This document shows, in pieces, positions 1 to 64,000 of a DNA stretch of 64,000 bases. A program made the translations under genes and the position numbers. Source of the stretch: Moniliella sp. 'wahieum' (Eukaryota); assembly GCA_003971905.1 (NCBI GenBank), contig RSEE01000056.1, positions 186,001 to 250,000 of the forward strand. Reading direction: 5' to 3'. Below the pieces are notes generated by a model that ran no database searches, was not told the DNA's origin, and worked only from the letters and a program-made list of their open reading frames with translations. Within the stretch, counting starts at the first letter, position 1. Each line of letters opens with the position of its first letter.

Positions 1-895
1 TAGAAGCAGATCCGAAAGCTCTGCGAAGGGTGAGGGTAGACGGGATGCCAAGATGGCGCGGCCATCCTACAGACTGAGGTTAGATTACGGTCATGCAATG
101 TTGAGGAGTGAAGAACGCACCTTGGTGTTGGACAAGACCAGCAAGCAGCGCAGGATCTCGTGTAGCAATAGGTCATCGTGCTGCTCCTCGCGCCATTCGA
201 GCTGTAGTAGATTGGAGAGGATAGTGAGCAGCGCATCAAACCCGCTTGCGCCGCGTGGGGTCGGGGCTGCAAAAGCAGTGGCCCACGAGGGCGACTCCGC
301 CGTCAAGACAGCACGAAGGGATTTGACTTGACGAATGTCGAGCTGAGTGGCGGGCGCACTGCGCAGCATGTCTGCATACCACCGCGGCGGCTGTGCTCGG
401 CGTGGGGATGCGCGGCAAGGGGCTGGTTGTGCGACTTGGGCTTCCGCTGCGGCTGGCAGCGGGGCTTCCTGAGATGATGGGGGACGGGGTGCGACTGGGT
501 ACCAGGCTGGGGCGTGGACTGGCACTCATGCTTACTGGGCTGCGGCTGCGGCTGCGGCTCCTGTCGCGGCTGCTGCGCGCCGCCTTGACAACGCGGCCAA
601 GGGTGCCGAAGTTGAGCCCCTTTGGGGGCGGCGGAGGGCTGTCGGCATGGGCGCTAGGGGGGCCGGTAAAGAGCATGTTGGCAGGCGGAGGGGCAGGCGG
701 GGCGAGGCGAGTGCTGCTGGGCTGGGCGGGGGCGGGGGCGGGGGAGGAGGGAGAGACGGCAAGCGCAGTGGCGCCGGCGAGGAGCTGGGCCTTGAGGGCG
801 GGGTCGAGCCCCGAGAGGCGCGGACGCTGGGCGGGGCCGACGTCGAACTGGTCGAGCAGCGCGCCAAAGTCGGCGTCGATGTCGGCGGGAGGCAT
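1..895 (-). CDS. Formin GTPase-binding (Drf_GBD/armadillo-like) domain protein, Rid1-like; 5' part only, runs off the window start
   Basis: ATG at 895 (MPPADIDADFGALLDQFDV...LSGLDPALKAQLL), then an S/P-rich linker. After a frameshift: RQVKSLRAVLTAESPSWATAF...GFDALLTILSNLLQLEWREEQHDDLLLHEILRCLLVL, resembling fungal GBD-type proteins. Intron 67-120 (GTGCGT...CTAAC...TAG). Confidence 0.7.
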
Positions 896-1141
896 GGGCA
901 GCGTGCGGGTGGTGGCGGCGGCGCGAGGGGTGTTGATCGCCCGGCGGGAGGCCCAGCGGGGTGCTATTAGGGACGCTCTACCAGGTGGCGCAGGGGGCGT
1001 GTGTTGGGTGGCAATTCTACATCTTAGGTAAGCCCCGACTCCACATTTCCCACCGGCCGAACCACAGAAGAGCGTAACCAGCACACGCGCGCCCAGAGCA
1101 CCGCGCACGCCGCCGCCGCTGCCACCACCACCTCCCCGGCC

Positions 1142-3509
1142 ATGCCGCCCGATGAGCACGAGCTGCACACGAGCGGCGCCTACACCGACGGCATGCGCGT
1201 CGTGCCCCCCCTCGGTGCTGGCCACCGTCCCGGCGCCCTTGCCGGCGTTCCGGGCGGCCACCTGCAGTCGGCCAGTGCGAGCAACACTCGCCAGCCCAGC
1301 CTGCTCTCCCGCTCCATGGCCTCGCTCCGGCGCCAGTGACGCCTACGCGACCCATGGGTGCCGGTCATGATGCACAGCCGTCGCAGCCGGACACGCGCCC
1401 GCTGCTGAGCGCGGCGGATGCGTACCTGTCCTTGCCCGACCAGCCCCAATACCCCAGCAGGACCGCGGCGCCGGCTGCTCGCCCGACATGGCCGAACTTG
1501 CGCCACCTGCCGACACAAGGGCACAATCCACTGTCACCTCCACCGACTCCTACCCAATCCTCAGGCCCAGTTGGGATTACGTCAATGTCACGAGCCCTCG
1601 CCTCTTCATCCGGCCACTCGTCCTCCGCTCCCCTCGCCGACACCCTCGGTCGCGGTCTTGACCCCGCCCCCTCTCCGGTTCTGGCCCCGACGCCCAGCTG
1701 CACCCCCACCCATACGCATCAGGGCCGGGTGCCACTTCTCCATGGCCCATGGCTAGTACACCCTCGGGCTTACTCGACGAGCCCGATCCCCGACCCACGA
1801 CGAATCCCGAAACCAGCTTCTCCCGTCGACCCTTAGTCCCAGTGCCCCTCCGTCATGGACTGCATTGGGCCTCGGTCGCCGCCGGCGAAGTAAACGCCAA
1901 CGTGTCCCCACCGACGGCCCCCCGCCAAGGGCAGAGCAGTGTGCATCATCCTTACCCTTCTTGCCTTGTTCGTCTGTCTCGGCGTGGGGTTGGGTGTTGG
2001 CCTGGGGCTGGGTCTTCCGAAACGATCCTCACACCTAGCCGCCAGCGGCCATATTAAGCTCCCCACTCCCCCCAAATGCTGCCTTTCTTCGCTGGGCCCC
2101 TTGTCCGGGCCAAACGGAGGCAACAGTACCGTTGATGCACTCCAGCCGCTGGGCCGACCCGGCGGGAGAGGCAGCCAGTAATGCCACTCTCGGCGTGGTG
2201 GTCCAGCATGGCATTGACCGCGACTTTCAAGCGGCTTTTTCCGACCTGGCACCGCTGTTGGACCTGAGCTCGGCAGTGCTTATCGCGCCCAACTTTTACT
2301 TACCTAGCGACTCACCTACCCTCAACCACACAAGCAACACCTACTCCAACTGGTACAATGCCTCTGAGACAATGGCATGGAACAACTTTACTGATTGGGT
2401 GGGCGGGGCCGACCCTGTTGCGCCCAACTCCTCTCTTGTCTCTTCAAACCAAATGGTTGCGGAAAGCAAGCAATGCAGCACTTACGACGTCTACGACGGT
2501 CTGATTGCTCTCTTGGCCAATACCACACTCTATCCTAATCTGCGACACATCATCATTGCTGGCCATTCGGGGGGGGGCGCGTTCGTGGCTCGCTATGCGC
2601 TCATGGCCGCCAATCCGCCCGTCGCGCCCCCAGGGCATACCAATGTGACGGTCCGATATGTTCACGCCAACAGTCCCAGTTTCCCTTACTTTAATACCAT
2701 CCGACCCACGCCACAAGTGATCTGGACTGCCCCGGCCAGAATAACTGGATGTACGGGTTGAATATGCCAAACCGGTATGCCGCCAAACGGCTCGCCAAAC
2801 CTGTTCGAGCACTGTTTCGGTGCGTATCCCCCCCCCCCCCATCCCCATCCCTGCCCAGTTATGCGCCTGGTGGCACTACTAACCCCCCACTATCACCCGA
2901 TCAGACGGTACATCGAGCGAGACGTGGTCCAGTTGCAAGGAAACCTGGATACCCGGGCTCAATTCCCCAATGGCGACTACACATGCGAGGTGGAGGCGCA
3001 AGGCGGCGACGACACCAGAGATCGCAATTATGCCTGGTGGATCTACAAGAACCTCATGGCCGGCTCACCAACCAACGTGACAGCGCTGCCTTTCTATACC
3101 AACCTAAGTGCCCTCATCGCTCCTAGCACAGCATTCGAGGTCACCACGCTCCCCTCGACCACCCCCTCAAATTCGGGATCGGGGTCGGGGTCAGGATCGG
3201 GGTTGGGATCAGGGTCCAGGCCGTCCTCCATCGATTCGTCTAACGGATACCTTGTTTCCGCTGCGACACGGCCAGGACCATCTCCTGGGCATCCGCCCTT
3301 TCCGTCATCGCTTTTGCCTCGTGGATAACGTGGGCCATGTGGAACAGCTGATGTGGAACTCGAGCTGTGGCAAGGCCGCATTCGACCCTTTACAAGGCAC
3401 CCCAACCACCCTTAATGTCACATCCACCACCGGTTGGCCTCCTTTCCAGCCTCCTCCGCTGTCGTCATCTTCTTCCCCTTCAATCGCTGCATCCCGCAGG
3501 GTCGAATAA
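1142..3509 (+). CDS. Single-pass membrane protein with extracellular alpha/beta-hydrolase domain
   Basis: Pro-rich N-terminus, then a TM segment [25 protein letters not shown] (~1939-2015). Domain motifs: VVVQHGIDRD, LIAPNF, LYPNLRHIIIAGHSGGGAFVARYA (nucleophile elbow 2561-2575), RYVHANSPSFPYF, QGNLD, CEVEAQGG, VDNVGH...SSCGKAAF. Intron 2820-2904. Several frameshifts; start codon uncertain. Confidence 0.7.
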
Positions 3510-4122
3510 TCCCTTTCCGAACTGCTTTTTTTCATTCGGCCCTCATCACCATTGTATGCATCTCACTTTCCTCGTTGCGCCCAACTGGCTCCATCCCCTC
3601 TTCTTGCCCTTGCATTTCTTTCTCTCGGCTGGGCCGGTCCTGACGACGACCAGTCCGCCAAGCCGCACCTTTTTCCTCGTTCTGTCTCTGCGTATGTTAC
3701 TCTGCTTTGTTGATCACCTCCAGCACCCGTCTTCATTGAGGTCCTCCTGGACGCTCCACCCCCTGGTCCTCTCCTGTTTTTTGCGCCTTCGCCATCCCTT
3801 CCCTCTCTGCCTGCTGCCATGTCGATTCTTGCATCACAATCTCCCCACAAGTGCCCCTCCCCGACAATAAAAAAGGAGCGTCACCGTTGAACAACGCGAG
3901 TTGCCTAGCCGTACTTTCTCTCCACGGTCTACGATCCTATTCGATGTTTGCGCCTTTTATATTACCGAAAAAAATGGTGTTACATTATGGACATTGCAGC
4001 GTACAAACAACTCAGCCAGAGCGAGCTGACCATTGAATCCCGCCCCAAAGGATAGAAAGTTTCTTCCCAAGAGGGAAATGGGCGGGCAAGCGGGAAAGGA
4101 GAGAGAAAGGCACGAATGAAAG

Positions 4123-5997
4123 TCACACCTCGGCCCGTTCGCGAACCAAGCGCAAGTACGCATTTTCGTTAGTCGTCGGAAGGTCTTGCCCCAGATCATC
4201 ATGGGGATACAGAGCAAAATAAAGAAGAGGTCCAGCACGGCACATGCAATCATCGTGTTCTCAATCCCGCTTGCATCGATCCAGGGCTCTGCGCATACAG
4301 TTCGGTCAGTCATCCGGGCATGGATCTATGAGGAAGGGAGCTGGAGCTGGAGTAAGACGGGGCCGAAACGTACCAACAGCAAACGTGAATCCACATGCCA
4401 TGCCGTTGTTGATCAAAGCAATGCATGCCATGCCTATACATCAAATGTGATCCATAGGTCAGAATCATTCCACCACTTTCATAGTTGGGGAGGGAGAAAG
4501 AGAGGGCAGGAGTAAAAGACGTACCTTCCATCACACAGTCCGGGTAAGCTTCTGCCACATATGTCATGGACAAGTCCCCACAGCAGCCAAAGCCAAAGCC
4601 AATGAAGCCGAGCGCCACATACGGTGCACCCCAGGACCAGCCCCGGGCAGTTCCGATCCCAAACACGAGCATGCCAATAAAGCTAATGAAGGCGGCCGGA
4701 ATCATAAACCACAAGCGATCCTCCGCTTCACGACGGCCCTGGCGGCGGGACGCGAGCCAAATGACAAACTTGTCGTTGAGCCAGCCGCCATACAAACAGC
4801 CGATCACCGAACCGATCAAGCAAGGCACGTTCATGATCCCGTCGGCAGCATCGCCATAGTTCCAAGGCGCCTCTGTCCAATTGTCCTCCTCCAGGGTGAG
4901 GTAGAAGGAGAGCCAGGCATCTTGGGCACCCCATTGCAACCCACTGTAGAGGATGGCAGGGAAGAAGAGCATGCGACAGGTCAAGCCGAGGCGTTTCCAG
5001 TACTGCACAAAGCCCGTGCCCTTTAGGTTGTGGGCAAACGTAATGGGCTGGATGCTTTCCCAGTAAGTTTTTTTCCGCTCATGTGCCCGGGAGCCCGATC
5101 CGGGGGCCAAGGCACCTGACTCGAGCAGCGTAGGCGCAATCCCATCCCCCTTGAGATTCTTCTCCTTTTCCAAGCTGGTGTTGGAACCAATCTCATGGTC
5201 TGGTGTGGGCATGGCCACCGTCTCGGCCACCAATGGCTCCCGGTTAAACATGGTCTCCTTCCATCCCAAATAGCAGGACCACGATCGTGCCCGCCGAGAT
5301 GATGACGGCCCACCATCCAATCCAGCGCCAGCCAAACGTTTCACTGTCTGCAATAAAGCCAGCGATCAGAGGGCCAATGTACGTGCCGATGGAGGTCGCC
5401 ATCACGTACAAGCCCAACGCCGCACCACGCTGGTGGTCAAACGACACGTCGGTCAGTGAAAGTTGCACGTTGGCCTCGGCGCACGACTCGCTTGCGCCGA
5501 CAAACAGTTGGTTCCAGATCGAATCGCTGGGCGTCTGAATCTTGGCAAACCAGATCGCCCCGGCCAACCCCGACAGCATCGACAGCATGTACACGCACTT
5601 GCGCCCGTACAGCCACGGCAAGGGCGCGGTAAAAAAGGTGACAAGACCAATGGCGCAAACAAGACACCTTTTGGTAGTTTAATAAGAGGAAGAAGAGGCA
5701 AACAGGTCAGCCGACATAATCGGGATTCGACCAGAATACGTACCAGCGCCGGTGTTGGCGTACGAATAAAGATGCCCAGTTGGCTCTCCATGCCGCCCTG
5801 GCCTGAGCCGGCGTCATTGGATGTGGCGGCGGTGAGGCCGACGAGGTAGCAGCACAGCAGGCCGTTCCAGAAACGACGGCTCCAGTGCCAAGTGAGCGGG
5901 TCGTTGGGGAGTCGGTTGGGATGGGAAGGAGGATGATCTCGTTGTGATCGAGCAGCTCCCACGAGCCGGGAAGCTCTTCCGTGTGGGACGAGGCCAT
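4123..5997 (-). CDS. HOL1: MFS transporter, HOL1 family (histidinol/polyamine uptake type)
   Basis: PIPTDSPNDPLTW, TAATSNDAG, NQLFVGASESCAEANVQLSLTDV, SIGTYIGPLIAGFI, GWRWIGW, LQWGAQDAWLSFY and GDLSMTYVAEAYPDCV match recalled HOL1-type motifs. ATG at 5997; likely stop at 4123 after a frameshift; about two introns. Confidence 0.8.
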
Positions 5998-8783
5998 GGG
6001 AGTGACAGAGCGAGAGGGAGGGGCCGAGGCGGGTATACAAGGCCTAGGGAGGCGCCCAGTGGGTGTTCCGTCTTGCAAGTGAGGCGGAGAAGCAAGATGC
6101 GCTTTACTTAAACGGAAGTCAATACCTGGTATGGCCTGCCCCTTCTATACTTGCCCTGGTTCCCCTGTGGCGGCCAGGGCGGGTGCGTCAGTCGGGATAC
6201 ACTCTCTTGCTACGGGCACCACCACCCGCGGGTCAGGGGATATACACTGGCGCTGCGCTTGAGATGTGATTTCGGGGACCTGGCGCTTCGCTGCAGCTGG
6301 TGCTACGCTGGGGCACTGGCGCCCTGCGACGTAGCCCAGCACGGCCCCGGCACAGCGGCCTGATGCCTGAGGCCGCAGGGACAGATAAGGCTCAAGAGTC
6401 AATTCACCCATCCGCATCACTGGTCACGTGTCTTAGATGTCTGATATCAGCACGCGAGTGCAGGCGCACCGCCAACACCGCCTCTGCCGCTCTCGGCTGC
6501 TGGGCCACTGCCTCGCAGCTCGCGCCCTCTGGGTGCTCAGCGTGCTCAGCGATCGCAACGCCTCCCGGCAGTTCGGCCAGCGCAGCCCAGAGCGCCTAGC
6601 GCTCGGCGCTCGCAGCGCCAGCACTGGCACCGGCGGCACCTGCTCTATCGCCTGTCCCTCAAGTCCGTGTCTTGGGATATCGATGATTGATTGAGTTTCG
6701 CTTTCGCTCTCCTCCCATCTACATCTCGTTGTCGGTGGTTTAGTTCGGAGGTCAGGAGGAGCTTGGCGCCAGACTGACATGCCCCGAACAATGATATCCC
6801 TCCTCCTTCCCCCCGCCGCAGAGCAAAACACAGAGAGATACTGTGCAGATGAGCTCTCGGTGGGCATCATCGCCTACAACGCAACTACCCGCAAATTAAT
6901 GCATTAGACCCCTCAGGGACTAATGACTAGTGACTAGTGACTGGTTACCGGTTACCGTTACCGCAGCCCCTCTCAGATCTCACATCTCATAGGCATCACA
7001 AAGGATACGTCTCTCTTCGCATTGGCGCCACAGAGCTGTAATTGACTCCTGCTGACCGAGAGATCTCTCCACAATCTAAGATCGAAGATCTAATCTTTAT
7101 TAGTCGTTTTGTTTGCCTGCCTGACAGCACATGTGTATCATGCACCTCGAAGCAAATGCCACTCTCTACGACTAAGTTTAGCTCCGCGAGCGATCGGAGC
7201 ATGGCTTAGAACCACCGCAGCGGAAAACCTGAGATCCGAGATGCGACGTATGACAGAGATCTCTCCCCTTCTTGCCCCCACATTCGGTCCGCGCTAGCCG
7301 CGCTCACTTTCAAATTTCACTCCTATACCGCTGTAACTTCTACTTTACATAGAAAAGCAGTCTCTGTGTTGCCACAATAGATCCAACGTCTCTCCTCTGC
7401 TTGATACACTGGCAGCCAGCGAACCTCATCGGCGTCTACTGACATCAGTGTCTTCAATCACGACGTCTCCGGCCTGATGGCAAACAGCACAACTGTGCCG
7501 GAGAGGAAACAAACGGGCGCCTTTTTTCACAGACAAGGCGGGGCGGCAAAGTGGGGAGCCACAAGTCCTCAAAAGCGCGTTTTACTGACGGCATCTAAGA
7601 TCTAACAGAAGAAAAGAGACAGGAGACAGCAACGAAAGGGGAAGACGGAGAATGATTAATGAACAGAGACAGTGCCCCCACACGGCGTATACCCTTAGAG
7701 AAGCATGTGCGGCAGAGTCTGATAGCACCCCCCTAACGTCTGTCTCTTTCTCCGCTCGCTCCACGATGGTGTACCAACTTTGGCTGTATCCGAGTTGGAG
7801 ACCCGATGGCTTGTGACATGTGACACGAGGAAGTGCTATCGGATGACATTCTTAGTGCCTTCACGGTCTTCGCTTGCTTCTATTGGAGGGTAGTGCTGGG
7901 GTTCCGTTGCACGGCCCTCGGTGGATCGCGGAAGAGTTCCGCTCGCAGGGCGCGCGCGCCCTGCTCGCTTCATTTCCCTTCTCTCTCCTGTTTCCTTCCC
8001 TTCAACTCAGATGTTGCCTGAAGACTTGTGGCTCACCTCTTTGCCTTCACGCCTGTCTGAAGGCTGTTTTGCAGCTCATCCATAGGATCGCGAGTGCTCC
8101 CAAGTCGCACTCTATCTTTCCATCTGCCCAGTCGCGCGAGCCTTCCATCAGCCGCTTCGGTTCTCCGTACCTCAGCATGTCGCCTGGGTTCCTTTCACAG
8201 CCACTGCCATGCCTCAGCCCTGGAAGTGTCTGCCCGCTCCACTGCATCTACCCGTCGCTCAGCCCCGGAGGCTTCAGACACGTTACTACCCTCCAGCCGG
8301 CGTATAGGGTCGACGAAATTCACGTTACATGGATCGAGCCCGCCACTCTGGACCATCGATCATCCTTGCTTCCCCCCTTCTTCTTGTCCTGCCCCCCTCT
8401 TCTTGTCCTTCCCCCCCCCCACCTTATTTTTGTCGCAAAGACTCCAATCGCTTTCCACATCTCCTCCTTGCTCCACCGATCCGCGGCAGCCTTGTGACCA
8501 GGTCGACGGCAGTGGGTTAGCACAACCGTGGGCGTGGATTGAAGGGCACCGTGTGCGAGTGTGAGCGTCGGTGTCGCAATGGGGGCACCGGGGGGAGTAC
8601 GGGTAGGGGGCATTTTAAGTGGGTGGAGGGACGCGTCGACGCGACTCTGTCATATGCCCGATGATTGGCGCAGCCAGCCCCCCAGCCGTCACGTGCAGGT
8701 GGGGGGGGGTGCAGTAGGGTTGCACATTTTCTTTGACCCTCCGATATGGAACTTAGAGATGTGAGGGAGGCCTGAGGTCAAGC

Positions 8784-8863
8784 GCGGTTAGTGGTTAGGG
8801 TTAGCGGTTAGCGGTTAGCGCCTGTGAGCCAGGCCACGCCCACGCCACGCCACATCACGTGAC
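8784..8863. promoter_or_regulatory. GGTTAG(C/G/T) repeat array plus E-box ATCACGTGAC upstream of RPP2
   Basis: gcggttagtggttagggttagcggttagcggttagcg at 8784-8820 and ATCACGTGAC at 8854-8863, about 300-380 bp upstream of the RPP2 ATG. Confidence 0.5.
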
Positions 8864-9162
8864 GTGAGTTTGAAGCTGTACTATTTCATTTCAAAACCAG
8901 GCCGATCCGAAAAAAAAATACGCCGCTGCTGCGGCCAACAAGGGCATGGCGCAAGTCATCCACAATGAAATGGAGTACACTGGCCTCGCACCTGTATGAA
9001 TAACCCTACAATTGCAGCCGCCGCCTTCATCTTCCGCTTGCGGGCCGTGGCCATGTTTCTGTTTCCTCTCACCACTTCTCGCGCGCCTGAGAGTCTCTTT
9101 GAGCTAAGGTCCTTTGGACGGATTATCAGCACGCACCCCCCTATTACTTCCTTTCGATCATC

Positions 9163-9613
9163 ATGAAGCACGTCGCCGTACCTTCTGCTCGTCTCGGGTG
9201 GCAACACCGCGCCTCGGCCAAGGACGTTACCCAGCTCCTTGCCACCGTTGGCATGAGCCCGACACGGAGCGCCTGGACAAGGTTGTCGCCGATGTCTGGC
9301 AAGGACGTTTCCGAGGTGCGTAGTGTCTCTCTTTTTTGGCCGTGCCAGTCCCAGTCCCAAACATTTGTTTCGGGACTCACGGATGAACTTTCCCCTTTGC
9401 CGGATGCAACCCGATAACCTTGGATATCATCAGCTGATCGCCGCTGGTGCGGAGAAGCTCGCCTTCTGTTCCTGCTGGTGGCGCTGTGGCTGCCGCTGCC
9501 CCCGCTGCCGGTGGCGCTGCTGCTGGCGGCGACGCGCCCGCTGCCGAGGAGAAGAAGGAGGAGAAGGAAGAGGAGGAGTCGACGACGACATGGGCTTTGG
9601 TCTGTTTGACTAA
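9163..9613 (+). CDS. RPP2: 60S acidic ribosomal protein P2
   Basis: MKHVA..LLLVSGGNTAPSAKDV..., LIAAGAEKLA.VPAGG, Ala-rich hinge and C-terminal EEKKEEKEEEES(D)DDMGFGLFD-stop. Intron 9316-9433 (GTGCGT...CAG). Confidence 0.95.
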
Positions 9614-10224
9614 GCGCCTGCATTCTCTCTCTGTCCTTGGCATGAAGATGGGCAGATGGCATTTCAATGGCCTACTGGTCTAAGTTTGTCGCTGCCGCTT
9701 CTGGCCGTTTCTTTCCACGTAAGCTTCCTGCTCGGCTTGGCCTGTAGGGGCTGTAGGGGCTAGCAAAATGCCTGATCGATGTTGAATGGGATTCTGTTCA
9801 ACGGTCATCCGATTGACGTAGCACATGTTCTGCTACCCATGTAGTTCTCTGTAGTTGAACTCAGGGCAAAGTGGATAAAAGAGAAAACATCGGAGCTCTA
9901 AGGCCTGTTGATCGATGATGGACCGGACCTAGGCCAACCCCACGTCGAGCCATGGCGACGACAGGATGTACATGTGGGCGGAAGAGAAGCAATCTAGTAC
10001 AGAAGGAGAGGCAGCACGCTAATTTCGAAGGGGAGAAGATCTAGAAGATGTGTAGGGTGCAATAGGTATCAATACAGTACAGACCACAAAAGGCGCGGGC
10101 GGCCTGAGGCATGACGAAAGACTATTGGGAGAAAGTAGTAAGAAAAAAGTCCGAGTACACCATGTGGGTGATGGGAGAAGAGGGGCAGGGGCAAAAGCGG
10201 TACGGCAGAAATGAGAAGGTGAGG

Positions 10225-11408
10225 TTACCACACAGGTGTGGCCATGGGTTGCCGGGCCTCTGGGCTAGGTGGGATAGCAGTAGGGTAGGCACGGCGAATG
10301 GGGAGGCCACCGGCTGTAATCATGCTAACAATCCCGCCCGCTGCAGTGTTTGCGCCTTCCATCCCGCTCAAAATCGAGCTGAGCGCGCCTACGTTGCCCG
10401 CCGCGGCAGCCGAAGAAGCGAGTGGGTTGTTGGCAATGATGGAGCTGGCCACTGCAGCAGCGCCCGAGCCCGCACCCGTTGATCCGGATAGAAGAGAGCC
10501 CAAGCTAGGGCAGTCGACATTCACCTTCACGTTGTTGACAGGGATGCTGAATTGGACGGAAAGGACGGATACTTTGATTTTGAGATTGACATCCAGCGGG
10601 ATGGTCCCGTCTCGCTTGGCCAGGAGGTGGGAATCCGGTCTACGCCGGCCCAAATTGTTTGTCAAGCTCGACAAGTTGGTCAGGCCCGACACATCCCATC
10701 CACACCCACTGGCCACATCTTGGAAGACGGGCAGCGTTGTTCAAGAGCTCATTGGCTTGAACCAGGGTTAGTTGGACTGGCAGCGCAACTGTCGTGTTGG
10801 CGTTGCTGGCGATCTTGATGTTGGCTTGTTTGGCTGTACCAATTGAATGGTCCCGAACGTTGGCCTCGTAGATGGTGGCATTGATTGTCTTGACCGTTGC
10901 GCTGATCGAGTTGGGGTTGGAAACGCCTGCGTAGACAGTGGTGTTCAAGTAGAGCGCTTGATTCGCCAGTCCCAGCTGGGGATCTGAATAACCCGACACG
11001 CCCACATTAGGCGGGCGGGCATACTGCCATAGCGGAGACGTCAGAGGCATGAAGGGTTATAGAAGAGGCGGAGAACGTACCATCACAGCGAGAAGAATGC
11101 CCGACGCAACACCAATGATGGCCAGAAAAACAAAACAAAAGATGGACCCAAAGAGCTTGGCACAGCCATTGCGTTCCGCCAAGCGAGACTTGTCCTCGGC
11201 GGTCCAGATCGAGTTGCCGCGGTAGGCACGCCCGGTGATCATGCCGTATGTGCTTGGGTGGGCGGAATGGGAGCCGCGGGGCAGACTATCTTCCTTGTCG
11301 CCGGGAGTGTCGGTAGGAGGCGTAGCCACCAGGCTCGTCGTAGCGGCCCGCGTAGTCGTTGGTGGGGTACTGCCCATACACATGTTCGTACGCTCCGTTG
11401 GTGGCCAT
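10225..11408 (-). CDS. Type II membrane protein with LEA_2-like beta-sandwich domain
   Basis: Cytosolic N-terminus, TM IFCFVFLAIIGVASGILLAVM, then a short intron (~11023-11079). Following exon: YARPPNV...LNTTVYAGVSNPNSISATVKTINATIY...IGTAKQANIKIASNANTTVALPVQL (NPN motif typical of LEA_2), ending in an S/A/G-rich tail. Confidence 0.65.
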
Positions 11409-13911
11409 GGTGGGCGGGGGTGGTGGGGGCTGCGGACTAGGGGCTGAAGACGGAAGCTTGAAGGGAGGGCGGTGGCCTGTCTTGGCAGTCGCCAATTGCT
11501 AGTGGCAAGTCGCTTGTTTCTAGCCAGTCACTGGTGGCGGCGCACGCCCCGGTGGCTCTCCGAGGCTCTCCGAGGCTCTCCGCCGCTCTCCACGCTCTCC
11601 CTCTCTCGCGGAGCATCGGGATCCCGATGTGTGGGCAACAGTGTGGCAGTGTGCCCCCGCTGCGGCCCCGCTGCGCAGCAGCGGCGCAGTGCCAAGTGCG
11701 CCCCCATGCCCCTCGTCGGGGTTCTGGCATCATGCACCATGCATGTATCATGCATCGATCATGTCCATAATGTATCACGCCTCGGGGATCGATCTGAGAT
11801 GAATATGACGCGTGACGCGTGACACTGGCCGAAGGCCCAGGACCCGAGGACCGCAGTGGACAGCCTGGAGAGCTCCAATCGACCAGGCAGAGAAGAGAGG
11901 GTGAGCCTCCTCCTGTCTGTTGCCATTTTCTCCTGGGCGGCTTGATCACACTGGCATCCTCCAGCGTGACCAGTGACCGTCATTAGTGCGGTGCGTGATG
12001 ACAGCAATCCATCTATGTTTGTCGTTCGCACACTTAAAGGCTTGGGACAAAACGGTATTGCGCTTCGCTCGGCCGGCTCTTGATGAGAAGACCTGGAGTC
12101 TGGATAATTATCGAGAGTGATGCAATCGTACTGGTAGTGGCGGTCTAAACCAACCAACAACGCCTTACCGAGATGAACATCAAGCGCCATATATCAAGCC
12201 GCGAGTTGCCACCAGGGGCTAAGCTATGCGGAACAAGGAAAACAGGAGCGAGAAAACAACAAACGGAAGGGACGTTGGCCAAAGCACAGCCCACCGGTAT
12301 ATATTAGCTCAATAGCCTTTGCTCCTATAAATACTATGAGGTGACCGTGTCTCCGGTTGTCAAGCCCTTCATCAAACGTTCTACTCGTTTACACGAGAGT
12401 GCGTTGTTGAGCCTTCTACCTTTTCCTGCCTGCCTTTTCTTGTGTCATCGGGATCACCGGCCGGGGGGGGGTGCGGGCTAGCAGTTTGTATTGAGGTGGC
12501 CGATTTCCGCGGTGGGAAGATGGGGGGATTGGGGCGTAAAGGTTGAACGTTGAACGTTGATGGGATATAACGAGCTTAACGGCATCCGTTGCTTGTCACA
12601 TGTCACCTTTCCCCCACCTTTTGGCTTCAATTTCCCCCTGACTAGTGACTCCTACCCGGCTTCGTGCTATCTCGACTCCTAACCTAACTCTTTCATCCCT
12701 ATCTTCCCCTCGCCTTGATTCCCGGTGCTTCTCTCGGCCATAGACGGTAGTTTGTCGCCAGCCTGACTGCCTCTGGGCTATTGCAACACTTGCGCCCACT
12801 ACCAGGCTGAGAGATGGGTGAAATGATGATGATGCATCCTTGAGCTGATGCCGCCTGATGCACCTGATGGAGATCTCATCTCCAGTGCTGCCATACTACT
12901 ACTAGAATCAGTAAATAAGGCCTAATGACCCTCGAGGGGGATGCAATCGCATTAGTAGTAGTATAATGGCGGTGGTGAGAGCGGCAGTCAAGCTTCAATC
13001 CCGCCGAAGATACGTACAGGGACAGTAAATGCATTAGCTCCACCTAGACTGGCCGCGGAACAAGGAAAAACAGAAGTGGCTAAACAAGCTCATAGGCCTG
13101 TGAAGCAGGACTGTTGAAGAGACCATTTAGTCGCAAGCACACAGGAGCAAAATGCAACTCCGTGAGATGCATCAGCCATCAGCTGCATCAGTATCGAGTC
13201 AGCATCAGCATATTATGCCACACAAACTTCCTCATACGAACCCAACGTCGCTCTCGCGCTTGTATGGTTGCGGAAATACCGTCTCGGCATTCCAATACTC
13301 ATCGAGCATCACGGGCATTTTGGGTATAGATAGAATAGTAGCAGAAGCATTAAAACGTGAGAGAGGAGGCGATGAGGGCATGATTATGGCAGCCTCCACG
13401 TACTCAACCACATTGAAGCTCCACACACACCATTCCTCCTGAAGGGCCTGAGGCCTGGCCTGATGCACCTGATGGTGCTATATGGCAATATGAGGACGGC
13501 GAATTTGATGGAAGACGAAGATGAAGACACACAAAATCAAGGCAAAATGGGAGAGCATCGTGAACGGAAGGCACGGTGAATGTACATACAAGATCTGGGC
13601 GCACACAAAACAGCATACTACAGGAGAGTCTGTCCATGGTACAATTAGAATACGAGTGGGATATAGTAGATGCATTCCACACGAAATGTGCTACTCTATT
13701 AGTATAGTACGGCACTTCTCTGTATACCATACAACCTCAATATATAACGTTTGTCCCATTGTGAATCGCTGTAATATAGGGCCTCACGGGAGTCCGTAAT
13801 GTTTATAGGTTCTTGAGCCATATATAGATCCGTTTTTTAATCTTGAGCTAAACAATGCCTTATCCGAAGGAACGAGGTCAGGTTCCTTTTCTTCTCCCTA
13901 GATGCTGATCC

Positions 13912-14774
13912 CTACCCCGGATTCATACCACGGTTGGGATGATTCCAATGCACCGGGATCCGAAGAACGAGAGTGATAGCCGTGACGTAGGCTACCGGCA
14001 CGTTGGGTGCAACCGTGATGACATATCGTGGACGTACACCCACATCGCGCACGATCGTAGCGATACCCTGGATGGGCGTGGTGGTGGTCCGAAGAACCCA
14101 TCCGGCGTCGGTGCGATACAACCCCAAGTCTCCCCGAGGAGAAAGTAACCTTTGCTGTTCAGGGTCAATCGACATGACTTCCCGTCCCTTCATGTGGCCC
14201 ACAAAGCTGCCTTGAGTGCTAGGACGGAGGGCGAGGATCTGTTGTCCTGACAGGTCACAAATCCTGTCGGGCACGTACCCTGTTTCGTCACTTGGCCAGG
14301 TGTACTCCAAACGAAAGAGCGGGGACCTTTCCTTGCGTGTCTGCCGACAGGACGAACAACAGATATATCAGATTAGCAGAGTGGCCCAGAGCAAAAACCA
14401 AAGTGTTCCGGCCAAATCCGAAAGGATGGAAAGAAGACCAACCTCTACGACCGGATGGGAAGACCGAGTGAAACGCTTGGGCCCAACAACAAAGGAGGTC
14501 TTATGCTCATAAGAACAAAGTTCGGGGGGCTCCGAGTAGGCTGGGGGAATGTTATCGGGCGCATCTCCCAAAAGTCATCCTCCTTTGTAACCTTCTTCGT
14601 AGAAGCCGTCACTTGACTGGAAGCCAACGATCCCCGCGATTGGGATGGGACGAGGTGGCCGGTATTTGATGGTAGCACGGGTTGGGGCTCCTGAATTTGT
14701 TGCTGTTGCCAATTGCGTGGCAACTTGTTTGCTCTTTCACCATCATTGCGGTTACGGAAGAGTTTGGAAAGCAT
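13912..14774 (-). CDS. Hypothetical protein, possible LURP-one-related/Tubby-C2-like fold with a PY motif
   Basis: ATG at 14774 (MLSKLFRNR), PPAY motif. Intron 14341-14442 (GTTGGT...GCTAAT...CAG) joins in frame VVE|TRKERSPLFRLEYTW. C-terminal RYVITVAPNVPVAYVTAITLVL resembles the LURP1/Tubby-C2 terminal strand and helix. Confidence 0.55.
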
Positions 14775-17700
14775 TGTGGCCGGGGAGAGGAGTTTCGACA
14801 CAAGGAAAGGGGATTGGAGAAATGGTTGGTGGTCAGGAAGGAAACCAGAGATGAAGAGAGGTGCTTGGCAGTTGGGTGGCAAGGAACGCAGACTATATAT
14901 AGAGAGAGAAGCGCAAATAGTGCACACTGCTACCCTCGTACCAACCAAGTCTCAAAGCGCCACAGCCAGGTGTCAAGCATTTTCGTCATACGCGTGGTCA
15001 TTCATCTTTTCGTGGTGGTGTGGAGTCACAACGACTATTAGTCGCCCTGGATTTTGTGACATATACTATCCCGCAAGACAGAATAATACACTCAGGAACA
15101 GCTTAACAAAAGATGTATATTAGTCCTGTGCATTCGGAGATCCGTGTATGTACCCTCCTGCATGTGACATTGTTACCCCGCACATCTTGCTGTGCGTCGG
15201 CTATATCTATACCTCAACACTCTTTCCGTTCCAAAACATGCACTGGGCCCACAGTCTCGGAGGTACGAGACCAGGCGGTTGCAGTTTGCTTCAAGGAAAA
15301 GCCGATGACCGATTTGTCCGTGGGTATATAGGCAGTGGAATAAGACTACGATAGGGTTACTACAGAGGCTGCTACACCCAGCTGCTACCCTGCGGGGATG
15401 CTCCGTGCTTGAGAGAGGTGTAAGGCCTAAGGGGATCCGTGTGTGGCATACCGTTACTGACTTTCTGTGAGTGTGTTACGGAATTTATTAGATGCGTGCC
15501 CTTTCACATCACTATAACCGCCACCCTCAACATTGAGTTCAACGACGTGATTGCGTTTTCCGATGAGGCCCCGGTGCAGGCCAGTGAGGCCCGAGGGGTG
15601 AGAGGCGAGAGGCAGTGGCGCCTGAGGGCGCTGAGGGGTGTTGGTGTGAACACGGAGAATCATTCCCGCAGAAGCCATGATGCATGATTACCTTGCCATG
15701 ACTCATATGTAGACTCATCGAAAACTCATCGAAAACTCATCGATACAACGCGAACACCATCAGTGATCACATGCCACAGAACGCGAAAGTACAAGATGAG
15801 ACCGCGTACGGGGAGGAATAGCACTGTACTTTAATTAATTAAAGTGTTGGACGGATCTGCAGAAAGGGGTATCGCGCGAAGGATCCTTATTAGTAGTAGT
15901 TATTTTGATCCCACTCAGTATACTCGAAAGTAGAGTTCTTTGGCTTTCTGTAGCTTCTAACGACGACGATGCAGGTAAAATAAAGTACAGCGCTTGAGTC
16001 ATCTAGTCATACCAGTGTCATGCCTTGTCATATATACGGTAGTTGTTACGCGTTAGGGGGTGCTCTGCGGTTATCTCCGGACGCCGAGCCCCGCATGTCG
16101 TACTAGACATCTCAGCCGAAGACGCGTCAGTACTGAGTCCGATTAGACTAGCAAGAGAGAGCCAGTCGACACCTTATCCTTGCTGCGGATATCATCCCCA
16201 GCCCGCCATGGTCGCATACGGACTCTCATCGGTGCGGTGATGGTTTGTGCCCATCGCACTCAGCCTTGGCAGAACCCTTCCCGCCGCCCCCGACTGCGCA
16301 GCGTCAGCGCCTTTGAGAGCCCGGGCTGCGTATTGGGTTTTACCTCTCTGGAAAGTTCCTTACATTCTGTTTATACCTGTCATGAGGCCCTTGAAGCTTG
16401 GCGTTGAGGTCTGGCTCCTTTTTCTGTATATGGCTCCTTTTCTGTATATTATAAGCAGCCCTGTCTAAGGCTTCTAGCTGTGGTCCTTGTCGACCGTTGC
16501 CACATCTGCCCCTGTTCCAACCTTCCAATTCTTCTCTCGCCCTTCCACCCCCTACCACCCTTACGAATTTACGACTCACGCCGGTTCCACTGCAATCCGC
16601 GGTTACTCTCAGTAGCGCTTGCCTTTCGTTAGGACTCCTTCTGATTCCACCTATTACAGCGCGTCAAGTATTGTGGTAATGCCCCAGATAACCCACGTCA
16701 GTACCTCAGAGTTCTTGGACTGCTTCAACTGGTCTGACGACTTACCAATATACGCTGCTCCTATACATCGAAGGGTCTGGGCTGAGGCCGTGGCACGCAG
16801 GCAGCCACCGAACTAGAGAGTCTCTCTCCTCGCCTATCGGTTCGACCAGGTTCTGAGGCCGGACATGGCGCACGTGGCTCCGATTGGCCGTCGAAGGGTT
16901 TGTACCCCTAAACTACAGGGGTGAATCCCACCTCGGGACCCCCCATGACAGAAGCTTGCTGTCCAGCTCACAGAATTTTTTTGCCCTTCTTGCCTTTGCT
17001 CTCTCCCTCCGCCATTCCGAGAATGGAGTAGTACCTTTTGGGATTCACTCGCTCTCGTCCTTGCTGCTGCCATTGACGATTCGGACACGCACTTAGGTCT
17101 CTTTCATCACCTGAAGCTGTGTTAGCCATCTTCACCCCATACAGGACATTTTCCTTTTGCCCAGCTCTCTAAATGATGTTGCTCTACTATTAGCGCACAC
17201 ACGTGCCCTCATCATGGCTTTGTCCACGAAGCAGAGGTGCGACGTTTTGTCGAGGCCGACTAGAACACAGTGGAGAGTCCTGATCTCCTTTTCTTCCCGA
17301 GTGGCGTCCCTGCTACGGCAACTTCCGTGACCTCGGGTTCGGCATCATTGTGGTTCTACCCTCCTCTTCCTGTCCCGATCGTGTCCCATACTAAATGGCT
17401 CATCGAGTGTGTATATAACCGCCAATCCGCCAACCACGGACACTCACCCTTTACCTCGATGAAACCACACGTGTGCCTCTGCCCCCTCCGGCTGGCCCTA
17501 GGGACGAGCGCCACCTTCGGCCCAGCGGCCACTGTACAGCGCAGGGCTGTGCGGGACACGCCCATCCTTTTACTCCCAGCGTTCGACGCTACCGGGGCCG
17601 ACTTCGCCTGCGAACCAATAAGCCACAGCTTGCCCTCCGCCCCCCTGACTTGACGGCCGCTTGAGACAGTTCCGGGCGTGCAGAGGATGTGGTGCCTCCG

Positions 17701-17970
17701 CCTCTCCTCGGCATCGCGAGGAGGACGTACTTAGTTAGTCCACACTCTCCTCGCTTGTCGCCCCACGGAGAGGCAGTTTGCTCGCTTGCTGGAGTTGGGG
17801 GGTTTGTGGACCAAATTCATTGTTCGCTCATCACCCAGAGGAGTTCCCCTCAAGGGATGGAATGATGGGGGAACAAGGAGATTTGGAGTGACGCTGGGGT
17901 CCTCTGAGTCTACAAAAAGTCTGCATCGATTTTGAGCATCCCATGGCTTTTAATCAAGGAAGCCAAAAAA

Positions 17971-18071
17971 TGTCGTGTCCCGGGATCGAACCGGGGACCT
18001 TGAGGAATCGTAAACGATCTGCTATTGAAGCTGACTTCAATCTCACGCTCTCCCATCTGAGCTAACCCGAC
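17971..18071 (-). tRNA. tRNA-Phe (GAA) with ~26-28 nt intron at the canonical position
   Basis: Minus strand GTCGGGT TA GCTCAGATGGGAGAGC G TGAGA TTGAAG[intron]...CCTCA AGGTC CCCGG TTCGATC CCGGG ACACGAC A, followed by a T6 Pol III terminator. A and B boxes are intact. Confidence 0.88.
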
Positions 18072-20007
18072 TTCAGTGAGCAGCTGCGCATTTACAGCAC
18101 ATGACACGCCGGGATGGATTAAAGGGTCCTTCGCTATCATTGCTTGAGAATGATTGGCAAGAATAATTTGAAGTGGGTTCTAACCTGACAGGAAACGGGA
18201 AATGGAGGAAAAGGGAGCAGGTGATTGGGCTGAAGCCGGAGAGCTGAGTGGGATCAAACCTAACGTGTGATGGAGATGGAGGAAAGGATGGATTGGATAC
18301 ATTATGGACGGACTGCTGGAGGTATATGTACCTCAGAAGGAAGAGGGGCACCGTCGAGAGGTGGACACAGAATTTTCCAATGATAGGAATCACGTCCTAG
18401 TGTCCCATACGGGCCTAGTGGTCCAAGGGGCCCCTAGCAGGGCGCATTAACAGTATGGGTTGTTGATACATAGTGTGTGGTGCATTCTTTTATGACATTG
18501 ACCCGTGGGCCATGGGGGGGCTCACCGTGGTGGTCCCCGAGGTGGGACCCCTTCCCCTGGTGTGGTTAGCGGTAAATTCAAACGTCCTTGGACGGCCAAT
18601 CGGTGCCACACGCACGGTATATGTCCGACTTCAGATCATATCTTCGCAGTCGAACCAAGAGCGAGTGAAGGATAGGGAGAAACGCTCTATAGTTTGAGTT
18701 TGTGTCTGCGTGCATAGGACTCACCTTATATATAAACCCTCAAGGACTGAGCAGGGTGTGTATAGGACGTCAAGCTCCCCCCCTGTTGAATGTGTCCATG
18801 CGATACTCCAGCATAAAGCTTTTGCTTCCTGACGTTCCGCACTGGCGGCCGTATCAGGCGGAAGAAACAGACAGAATCCTGAGGCCTGACTGAAGAACAA
18901 AGCGCTGCCTGTGAGGGTAGTAGTAATAACTTTTTTGGCAGCACAGTGTAACCGACGTAGAATCAGGGCGGGGTGAAAAGTCGAGAGCGAAGGAGGAGAA
19001 AACGTGTGTAAAGGATAATACCTGGCGAAAACTTGGAATGGAAGAGGTTAGTCGGCATGCAACAGGATGATCGCTGAGGACTGCGGCAGCAAGGCTTAGA
19101 CGGGCTGAATATATATACATTGAAGATGAGATCAAGACAGGTATAAAACAGGTTTTGGAGCTTTACAGAGAGGTAAATAAAAGGCGGATGAAACCAGCCA
19201 TATACTTTCAAGGGTGCTCACACGCTGTTGTGTGGCCACTAGGCGCATCGACTGAAAGGTTCTGACTGACCTGAGGGCGCAAAGGGTATAACAAGCACTT
19301 TTATTGAGAGGGGCTCGTGCGACCATATCTATACGGCCAACCGCGGAGAATATCGCAGCAGGGATCAGTATTTGCCCACTGACTTTCTCTCGCTAGTCTC
19401 AACCCTCTGTTTGGATGAGATGTACACGACATGCAGGGCTCTGAGTTCTGAGTTCTAGTACTCTTCGGTAACAGAGATCGCGTATAGAGGCAAGAGTGGA
19501 AGCCCTGATGTGGAAAAGTTGTTATATCATGACCACACAACAAAACACCGCTTTCGATCACACACACCGCACTCAGTACACAGTCTGAGTACTCTCTTCA
19601 GTGTACTCACCCCATATCCCGCCCGTTCCTGTGTTGTATAGTAAAACATGTACGCAATCCCGCAGATCTCTTCCCGATTGCCCGCAAGGCCATATGAAGC
19701 CGGCGGGATGAGCTCTCTCTCTTTTTCTACCACTCTTATATATTTTCACTGGAGGACCACACATCTCACCGAAGAATCCATATGGTCTTTCGTCTCTCAT
19801 TGATCTCTTTCTACTTACTGAAGTTGGGTTCCAGCATGGGCTGAACACTGCTGGGCCCAGTTCGGTATAATGCATCTCTTTCTTCCTCAAGATGGCATGG
19901 ACCTTTTGAGGCCCTTGAGGGGTAACCGGTTAATGCATACAATCAGGCCCTTAGGTGTTCTATACCCAATGCGCCACCGGGCGACAACTGAAATGTGAAA
20001 CCATAGC

Positions 20008-20089
20008 GAAGCTTGAAGCTTGAAGCTTGAAGCTTGAGCGCCTTGAGCGCTTGAAGCTTGAAGCTTGAAGCTTGATGCATGATGCATGC
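20008..20089. repeat. Heptamer tandem array (GAAGCTT)n interrupted by GAGCGC(C)TT units and ending in (GATGCAT)n
   Basis: Read directly: gaagcttgaagcttgaagcttgaagcttgagcgccttgagcgcttgaagcttgaagcttgaagcttgatgcatgatgcatgc. Confidence 0.95.
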
Positions 20090-21538
20090 TGCGCCTTTTA
20101 ATGAAATTTGCTTGATAGGTGATCCGGTGATGCATGCGATGCATTCCCAGCACAAGCAACTGTGTTTTTGCGGCAGGAAACACCTTGCGGCATGTCTCTG
20201 GACGAAGAATCAATGACGTCGGTAAGAAGGGGAGGCAGCACACGGCCTGTGTACAGCATGGAGGGAATGATCGCCGGATACCAAGCCACCGGCCACGCAG
20301 CATAGCGCTTGCCATCCCCCGGCGCAGCAGAGGCAGCAGCCGTGCAGTCTACTGGGCAGCCGCCACCGGCACCAGCTGTGCCAGCCCATGCCGCTTTGCT
20401 CGGCAGGGCTGGAAAGGGCTGCGCGTCACTGTCACAGTCACTGCATCACAGCGCCATGGGTGGCGCGTCTGCTGCGCTGCTCGTCGCGGCACGTGTCAGG
20501 CATGACGCATGTGACGCACCTCGTTGCTGCCTCTTGGTGCCTGCCCCTCTGCCCCTTCTTTGTATGTTCTCAGATCTCAACGCCTCCAGTGGAGTAGTGC
20601 TCGTGATCAGCGCGATTGATCAGCAGCTACTGGCTCAGCTGCTGCTGCTGACCCAGTGCTGAACGCGCTGAACGCTGAACTGACCGATGATTCTGATCGG
20701 CAATTGAAACTCGCTCGCCGCTTTGAAGATGAAAGCACCACCACAGCAGTCGTCGGCACGGACAAGGCCATGGGTGAAACAGGCACGAAGGCAATTGTCA
20801 AGGACATATCCGGTGTTGGGCGCCAGCTAGTGGCCGGGGACCAGGGACCAGTGGCCAATCGCGCATTCGCAACCGCGGCGGCGTTCTCTCAGAATCTGGC
20901 TGTGGGTGTGGTGACGGTGAGGGGGTGACACCGGTGACGGAAAAACAGAGCGAACAGTCGGACATGGAAGCGAGACGTGCGGCATGTGGGCGCGTCAGGC
21001 GTCAGGGGCGTCAGGAAGCGCGTTTCCCATGTACGCAACGCCGTTCTATTCTTCAGATACTCCGCACGGACGAGGCGATGGCCGATGGCAGAGGGCGGAT
21101 GGTCGAGGGAGGGAGCAATGTGTTTGGGCAACTGCTGCCGCGTGTCTGTGGACGACAGGGTGTCTGTCTGGCACAGACACCCCAGTGCTGGCTGAAATCA
21201 TGCATCAGCGATCATGGCGTCGGACGGCTGGGCGCGGGCTGGCGACGCGCGTGGCGCGGCATGGGCGTGGGACGAGTGTCCACACGCCGGCTGCTGCTGC
21301 TGCTGCTGCCTGCTGTGTCTGTCTGCCGAGGGGCTTGCTGCTGGCCTGCTCTGGCTGCAGCTATGGGCGCCCATGCCCATCCCCCATCCATTCATCCATC
21401 CACCTCCTCCCCACCCCATTCCCTCCCCACCCTTCAGCTGGCCCTGAGCACCACCACCACCACCATCCGCAACCCCTCCTCATCCTCCTTACCATCCCCT
21501 CATCTCCCCTGCTCCCACCCTCCTTCTCCTGCGCCAAG

Positions 21539-24500
21539 ATGGACTTTGTGCCCCACCGCTCCGCCCCACCCCCGCCGCCTGGCGCGACGGGGCTGCCAAT
21601 CGCCCAGGCGTTTGGCACGACGCTCGACGCGCCCATGCCGCTCCATCAGCGCTGCCCTTGGGCCTCTCCTTCCCACACCACCACCCGTGACCAGCAGCCA
21701 TTCCTCCCAACCACGCGAACCCACCGCACCCGGCTATGTTCCCACCCACACTGGCGCGCCTCCATTGCCAGCATGAGCGGGGTCCACTAACCACACAGGT
21801 CGATCCACCCTCCAATCCGCCGCTGTGGCCACCTGCCCTGGATCCGTACGAGACGCTCACTGGTCCCGCAAACTCCCCTCATCCTAGCCCAGCGCCACCA
21901 TCCGAATTTGCTTCGGTCTCGCCGATGATGTCTCGCATGCCCTCGGCCCCTTCGATCCAGCCCGCATACGGTGACGAGCCATTTGTCCCCTGACCAACAA
22001 GTCCTCCGCTTCCACCACCCCCATACCGCTCCCAGCGTCCTCCCCTCCTCCTTCAAGCGGGCAGAGAGGACAGGGCCGTAACCTCAAAATGTCATTGGGG
22101 GCATGTTTGGCGGTAGTAAGTGAATAGCTTGTCTTTTCATGACTACATGCTAACCCTCTCTCTCTCGGCTTCCCCAGACGTCTTTGGCTCCATCCGGCCG
22201 GCCCCTCGAAATCTCAGAGCCCTACGCTCCGCTGCACCTTGTCCATGTCGGCTTCAACAACGGCACGGGCCAGTTTACGGGCATGCCTCAAGAGTGGCAA
22301 ACACTCCTCCAAGCTTCCGGCATTTCGCACGCGCGCAGGCCGAACATCCTGAAACCATGCGTGCCATTGTGGCCCTGTACCAAGCCCAGCAGCAGGACAC
22401 GGCATCAGGCGAGGATGTATGGAACCAAGTTTGGCCACGCCCACCCACGCAACCTTTACCCGCCCCCTCAGCGCCGGCCACCTCAACCATCGGCACACCC
22501 AGCTCAAGCTCGATAGCCCAAGGATCTGAGTTATCCAGGGCTGTTTTTTCTTCTACTAGCTTGACTACTCCTCGTGCCTCCCGCGCCGCGCCCCCGCCCC
22601 CGCTTCCGGTACCTTCTGCTCCAATGTCCCACAAGCCCTTTGCGAGTGCCCCAAGTCGTAGCCCTACTCAGACTGGACAACATCCTCCCCTTCCCAGCCC
22701 ACGAGTGCTCCTCCGCTCACCCGATCATTGCCACAACGAAGTTGGACGTCCGATCCCATCTCGCAACCTCATTGCACCCCAACCTCCACCCACTTGATAC
22801 GAGCCGCTCTCTCTCGCAAACTCCATCCCCCAGGTTTCGCGAGGCGTGCACTCCCTCTGCCTCCCTACCCCAAACCGTGCCTACCTCGTCCAACTCCGAC
22901 TTGATACCTCACGATCTCAACACTTCTGTCCCGATTTGCCACGAGAATCTCGGCCTACTTGTGAGCCCACAGCTATAGCCAAGGCTGTTTCAGCCGGATC
23001 GTCCTCGGCCTCCTTGCGGCGGCGGCAGCAGCGGCGACAGCTGCCTCTTCTGCTTCTTCTGCCTCGGCGTCATTCTCTCCAGTCCACCAGTCCGGGAGGT
23101 GCACAACCTCCATTCCCTCCCCCGGGTTGGCAGCTTCCAAGAGCCTCTCCCTCCCCGTGTAGCCAGTCCGCCTTCCGGGGCCTTGGTGCGCAAAGCCAGT
23201 CCCGCACCGCAGAGTACCGCCATCTCTCTTGGTGGCTCGGCTCGGACTTGGCACGTTCACAGTCACAGTCCCCGTCCAACTTCCCCTCGTTCAACAGCGA
23301 CAGGAGCAGCAGCAGCTCAATCCAGCCCTACCCCTCATGCGGCCGACAACCGCTCTTCTTCCCTTCCCGGCCCCGCCAAGCCTCTGTATCACGCAGCGCA
23401 AGTCGGACCCGCACCAAGTCCGTCAGCACAGTGGCCACCCGTGCGGCGCGGCCTGCGCCACCCCTCCCGCCTCGGCCGCGCATACAGCGACGGTGAAGCC
23501 GGTCGGGGCTGGGGCGCACATGGCAGCCCAACTTTCCTCGTCATCTGTCCGGGCCCGATCCAAATCCTCTCGTCGGAGAAGGCATCAGTAGCGCGCGTGC
23601 AACGGCGACAGGGACCAACGCAGCACCTGCGCCACCGTTGCCTGCTGCGATCCCGCGGCGGCCGAGGAAAGAGCCAGCGGGGACACTTTCCCACGATCAG
23701 GTTGTGGCCCAGTTGCGTAGCATCTGCTCGCCCGGCGACCCGCATAAACTGTACCGTTCCTTCACCAAGGTAGGGCAAGGTGCGTCGGGCGGCGTGTACA
23801 CAGCCTATGCGACCGGCACCAATGCCAGCGTCGCCATCAAGCAGATGAATTTGGCCGCCCAACCAAAGCAGAACTGATCATCAATGAGATTCTCGTCATG
23901 CGCGAAAGCCGGCACCCAACATTGTCAACTTTATTGACTCGTTCCTCGTCACCAACTCAAAGGGTGCGGCGGGCAAACCCGACAATCTCGATCTCTGGGT
24001 CGTGATGGAGTACATGGATGGCGGGTCCTTGACCGATGTGGTGACATACTCTGTCCTGTCCGAGGGCCAGATCGCGGCGGTGGCCAAGGAAGTGCTCAAG
24101 GGTTTGATTCACCTGCACCAACAAGGGGATCCACCGCGACATCAAGTCGGACAATGTCTTGCTTTCGCGCCGGACGGGCGAGATCAAGTTGACCGACTTT
24201 GGCTTTTGTGCGCAGTTGGGCGCAGGCGCGTGGCCCTGCAGCGAAGCGAACCACGATGGTAGGCACGCCTTACTGGATGGCGCCCGAGGTGGTAACGCGT
24301 AAAGCGTATGGGGCCAAGGTGGACGTGTGGTCGTTGGGCATTCTGACAATCGAGATGGTCGATGGCGAGCCGCCGTATCTGCATGAAAACCCACTGCGGG
24401 CGCTGTACCTGATTGCTACTCATGGCACCCCCAACTGACCCGCACCCCGAACGGCTGTCACTTAGCCTGCGCAACTTCCTCTCCACAGCGTTGCAAGTTG

Positions 24501-24625
24501 AGCCGGAACAGCGGCCGAATGCCCAAGCTATGCTCTCCCATCCGTTCATCAAGCGCGCCGACCCACTCCGCACTCTCGCTCCGGCCATCAAGCTGGCACG
24601 AGAGCAAGCAAAAAAGGCACGCTAG
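21539..24625 (+). CDS. STE20: PAK/Ste20 family Ser/Thr kinase
   Basis: [39 protein letters not shown] (~22205-22320). Kinase motifs [74 protein letters not shown]-terminal G-beta-binding-like [10 protein letters not shown]. No PH domain seen, so Ste20 rather than Cla4. Intron 22116-22177. Confidence 0.93.
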
Positions 24626-24994
24626 CTACCTGGTGGTCGTTGCTTTGTTGTTGGTTAATGATTTCTACGTTTTCCCACCACCACGTTTTTCCACTTCTTT
24701 CGCGCACTACCTCCCCCTCCTCCCCCCCCTTGCCGAGAGTCCGTTTCGCTTGACTTGTATAACGTGCTCTATAGTCCTGCTCCGGAGCTTGTCTGTTGCT
24801 TGTCTGCTCCTCCTCCTCCAATGCTTCCGGTACGTAGATAAACCAAATAGCCATTGGCGCTTTTTTTTTTCGTTTGGGCCCCTTGTGGCGCATGTCAGAA
24901 GGAGTCCTTAGATTGGAATATGCTGAGAGGCGAGAAAGAGAAAAATGAATGCACATGCACCATCATGCATCACGCGCACGGGACGAGATCGCGC

Positions 24995-26713
24995 TTAGAA
25001 GCCCATGCCTCCCATGCCACCCATGCCGCCCATGGAGGGCATACCACCCGCACCGCCCTTCTCCTGCGGTGCCTCCACAATGCAGCACTCGGACGTGGTC
25101 AGGAGCGAGGCGACACCGGCCGCGTCCTGAAGCGAGGTACGGATGACCTTGAGCGGGTCCAAAATCCCAGCTGCACTCAGGTCCTTGAACTCGGCCGTAG
25201 CAGCATCGTAGCCGTAGCTGAAGTTGTCCAGGTGCGACTCGAGCAGGCGGCCGACCACCACCGAGCCCTCTTCACCGGCATTTGCCACAATCTGCCGCGT
25301 AGGCTGGGTGAGCGCCGCCTTGATAATCGACACACCCAATTGCTGGTCAAAGTTGGCCGTCTTGACCGCCGCCAGCGCCTGGGTGGCCTTGAGCAGCGCC
25401 GTACCCCCACCAGGCACGACACCCTCCTCGACAGCGGCACGCGTCGCGTTCAGCGCATCGTCGTACCGGTCCTTCTTCTCACCCACCTCGACCTCGGAGG
25501 AGCCACCAACCTTGATCACCGCCACACCACCCGACAGCTTGGCCAGGCGCTCCTGCAGCTTGGACTTGTCGTACTCCGACGTAGTCTCGTTGGCAGCGGC
25601 GCGGATCTGCTCGCAGCGGTGGGCAAGCGCGTCCTTAGAGCCAGCGCCGTTGAGGAAGATAGTGTCCTCCTTGGTGATCGTGATGGATTCCGCCGAGCCG
25701 AGCATGTCGGGCGTGGCGCTCTCCAGCTTGATCTCCAGTTCGTCCGAGAAGACGGTACCTCCGGTAAGAATTCCGAGGTCACCGAGATCGACTTGCGGTT
25801 GTCGCCAAAGCCAGGGCCTTGACTGCGCAAACCGACAGCTGGCCACGTAGCTTGTTGAGGATGCAGGCCGCGAGTGCTTCGCCATCCACGTCCTCGGCAA
25901 TGATCAGCAAGGGGCGACGCAGTTGGGCAGCAGCCTCGAGCGAGGGAAGAATGTCTTGCAGAACCGAGATCTTCTTTTCCGAAAGGAGAATGAGGGGCTT
26001 CTCAAATTCCACCTTTTGGGTCTTGACGTCGGTGATAAAGTAGGGGGAAATGTAGCCGCGGTCAAAGCGCATGCCTTCGGTGATCTCAATTTCGTCCTCA
26101 AGGGTACGGCCCTCCTTGACAGTGATCACACCCTCCTTTCCGACCTTCTCCATGGCAGTGGCAATCAGCTTGCCCACGTGCGTGTCACCGTTGGCGGAGA
26201 TGGTGACTTGGGCAATCTCCTCCGAGGTAGTCACCGGCTTCTTGTGCCTCCAGGAACTTGATCACAGCTTCCACGGCAGCTTGGGTGCCACGCCGCAGGT
26301 CCATGGGGTTGCACCCAGCCGCGACGTTCTTAACACCCTCGGCGTAAATGGCGCGCGAGTACAGTGGCGGCCGTCGTGCCATCGCCCGCTTCGTCGTTGG
26401 CCTTGTTCGCCACGTCCTGCACCAGGCGAGCGCCCAAGTTCTCAAACTTGTCCTTGAGCTCAATTGCCTTTGCGACCGTAACACCGTCCTTGGTGATCTT
26501 GGGACCTCCAAACGCCTGCTCGATAATCACGTTGCGTCCCTTGGGACCCATTGTGACGCTCACCGCGTCAGCGAGGAGGTTGACACCCTTGAGCATGGCC
26601 GCGCGGCCGTCGTTGCTGAAGAGCACATCCTTGTGGGCGTGGGCGGCAGCCGACGTGCTGAATGCACGCGACGCACGCAGCGGCGCCTTGGCAGCAGTAC
26701 GGAGGAGCGACAT
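24995..26713 (-). CDS. HSP60: Mitochondrial chaperonin Hsp60 (GroEL family)
   Basis: Presequence [89 protein letters not shown] tail. No intron seen. Confidence 0.98.
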
Positions 26714-26826
26714 GGGCAGGAAGGGCAGAGGCGGTGGGGGCTGCCCACAAGAAGCAGGCTGGCCTGGGGTGTATTTAATCGCCGGGCCAGCCGGGCCGGA
26801 TGCGGGGAGACACAGGCGCCGTGCCA

Positions 26827-26853
26827 GGAAGATTCCACCGAAGCAGCTGGAAG
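26827..26853. promoter_or_regulatory. Heat-shock-element-like site in the HSP60/HSP10 divergent promoter
   Basis: gGAAgaTTCc (nGAAnnTTCn) at 26827-26836, plus further GAA units at 26840 and 26850. Confidence 0.5.
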
Positions 26854-27171
26854 AGCATTTTGTTCGGCCCGCAGCCCAGCGGCCGGACCAGGTGCTTTAA
26901 GCCGCCCCCACACTCGCCTCGTGCCGGCCCGGCGGTGGCGACCGAACACATAGACCCGTCCAATGCAGCACGGGGGCAGTCTGCGCGCCCCCCGCCGCCG
27001 TTAAAGCATCCTTGGTCATGCATCACGCATCATCGTTGGCCTCTTTCGGGCCCAGGCTGGACTACCCGATCGAATATTTGTCTGGCCAAGCTCTGCTCCT
27101 TTCGCCCCCTCTCCCCACCATCATCACGGCCCACCCCCTTCTGCTACTTCCCGTCTCCATCCACTCACACC

Positions 27172-27571
27172 ATGGCGTCCACCATCAAATCGGTCAAGAA
27201 CATTGTCCCCCTGCTGGACCGCGTGCTGGTGCAGCGTTTCAAAGCCGAGACCAAGACGGCCTCGGGTCTCTTCTTGCCCAGCTCCGCCACCCAGTCGCCT
27301 TTGCCTGAGGCGCACGTTGTCGCCGCTGGCCCCGGTGCGCTCACCAAGGACGGGCAGACAATCCCCATGAGCGTCAAGGCTGGTGACAAGGTTCTGCTCC
27401 CTGGCTGGGGTGGCAGTTCGATCAAGGTGGGCGATGAGGTAAGTGGGTTTCGCTTTCTTTGCGGTTTGTCCCTCCGTTTTGGGTTGTGTTGACCGACCGT
27501 CTCTGCGTTTGTATGGATAGGAGTACCTCCTCATCAAGGACAGCGAAATTCTGGCCAAGCTCAACGAGTAA
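27172..27571 (+). CDS. HSP10: Mitochondrial co-chaperonin Hsp10 (GroES family)
   Basis: IVPLLDRVLVQRFKAETKTASGLFLP...VKAGDKVLLPGWGG; intron 27439-27520 (GTAAGT...TAG); last exon EYLLIKDSEILAKLNE-stop. Confidence 0.98.
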
Positions 27572-27924
27572 TCCAACATCAAAATGCATTGGCTCTGAAG
27601 CCCTCTCATCATCATTCAAGCTGTTCTATGCTCGGTCCAGTGGCGAAGAGTAGACTGATTCACTCACACAGGGAGCACCCTCCTCGGTGAGAACCCGCGC
27701 TCCAGGCAGCAACTACACCTGGTATCGTTTGCTGGGAACAGTGGCAATTGGGCTCCCGGGTATAGAGGTCCATGGAGCTAGGAAAGTGCATTGGAAAGTA
27801 AGGAAATTTCAATACATCAGTGGGCTATAGTCTGTCAGACGAAAACGCAGTCAAGCAAATGGCAATGATGCGTATTACGTTGAAGTCGTCATTGGCGCAT
27901 GAAAGGAGCGAGGCATAGAGAAGC

Positions 27925-29321
27925 CTAGGCCTTGTGCTGGTTGGTAAGGACCTTGGGGGCCTGGTTGTTGCGGGTGAACGAGTCGATGCCAGCGTACGTC
28001 GACTGCGGCTCGAGATGTTCGATGCGGAGAAGCTCGTTGTACTTGGCGACCCGCTCCGAACGGGCGGGCGCACCCGATTTGATCAGGCCAGCGCCCAGAC
28101 CCACGACCAGGTCGGCAATGGACGTGTCTTCCGTCTCACCCGAACGGTGGGAGACCATGACAGCCCAGCCGTCGGACTGAGCGAGCTTGGCTGCTTCGAT
28201 CGACTCGGTGATGGTACCGATCTGGTTGATCTTGAGCAGAAGACCATTGCAGGACTCTTCGCAATCGCATCCTTGATCCGCAGCACGTTGGTCACTGTCA
28301 GATCGTCACCAATCACAGTTACACCAGCGTGAGCGCGGAAGTAGCTCCAGGCCTCCCAGTCGTCCTGCTCGAACGGGTCCTCAATCGAGGCAATGGGGTA
28401 CTTCTTGATGTAGCCCATGTAGACCTCAGCAAGCTGCTTGCCGGTAAGCCACTTGCTGGGGTCCGAGTTGGGGTTCTTAAGTCCAGGTCGTACTTGCCGT
28501 CTTTGTAGAATTCGGACGAAGCAACGTCAAGCGAGATGTGGACCTTGCCCGTGTAGCCAGCCTTGTCAATGGCGGCAGTGAGAAGTCGAGCGCCTCCTCG
28601 GCACCCTGAACATTGGGAGCGAAACCACCTTCGTCACCAACGTTGGTTGCGTCAATGCCGTACTTGGCCTTGATGACCGACTTGAGGTTGTGGTACACCT
28701 CGGTGGCGACCTGCATCGCTTCAGTGAACGTCTTGGCACCCGTGGGGACGATCATGAACTCCTGGTATGCCAGACGGTTGCCAGCGTGCTCACCACCGTT
28801 GATGACGTTGCAAGCAATGCTAGGAAGGACGTACGGGCCAGCAATACCAGCCAGCTTGGCGTAGTACTTGTACAACGGCAGACCCACCTCAGCGGCACCC
28901 GCCTTGGAGACGGCCAAGGAACACCGAGGATCGCGTTGGCGCCGAGCTTGCCCTTGTTGGGCGTGCCGTCGAGATTGTTGAGGAAGGAATCGATGCTCTT
29001 CTGCTCGGTGGGTTAGGCCGGCTTTGACCAGGGCTGGGGCAATGGTGTTGTTGACATTGCCAACAGCCTTGGTGACACCCTTGCCCATGTAGGCCTTACC
29101 GCCATCACGGCTCAACAGCCTCGTGAATACCGGTTGATGCGCCGGAGGGGACGGAAGCGCGGAAGAGGCCCTTGCCGGTAACAAGGTCAACCTCGACGGT
29201 GGGGTTGCCACGCGAGTCGAACTGGCATGATCGGAAGTCGGTCAGCGGAGGAAGAGCGAGGTGGGGGGGAGGGAGGTATAGTACGTACGATCTGGCGGGC
29301 GTAGACACTCTGGATGGACAT
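27925..29321 (-). CDS. ENO1: Enolase
   Basis: [23 protein letters not shown] (intron 29222-29288), [81 protein letters not shown]. Confidence 0.98.
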
Positions 29322-30872
29322 GGTGATGGGGGAATGCAACAGCTGTGGGAGACGGGTGGTATGGTGACATGCGAGGGAGGAGGTGTGGGCGCGCTTAAGT
29401 ATATAGACGCTGGTACGCACGCAACATGGGGAGGCGACGAGGCATCATTCGCGTCTGCTGGAGCAGGCTCGCGCTGGGGAAAAAGGGCGCACAGGCCACG
29501 AGAGAAGCCAGGTGTGCACTGCCCCAGTGCGGCTCGGCTCTCAGGATGCAGGATGCAAATTGAAGTCATCGTGTCCTGCGAGTGGCGGCCGGTGACCGGT
29601 GACTGCCTCCAGCGCCCGCTGTCAGACCTCAGAATCAAACCAAGAGGCAGCGGTTGCCTGCCCCCGCAGCGGCCCACACCACCACCACCATCGAACACCA
29701 GCCGATCCCGCAGGGCATGCTGCCTCAGCTGAGGCTGGAGATCATGAGCCTCATGCCACTCTCCCGGCGTCCACATCAGACCCTCCCCAGCTGGCGCTTC
29801 GCTTGAGAAATCTCGTCATGTACAGCGCTGCTCTTCTCAGCTCCCAGTTCTCAGCTTTCTCTCAGTGCTCGCAGCTCAGTCTGAGTGCTGAACTCGGTAC
29901 TTGTCGAAACTTGTTCCTCAGTACCAGCTCGCCAGCTCAGCCAACCCATTCAGGTCAAATCAGAGAAGCTCACGCCAGATCGCCCACCTTACAACTTGCT
30001 TATCGCAAAGGGCGTTAGTCTTCCCCTCTCCTAAACACCCAACAGTTTCGTTTCTTGCATCATTATAACTGCGTATCCCCGGTCCTCCGCTGGATTACTG
30101 ATTGCTGCCATGCGATGATCATAACCACAGTCCTCTGTGGTCACCGTACTGATCGGGTCCCAGCTGCTGCACCAACTCTCGATAAGTCCATTGTTCCTCT
30201 CACGTCATCTCTCATCTTCCTGAGCATCAATAACGACGACAGAGACTAATCAGATCTCGCCACCCATATGCGACAGCAATGTTTATATTGGAACCAGAGG
30301 ACCACCGGTCTTACGGCCCGGTTTACTTGCCACTTTTCCACCGTTCCACCGTCCCACCGTCGTCTTGTTTCGCTCCTCTTGTGCGCTGGAGAGGGAAGAT
30401 TAGTATAATATAGCTGCTTTGTTTCGGCACAAAGATGTGCTCGCTCGCTGGCATACACGCTATCCTATAATAAGAACTCGAGTGGCCTGGACTCCAGCCC
30501 CGCTGGGTACCATCATGGGCCACGGATGGCCTGCAGCGACCATATTATAGAAGTCTCTCCTTGCCCGCTTCCACAGGGGGGATCTTTCGCTTGCTGCTCG
30601 CCTCCATATCGCCTTGGACCAGCCCCACAAACTGCAATGCGCCAGCAAAACCTGATGGTGAGGTCACCCCCCCGGCCACCTTGCAGCTGGTTACAATTTG
30701 ATCCGTTATCATCTCGATGCCATCTCTCAGTCGGCTGTGGTGGGCACCGGGGCTACTGCCTTTTTCGCCTGATCCAGTGGAGCTATGACAGTTATATGTC
30801 GCCGTAAGAGTTGTGAGAAGAGGTTATACCTTCCTCGACAGGCAAGGGGAATTCCATTTTGTCGCTCCCCGG

Positions 30873-33800
30873 TCATCGTTCATCGATCACCTCCCCTCGT
30901 CCGCATCGGCGGGTCGGCTCGGCATCAGGTTCGGTGAGCAAGTGCCAAATTTGGTCCAGGTCCTGCGGGGCGACAACCAAGTCGAGCAAGCCGCAGCCAA
31001 GTCGGCTGCGTCTTGCATCTGGACTCGGTGCGTACATGCACAGCGGTGCTACCACTCGGGATCGTCTGCAAATGCGATTCTGCCCCAGGCAACAGTGAAG
31101 AGATGACGGGCGCCATTGAGGTGCAGCTGGTGGGAGTCCAGCGCGTCGCTCAGTGTCCGCTCTGCCTCGTCACCAGATAAGAGAGGTGGGAGAGGAGCAG
31201 GACGGCACTGTGTAGTCGTATCGCCAGATGATTGAGCGAGACAGTGTCCATCGCGGCGAGGGTCGGACCAGAACGCATCGCGTCCTGCACCAGGAGCGAG
31301 ATGAGCGCAGCGAGCAACGAAGGCGTGGCCAGTAACTCGGTGCGGGCTGGGCCGGCCAAGACGTGGAGCAAAATAAGGTGCAGGTGATGGTATGGTTTGC
31401 AACCGCTGCTGCTCGGCCTCGGGGACATAGTCCAGCTGCATGCGGGCGGAAACGAGGTGATGCGAAAGCAAATCGACCATGGTGGACGCGGGTCCCACCC
31501 GCTCGCTCCTCCCCCGGCCAAGCGGGGCACTTGAACGCCGGGCGCAAAACGGGCTTGGACAACGAGCGGGACCATAGCTGGCGACGCTAGGACCAAAGCC
31601 AACGCCACCGCCACTCACACAGAGCTTGATCCGCTCAAGTCGCGGGTGAAGTAAGTTGCACAGCAATCCCGGCGCCGACGCAATCGACTTGAGTGCCCAT
31701 TCGCCCACACTTTGAAACCCAAGTGCTCCCGAGAACGACTCGATGAGCGCAACGAGCGCTGTGCGGATCGCTTCTCGACGTCAGGTGCTAGGGGCACGGG
31801 TCCCTCCATGGCCCTCGGAGTGTTTGCTCTCTTTGGTTCGGGTGCGCTCGTGCACCTTGCGCTGCGCCTCTTGTACGTCCATTAGCGACGCGTGGGGACC
31901 ATGTAGCTCTGGCAAGGGGGGAAAGCGTGCGTAGAGGTCGAGCCAGGTATCGATCCCAATACCCTGAGGATCCCAGTGACGCAGTACGGGAAGGTCTTGG
32001 GACAACAGCATCGCCGCATCCGACAAGAGTTCCGCCACCGAAGAGGGCAAAGGGAGCGAGATGGGTGGGGTGTGGTGTGGTCGTGTTTGCCAGAGGCCGG
32101 GATTCTTCCCAGCGCACCATCGTCCCCCTCGGTGGGCGCGTCGGTGGTCGCTCGGTTCGTGACAACGGATCCACCCGCAGCTGTCCTTCGCCCTCACCTC
32201 CTCGCCGGTCGGGGTAGGCGTGACGAACGCACGGGCAAATTCGGGGTAGAGCGAGGCGGTAGCCGCACACAACCTCAGCGTATCTGCAAACGCATCAAGC
32301 ATGCCCAGACGCAAAGTCAAGCCTGCGAATGCACTAAGCGCTCGAGCAAGGCAAGTAAGCGCCACCCGTGCCTCGGCCAGCACGTTCGATTCGATGCCCA
32401 AAACGCATCGTTCACTACATCGCCCTCTGCCCCGTCCACGCGCTCTAGCACGTCGGCAACTAGGTCAGGCGGGACCGTCGGCGTACCCTTGGGGAAGGTG
32501 AAGTGAACTTTTGCTGTGGCCTTGGCCGCGTCCGCCGCGGCCACAGTCAGGCTGCAGGAACCGAGAGAGGCAAAACGAGTGCTCGCAAAATCCGAGCGGA
32601 GAGAATGGCATGTAACTTAACTGCACTCGTGTCAATTCCCGGGGGCAAGGGGTACCTAGCATGCGGACCAAAGTTGCCCCGTTCGGGTTAAGGTGATTGT
32701 CCAAACTGAACCTGGGCGCCCCAGGTAGTATTGGCGGATCGGACGGGCCGAGAGAAAGGGAAGAGGTAGACACAGGGGCAGGCAGCAGCTCAGCCACGTC
32801 CCGGTGGGCCATGGTGATTGGCACCCTTTCAGGCGAAGGGGCTGGTGTTGACTGATAGGACAACACAAAGGCACAAACACTACTCCGGACTCGCACAGCC
32901 TCTTGAACTGCCCAGAGACGCGTAGCCTGGGTAACCAACAAAATGTTGGCCGCTCGGCTGGCGGTAGTGTCTTCCTTCCGCTCCGGCTGTTTTGGCATGG
33001 CCCCCAGAAGAGAGAGCGGGCAACGGGGGCATGTCGGGAAGATCATTGTTGTCAAATAGGGCCCCTTGAGATGAAGGCAAGGCGGGCGGCGATCGGCGCT
33101 GTTGGGATCGGTGGACAGTTGCCCTGGTGGGTGTTTTATCGGGAGACACATCATGTCGGTTCCCGTTGGCACGAGGACTGGCCACTGGAGCCTCACGCGC
33201 AAGACGTAAAGGTGTCGTATGTGGGAGTGGGTTTGGTGGTGGCCCTGGCCCTGGAACGGATTTCTTCCTTGGCATTGGTGCCAAATGCTCGGTCCAACCC
33301 AGCAAAGCTGGGAACGAATCGTCCTCTTCCGCGTTCGGGCCGGGAAGGAGAGGGGGGGGGTATGTGTAGACATTGCGGGTGCTCCCCGAAATAGATCCCG
33401 TGGCCGAGCAGGCGTGACGAGACCTTGGGTGTCAGGTTGGGACCCCAGCGCGGGAGCTGGGGTAGGAACGTCGCGCATCGCCCGTTCCAACGCGCTGAAT
33501 TGCTCGACCGTCCGCATGCGTTCGAGAGCGTCAGCATGCTCTTTAACGCGCCTGCATCAGCGCGCGGGTATGCTCGTCGGCCGTTTCGGATAACTTGTCT
33601 TCAACGCTTTGTTTCCTCGGCCAACCGACGGGCTTGCTGTTGCAGGTCCAAAAGCTTACCCCTCGTCTTGTACTCCTCGTCTTTGCGCATGCGCTCCACC
33701 GCTTTCTCGGCTTCTCGCTTAGCGATCTTGGCAGCGGAGCGCTGCAGCCCGAACACGAGCCATAGCAATATCGAGCTCGCTTTGAAGTCTGCGCTGCTCG

Positions 33801-34673
33801 GATTGGAACGAGTGTCGGAGGTGCTTGGGGGGAAGGATGTGGCCCGGTCCGGGGGAGAGCGGGGGATGCGGTCCGGTCACGCTCGGGACCGGGACGAGGA
33901 GAACAGTGGGGCGGTCAGAGGGATGGATAGACCTACCGATCTTGTTGTGGGAGGGGAGGAAGTGCGGCCACGCGATCGTTGGCTTGCCATAGCATGTGCC
34001 TCCACCATGACGCGGTCCAGCGCATCCGAGTCGGACCAGAACGGGTCATCGTCATTGTCCAAATCTTCGACGCGAGGCAGGCCTGGAAGCGCCGCAGGCC
34101 CCTGCGTTGCACTACTCGTGCTGCATCGTTTTGGACGTGGACGTGGACGTGGTCGAGGCGAGGGGGAGGATTGGCATCTTGGGGTGGAACGGAGAGAGCG
34201 GAGCGGGCGGGGTCGAGAGGTGGACGCGGAAGTTCGCGAGGGAGTCCGGGTGGGTGCGACTGAGTTGGCTCGGGACGGGGCGCGAACAGGCGGATTCGCT
34301 GCATACCTGCCGTCAATCATGAGCGTGATTTCGGGCAGTCCTCATCGTCGCTGATCGTTTGGGGGGGACAGACAGACGAGGCCGTTTGCGAGGGGGCGCT
34401 GGACCGGGGCGGTCGGAGGCGGGCCGGATGTGGCGCGCTATTGGGGGACGAGCGGCAGGTGCTGCAGAACGGCAGAAGTGGCCCTGCGCAGGAGGGAGAG
34501 GATGAGGAGGGGGCAGCGCGGGGGGGGCGTGAGGCGGAGGAGAAGGTGCGGGAGGAGAAGGAGGCGCGGGAGGAGTTGGCATAGGCGCTTTCCGTTTCGC
34601 GCAGGGCATCGTCGAGGAGATGGGGGTCAATTTGGTCGAAATCGTCGTCGAACTCGTCGTCGGTCGAGGGCAT
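30873..34673 (-). CDS. Probable Rad26/ATRIP-like checkpoint adaptor
   Basis: Acidic N-terminus MPSTDDEFDDDFDQID and a second acidic patch DDDPFWSDSDALD. Long coiled coil ~33480-33800 (QRRLQSELD...LERMRTVEQFSALE). Helical C-terminal region ending HLFTVAWGRIAFADDPEW...LLDLVVAPQDLDQIWHLL. The architecture fits fungal Rad26/ATRIP, but there are many frameshifts and the 3' end is approximate. Confidence 0.55.
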
Positions 34674-35033
34674 TACGGTTGCTCAGCCCAGCGGCGCTCC
34701 CAGCGGCGCATGCATACACTCGTGCTCGTGCACGATGGAGGTGGTGGGGGCAGGCGTGCGGGCGCGGGCACGCTCATTTACCGCGTGTCTTACGTAAGTC
34801 CTCGCCGCATCTTCGCTCGGTTGCCTCCACGGCTCCACAGGCTGCACTATGTCCTGGTGCGCACGTGACCCCGCAGCGTCCATCCATCTATGGCACACGC
34901 GCCCATCAAAATCAATCCAAGCTCCACCGCGTTTCTTCATATCCAACAGCAGGCGCCACAGGGCACGCGAGCACGGGGGGGATGCGGGTAACGGAAGAGG
35001 AGGGGAGCTGATGCATTCTGCCTATGCCTGTGC

Positions 35034-37532
<2,499 letters not shown>

Positions 37533-38121
37533 GGCGTCGCTCCGCGGGCGAGGAGGGCGGGGGGGACGAGGGGCGGAGAAGAGGGAACGCAAAGCCTCGA
37601 CTGGGGGAGGTGACGGGGGCGGCGCACAGGGGTGGCGCGCTACTTTATAGTGCGGGGGTGGAAACGCGGGCCGGACGGCCAGCGTCTCTGCCGGCGGCGG
37701 CGCTGGGCGGGCTTGGAGACGCGCAGGCCGGCGGTGGAGACCAACACCGGCCACACGCTTACTGCTGCCCAGCCGACGCGAGGCGCGCTGACAAATGGCG
37801 GCGGCGCAGCAGCAGCGCCATCGGACGGTGGGTGACGCGTGACGACGAATGACCGGTGACGCGTCGCAGCGCAGCGACGCCATCCGCTTGGGCCGGCGCC
37901 AGCAGCAGCCACCACCACGGGGCGCAGGCGGGCCTAATGCACACACTGGCCCCGCGCCCGCCCCCACCCGCACACATCACCTGCCCATCACACCCATGGG
38001 CCTGTCCCTGGCAGTCACACACGTGTGTTGCAATGTTCAAGCTGCCCGGCACCTGCTATACCAATAATACCCCACCCTGCCTCACCTTGCCCACGGACCA
38101 TGCGCCTTCTCGATTGCAGCC

Positions 38122-41100
38122 TCACAGCGACCGCTCCACCACCGAGTCCGAAGCATACTCCACCTCGTCATCGTCCACGCAAAAGCTGTCGTTCGTGTAG
38201 CGGTCCTGCGAGTCGTGCGGCGTCGCCGGCGAAGACACCATCCGCCGCGAGCACCGTCGCAGCGCCGGCGGCAGCCCGCGATCCTGCCTGCGCCCATCCA
38301 CCCAGCGCACCACGTCGGTTGTCAGCATAACCCATCCCCATCACACAGCGCCAGCTCGGAGGGTCAGACATACAAGAGCGACTGGACATAGGCGGCGTGT
38401 TGGTTGTACCCCTGCACCTGCGTCGGCTGAAAGTCTCCCACGTTGCTAAGGTCCCCAGCCTCCTCCTCCTCTGCCTCGTCCTCCGACGCCTCGGGGCCCG
38501 ACATGTCTGCCTCCACTTGGAACAAGGCGCGGGAGGTGGGTGACGCACCAATCCTTTTTTTCCGCCGGGACATGGGCTTGGTCTTGGACTTGGCTTTGGC
38601 GTTGGTCTTGGCCTTGGTCTTGGTCTTGGCCTGGGAAGTGCGCCCAGCCTGCGCATGGGGCTGGGTCGCATCACCAAGAGGCTTCGGCACCGGCGCAGGT
38701 CCACATCGAAAGCGAGACAACTTTGTTCGGGTCGTCTCAGGCGACGAGGAAGACACCAGGGTGACTTTCCTGCGGGGCACGACAATAGGCGACGAGTCCT
38801 CGTCCAACATGGCGGGCCGGGGGCGCTTGGGAACTCGTGGGCCCAACGAGTCGTCCGGATCCTTCGCATCTGAGCGGCTGTCCCCGTGAGGGGTGGCACG
38901 GAGAAGAGCAAGCGGCGAGAGCACTTCCGGCGCCTTGGGCTCTTGGTTGGTAGGTACAACAGCAGCAAGCACAGCGGCACGTGGGGAGGAAGAGACGCGG
39001 GTATCCCCTTCCTCAGCTGGGTCGCTGGCGGGAGCGAGGATCATAGGTGTGGCACGGGGATTGGTAGTGGGCCGTCCCTTGGCACCATCTTGCCCCGTCG
39101 GCACCGTCGGCGCAAGCGGTGGTGCAGGCATCACCTTGGCCTTCGCCCGCCCTTAGTTTGGGGGGGCGCAGACGCGTTGGACGTCCCGTCCGCGTCAAAC
39201 GCAGCGGCAATGAGTGGATGCATAAAACTGGTAGAAGTCGGGGTGCCATGCACATACTCGGCCAAGTCGGTACCAAGTAAATTGTCGTCCAATTGGACCC
39301 CCTCCTGATGCACCGCGTGTAAAAGCGGCAAATCCGAGTTGCCATTCTTTGCACGCCCTGCAGCCGAAACCCGCAGAGGCACCTCGTCCGAATCGGTTAA
39401 ATTGCCCCCGCTCGATCCGTAGTCAGGGTTACGGAGAAGAGATCGGGCGGTGGTGAAGGAGAGGGGAAGCAATCTTTGGAGGCATATGTTTTCGGGAACG
39501 TGGCGGGGCCGCGATCCCACTCAAGTCCACTGCCGCAAAGATATCATCGTCGTCATCGAGTAGGTCATCCGGTTCAAGGAGTTGACGGGCCGAGACAGAT
39601 TCCTGGCTGAGGAGAAACAGGGGCTCGCCCCGAGGGGGTTTTGGAGGGGAATGGAACGGCATTCTCAGCGAAGAAGGTACCCTCTCAGCCGCCCTAGCCG
39701 GAGAGCCCGAGAGCACAGAGGGAACATCACCCTTTCCTTGCACACGGACGTGCGCAGAGGACGGACGAGACGGTATTGGGGGTTTACTTGGATAGGAGGT
39801 TGCTTTGCTGTTCCACAGCGGCTCATCGTCCGATTCGTCCGATTCGTCCGGCACGGAAGCAGCCTCGTCCCCGTCCTCTAAGGCATACCCCGCAAGAAGG
39901 GGGTGGGCGGCCGAGCGCTGCACACCGACTGAATCAGGACGAACAGATTGGTTTGGCTTGCGTCGTGGAATGGATCGGTCAGTACCAGGAACGGGAAGAT
40001 GGCCATTTCTCTTTGTATTGACCACGGGAGCGGCGGGGGCAATGGGTCTGCCCAAGCCCGCAGAGGTTCGTAGCCGGTTGACATTTGAATGGCGTTGGAG
40101 GGCCTTGATTTGGAGAGAGGGGCTACGATGGGAGAAGAGGTCCGACATGAGTGGCAGCTCATCGTCCGAGCTGTCCTCCAACGCCCTCAGCGCCTTGGAG
40201 ACGATGTTTTCGCCCGGGCCAGACGAGGTGTGAGCCGGAGGCGCCCCGGCGTTGAGCGGAAGATCGTCGTCCGACTCGGAAAGGAGAAACTTGGATCCGC
40301 CAACTCACTTGCTTTGGAGAAGGAGCCATACAAGTCCAACTCGCCCTTGTTCTTCTTCTTTTGTCCTTTTTAGTAGCTTTGGGTCTTGCTCGTGTGCCAG
40401 CGCGGCCAACATCGATCATACCCGGCTCAAATGCGGGTTGGTCAACGGGCTTTTTGACGACCGTAGGCTGGATGTGATCCGGGATCATGCGCGTCACATC
40501 GTCGTACAGCTCATATTGGCCATGGTGATCGAACGAAGCACGCTCTCGTGTTGCGACTTGGCTTGGTTCCACTTGCCTTCGTCCCGGCCGGGCGTGACCA
40601 AGACTACCACTTTACCCTCCCGTTTGCGGCCTGTCCGACCAATCGTCGCTGCAGCATCCGTACTGGATCCGCCACCGAGTCGTAACATACGATCAGGTCC
40701 ACCTCTCCAATATCCAGGCCCTCCTCGCCCACCGATGTGGCGACAAGCACCTGGTACTCCCCGCCTGAAAGGCGGCCATGGCCTTCTTTTGATCCTTTTG
40801 TGCCATGCCGCGTGCTCCGTTGCGGTCGTTCTGTTGGCCAACAAAACGACAGGCGCTGATGCCACGCCGAGAGAGGCGCGTGGTGATCTCCTCCACACAT
40901 TCGCGCGAAGAACAAAAGACCATGGCACGGGACGAAGACGGGCCATTGTCGTCCCGCTGGACCTGGGCGATGGCATGCTGATTAAAGTGGTTTTCTAGAA
41001 TGGTGTGCAAGAGCTGCAGTTTCGGATGGCGATACCCTTCTTCGGGGATCTTGAGTTGATCCACCAAGGCCAGCATCGACGCCACGACGGGATTGGTTTG

Positions 41101-42780
41101 ACGAAACGGACCACCTCGTTTATCTTCCTCACACAGGGCCAACAGACGCTCGCGAAAGATCAGCGTCGAGGCATCCAGAAGGAAGGTGAGAGCATGCACT
41201 GCCGTGGCAGCCTTATTGATGGTGGTACGCAGATACGGCTGGGCACGGAGAACGTTGCGGGATACCTCAGAGTTCTGCAGCCGGCGGAGAGAATACGGGG
41301 TGATCATGTCGGCTCGCTGGTCCCCGCGCAGCAACTGAAACCGGCGCAGGGAATTGAGATAGGCCTCGTCGACCAGTTTGCAAAACCGATCTTTAATTTG
41401 GTTGATGATCGGGTCCGGCATGACGGGAAGGATGGTTTCTTGTTTCCGGTGAACGTAGCGAAAGATATCGATCGCATCGGGCGTGCGGATCTCAATCGCG
41501 CTAATGTGAAGCTTGTTGATAATCTGCTGGACCACCTCGGGCGACTTGCCCGGGGTGGCGGAAAGAGCGAGGATGCGAAAAGAGGGGTTGAATTGCATGA
41601 GCATGGCGACAATCACAGTGTAAGCGTAGTTCCCCGTCCCACGGTGCGCTTCATCAATCACCAGGCACACCACTTCGTGCGGCTTGAGCAGCCCCAATTT
41701 CAGGTCGTTGGCAAGCGTTTGCGGGGTCATGTAGAAGATGCGCTTTTCCTGGTAGTCTGCCCTCCGCATTGTGCTCTTCGTCTCTCCGGTCAGCTCGACC
41801 GCAACGTTCCACGGCAGGCCGCAGATACGATGACAGGCCACTTGTTGCTGGGCCACCAGAGGCCGAGTTGGTGCGACAAAGACAATCTTGCCTTTGGGAT
41901 ACCAGCGGAAAAAGTTGAGCATCACGACAGCTGCAATGAATGTCTTACCCAATCCGGTGGGGAGGGCAACGAGGACGTTACTGGGAGCCAGAGGGTCAGT
42001 CGAAACGACACACAAAGTGGGGTATAAAAGGCCAGAAAAAGGAACTCACTTAAAGAGGGCTTTTTGAACAATGTTGAACTGGTAGTCGCGAACGGGCATG
42101 TTAGTAGGATACACCCAGGTCAGAGCCGCTTCGACATCGACCGCGGGGGGCACAAATTCCTGAGCCGAGTTGCCATCAAGGTAGTTGGAAAAAGAGGCGT
42201 CCGGAAGGTTGGATGTCGATATGTCGACGCTCCACGTACACCTGGCCCAAACAGACCAACATGGGCCAAAGGGTGGTTGGCCCGGCCCGCATCCCAGTCT
42301 CCACCTCGTCTTCGGCTGGGGCACCCGGCGGGGGCATGGTCCGGCGGTTGCGCAATGGGCCCGAGGCAGCAGCAGCTTGAGACTTATCCCAGCGCTTTCC
42401 CCGCTGCCTCTGGGTGGGGGATGTATTTTGGATGGAGAGAACGCCCTCGTGGCGTGGGTCGACGCGGTTGCCGTGCAAGTCCACCTGTCTGGGAACTGCA
42501 CGTTGGGCATCGTTGGGTGTAGGGATGGTTCTGCGGAGGAAGCGGAGCATGCGAGGGGCGGGTCAGCTGGCGCTGATCGATGCCAGCCATGATGACATTG
42601 AGATCGTCGTCGGTGCCAAACTCATCGTCGCTGTACGAGGACGAGGGGATGGTGGGGAAGAGGGGGCGGGGCGTGGGCCGGGGCGGAGGTGGGGTGGGGA
42701 AGTGGCTGCGCACGCAGATCCAGGTGGGCCATCAGCTCGTCGGCTGAGCCAAACTCGTCGTCCGAGTGGGCGGTGGACAT
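38122..42780 (-). CDS. MPH1: FANCM/Mph1 DEAH-box DNA helicase
   Basis: [107 protein letters not shown]. Long low-complexity C-terminus ending [12 protein letters not shown]. Intron 41981-42049. Confidence 0.95.
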
Positions 42781-43577
42781 GGGCAGGACATGCCCCAGGT
42801 GTAGGCGGGAGCGACGACGCAAGGGGCGGTGGTGGCGGCCACAGCGATTAATTATGGCGCGTCTTGCGTTGGAGCTTAGCTTGAACGTTGAACGAACGTT
42901 GAACGCGCTGCTTGCGCGTAGCCATGGCACATCACGTGTGACATGGGACATCACATCTCCTCGTGTCATCACAGTGAGGCCGCCCCGCCATCGCTCCCAA
43001 TCCCACGGCGCGTGCGCCCAGCGGAATCGGAGATCACGTGAACCCCCCCTGGGAATCCCGGAAGCCTGAGTGCATGTTGCACCGATTGGGGCCATCTTTC
43101 AGCGGTGCCAAGCAGTCACCAAGCGAAATAAGCGCTAATGCAGCTGCCGCGCGTGCGCGTGAATATTGAATCCCGGATGCCACGGATCACGTTGTCGTCA
43201 CGTGTTGCTTGGGTGCTGTCCCAGGCCGTCGCAGGCCATCCCCTTGGAAATTGTCGGTGACCGATGGCGGCAATGGCGAGTCCAGGGGCAATGCCAGCGA
43301 TCGCAGGCGTCCCAGTCGCCGATCCAGGCTCTTCGCTCTTAGATGCGTCTTTTTTCTGCACCAACTACGGGTGAAAGAGCGGGAGAGCAGGCCAGCATAC
43401 GTACCCCTTCGTTTCGCCCTGCCGTGTGGCTTGCATGTGCACGCAACACTCAACCGGGTGGTTTAAACCTTTTTTTCTCGTCTGCATCTGCGACCGTTCC
43501 ACCGCCAGTCTGTTTTCCCCAGCTACCACAGTTGCCGCACCTTCCACACTGCCCTCCCGTCCGCCACTGTCATAGCC

Positions 43578-44879
43578 ATGTCCGTTCCTGCCCTCAGACC
43601 AGGTGACCTTGCAGCTTTTCCCCACGCCGTGGCGGAGCGGGAGCTGCTGTACGTCCATGCCCCTCCCGACTGGCCCCTGCGCTCTGTTGTGTCCCATTCT
43701 ACTAACCACCTCGTCTCTGTTGCCCAGCGAGTATCAGCTGACTCTCTGCGAGCCCCCCCTCAGCATGCCGTCGCGTCTGCCGGACCGGCTTGTACGTACG
43801 ATCCCTCCTGATTAGCCTCTTCAGCTTCAGTTGCCTCTGCGACAAGCGATGCTTCCTCCTCCCCTTCTGTGTGCGACAGAAGCTAACCTTATGCCCTACG
43901 CGCCCTTTTTTTAGCTCAGATGGGGGCAATCCAGCCACCCCCAATGTTGCAGCTGCACGTTATTGCCCACAAACAAGCAATGCGTCCCCGCCTCCGCCTG
44001 CTGTAGGATTTTCTGTCACACACGGATTGTCTTCCCGCTCGCTTGCTGCCCCGGCCCTGGTCGAGAATGGACCAAGACCGAGGTCGGTGATGGCTGGGAG
44101 GATCCAGCGTGGTTTCTCGCCAATCCTTCTCTCTTTGTCTTTGCTTCAGTCGCATCCGAGCAAGACAGCACTGTGCCCCAACCCTTAACGGGCGGGACCT
44201 CGGTCTCATCTCTGTATCACCTCAGCGATGCCACCTCGCACGAGACCAAGGCGTGTTTCTCTTCCCCTCTCTCTCCATCCAGGCCGAGGGCGGCACCGAC
44301 TCGCTTTCCATCTGTTTGAGATCATTGGCCGGACAATGTGCCATTGCAAAACCGTTTACTCCCCCTCGTTCCAGGTCGCCCCCGCTCCCGAACCAGTGAC
44401 CCCCGTTGAACCGCCCGCCTCCTTTTCCCACTCCTCCCAGCCTGCAAGGGAAGAACGTCCGTTGCGTAGGAAAAGTCACCAGCGCACCACAAGTTTCTCC
44501 GACGACCCCCAGGGCGGTACGGGGGGCAAGCGACCCCGAGCGTCCACTCACCATCCCTCGTCGTCTCGCCGAGGCAGTCTGCCACCCCAAGCGAGCAGGA
44601 CAGCCTCCACCTTGTCCCCAGCCGCTACACGTACCTCGGGACCAAGGATCCCACCTTCCCCCCATTTGGGCAGCTTGCCTACGCCTACTACCGCCCCCTG
44701 CCTCTTCCCCCCTTCTCGATCCGCCCCAGCGAGAAGCTGAGGCCGGCCAGAGTGCTCCACCAGACCCTTCCCCGACTCGGATCCTTCTCCCGCTGAACGG
44801 CACCTCAGTCCACGTCCCTCCCTTGGCCGGGCGGAGGCTACCTCCTCTCCCCACCGCACCTCCCCGATCCTCATTGAAG
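43578..44879 (+). CDS. Hypothetical protein
   Basis: ATG in a GCCATG context after a pyrimidine-rich leader. Candidate intron 43791-43914 (GTACGT...GCTAAC...TAG), followed by coding-like frames and a Pro/Ser-rich tail. No family recognised. Confidence 0.4.
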
Positions 44880-45327
44880 CATACCGAGCTGGGAAGGTAT
44901 ACGTGTCGCGCGAGGAGGACCCGCCACAGTGACGGCCACGTTCACACGCCCATGCACATGCCACATGCGCACATGCACACCATATGTTTGTTCTTTGCTT
45001 ATTATTCTCTGTTTTTCTACGACCCCTCACGGCGGGTGGGGGACAAAAGGGCATAGCATGCGCAGAATTGGCAATGCAAAAGTGGATGCAGGTTATGACC
45101 AGAAGTTTGGTATCGCCGGCAGCGAGGCAGATGGTATGTAACAGACAGCGTGTCGACCATAAAATGGTGGAACGTGGGAAGAGCGCGTCGGGGCGGGGGG
45201 GGGTTGGGTACCACTTGGGAACGCACTTGACATTTGAAGCGTCTTTCTCGCCATCCCATTGCTGTGCCCCCAGCTTAACTCTATACCTCTCGCACGGCGT
45301 TTTGGAGTGTCACCCAAGGCAACGTGC

Positions 45328-46347
45328 TTAGGAGGACTGGTCTCGCCTCTTCAGCGCAAAGCGAAATCCCTCGTAAGTCTGACAAGGGGTCAGCAAAGCC
45401 CTTGAGAACAAAGAAGGATGACATACCAGGAAGCACAGCGCATTGGACGGTATGTAGGTCAACACACGAGGTGTCAACCCGCGAGTCAAGCCTTTCATCC
45501 CCTCACGCTGGAGATGATACGGAATGCCTGGGTCATGCCCGAGGCCTGACGGATGGCTGGGTCGGAGGACGTGCCCCGGGTTTGAAGGAGCGTTTTGGCC
45601 ACGTCCAGAGGGGTTGTGAGCGCAGCAGCAGTTCCCTCCTGCAAACCCGCCGGCCAGAATGTGGGTCCAAGGGTCGTACACTTCTGTGGGATTCAACACC
45701 TTCTTGGCCCACTCGTAGGCACTAAACTGAAGCGCAGTAAAGGGGACGGTCATGGTGAGAGTAGTGGGGTAGGAAAGGTAGAAGGCTCGGACCCCTCGTG
45801 TTGGTAAATGTGTTGGGCAGTGGAAAGGAAGGTACGATGGATTGACCATGAATCTGCATTCGTTGCTTGATCACTGCGTGAGTAACAACGTTAGCCATCC
45901 AATCAACCGAGAAGGGGAAATCGATGCTCACCATCAAATGGGTTCATAAACGCGTCCGCGGCGATTGTCGCAGCGGCGCCGGACACGGCGGTTGAAACAA
46001 GCCTGTGTCCTTCTTGGTTGCCCCCGGTAGCGTCCTTGACCAACTCGTAGGTACTAAAGTAGAGTGCGTGAGCTGGCCCGGCACCAAGAATGACGCTCGA
46101 CACGCCCCTCCACAGAGCGCGGGCCCCCTCGCGGGTGGTAATGCTGCGGAGCCCCTGGCCGACACTCGAGTAGGTCGCGGCAGGAGCGGCGGAGAGGACT
46201 TGCATCCGCGTCCGCACGACATCGATGGGGAACATGCAGGCGTGCTCCGAGATGCCAGCAGCCGCCAGCAATCATGTTGATGTGAAACGGAACCTCGCCG
46301 AGGCCTTCGTAATCAGGTTCTTCCTCGGCCATCATGGCGCCGGACAT
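45328..46347 (-). CDS. MRS3: Mitochondrial carrier, Mrs3/Mrs4 (mitoferrin) iron transporter
   Basis: PDYEGL N-terminal motif, AGISEHACMFPIDVVRTRMQ, LWRGVSSVILGAGPAHALYFSTYE, ADAFMNPFD|VIKQRMQ, AFYLSYPTTLTMTVPFTALQFSAYE. Two short introns. Confidence 0.93.
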
Positions 46348-46780
46348 GATGGGCACGTTGGAGGGTCAAAGGGAACCCGGAATCTGGTGACTGGCCGCGC
46401 CCCGAGATTGTTCACTTAGATCCTAAGAACAATGCTCGCAGCAGACACGAGAAGTCTGGGCGGGTAGATTGGCAACCCTACTGCCCTCCATGCCCTGGAC
46501 AGGCCGTGCCCTTGTCGATTTCAATTTCTGGGGGCACGTGATCCCGGGAGGCGCATTCTATCATCCATCACGCGTCACCCATCATGTGACTGACGAAAGG
46601 ACCGTGCATCGACGCCAGCTCAGATCTCCCGCCCGGGACGGGTTCCGAGTCCCCCGAGTGGGTGCGCCGTTCGCCTTGTCCAGCCGCCCTTTGCATGTTC
46701 TGCTCTGGCTGCCTCCCACCAACTTCTTCAGGCGCCAGCCTTACTCCTCACCCCTCTCCCCCTCTCCTAGTCGTATCGCG

Positions 46781-47314
46781 ATGAGCAAGTCGCCCATCAC
46801 CTGCCACATTCTTGACAGCACCCGCGGCCGGCCGGTGGAGGGAGTAGCTGTCCGCCTACAAGCTCTCTGACGACCCCACCTCAGTCGACGCTCAGGCCAC
46901 TCCAACAATCCTGGCGCATGGGTACGCTCTCTTGAACCTTGTGAAGACCAAAATCCTGACCTTTTTGCGTTTCCAGCAAAACCGACTCGGATGGCCGTTG
47001 CCTTACCCTCTTGCCGGCCACTACGCCGCTGACGGGAGGCGTGTACGGATGCACTTTGCGACCGGCCCTTACTTTGCTAGCCAGAATCGCCCAACTTTCT
47101 ATCCCTTTGTCGAGGTACGTCTCTCCCTTTCTCTCTCTTCCAACGCACTGTCCACCGTATAGGAGGGTACTGGGCCATCTGCGTCGTCCTGGGGCTAACT
47201 AACCCCTCGCTGCACGGTCAGATTACATTTTCGATGCCCGTTTCGCCCGACCCCCACTACCACATCCCACTCCTTTTGTCCCCCTTCTCCTACACCACCT
47301 ACCGCGGCTCTTGA
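46781..47314 (+). CDS. 5-hydroxyisourate hydrolase (transthyretin-like)
   Basis: SPITCHILDSTRGRP, TDSDGR, FATGPYF, TFYPFVE|ITF, HYHIPLLLSPFSYTTYRGS-stop (diagnostic YRGS). Introns 46922-46976 and 47115-47221. Confidence 0.96.
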
Positions 47315-50300
47315 TAATCTCAATGCAATGCCGAAGACGGTATTTCCTTCCCCGCAACGATAACTTTCACTAGCCTCGTATGCCGTCAGGTGCTCTGCAT
47401 TTGTAAGTGGGATGCATTTGAACGCGCGCAGGGGATTGATTCGAGTGTTAGTCGCAGAGACAAGATGCGAGATAACGCTCACAGGCCTATCTGCAGGTTG
47501 ATAGTTTAAAAGCGACATCAAGACTACGAACTAATCAACAAGGGTAATGGACAGCCAGACAGAGGATCTGTAGCAGAAGAATGTATTCTAGCCCCGAAGA
47601 GCAAGAAGAAAAAAAAAAAGTGAGCCCCCCGTCCCAAGAGCAAGGCGCCCGTGAGGGCACATCGCCACAAGGGAGATGGGAGCAAGGCCTTGCACCCCGA
47701 AGAGAGCAAAGCCAACCGAAAAGATTAAAGCGAGCTGCGCCCCGTAAGGAACGCAGCGGCCACCGCGCGCCAGTACCAACGACAAAGCGGGTCGGGCGTG
47801 CAATGCCGGCCACACGATGGTCGAACAGAGAATGCTTGAGCTCCCTGTCCTTCGCCTAGGTAAGTATGAGGTTCAACATTTTTCGTCCTGACCCCCTCCT
47901 TTTATACCTTTCGACCCGGCTCTTCTCCTTGACCCGCCAACGTGGGTCAGGGCACGGGGCAGCGATTGCAAAGACCAGCACAGCGCCTGTCAAGCGGAAT
48001 TGGATGCCTCCACTTGAGGCCCGCAGCACCCACCCAGTGTCCGCTGCTTCCATGACCTTCTGCGGGTGGGCAAGCACAGGGCCAGTGTACGTGCTGCCCA
48101 CTCTGTGGCCCCAACCCCGCCCAGGCGCAGGCGGCAATCGCTGTCCAAAGCCAAACCCACAGCGGCCGCGTGCCGCTGTCACCGGTCAGCCATTGGCACA
48201 TCATGCATCATGCATCTTGTCCGTGTCAGCTGGCCCAGCCGGTAGCCGGTAGCCGGCAATCGCAGTCAGTAAATCTGAAATCGAGTTCTGAAGATGAATT
48301 GGTTTCAAATTGCTACTCGCGCGCTCGGATCTCAGATGTAGACCGCTAGGGGCACGTGACCTGCAAATTCTGGTGGCGCCTATTGGATCACAGAAAGTAC
48401 ACTCTTGGAATGGGAGAGGTTTCGTTTGACGTTCAACTCCTCTTCACGACCGATGCCGCTTCCGCTCGATACTCGGGTGGTTCACCTCCTAGCTGTCCAG
48501 CCCCTATCTCTTCGGTTGGTCGGCGCAATATGACTGCGACCGTTTGGTCCCGATGCAACCATCCGGCTACCCCACAACATCTCGCGCCTCTACGACCGCA
48601 GAGCGTCTACGGAAGAGCCCCCCACGCACCACCGTTAATATGTGATCGTATCGCGATTGGGCAGGTACGAGGAAACACTACGCTACCAAGCTGGGAAAGG
48701 AACACAGCGGTAGCTGTTTGGAGCCATTGCAGCTTCAACAGTCTGGCACTATGCCGAGGAACGAGTTTATATATGGCTACATCCAGCGTCGGAGGTTCGG
48801 GGGGGATGGCCGACAGATGCTAATCTTACCTTCGGCTTTGGCTGGTAACGTGTGGCGGATTGAACCTTCGCAGTTGCTTTTTTCCCAGGGGGCTCAACAC
48901 AATGGGGTTTTGGTAGTAACACGCTGCCGAAAACCTCATCACATCGGTGCCGCCCCTCTGCTTATCGCGCGCACGTCCTTTCACTTCCCTCCAACGTAGT
49001 GCCACTTATATGCATGCGCTGGAAACCAAACTGACGTGTGGAGCTGTGGCTCCCTCTTATTTTAACCGGAGAAGTCTCCTATCCGGCCCAGTAGGGTGCA
49101 GGTGCCCACGGCGTGGGGAACTGACTGCCTGAGCGTAGCATACCTCATTGCGCGGGCGCAAGAACGATTGGATTATCGAGCGTCATCCTGAGATGGAGAT
49201 TAATTGGAGGTGTTGCGGTGAAATCTGAGGATCTGAGAGGAGCTGAGTTTGACTGTTTTTGTTGCGGCTGAGGCAGAAACATGGTGTGAGGATCGCAGCG
49301 CTCAGGGCAGTGTGATGCATGATGCTGATGTGAAAGGGCGCGATGCGTGGCGATGCACGATGCCTGGGTGCCCCAGCAGATGTGGTCTGTGCGCACCGGA
49401 CTCATCGATGAGCACCTGCTGGTAATCTAGTGGGCCCAGTCTGACATGGGCAGTTCGTTCGTTTGTTAGCCTCTTCGCTCTGCTAGATCAACCGGTGTCT
49501 GCTACGTTCTTCGATTGACGGCATCACCCGTGAGCATCTGCATGTGCCTGGGGACTGGGTGGGTTATGGTTATGCGGCCACCGTGACGCATGATGCATGA
49601 TGCTCGACGGGGGACCGGGTGAACCCGCATGTGCACCGAGAACTCACAACTCGCAGGGGTACTGAGATCTGAGATCTGAGACGGAGTGCGTATCCTGTAC
49701 GTACACAGACCGCGTCCCAAGTGCTGGCGTTCTCAAGATCTCAGGCTATGAGCTAGCTGGAAGCTGGAAGAGCTTGGAGCTTGAAGAGCCTCAGGCCTCA
49801 TGCGCTCAAGCCCCGCCTTGTTCACCCAGCCAAGACCGTCTAGCAGCGTACCACAGGCTGGGCACCAGGTAGGCGGCAGGGTGCGATGTGTGAGCGGTCG
49901 GCTCCGCGCCAGCCTCGTGCCCGGCGCTGAGATCGGAGACGCGACAGCAGAGCGGCTGGCCTCGGCCTCAGCAGCGTGTCCCAGCTTGCAGGGCTCTGGG
50001 TGGCCCTGGTTCAGCTGGTTCAGCACGGTTAGCACGCCACGCTCAGCTTCGGGGTTTGGGGCTCCAAGTCGGTGGCTATACGCTGCCTGGCTCGACCGCA
50101 CATCTCGGATCTCAGCCTGCGGCCCCACGCACTGGGCCGCATGCGCACGGCTTGGTTTGGTTCAGCCGGCAGTGTCTGTCTCTGCCGCTGGCCAACTCGT
50201 TCCATTGCCGTCATCTGCCTCATCTGCCCCATCCGCATCATCGCCCCGACCCCCGCACGCAACCTCATCTCAACTGCCTCTGATATAAAAACGCCGCCAG

Positions 50301-50380
50301 CTCCCAGCAGCACCATCTTGCTTCTCCCTCCCCTCAGCACATCTTCTGCTAGCTCCTTTCTCACCCACCTCGCCTCCACC

Positions 50381-52370
<1,990 letters not shown>

Positions 52371-53529
52371 ACGATGGATTCATCTCGATCGAACAGCCCC
52401 GCGTTGTGGCTTGCTTGTTCGACGTTAGTTGCTTCTTCCCTCATGCTCACGACTGTAATTCAGCACCACTTGTCATTTTCATGGGCCGTCGCGCCTCCCA
52501 TCTCGTTCACAGTATATGCATAGCATTCACAGGTCATTGTTACTTTTGTGAGTTGGTGGCATTTTTGCGCATTCAACCGCGGAGGATGGAAGCGTATAAG
52601 GCCATACACTCGTATCATATACCAACTTTGCAAGTAATTTGACCAGCACATCTGCAGCATGGACAAGGGCAAGACATTCCGGGAACCGGATAGCGTCAGT
52701 CCAGCCGTGAGAATACTGGAACGGGACTTCTACAATGCGGTTGGGCAACACCCTAAAGCCAGTGGCTGCAAAAAGACGGTCATCAGTGTTTTATCTCTGT
52801 AGTTAAGTGTACTATAACTCAACTACTAATACACGGCAAAAACTTTTGTAGCTTCTGTGAGTGTGGCTAACTTCCATTGTGACAAGCGACAAGTGAATAG
52901 TAGAGAGTTGTATTGTCTCGATCGAGTCTGCGTCCTCATATGCGTCGGCTGGCGAGGACAGTGACAATTTGGCTAACTGTGTCCGAAGGTTATAAGGCCA
53001 CATCATATGTTTGTGAGGACGAATGGGGTCGCAGTTAGTAGTCAAGCCTCTTCTATAGTCTCAACCCCGCATACGGCCAGCTTTTTCCATCGCGAAGCTT
53101 GTTGACTCTCTGCACTCGCCCTTTGCTTAGTACTTGGCGGCATCTTGCATGCCACTCATTTTGCTTGTTTGATGCTCCGATCGGACCTGGCTTGTTATTT
53201 GCCCAAGGAGTGCCCTGACCATTCTTCAACCACCTGTACGCGCTGTGCTCGCGCTCAGACGGAACACTCAGAATACCCACTGATGAAGCTTGAATAGGAA
53301 GCCAACTCGTGTTGGGTCCATGCAGCATACCTTTCGCAACTGAAAACTACGGTGCCCGTTCCGGTATCAGTCAATTCTAGGAAACTATCCATTCTGGTGA
53401 CGAACGAGAACAGCCGTGACAGCCAGTACACGACCAGAAAGGGGGGTGGCAGGGGGAAAGGGGACACGAAACGAGAGTACAGGTATCTTCCGCTGTGGCA
53501 GGGACGAAGCAAATGGGACAGAGAGGAGG

Positions 53530-55757
<2,228 letters not shown>

Positions 55758-55934
55758 GTTGGAGATGAAGGACGGGTGTGCTGGTCGGTCGAGGGAAGAT
55801 GGGGGGATGAGGGCAGACAGCGAGCAGACGGCTGGCTGGCTTATTTATGCGACGTATCGGTGCCCTCAACTCCTGGAGGGGTGTGCTGTTGAAAAAAAAA
55901 ACACGCAGCGCCCGGCCAGTGTGTGGGGCGGGTC

Positions 55935-55943
55935 AAATTTTCA
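55935..55943 (-). promoter_or_regulatory. RRPE-like motif upstream of DBP2
   Basis: TGAAAATTT on the minus strand ~180 bp upstream of the DBP2 ATG. RRPE is known from yeast ribosome-biogenesis genes; the match is short and could be chance. Confidence 0.35.
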
Positions 55944-56189
55944 ACCAGAAAAACTTTGGCTGAGCTGAGCGCTGATTCCGCTGCGGTCATTCCGCGCCGG
56001 GCCGGTTTGTGATGGGTGTGTGTCAGAGGCTTTCAACTTTTAAGCTTCAAAATCTGCAACCTGTCACCCGTGGCTGTCACGTGTGACGCTCGTTAAAGCA
56101 ATTGTGAAAGTTACAAAAATAACCCCGCCTGCTCGCAGCAGGCCCACCCGCAAGTGCATCAACCAGCAGCACCCCAGGACAACAACTCC

Positions 56190-57099
56190 ATGCCCGATCC
56201 GTACACGCGCCGTGGCGGACGTCTCTCGTTCAAGCCCTCCCATCGTCCCTCTCCACCGCCCTCTCCGCCGCTCTTCTCCCAACAGAGTACCATCCCCTCT
56301 CCCTCCTCTGCATCCTCGTCCCTCCCCCCCCGCTTCCGCCACCACCCGCACCCGTCGATCCATGGGCCTTTGACGAGGACTCTTATGCCGACTATCTTGC
56401 TGCCCAGCAATTTGGCGTGGGTCGCGAGTGGATGGCACAGCAGCAAGAGCTCCACGCTAAACACGAGCAGGAACAGTACCTAGAGGAACGACGCCGTACC
56501 CACCAACGCCACAAAGACGCGGAGGAACGTCGCCATCGACGCCACCAAGCCGACCGGGAACGGCGACGGCAAGAACGGAAGCGGCAGCGACGCGAACACG
56601 GAGCACGCCAATCAAAACCAGGAGGGGCCGCACCGCGCAGTGGCTCCTCTCCCCCCGATCCACATCCAGACACACTTTGCATCCCAGTCCCAATAAGACG
56701 GGGCTCTCAGACCGAACCCGAATAACACCTGCTCAGGTTGACCTGGCTCGACAAGTCTGGGCGGATCGATGGTCGTCCCTGCCCTCCCAGATTGACAGGG
56801 AAGTGGACGTTCCCTGGCCCTGTGCGCGGGAGCTTCTTTCACCCGCCTGCCGGGCTCCTTTGACGCTCGATTCCGAGTCGGTCGCGCACTTCCTTTTTGC
56901 CCCTGGCCAAGCTGGAGCTTCACTGGCGCAAGGCGAAGCAAGGCTTCGCTCCGCCTTGCTTCGCTACCATCCCGACCGCTTCTTTGCTGCAGACGGACGC
57001 AGCACCGACCTGCGTCCCGCCATTCTTCACGTTACCCGCTTGCTGCACGAAATTCGCTCGTCCAAGGCGGCATGGCTTGAACGTTTTAATGGGACATGA
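56190..57099 (+). CDS. NFKBIL1-like protein (charged coiled coil plus C-terminal HPD-containing helical domain)
   Basis: R/E-rich stretch EERRRTHQRHKDAEERRHRR, then WADRW..DVPWP and LRSALLRYHPDRF, matching the recalled IPWP...RWHPDKF pattern of NFKBIL1-type proteins. Confidence 0.6.
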
Positions 57100-58008
57100 A
57101 GCAGCATCCAGTACAGCTATTACCGTTTGCTCCGCCCGACGTTCGTGGCGGCACCCGGCTTGGCACGGCAAGGTGTTTCTCTTTGCCTTCCCCGCCTTGT
57201 TTGCACAAGGATGGGCCAAACACGATGATATTTAAGTAGAGGCATGATGCAATGCATCTTCCTCCATTGCTGTTTCTGCATCGGCCTCGCAAGCGCATCT
57301 ACCTTGTAGCCAAGCTGGCGGGTCGCAACGCTGCCCAATATTTGAAACCCTGTACATCAGATGTTGACATCGTTTAGGGCAAGGAGGAATGAGCGAGGAG
57401 CCAATGAGCGATGAGTATGATTGGCAGATAATACTGGTATCCATGCCCTTGTACGCTCTGTGAAGGAAATTACCGATTACCGAGAAAGATTAGTTCCCGC
57501 GCCCAACGCTGGAACCTCTCGCGCCAAAATGACCTTACAGCCTAACTTAGAGACATGAATGAGCATGTCGATGACCGACACTTGCGCGCGACGCAAGCAA
57601 TTGAAGCCTTTTATCTTACTGTTCCCACGGGAACGTTTTAGACTTGCGGGACGACCTCATCAAACGTCTACCCCCCATAGATGTGGCCACAAAAGGAAAA
57701 TCAATGAGTTCGTGAGGATGACAACTCACTAGCCTCAACCTGGAATGCTAAGGATAGGTTAACGACCTTGCACGATGTGACCATCAACCTAACTGTCTTT
57801 GCCCAGTTCCGCAATCAGCACGCTTAGTAGTCCTCCCCTCATTGGTGAGGTTGTTTTCATGGCGCTTGTTACCTCCCACCTGTTCCCCTCCTGTCCGATG
57901 GTCCTGGCCGCTATGATTGCTTCAGAAGGGAACATGGAAAATGGGGCGCGTGGATAGACAGACGAGACGTAAAGAAATGCGAGAGATCATCGACAGTTAC
58001 AGTTCCAG

Positions 58009-58541
58009 TTACTGAGCCAAAATTTGGCGAACAAATTGCTCGTAGTTGATGTTGCCGTCGCTGCGCGTTGCGGGCAAACGGGGGGCGGGAAAGGGGGGGA
58101 GAGGGGTCAGCGGGGGTTGTGGCATGAAGTTTGAAGGCGGAGCAGAACAAGGAAGGGAACGTACGCAGACACAGGCACACCCTTCAGCAACTCATCCACC
58201 TCTTGATCGGTCAACTTTTCTCCCAACGACGTGAGCACATACCGCAGCTCCCCAGCGCCGATGAAGCCATTGCCCTCCTTGTCAAAGACTTGGAAGCCGC
58301 GGATGAATTCATCGGGCGTGCCGGCCCGGCTTGAAGCCATTGGGCGCTGCAAGATGGAAATAAAGGTGGGGTAGTCAATCTCGCCCGGCGGAGGCACTGT
58401 CGCAACCAGCTCGGCTACTTCAGCTTGGGTCGGGTTCTGGCCGAGCGCACGCAGCAGGTCGCCCAGCACCGAGGAGGGAATCTGGCCAGTGCCGCGCTTG
58501 TCGAACAGGGCAAAGGCCTCTTTGAACTCGGCGTCGGACAT
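58009..58541 (-). CDS. MLC1: Myosin essential light chain (Mlc1/Cdc4-type EF-hand protein)
   Basis: [65 protein letters not shown]; intron 58061-58164; last exon [20 protein letters not shown]. Confidence 0.93.
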
Positions 58542-59334
58542 GGGGTGAGAAAAGGAGGAGAAGAGGAGAAAGGGGAGAGAGAAGGGATGTGTGGTGGGGG
58601 TGGTGGCAGTGCGCCTACAGCAGGCGGATGGGACGGTGACACTTACCTTGCCCTTGCCCCCCGCAGGTTGCTGGTGTTGTTCATATCGCCACATTGCCCC
58701 CACACTCGCGCTGTGCTCGGGCTGGTGTTGGTTAGGACACGCGCCGCGCCGGCCGTGCCTCAACCCACCATTCCGCCCGCCCACGTGAACGGGAATTGGA
58801 AATGTGCACGTGACGCGGCTTCGATCGGTAGGGTTCTGGGAAGCGGGTTGGCTCTGCAACCAGAACAGAAATTTGGCCAAACCCCACAGCACCTCCCCCC
58901 CCCTTGCCCCCCACCCAAAAAAGCTGTATGAAGAGAGGCGCCCCAATATACCATGGATGGACGACACAGACGAGGCATCATGTCTGAGGCCCCAGAGACA
59001 GTTGGTATCCAGGAATGCACCGATATATTATGCACAACCAAGAAGAGCGTCCGCCCCCCCCCCTCCCCCCTCTCTCTTCCTGCCACCCGAGCAGATCAAA
59101 ATGCACGCCAAGCAAGCACTGGTGCGGCAGATTCGCTCTAACTGTTCCATGTCTCATCGAAACCCATTTGAAGCCGTGATGTGTTTGGCCAGTGAGGGTT
59201 GATTCTTTGTTTGTTAGGATCCAATATCCATTCCAAGGGGGTGATAGCGGTATCCTCGAATCTATAGTAGAGAGCAGGAAATGTAGAGCAAAGAAGAGAG
59301 AGCGGGGGGGCCGGATTATGTTAGTGTGCCTTCT

Positions 59335-60533
59335 TCAAAGGTGCTCGCGGTAAGCGAGTCGGACTATATGATGAAAACCGTTCTTCCTGTCCGCGCTCAA
59401 GGAGAGAGATCGTGTGAGGGACTGTGCGGTGGCTGACACAGAGCTGGCAGCCTGGGAGAGGGAACGGCGGACGGAAACAGATCGGCCCTTGCCAAGGTCA
59501 AAGGGGGATCGTACCGAATGCGACGCGGGGGCAGAGAAGGTGGACGTGGCCCACCAAGCGGCCACGGTAGTGCTCAATCGGAATAGGTACAATCCCAACG
59601 TCCAAGCGCCCATGGCCACCGCACAGGAGCGTGCAACCATGGATAAAAAGGAAGGCCTAGAACGACGGAGGGCAAGGGTGACGCCTTCGAGGCTAATGCC
59701 AAAGAAGATTCCAGGGGTACCCATTCGATTCCACAGAGGGCGGGTGTACTGAGTGACGCTGTACTGGCTGGTTATGATTGGGGAAGAGGTGGCCATATAT
59801 ACCGTAGGCACGAGGGTAATGTAGTATTGGAAAACTTGAAAGGGGGCCACCGCTATCGAACGGGCCCCGTCTAGGGGCACAGGCCGCCCGGGTATCGCAG
59901 GTCCAAAGGCGAGATGATGAAAGATATGTGTCAAGTTCATTTCTGCGGCTTATGTTAATCTCGTGCGCCAAAAAGAGAAGAAGGGTCGAGACACGTACGA
60001 CTGTGCTTGGCATGGGCTGCCGGATGTTCTGGATCAAAGTAGCCATGACCTGCGGTGGTGAGTTGGAGCGAGCCACCGATTTGTGCCAGAGAGAATTCTC
60101 CCGAAAGCCGGCAGGCTTCGTCATGCCTCCTTTGGATCTTGTCCACTGGCGGGGTAAGCCAAGGGTGGCAGCAAAGGAGGGGGGTGCGCTGGAGGAGCGG
60201 GGTGAGATGTACCAAGTCGTCCTTGGCATCGTGCCATTCGAGACTGAGCAGTTCGCAGCGCATGGCTACCGTCATGTCGAGGGATAAGTCCACGGTGCTG
60301 GGGAGAGTTCGGTCGAGTACAAAGTCATGGATCGTTTCGCTAGCAGTAGCCAAGCGGCAGACATCGGCCAGGCACAGCAGCGTCACGGCGCACACGAGGA
60401 GTACCGACCATAGCCCGCCGGCGCGGGTGGTGTGGGAGTAGAGAGTGTGGGTCTTGGGGAACGCGTCGAAGGAGCGGAGCGGCCGGGACGAATCAAGGCG
60501 GGCCAGCAACGAACGAGACGCCTCGCTGCCCAT
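59335..60533 (-). CDS. ERV41: ER-Golgi vesicle protein Erv41/ERGIC2 family
   Basis: LRSFDAFPK, GGLWSVLL TM, LDMTVAMRC, ACRLSG, GHGY, NLTHIFHHLAFGP, PLDG, FQYYITLVPTVY, TSQYSVT, PGIFF, second TM. Lacks the Cys-rich insert of Erv46. One short intron near 59943-59997. Confidence 0.85.
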
Positions 60534-60801
60534 CGAAGCGTGGACCGACCAGGTGGTACGGGCGAGAGAGGCAGAGGGACCTCGCTGCCATCGTTGCTGC
60601 TCCACTCGGGCGGGAATCGGGATGAGGCCCAGGGGAGGCAAGACTGTTCCTGTACTGGATGGGCCCCGTGGGCTGAAAACAGTGGCGCTATGCTGGGGAC
60701 AGTGCCTCGCGCGAGCCGAACGGGTGTGGTGCTAGCGAGCCGCTGGCCTTGGGGGGCTTGCCAGGGCCTGCCAGGGCTTGCGGGGGCTTGCTTCAGAGCT
60801 C

Positions 60802-60831
60802 CAAGCTTCAAGCTTCAAGCTTCAAGCTTCA
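60802..60831. repeat. Heptamer tandem array (CAAGCTT)4 in the ERV41/SWC5 divergent promoter
   Basis: caagcttcaagcttcaagcttcaagcttca; reverse complement of the unit at 20008. Confidence 0.95.
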
Positions 60832-60970
60832 TCACAATTGGACTCATCCCATGTCACACGTCACGTGATGCCCACGACTCAAATTGCAATGCATCCGAGC
60901 GCCCTTGTGCTAATCAAGCCAGCGGTGATACCAGTCTGTCGCACTCCTTCCTCACCCCACCACCTCGGCG

Positions 60971-61749
60971 ATGCCATCTTCCTCCGACAGCGACTCGTCT
61001 GACGAGGAGTTTGTCGTCTCCAAACCGACGCAAGGAACTTGTACGCCTTTCTTCTTTCCGTCGAAATCAAAGCTGACACGTTACAGCCTCGGACGACTCT
61101 GACACCGACGCGCCCACCAAGCGCCAGCCTGACCCTACTGGACTAGAGGAGGGGGAGGCAGCTACCCTCGCACAAGACGCCGGGGACCTTCACTCCTATG
61201 GACGGGGAAAGCGACGAGCGGTGACTGCTGACCCGGCACCTGTACAACAGGCAGCTCCGCCCTCCGGGTCCAGTCAGGCCGATGCCATCTGGGCCGAGAT
61301 GAAGAGTGCACCTGCTGAACTCAAGGCGGCTCCGGCCATGGTCAAGGTCATGCGTACCTACCAGTTTGCGGGGGAGGAGGTGCATGAGGAAGGGACCTGC
61401 CCGCTGACCATCCGGACGCCGTAGCGCAGTCCCGGACAATTGACAAGACCCCTTCTGCCCCCACCTCCTTCGCGTCCACGGCCAAGCCCGGAAGGAAACG
61501 CAAAGCGGGCCTCGCGAGCTTGGCGGCGGCTGCTACGGCGAAAGCGCCCAAGCTCAACACGGTGGAGAAGAGCAAGTTGGATTGGGAAGCTTACAAGGCC
61601 CAAGGCATGAGTCAGGAGGAATGGAACAGATTGAGGCCCAAACACGCGGCACGCGCGGAAGGGGCAAGATGGAAGGGTATTTGGATCGGTCGGATTTCTT
61701 GGATCGGGTACATGCTCGGCAGGAGGAGGAGCTTGCTCGCAAAAGATGA
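60971..61749 (+). CDS. SWC5: SWR1-complex subunit Swc5 (BCNT/CFDP1 domain)
   Basis: Acidic start MPSSSDSDSSDEEF, short intron (~61041-61087), ADAIWAEMK, VKVMRTYQFAGEEV, KLNTVEKSKLDWEAYK, GYLDRSDFLDRV (BCNT C-terminal signature). Confidence 0.9.
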
Positions 61750-62025
61750 TCTCGCAAGAACGATTCGTCTGTCACTCGGGCTATGAGGACAGGACCGGGA
61801 AGTGAGAGTGAACTACATATTGGTGCGTGAGTGTTAGAGGGCAGAATCGCGTACACGTGCCTGATGCTGAGACAGAAACGTAGTCGACTTGCGACCCCCA
61901 TGCGAGAGGAGAGATGAACACTGAAACGGTCTCGGGCCTCCATACTGAAGCCCGGAGGCCGGGGGGGGGGGGGGGGTGAGGTGCATGTGCTACTGGGGCT
62001 ATCTCTGGCATTCAACAGGAAGACA

Positions 62026-63582
62026 TTATGCATTGGCCAAACACCCCTCACCCTCTGAGAAGAGGTGAAGGGTACTTGCATTGATCATGAGCAGGTAGGG
62101 GTAAAGTCGGTATCTTTGTGCAGTGCGAATCTGGTGCAGAGGAGCACTTCGTTCTCCTCCACCATGGGATGTGAAAGAGGAATGGGCGTAGGATCCCATA
62201 TCGCCAGGTATGGCCGCGTTGTCTCGAGGCCGAGAGGGCAGAGCGGATGGATCCAGATGGCACGGGAACAGCGTCAAACGAAGGTGCATGTGAAAACGTA
62301 GGAGAAAAGAGGGCCAAGATCGAGCCTGTACTACGAGACGTACAGCGGGCCAGGACCGCGCCGCCGGGGGGACCCATTGGGATGGTCGCGAGCACCTGCA
62401 ACACGTGGGAGGGGCGGGGCGCGTCTTGCCCCCTACCTGTCCTGTGAATGCGGGCGTCTTCTCCACGTCAAAGATAGACGGGCGGGGTTTGGATGGAATG
62501 CGCGGCGGAGCCGGCGCATATTGCTCCTCAGCCCAAAAGATATGCTGGGACCGAGCATGCTGCAGGGCGGCCATGGCCTTCTCCACTAACCCCCAGAGAC
62601 AGGGCGCGCTTTGCGAGCGCGGGCACGTGCCTGAATGATGCGCTGCACAGTGGTCATGCCCTGCGGCGGTTCAGCCGAATCGGCCGCAGAGGGCGCAATG
62701 CGCACCGGAGCGGGCGAGGGGACTGCTTGGCTGTTGACGAGTGGCACTGGGTGCTCCCGTGGGCGAGCATCCAGACGAGAGAAAGGGGTCGTCGGTTTGG
62801 CACCATCGCTACGGCGGGGACGGAAATGCTTGTCCACATCAGGTTGTTCCAGGTGGTGCACCAGGGCAGTAAGGTTGACTCCGCGCGGACGAGGTGGAGC
62901 AACGCGAGAGGGGGAAGGTGACCGTTGCCGCTTGCGCGTAGATGGCGTGGGAGAGGCCGAATGTGCGGCCTGTGGGCGGATTAGGGTCTGGAATGGGGGG
63001 TGGGGCAGGCGCGTGTTTGGGACAGAGTTCGGGGTGACAATGTGGTTAGATTGAAAACGGGACTGGGGCGTAGAGCGTGAGGAACGTGGGGGGTGGGGCA
63101 CAAGCGGTGCGGTGCGCATCATTGTCGTCAGCTCTGACAGGGACAGTTTCGCTTGCGGCCGGTCGGGGCGGGCGGAGGAGGAGGAGGACGCGCATTTTGC
63201 CGCGCAGGTGTGGTGAGCTTTGGGTTTGGATTGGCTGCGAGCGAGGAACGGCGCCAGATGAGTTTCTGTCGTTCGCGTTCGGCGCCACGGGAGAAGAGGA
63301 GCGGCTCCTGATCAAATGCGAAAGAGGGGGCCTGCTTGCTGGGTGCCTCGGGGCGGGAGGGGGGCAGGACACGTGGACTGCGTGGGCTGCGGCCCAGACG
63401 ACGGCGGGGCGAGGGCTGGCCCTGCCATGGGTGGGCGGGAGAGGGTTGTTCTCGTCGGCGTCGGCGTCGGTGCCGGAGCAAGCGGGGCGCGGGCTCGGAA
63501 GCGGACGCTTGCGCTTCGTTGTGGGCGTCGCTGGCAGCGGAGGTTGCGGGCAGGGCGGGGACGTGCTGCGGGTGGGCACCAT
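62026..63582 (-). CDS. Hypothetical Pro/Ser/Arg-rich protein
   Basis: Chain of long overlapping minus-strand ORFs from the ATG at 63582 (MVPTRSTSPP..., KRKRP NLS-like). The 3' end and introns are uncertain. Confidence 0.45.
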
Positions 63583-64000
63583 GGAATAGGGAGGCTGTGG
63601 CCGTTGGACGTTGGTCGCCAATGTTAATGAGGGAGAGTGACTAGGGAGGAGTGAGGCTGAGGCGCGGAGGCCTTAGCCGAGGCACTGCATCATCCTTTGG
63701 ATGATCGATGATCGATCGCCAGTGGCGGAGAAGCGGCGTCGAGGAGCAATGGTTAAATTTTAAACGGGTAAATGCAATGGCAGACAATGGCCGCCACGCG
63801 TCGCGTGTGTCATCGATGTCATCGATCATCGATCATCGATCATCGGTGAGCATATCGGCCATCTTGATCGATCTGTGCATGTGATCATTAAAAGCGGCGC
63901 GTGATGTGCGGCGCGTGACGTGACGCGACAGGTGGCTTCTTCTCGGTTACCGCTTTCGCAAATTTATGAACGCCGCCAGGTTGCCATTTGCATTCTCAAA

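Follow-up and report, generated by a model that had tools for sequence, protein, structure and literature searches.

Palindrome-cored 7-base repeats in intergenic DNA of Moniliella sp. 'wahieum' resemble traces of a mutation process dependent on base pairing more than they do protein-binding sites

In CNG triplet repeats (CAG/CTG/CGG/CCG), the unit consists of GC plus a base N, and a single strand folds back with one N.N mismatch per unit. This fold-back pairing is thought to stabilise slipped intermediates. Constant short motifs are also left by transposons as footprints or target-site duplications, such as TA-CWG-TA by Tc1/mariner and the T-N-A targets of PIF/Harbinger and the IS5 group. Repeats in yeast promoters are mostly AT-rich and follow no symmetry rule; unstable tandem repeats in such promoters were reportedly described by Vinces et al. 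in Science in 2009. In Beggiatoaceae, Cyanobacteria and Bacteroidetes, intergenic DNA is rich in direct repeats of the heptamer TAACTGA; they lie immediately before start codons, and the available part of that account proposes an action on mRNA (PMC4679880). Seven nucleotides make the smallest hairpin (2 + 3 + 2), as the accessible text on the GCGNAGC mini-hairpin describes it (PMC13037366). For Fusarium mitochondrial genomes, the available passages describe palindromic microsatellite-like repeats that are associated with indels and possibly mobile (PMC7218506).

We analysed a window of 64,000 nt (58% G+C) from Moniliella sp. 'wahieum' (GCA_003971905.1, contig RSEE01000056.1, positions 186,001-250,000, forward strand). 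The host is an intron-rich, Ustilaginomycotina-like basidiomycete with its best protein matches in Jaminaea, Tilletiopsis, Tilletia and Malassezia. This taxon fits the smut-fungus remark of the earlier note, but no paper on heptamer-rich intergenic DNA in smut-type fungi was found. The elements, short direct repeats with a 7-bp unit and ~1.4 to 6 copies (Table 1), obey one rule: T-N-A, a 4-bp palindrome and T-N-A again, with the identical N at both flanks. Equivalently, each unit joins a single odd base N to a palindromic hexamer A-XY-Y'X'-T, and the duplicated 7-mer is symmetric about N. The core sequence is free (14 of the 16 palindromic tetramers are used, none dominant); its self-complementarity is compulsory. 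Flank pairs in TNA-pal4-TMA were GG 31, CC 19, AA 5 and TT 3, with G-C 0 and C-G 2, and this identity of N indicates direct duplication, not inverted half-sites. The literature searched yielded no description of such a rule, which is apparently undescribed so far.

Table 1. Palindrome-cored 7-base repeats in the window (strand '.' throughout)
Positions	Strand	Element	Setting
6918..6942	.	(TGACTAG)n array, core CTAG, ~3.6 copies, one degenerate unit	
6943..6963	.	(TTACCGG)n array; odd base T/A in place of G/C	abuts 6918..6942 array
6971..6989	.	TCA-GATC-TCA, then degenerate unit	
7308..7319	.	TCA-AATT-TCA single	
7593..7605	.	TAA-GATC-TAA single	
7651..7662	.	TGA-TTAA-TGA single	
7812..7825	.	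TGA-CATG-TGA, two full units	
9909..9918	.	TGA-TCGA-TGA single	
11806..11823	.	(TGACGCG)2.6 array	
12542..12560	.	(TGAACGT)2.7 array	
12594..12650	.	TCA-CATG-TCA (12596) + TGA-CTAG-TGA (12639), singles 40 bp apart	
12916..12997	.	TAA-GGCC-TAA (12916) + TCA-AGCT-TCA (12988)	
13445..13457	.	GGCC-TGA-GGCC-TG, core GGCC	
15421..15432	.	TAA-GGCC-TAA single	
15676..15688	.	TGA-TGCA-TGA single	
16046..16055	.	TTA-CGCG-TTA single	
18878..18889	.	TGA-GGCC-TGA single	
20008..20092	.	largest composite: AAGCTT x4, AGCGCC/AGCGCT, AAGCTT x3, ATGCAT x2, in-frame joins	
20568..20579	.	TCA-GATC-TCA single	
21198..21207	.	TCA-TGCA-TCA single	
24293..24302	.	TAA-CGCG-TAA single	34 bp beyond last Pfam-supported PAK kinase exon
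24961..24972	.	TCA-TGCA-TCA	between PAK kinase and Hsp60 3' ends
27016..27025	.	TCA-TGCA-TCA	divergent Hsp60/Hsp10 intergenic region
29589..29603	.	(TGACCGG)2	~370 bp upstream of first Pfam-supported enolase exon
30880..30889	.	TCA-TCGA-TCA single	
37832..37859	.	TGA-CGCG-TGA + TGA-CCGG-TGA-CGCGT (two cores joined in frame)	upstream of aconitase
42881..42905	.	(TGAACGT) array, one 3-base deletion	upstream of Mph1/FANCM-like helicase
43129..43171	.	TAA-GCGC-TAA (43129) + TGA-ATAT-TGA (43160)	
46568..46577	.	TCA-CGCG-TCA within TCA run at 7-base steps	upstream of mitochondrial carrier gene
48179..48216	.	TCA-CCGG-TCA + (TCATGCA)2.6	
49313..49325	.	TGA-TGCA-TGA	upstream of thiamine-pyrophosphate enzyme gene
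49584..49603	.	TGACGCA + (TGATGCA)2	
49662..49681	.	(TGAGATC)2.9	
49788..49800	.	TCA-GGCC-TCA	
53284..53293	.	TGA-AGCT-TGA	3' side of DEAD-box helicase gene
55964..55975	.	TGA-GCGC-TGA	upstream of DEAD-box helicase gene
60790..60831	.	(TCAAGCT)n, ~5.9 copies	between divergent ERGIC/Erv-like and BCNT genes
63700..63716	.	(TGATCGA)2.4	
63753..63762	.	TTA-AATT-TTA	between both ATCGAT arrays
63819..63845	.	(TCATCGA)3.9	inverted vs array at 63700, 104 bp away

The palindromic hexamer A-NN-N'N'-T with a G/C spacer was present at all 20 ranges for which the earlier note had cited it. Compared with 100 simulations of the window under an order-4 Markov model, T-N-A-pal4-T-N-A gave 58 matches (~2.5 simulated), and the excess of palindromic cores proposed before was borne out for TGA-pal4-TGA (31 vs 1.28±1.21) and TCA-pal4-TCA (19 vs 1.04±1.05). 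With overlapping matches merged, 34 of 66 TGA/TCA-N4-same loci had a palindromic N4 (~4 expected); palindromic tetramers make up 6.0% of window positions. Only a spacing of 4 was affected (50 of 93 TGA-N4-TGA matches palindromic; N2, N3, N5 and N6 at chance). We conclude that the palindrome-cored repeats dotting this intergenic DNA are real, chance being very unlikely. That every statistic on the elements comes from one 64-kb window leaves some room for chance, composition bias or an assembly or polishing artefact, but such an origin is highly improbable in view of the counts, of the unique sequence in which the elements sit and of comparable composite arrays from other fungi, assembled independently from metagenomes (L184, L145 and L139). 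A similar composite array was found on a Russulaceae-like contig.

Period 7 had 35 perfect runs of at least two copies, whereas period 8 had 5 and period 6 had 51. At period 7, 44 of 130 runs were quasi-palindromic (10.8% for random units), and the 'palindromic hexamer + 1' unit was found in 14 of the 24 runs with at least 8 matched bases (random units ~11%). At periods 3-6 and 8-11 in the window, quasi-palindromic units were at or below the random level. Elsewhere, viral contigs did not follow the rule (2 of 62 heptamer arrays palindromic) and metagenome loci mostly did not (23 of 283 period-7 runs).

The constant TGA/TCA frame described earlier was present but too narrow, as T-N-A also covers TAA/TTA (8 of 14 TAA/TTA-N4-TAA/TTA matches palindromic). 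Likewise, tandem arrays exist, but 37 of the 58 matches are isolated 10-mers instead of longer arrays. Of these 10-mers, 17 extended to the left, 12 to the right and 5 to both sides (5.5 expected), the two sides being independent. Period-7 similarity continued about one unit beyond the 10-mer on each side: the match fraction was 0.5-0.6 at offsets 1-2 and, from offset 10 outward, had dropped to a baseline of 0.2-0.3. The two in-register joins of different cores reported before were both found (AAGCTT-G-ATGCAT at 20068 and ACCGGT-G-ACGCGT at 37852). The core also switches in frame to a palindromic neighbour at 16122 and, outside the window, in L184 and L145.

We scanned 333 ORFs of at least 95 aa against Pfam. 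Pfam-supported gene spans occupy 27.8% of the window and contained none of 45 elements (p = 4e-7); the intergenic placement stated earlier thus holds as far as the window is annotated. Of the elements no more than 1.2 kb from a Pfam-supported gene, 16 were 5' and 4 were 3' of it, which agrees with the idea of open promoter DNA, but the other 25 of 45 were farther from any such gene, many in the ~12-20 kb stretch without a Pfam hit. Gene-body avoidance and 5' bias would suit a factor or factor family that binds T-N-A half-sites 7 bp apart in promoters, with homotypic clusters of such sites growing by slippage. On this reading, a need for shape or flexibility would underlie the palindromic core, or several dimeric factors would each use their own hexamer (ACGCGT, ATGCAT, AAGCTT and others). 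Consistent with such binding, TGA and TTA are half-site cores of fungal bZIP proteins, elements lie upstream of enolase, aconitase, Hsp60/Hsp10, thiamine-pyrophosphate enzyme, DEAD-box helicase and other genes, and arrays of differing cores form four clusters within 100-500 bp (6918-6989, 20008-20092, 49313-49800 and 63700-63845).

However, a single protein accepting 14 of the 16 cores cannot demand complementarity between positions, since proteins contact each base pair separately and the complementarity of positions 4/7 and 5/6 is not sensed. Inverted half-sites (TGA...TCA, perfect palindromes), as used by dimeric bZIP-type factors, occurred 0 and 2 times against 50 direct. The distant elements, the mixed orientation relative to neighbouring and downstream genes, and the next unit outward, where T-N-A was kept no better than the core, also argue against binding, which we regard as unlikely. 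The earlier note had offered a factor and a mutational process side by side; our tests lean to the latter (template switch or hairpin) and weaken a TGA/TCA-reading factor, not least through the TAA/TTA extension.

The elements resemble transposon footprints in their constant trinucleotide, ambiguous central base, duplicated flanks and symmetry about the centre. They might be scars of a transposase, a domesticated transposase or another symmetric dimeric nuclease, whose 7-bp stagger cut centred on T-N-A would be filled in and rejoined, duplicating 7 bp like a target-site duplication, with slippage extending some copies. A unit Y'X'-T-N-A-XY, symmetric about one base, has the geometry expected of a dimer with an odd-length stagger, and the strict period, the strict trinucleotide and the restriction of the rule to the lineage in the viral and metagenome comparison also fit. 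The IS5 / PIF-Harbinger group has T-N-A as its target or duplication core, and a preference for promoter regions is shared by many DNA transposons. On the other hand, the minimal element here is TNA-core-TNA (50 matches) rather than core-TNA-core (19), and the cores match no one element's termini. Transposon ends, inverted terminal repeats and shared flanks were absent at or between elements, and no TIR-bounded element was found around the loci, indicating that the elements arose in place. No transposase domain was present among the scanned ORFs, and no eukaryotic superfamily is known to duplicate 7 bp around a central T-N-A. An enzyme preference would yield specific flanking bases, not arbitrary complementary ones; hairpin-opening (P-nucleotide) footprint models predict different spacers (N3, N5, NNCA cores), none of which was enriched; and the independent extension of 10-mers is what erosion of two-copy repeats would leave, in contrast to a fixed 12-mer scar. 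Enzyme scars are therefore decidedly unlikely.

Complementarity without fixed bases can be demanded by pairing only. Since the core is variable yet always palindromic, and unreadable by one protein, we favour a 7-bp duplication and slippage constrained by self-pairing. Tandem duplication of 7 bp would create the elements and slippage would lengthen or shorten the arrays, the palindromy being set by nucleic-acid pairing in an intermediate and not by a base-reading protein. Either a looped-out 7 nt would fold as Y'X'-TNA-XY, a T-N-A triloop closed by a 2-bp stem, or pairing between neighbouring units would leave an N.N mismatch. Selection may afterwards clear the elements from coding DNA, because three TGA units place a stop in every frame. 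On folding of the real arrays and all 256 synthetic units, T-N-A fell in the triloop, and the single strand of 20008-20092 folded into one long hairpin (-25.5 kcal/mol, z = -6.5).

Several results speak against pairing. This array alone stood out; the folds of most real arrays were not better than those of shuffles (z = -0.3 to -3.2). Four-unit strands of A..T hexamers averaged about -6.7 to -8.3 kcal/mol, whereas the C..G and G..C classes folded at -9.2 to -13.2 kcal/mol without being enriched in the window. G-N-A triloops, the most stable known, are unused (GAA/TTC palindromic in 2 of 47 matches). The isolated 10-mers are too short for folding alone, and we assume that they would be decayed or contracted arrays. 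Hairpin energy thus fails to single out the class in use; together with the restriction to period 7, this upholds the earlier view that ordinary slippage does not suffice for the shared frame and symmetry. Hairpin energy also offers no explanation for the required T/A around the odd base; the probable cause is a preference of some lineage-specific enzyme or of repair. Because periods 5 and 9 and the viral and metagenome sequences showed no effect, pairing-constrained duplication needs a lineage-specific factor.

As in CNG repeats, the unit is a palindrome plus an odd base (hexamer + N) with one N.N mismatch per unit, but the period is 7 instead of 3, the palindrome is free in sequence with a compulsory outer A..T pair, copy numbers are very low (mostly 1.4-4) and no other odd period in the window is affected. 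Like yeast promoter repeats, the elements are intergenic, promoter-side and excluded from coding DNA; unlike them, they obey a strict T-N-A plus palindrome grammar at 58% G+C. With TAACTGA repeats, as the available account presents them, they share heptamer direct repeats of two to few copies, an intergenic position and T-N-A triplets (TAA, TGA), but at least 14 cores under a symmetry rule, in a fungus and in either orientation, contrast with one fixed non-palindromic heptamer in bacteria (PMC4679880). The unit has the 2-bp stem and 3-nt loop layout of the GCGNAGC mini-hairpin; according to the accessible text, however, mini-hairpins are stable only with G-C stems and a G-N-A loop that has a sheared G.A pair (PMC13037366), where the window has T-N-A loops and any stem. 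The Fusarium repeats are likewise fungal non-coding repeats defined by palindromy, but they are mitochondrial, longer and, in the available passages, apparently lack a 7-bp T-N-A frame (PMC7218506), whereas the elements of our window are surrounded by nuclear genes with introns and are thus themselves nuclear.

Taken together, the elements seem better read as traces of a mutation process that depends on base pairing than as sites of protein binding. Tentatively, with slightly less than even confidence, we propose that they are a lineage-specific class of quasi-palindromic heptanucleotide micro-repeats that may have arisen by pairing-constrained duplication and slippage.

The hexamer and spacer described in the earlier note were present at all 20 coordinate ranges that it cited, and the excess of palindromic cores over a Markov background, which it had set as a check, was present as well. 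In 100 order-4 Markov simulations of the window, TGA-N4-TGA with a palindromic N4 was expected 1.28 times (sd 1.21) and was seen 31 times; for TCA-N4-TCA with a palindromic N4, 19 were seen (expected: 1.04; sd 1.05). The remaining trinucleotides stayed far below this excess, save TAA and TTA when measured against the very small numbers expected of them. When overlaps were merged, the core was palindromic in 34 of the 66 loci framed by TGA or TCA, and palindromic tetramers occupied 6.0% of window positions. All statistics on the rule cover this 64-kb window.

The spacer was palindromic in 50 of 93 TGA-N4-TGA matches (both strands), and other spacers were at chance (palindromic counts: N2, 8/32; N3, 13/59; N5, 1/32; N6, 0/48). 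Period 7 had 35 runs of at least two perfect copies, period 8 had 5 and period 6 had 51. The design of T-N-A plus palindrome was found in 14 of the 24 longer period-7 runs. Units consisting of a palindrome plus one base accounted for 44/130 period-7 runs (random units: 10.8%); for periods 3-6 and 8-11 in the window, their share equalled the random level or lay below it.

The TGA/TCA frame proposed at first reading holds, but the constant part is wider, namely T-N-A, since TAA and TTA fit too: palindromic cores occurred in 8 of 14 TAA/TTA-N4-TAA/TTA matches, at eight separate places. The palindromic share was 2/13 for TAG/CTA and 0-15% for other trinucleotides. A rule of 'stop codon plus palindrome' (TGA, TAA, TAG) was rejected in favour of T-N-A on the TAG/CTA count and because the strand was inconsistent with the genes. 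The odd base N was identical on both sides of the core (GG 31, CC 19, AA 5, TT 3), G-C being absent and C-G occurring twice; with A or T as odd base there were additionally four perfect palindromes. Participating hexamers had A...T ends only, and among 245 such hexamers the flanks were G..G in 56 and C..C in 37. No flank pattern was found in the window for hexamers ending T...A, C...G or G...C. The core itself was nearly free, with 14 of the 16 palindromic tetramers in use (led by TGCA with 8, CGCG with 5 and AGCT with 5). Only T, A and complementarity were fixed, and no further specific bases were conserved. From the spacing, the period, T-N-A, the identical N and the free core, we conclude that the element is T-N-A-X-Y-Y'-X'-T-N-A, a 10-mer that is a perfect palindrome save for two directly repeated N. 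This sequence rule is robust.

The 58 element matches merged into 45 chains, and 37 matches were isolated 10-mers. Period-7 arrays reached about nine head-to-tail copies (TRF and exact-run scans), and about a dozen elements had 2.3-6 copies. Period-7 similarity continued outward for ~1 more unit on each side and then fell to background, the match fraction being 0.53-0.62 over the first two offsets and 0.2-0.3 from offset 10 onward. Extensions of the 10-mers occurred on the left in 17/37, on the right in 12/37 and on both sides in 5 (expected: 5.5), and were thus independent. Typical elements thus comprise two or three repeat copies and are frayed at their ends. We also considered a P-nucleotide model with a 5-bp duplication (TNAXY-Y'X'-TNAXY). 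The nine 12-nt runs all fell into the two phases that it predicts; the model was rejected on the independence of left and right extensions and because the other spacers that it predicts were unenriched.

Different cores are indeed joined in register, as the earlier note had observed for AAGCTT-G-ATGCAT (at 20068) and ACCGGT-G-ACGCGT (at 37852), and a further in-frame join is ACGCGT-C-AGTACT at 16122. These three compare with ~0.5 expected by our own estimate from hexamer density. The largest composite, at 20008-20092, has the core order AAGCTT, AGCGCT, AAGCTT, ATGCAT, and its single strand is predicted to fold into one hairpin (-25.5 kcal/mol; z = -6.5), equalled by 0 of 200 shuffles. Ordinary slippage had been judged insufficient to explain what unrelated arrays have in common, and we agree: they share frame and symmetry (14/24 longer runs; 34/66 TGA/TCA loci).

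Some arrays depart from the rule. The longest period-7 array to do so is non-palindromic (GGTTAGC)n with ~5 copies at 8784-8820, which loosely resembles a telomere-type TTAGGG repeat. At 48237-48256, (TAGCCGG)2.9 consists of TAG and the palindrome CCGG; it is the sole case in which the 4-bp palindrome is kept and the T-N-A/hexamer rule is broken. At 20658-20700 and 49219-49247, TGA recurs every ~7 to 10 bases, and the cores between differ from one another and are partly palindromic (GCTGAACGCGCTGAACGCTGAACTGACCGATGATTCTGATCGG); these runs resemble arrays that have decayed but still show the TGA frame. Two ATCGAT-cored arrays in opposite orientation lie 104 bp apart at 63700-63845, and the segment between them contains TTAAATTTTAAA. 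This symmetric layout resembles a small inverted-repeat cassette.

The window is eukaryotic nuclear DNA of about 58% G+C with intron-split genes; enolase, for example, was found in at least five ORF pieces. Our gene map consists of Pfam matches on 333 stop-to-stop ORFs (95 aa or longer), and genes without a Pfam domain are absent from it.

Pfam-supported genes in the window, with span and strand
Feature	Position	Strand	Basis
Formin-like GBD	94-525	-	Pfam
MFS transporter	4313-5678	-	Pfam
PAK kinase	22154-24259	+	Pfam
Hsp60	24998-26896	-	Pfam
Hsp10	26779-27489	+	Pfam
Enolase	27928-29815	-	Pfam
Aconitase	35037-37107	-	Pfam
Mph1/FANCM-like helicase	40607-42045	-	Pfam
Mitochondrial carrier	45331-46271	-	Pfam
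Thiamine-pyrophosphate enzyme	50033-52023	+	Pfam
DEAD-box helicase	53533-55348	-	Pfam
EF-hand protein	58110-59027	-	Pfam
ERGIC/Erv-like protein	59338-60731	-	Pfam
BCNT protein	61388-61783	+	Pfam

The nearest relatives of the helicase exon were in Jaminaea rosea (45%) and Tilletiopsis (42%), and for the Hsp60 exon, identity was 78% to proteins of Tilletia horrida and Malassezia and 91% to one further assembly. These similarities place the source among the basidiomycetes, near or within Ustilaginomycotina. Hsp60 and Hsp10 are arranged head to head (24998-27489) with a common intergenic region of a few hundred bp, inside which TCA-TGCA-TCA occurs at 27016.

Pfam-supported gene spans make up 27.8% of the window, yet they contained none of the 45 chains (binomial p = 4e-7), in line with the intergenic placement claimed at first reading. 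The gap to the nearest Pfam-supported exon ranged from 26 bp to several kb, and non-genic DNA held roughly one element per kb. Within 1.2 kb of a Pfam-supported gene, 5' positions (16 chains) outnumbered 3' positions (4 chains). The remaining 25 of 45 chains were more distant, and many of these fell in a stretch of lower G+C at ~12-20 kb without Pfam match. Placement in promoter DNA, as then proposed, is thus a tendency but not a demonstrated rule, because Pfam-less genes are absent from the map. Relative to the nearest gene, orientation was mixed, the sense strand carrying TGA in some cases and TCA in others.

Position and clustering would fit a regulatory protein site, such as that of a bZIP-like dimeric factor with TGA/TTA half-sites, and to this extent they support the half-site factor suggested in the earlier note. 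However, inverted half-sites were missing (TGA-pal4-TCA 0 and TCA-pal4-TGA 2, against 50 direct), as were conserved specific bases among the cores in use; both speak against such a factor.

The stretch at 12000-20000 (~8 kb; G+C 0.49-0.55) has no Pfam match in any ORF of at least 95 aa and holds nine elements and two nested inverted-repeat pairs (16339/19177 and 16874/18586). Possible readings of this stretch are a gene desert, a set of lineage-specific genes or an old mobile element. The longest inverted repeat of the window (7536-7571/8019-8054; 36 nt, 83% complementary, arms 447 nt apart) lies in an intergenic region that also has five elements. A C-rich run at 59050-59072 and a G16 run at 61955-61976 form a 22-nt inverted pair 2.9 kb apart.

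It seems solid that the elements mark a direct duplication, because N is identical on both sides and similarity extends at period 7. The duplication is of fixed length, with a period of strictly 7 and a unit symmetric about N, and a symmetric nuclease or transposase-type enzyme with a 7-bp staggered cut would explain both this strict period and the centre-symmetric unit. However, the 64 kb yielded neither a mobile element nor a transposase domain, and the loci had no flanking sequence in common. No terminal inverted repeats bracketed elements among the 25 longest of 111 inverted-repeat pairs, the Pfam scan of the 333 ORFs gave no transposase domain, all-against-all BLAST of the flanks detected no sequence common to different loci, and inspection of the 16339/19177 inverted-repeat pair revealed no mobile element. 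Moreover, a sequence preference of the enzyme would not yield arbitrary complementary arms. A core that is of nearly any sequence and yet self-complementary seems beyond a base-reading protein and therefore requires nucleic-acid pairing or templating.

As the simplest scheme we propose that a 7-bp duplication would come first, followed by slippage, in which looped-out Y'X'-TNA-XY may fold into a hairpin of minimal size (a 3-nt loop on a 2-bp stem); the excerpted text of PMC13037366 gives seven nucleotides as the length of a DNA mini-hairpin. Alternatively, neighbouring units may pair across an N.N mismatch. An additional lineage-specific component would supply the preference for T-N-A. In predicted folds of real arrays, neighbouring units paired with N.N mismatches, and T-N-A lay in the loop in these arrays and in all 256 synthetic units.

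Predicted fold energies were -9.2 to -13.2 kcal/mol for the C..G and G..C hexamer classes, compared with -6.7 to -8.3 kcal/mol for A..T. The best-folding classes lacked an excess of G..G or C..C flanks and are not used in the window. Short arrays were predicted to fold no better than shuffles (z = -0.3 to -3.2), and isolated 10-mers were unable to fold. The effect seen at period 7 was absent at other periods in the window and in the viral and metagenome matches listed. These findings argue against the hairpin/slippage scheme as the whole story, and the putative lineage-specific, T-N-A-preferring component is therefore needed. We regard as improbable a further-reaching reading, an enzyme-driven basidiomycete signature in which a symmetric activity (nuclease or repair) would act on T-N-A wherever intergenic DNA is accessible and cause repeated 7-bp duplications with self-templated complementary arms, the heptamers then feeding promoter evolution or acting as a structural (cruciform/slipped-DNA) promoter signal.

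As controls we used viral and metagenome contigs. When viral contigs were searched for TGA repeated five times at 7-base intervals, at least 124 loci were obtained; among the matches listed, 62 were true tandem arrays, and in only 2 of these 62 was the core palindromic. It follows that heptamer arrays do not in general obey the rule. In metagenomes, (TGAAGCT)3.4 matched at least 120 stretches, and in the flanks of those listed, 23 of 283 other period-7 runs (8%) were quasi-palindromic, which is the chance level. The metagenome matches listed were mostly unrelated contigs, many with GCTTGNN-type heptamer arrays, without the grammar.

A few fungal-looking contigs among the matches listed had the same design. 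L184 carries TGAAGCT three times, then TGAAATT and TCAAGCT, with TCAGATCTCAG 110 bp off; it encodes HIRA, 85% identical to Lactarius HIRA, and alcohol dehydrogenase. The other two loci have AAGCTT-G-AATATT (L145) and TGACGCGTGAC (L139). Non-seed loci were palindromic in 6/30 (p = 0.01) of a subset picked by record-name series (Ga03075xx, WNFR/WNGR) and in 14/136 of the rest among the matches listed, an enrichment that is suggestive only. This small sample hints that the grammar is wider than one basidiomycete lineage, and like composite arrays in a Ustilaginomycotina-like genome and a Russulaceae-like contig leave room for a phylum-wide process.

The seed (TGAAGCT)3.4 was itself common in metagenome contigs of 28-70% G+C (at least 120 stretches; loci L125-L244). 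Among the matches listed it was often within mixed GCTTGNN arrays (GCTTGCA, GCTTGCG, GCTTGAG and others), on contigs some of which measured 0.7-1.8 Mb. Its occurrence within GCTTGNN arrays is probably a separate phenomenon.

The elements share head-to-tail copies with ordinary micro- and minisatellites, in which the unit is unconstrained save for composition, whereas here it has a common frame and symmetry. They share a self-complementary single strand with regular mismatch with hairpin-prone CNG-type repeats, but here the best folders are not enriched. The nearest published items, as far as the available portions of these papers go, are the fixed TAACTGA heptamer repeats of some bacteria (PMC4679880), palindromic repeats in Fusarium mitochondria (PMC7218506) and mini-hairpin DNA (PMC13037366). 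The bacterial repeat, as described in the accessible part of PMC4679880, is one fixed heptamer immediately upstream of start codons, unlike the many units found here at 26 bp to several kb from Pfam exons. The terms 'heptamer', 'heptanucleotide' and '7 bp' had no match in the available excerpt of an STR survey (PMC12699852). We found no published account of the rule in the literature covered, which mostly excludes subscription journals, so that absence is not proof. We rate the elements as akin to hairpin-prone, intergenic tandem repeats, with a T-N-A plus palindrome rule that is apparently new.

Because repeat surveys usually end at 6-base units, they would miss a heptamer class. Owing to its simplicity, the rule can be counted in any genome. 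A sequence that is free but self-pairing is the signature of a nucleic-acid-templated process, and the density of roughly one element in each kb outside genes suggests that fungal intergenic regions are shaped by a specific pathway of repair, nuclease action or slippage. If unstable, the elements would offer ready promoter variation and genetic markers; if conserved, they would be a new kind of structural promoter signal.
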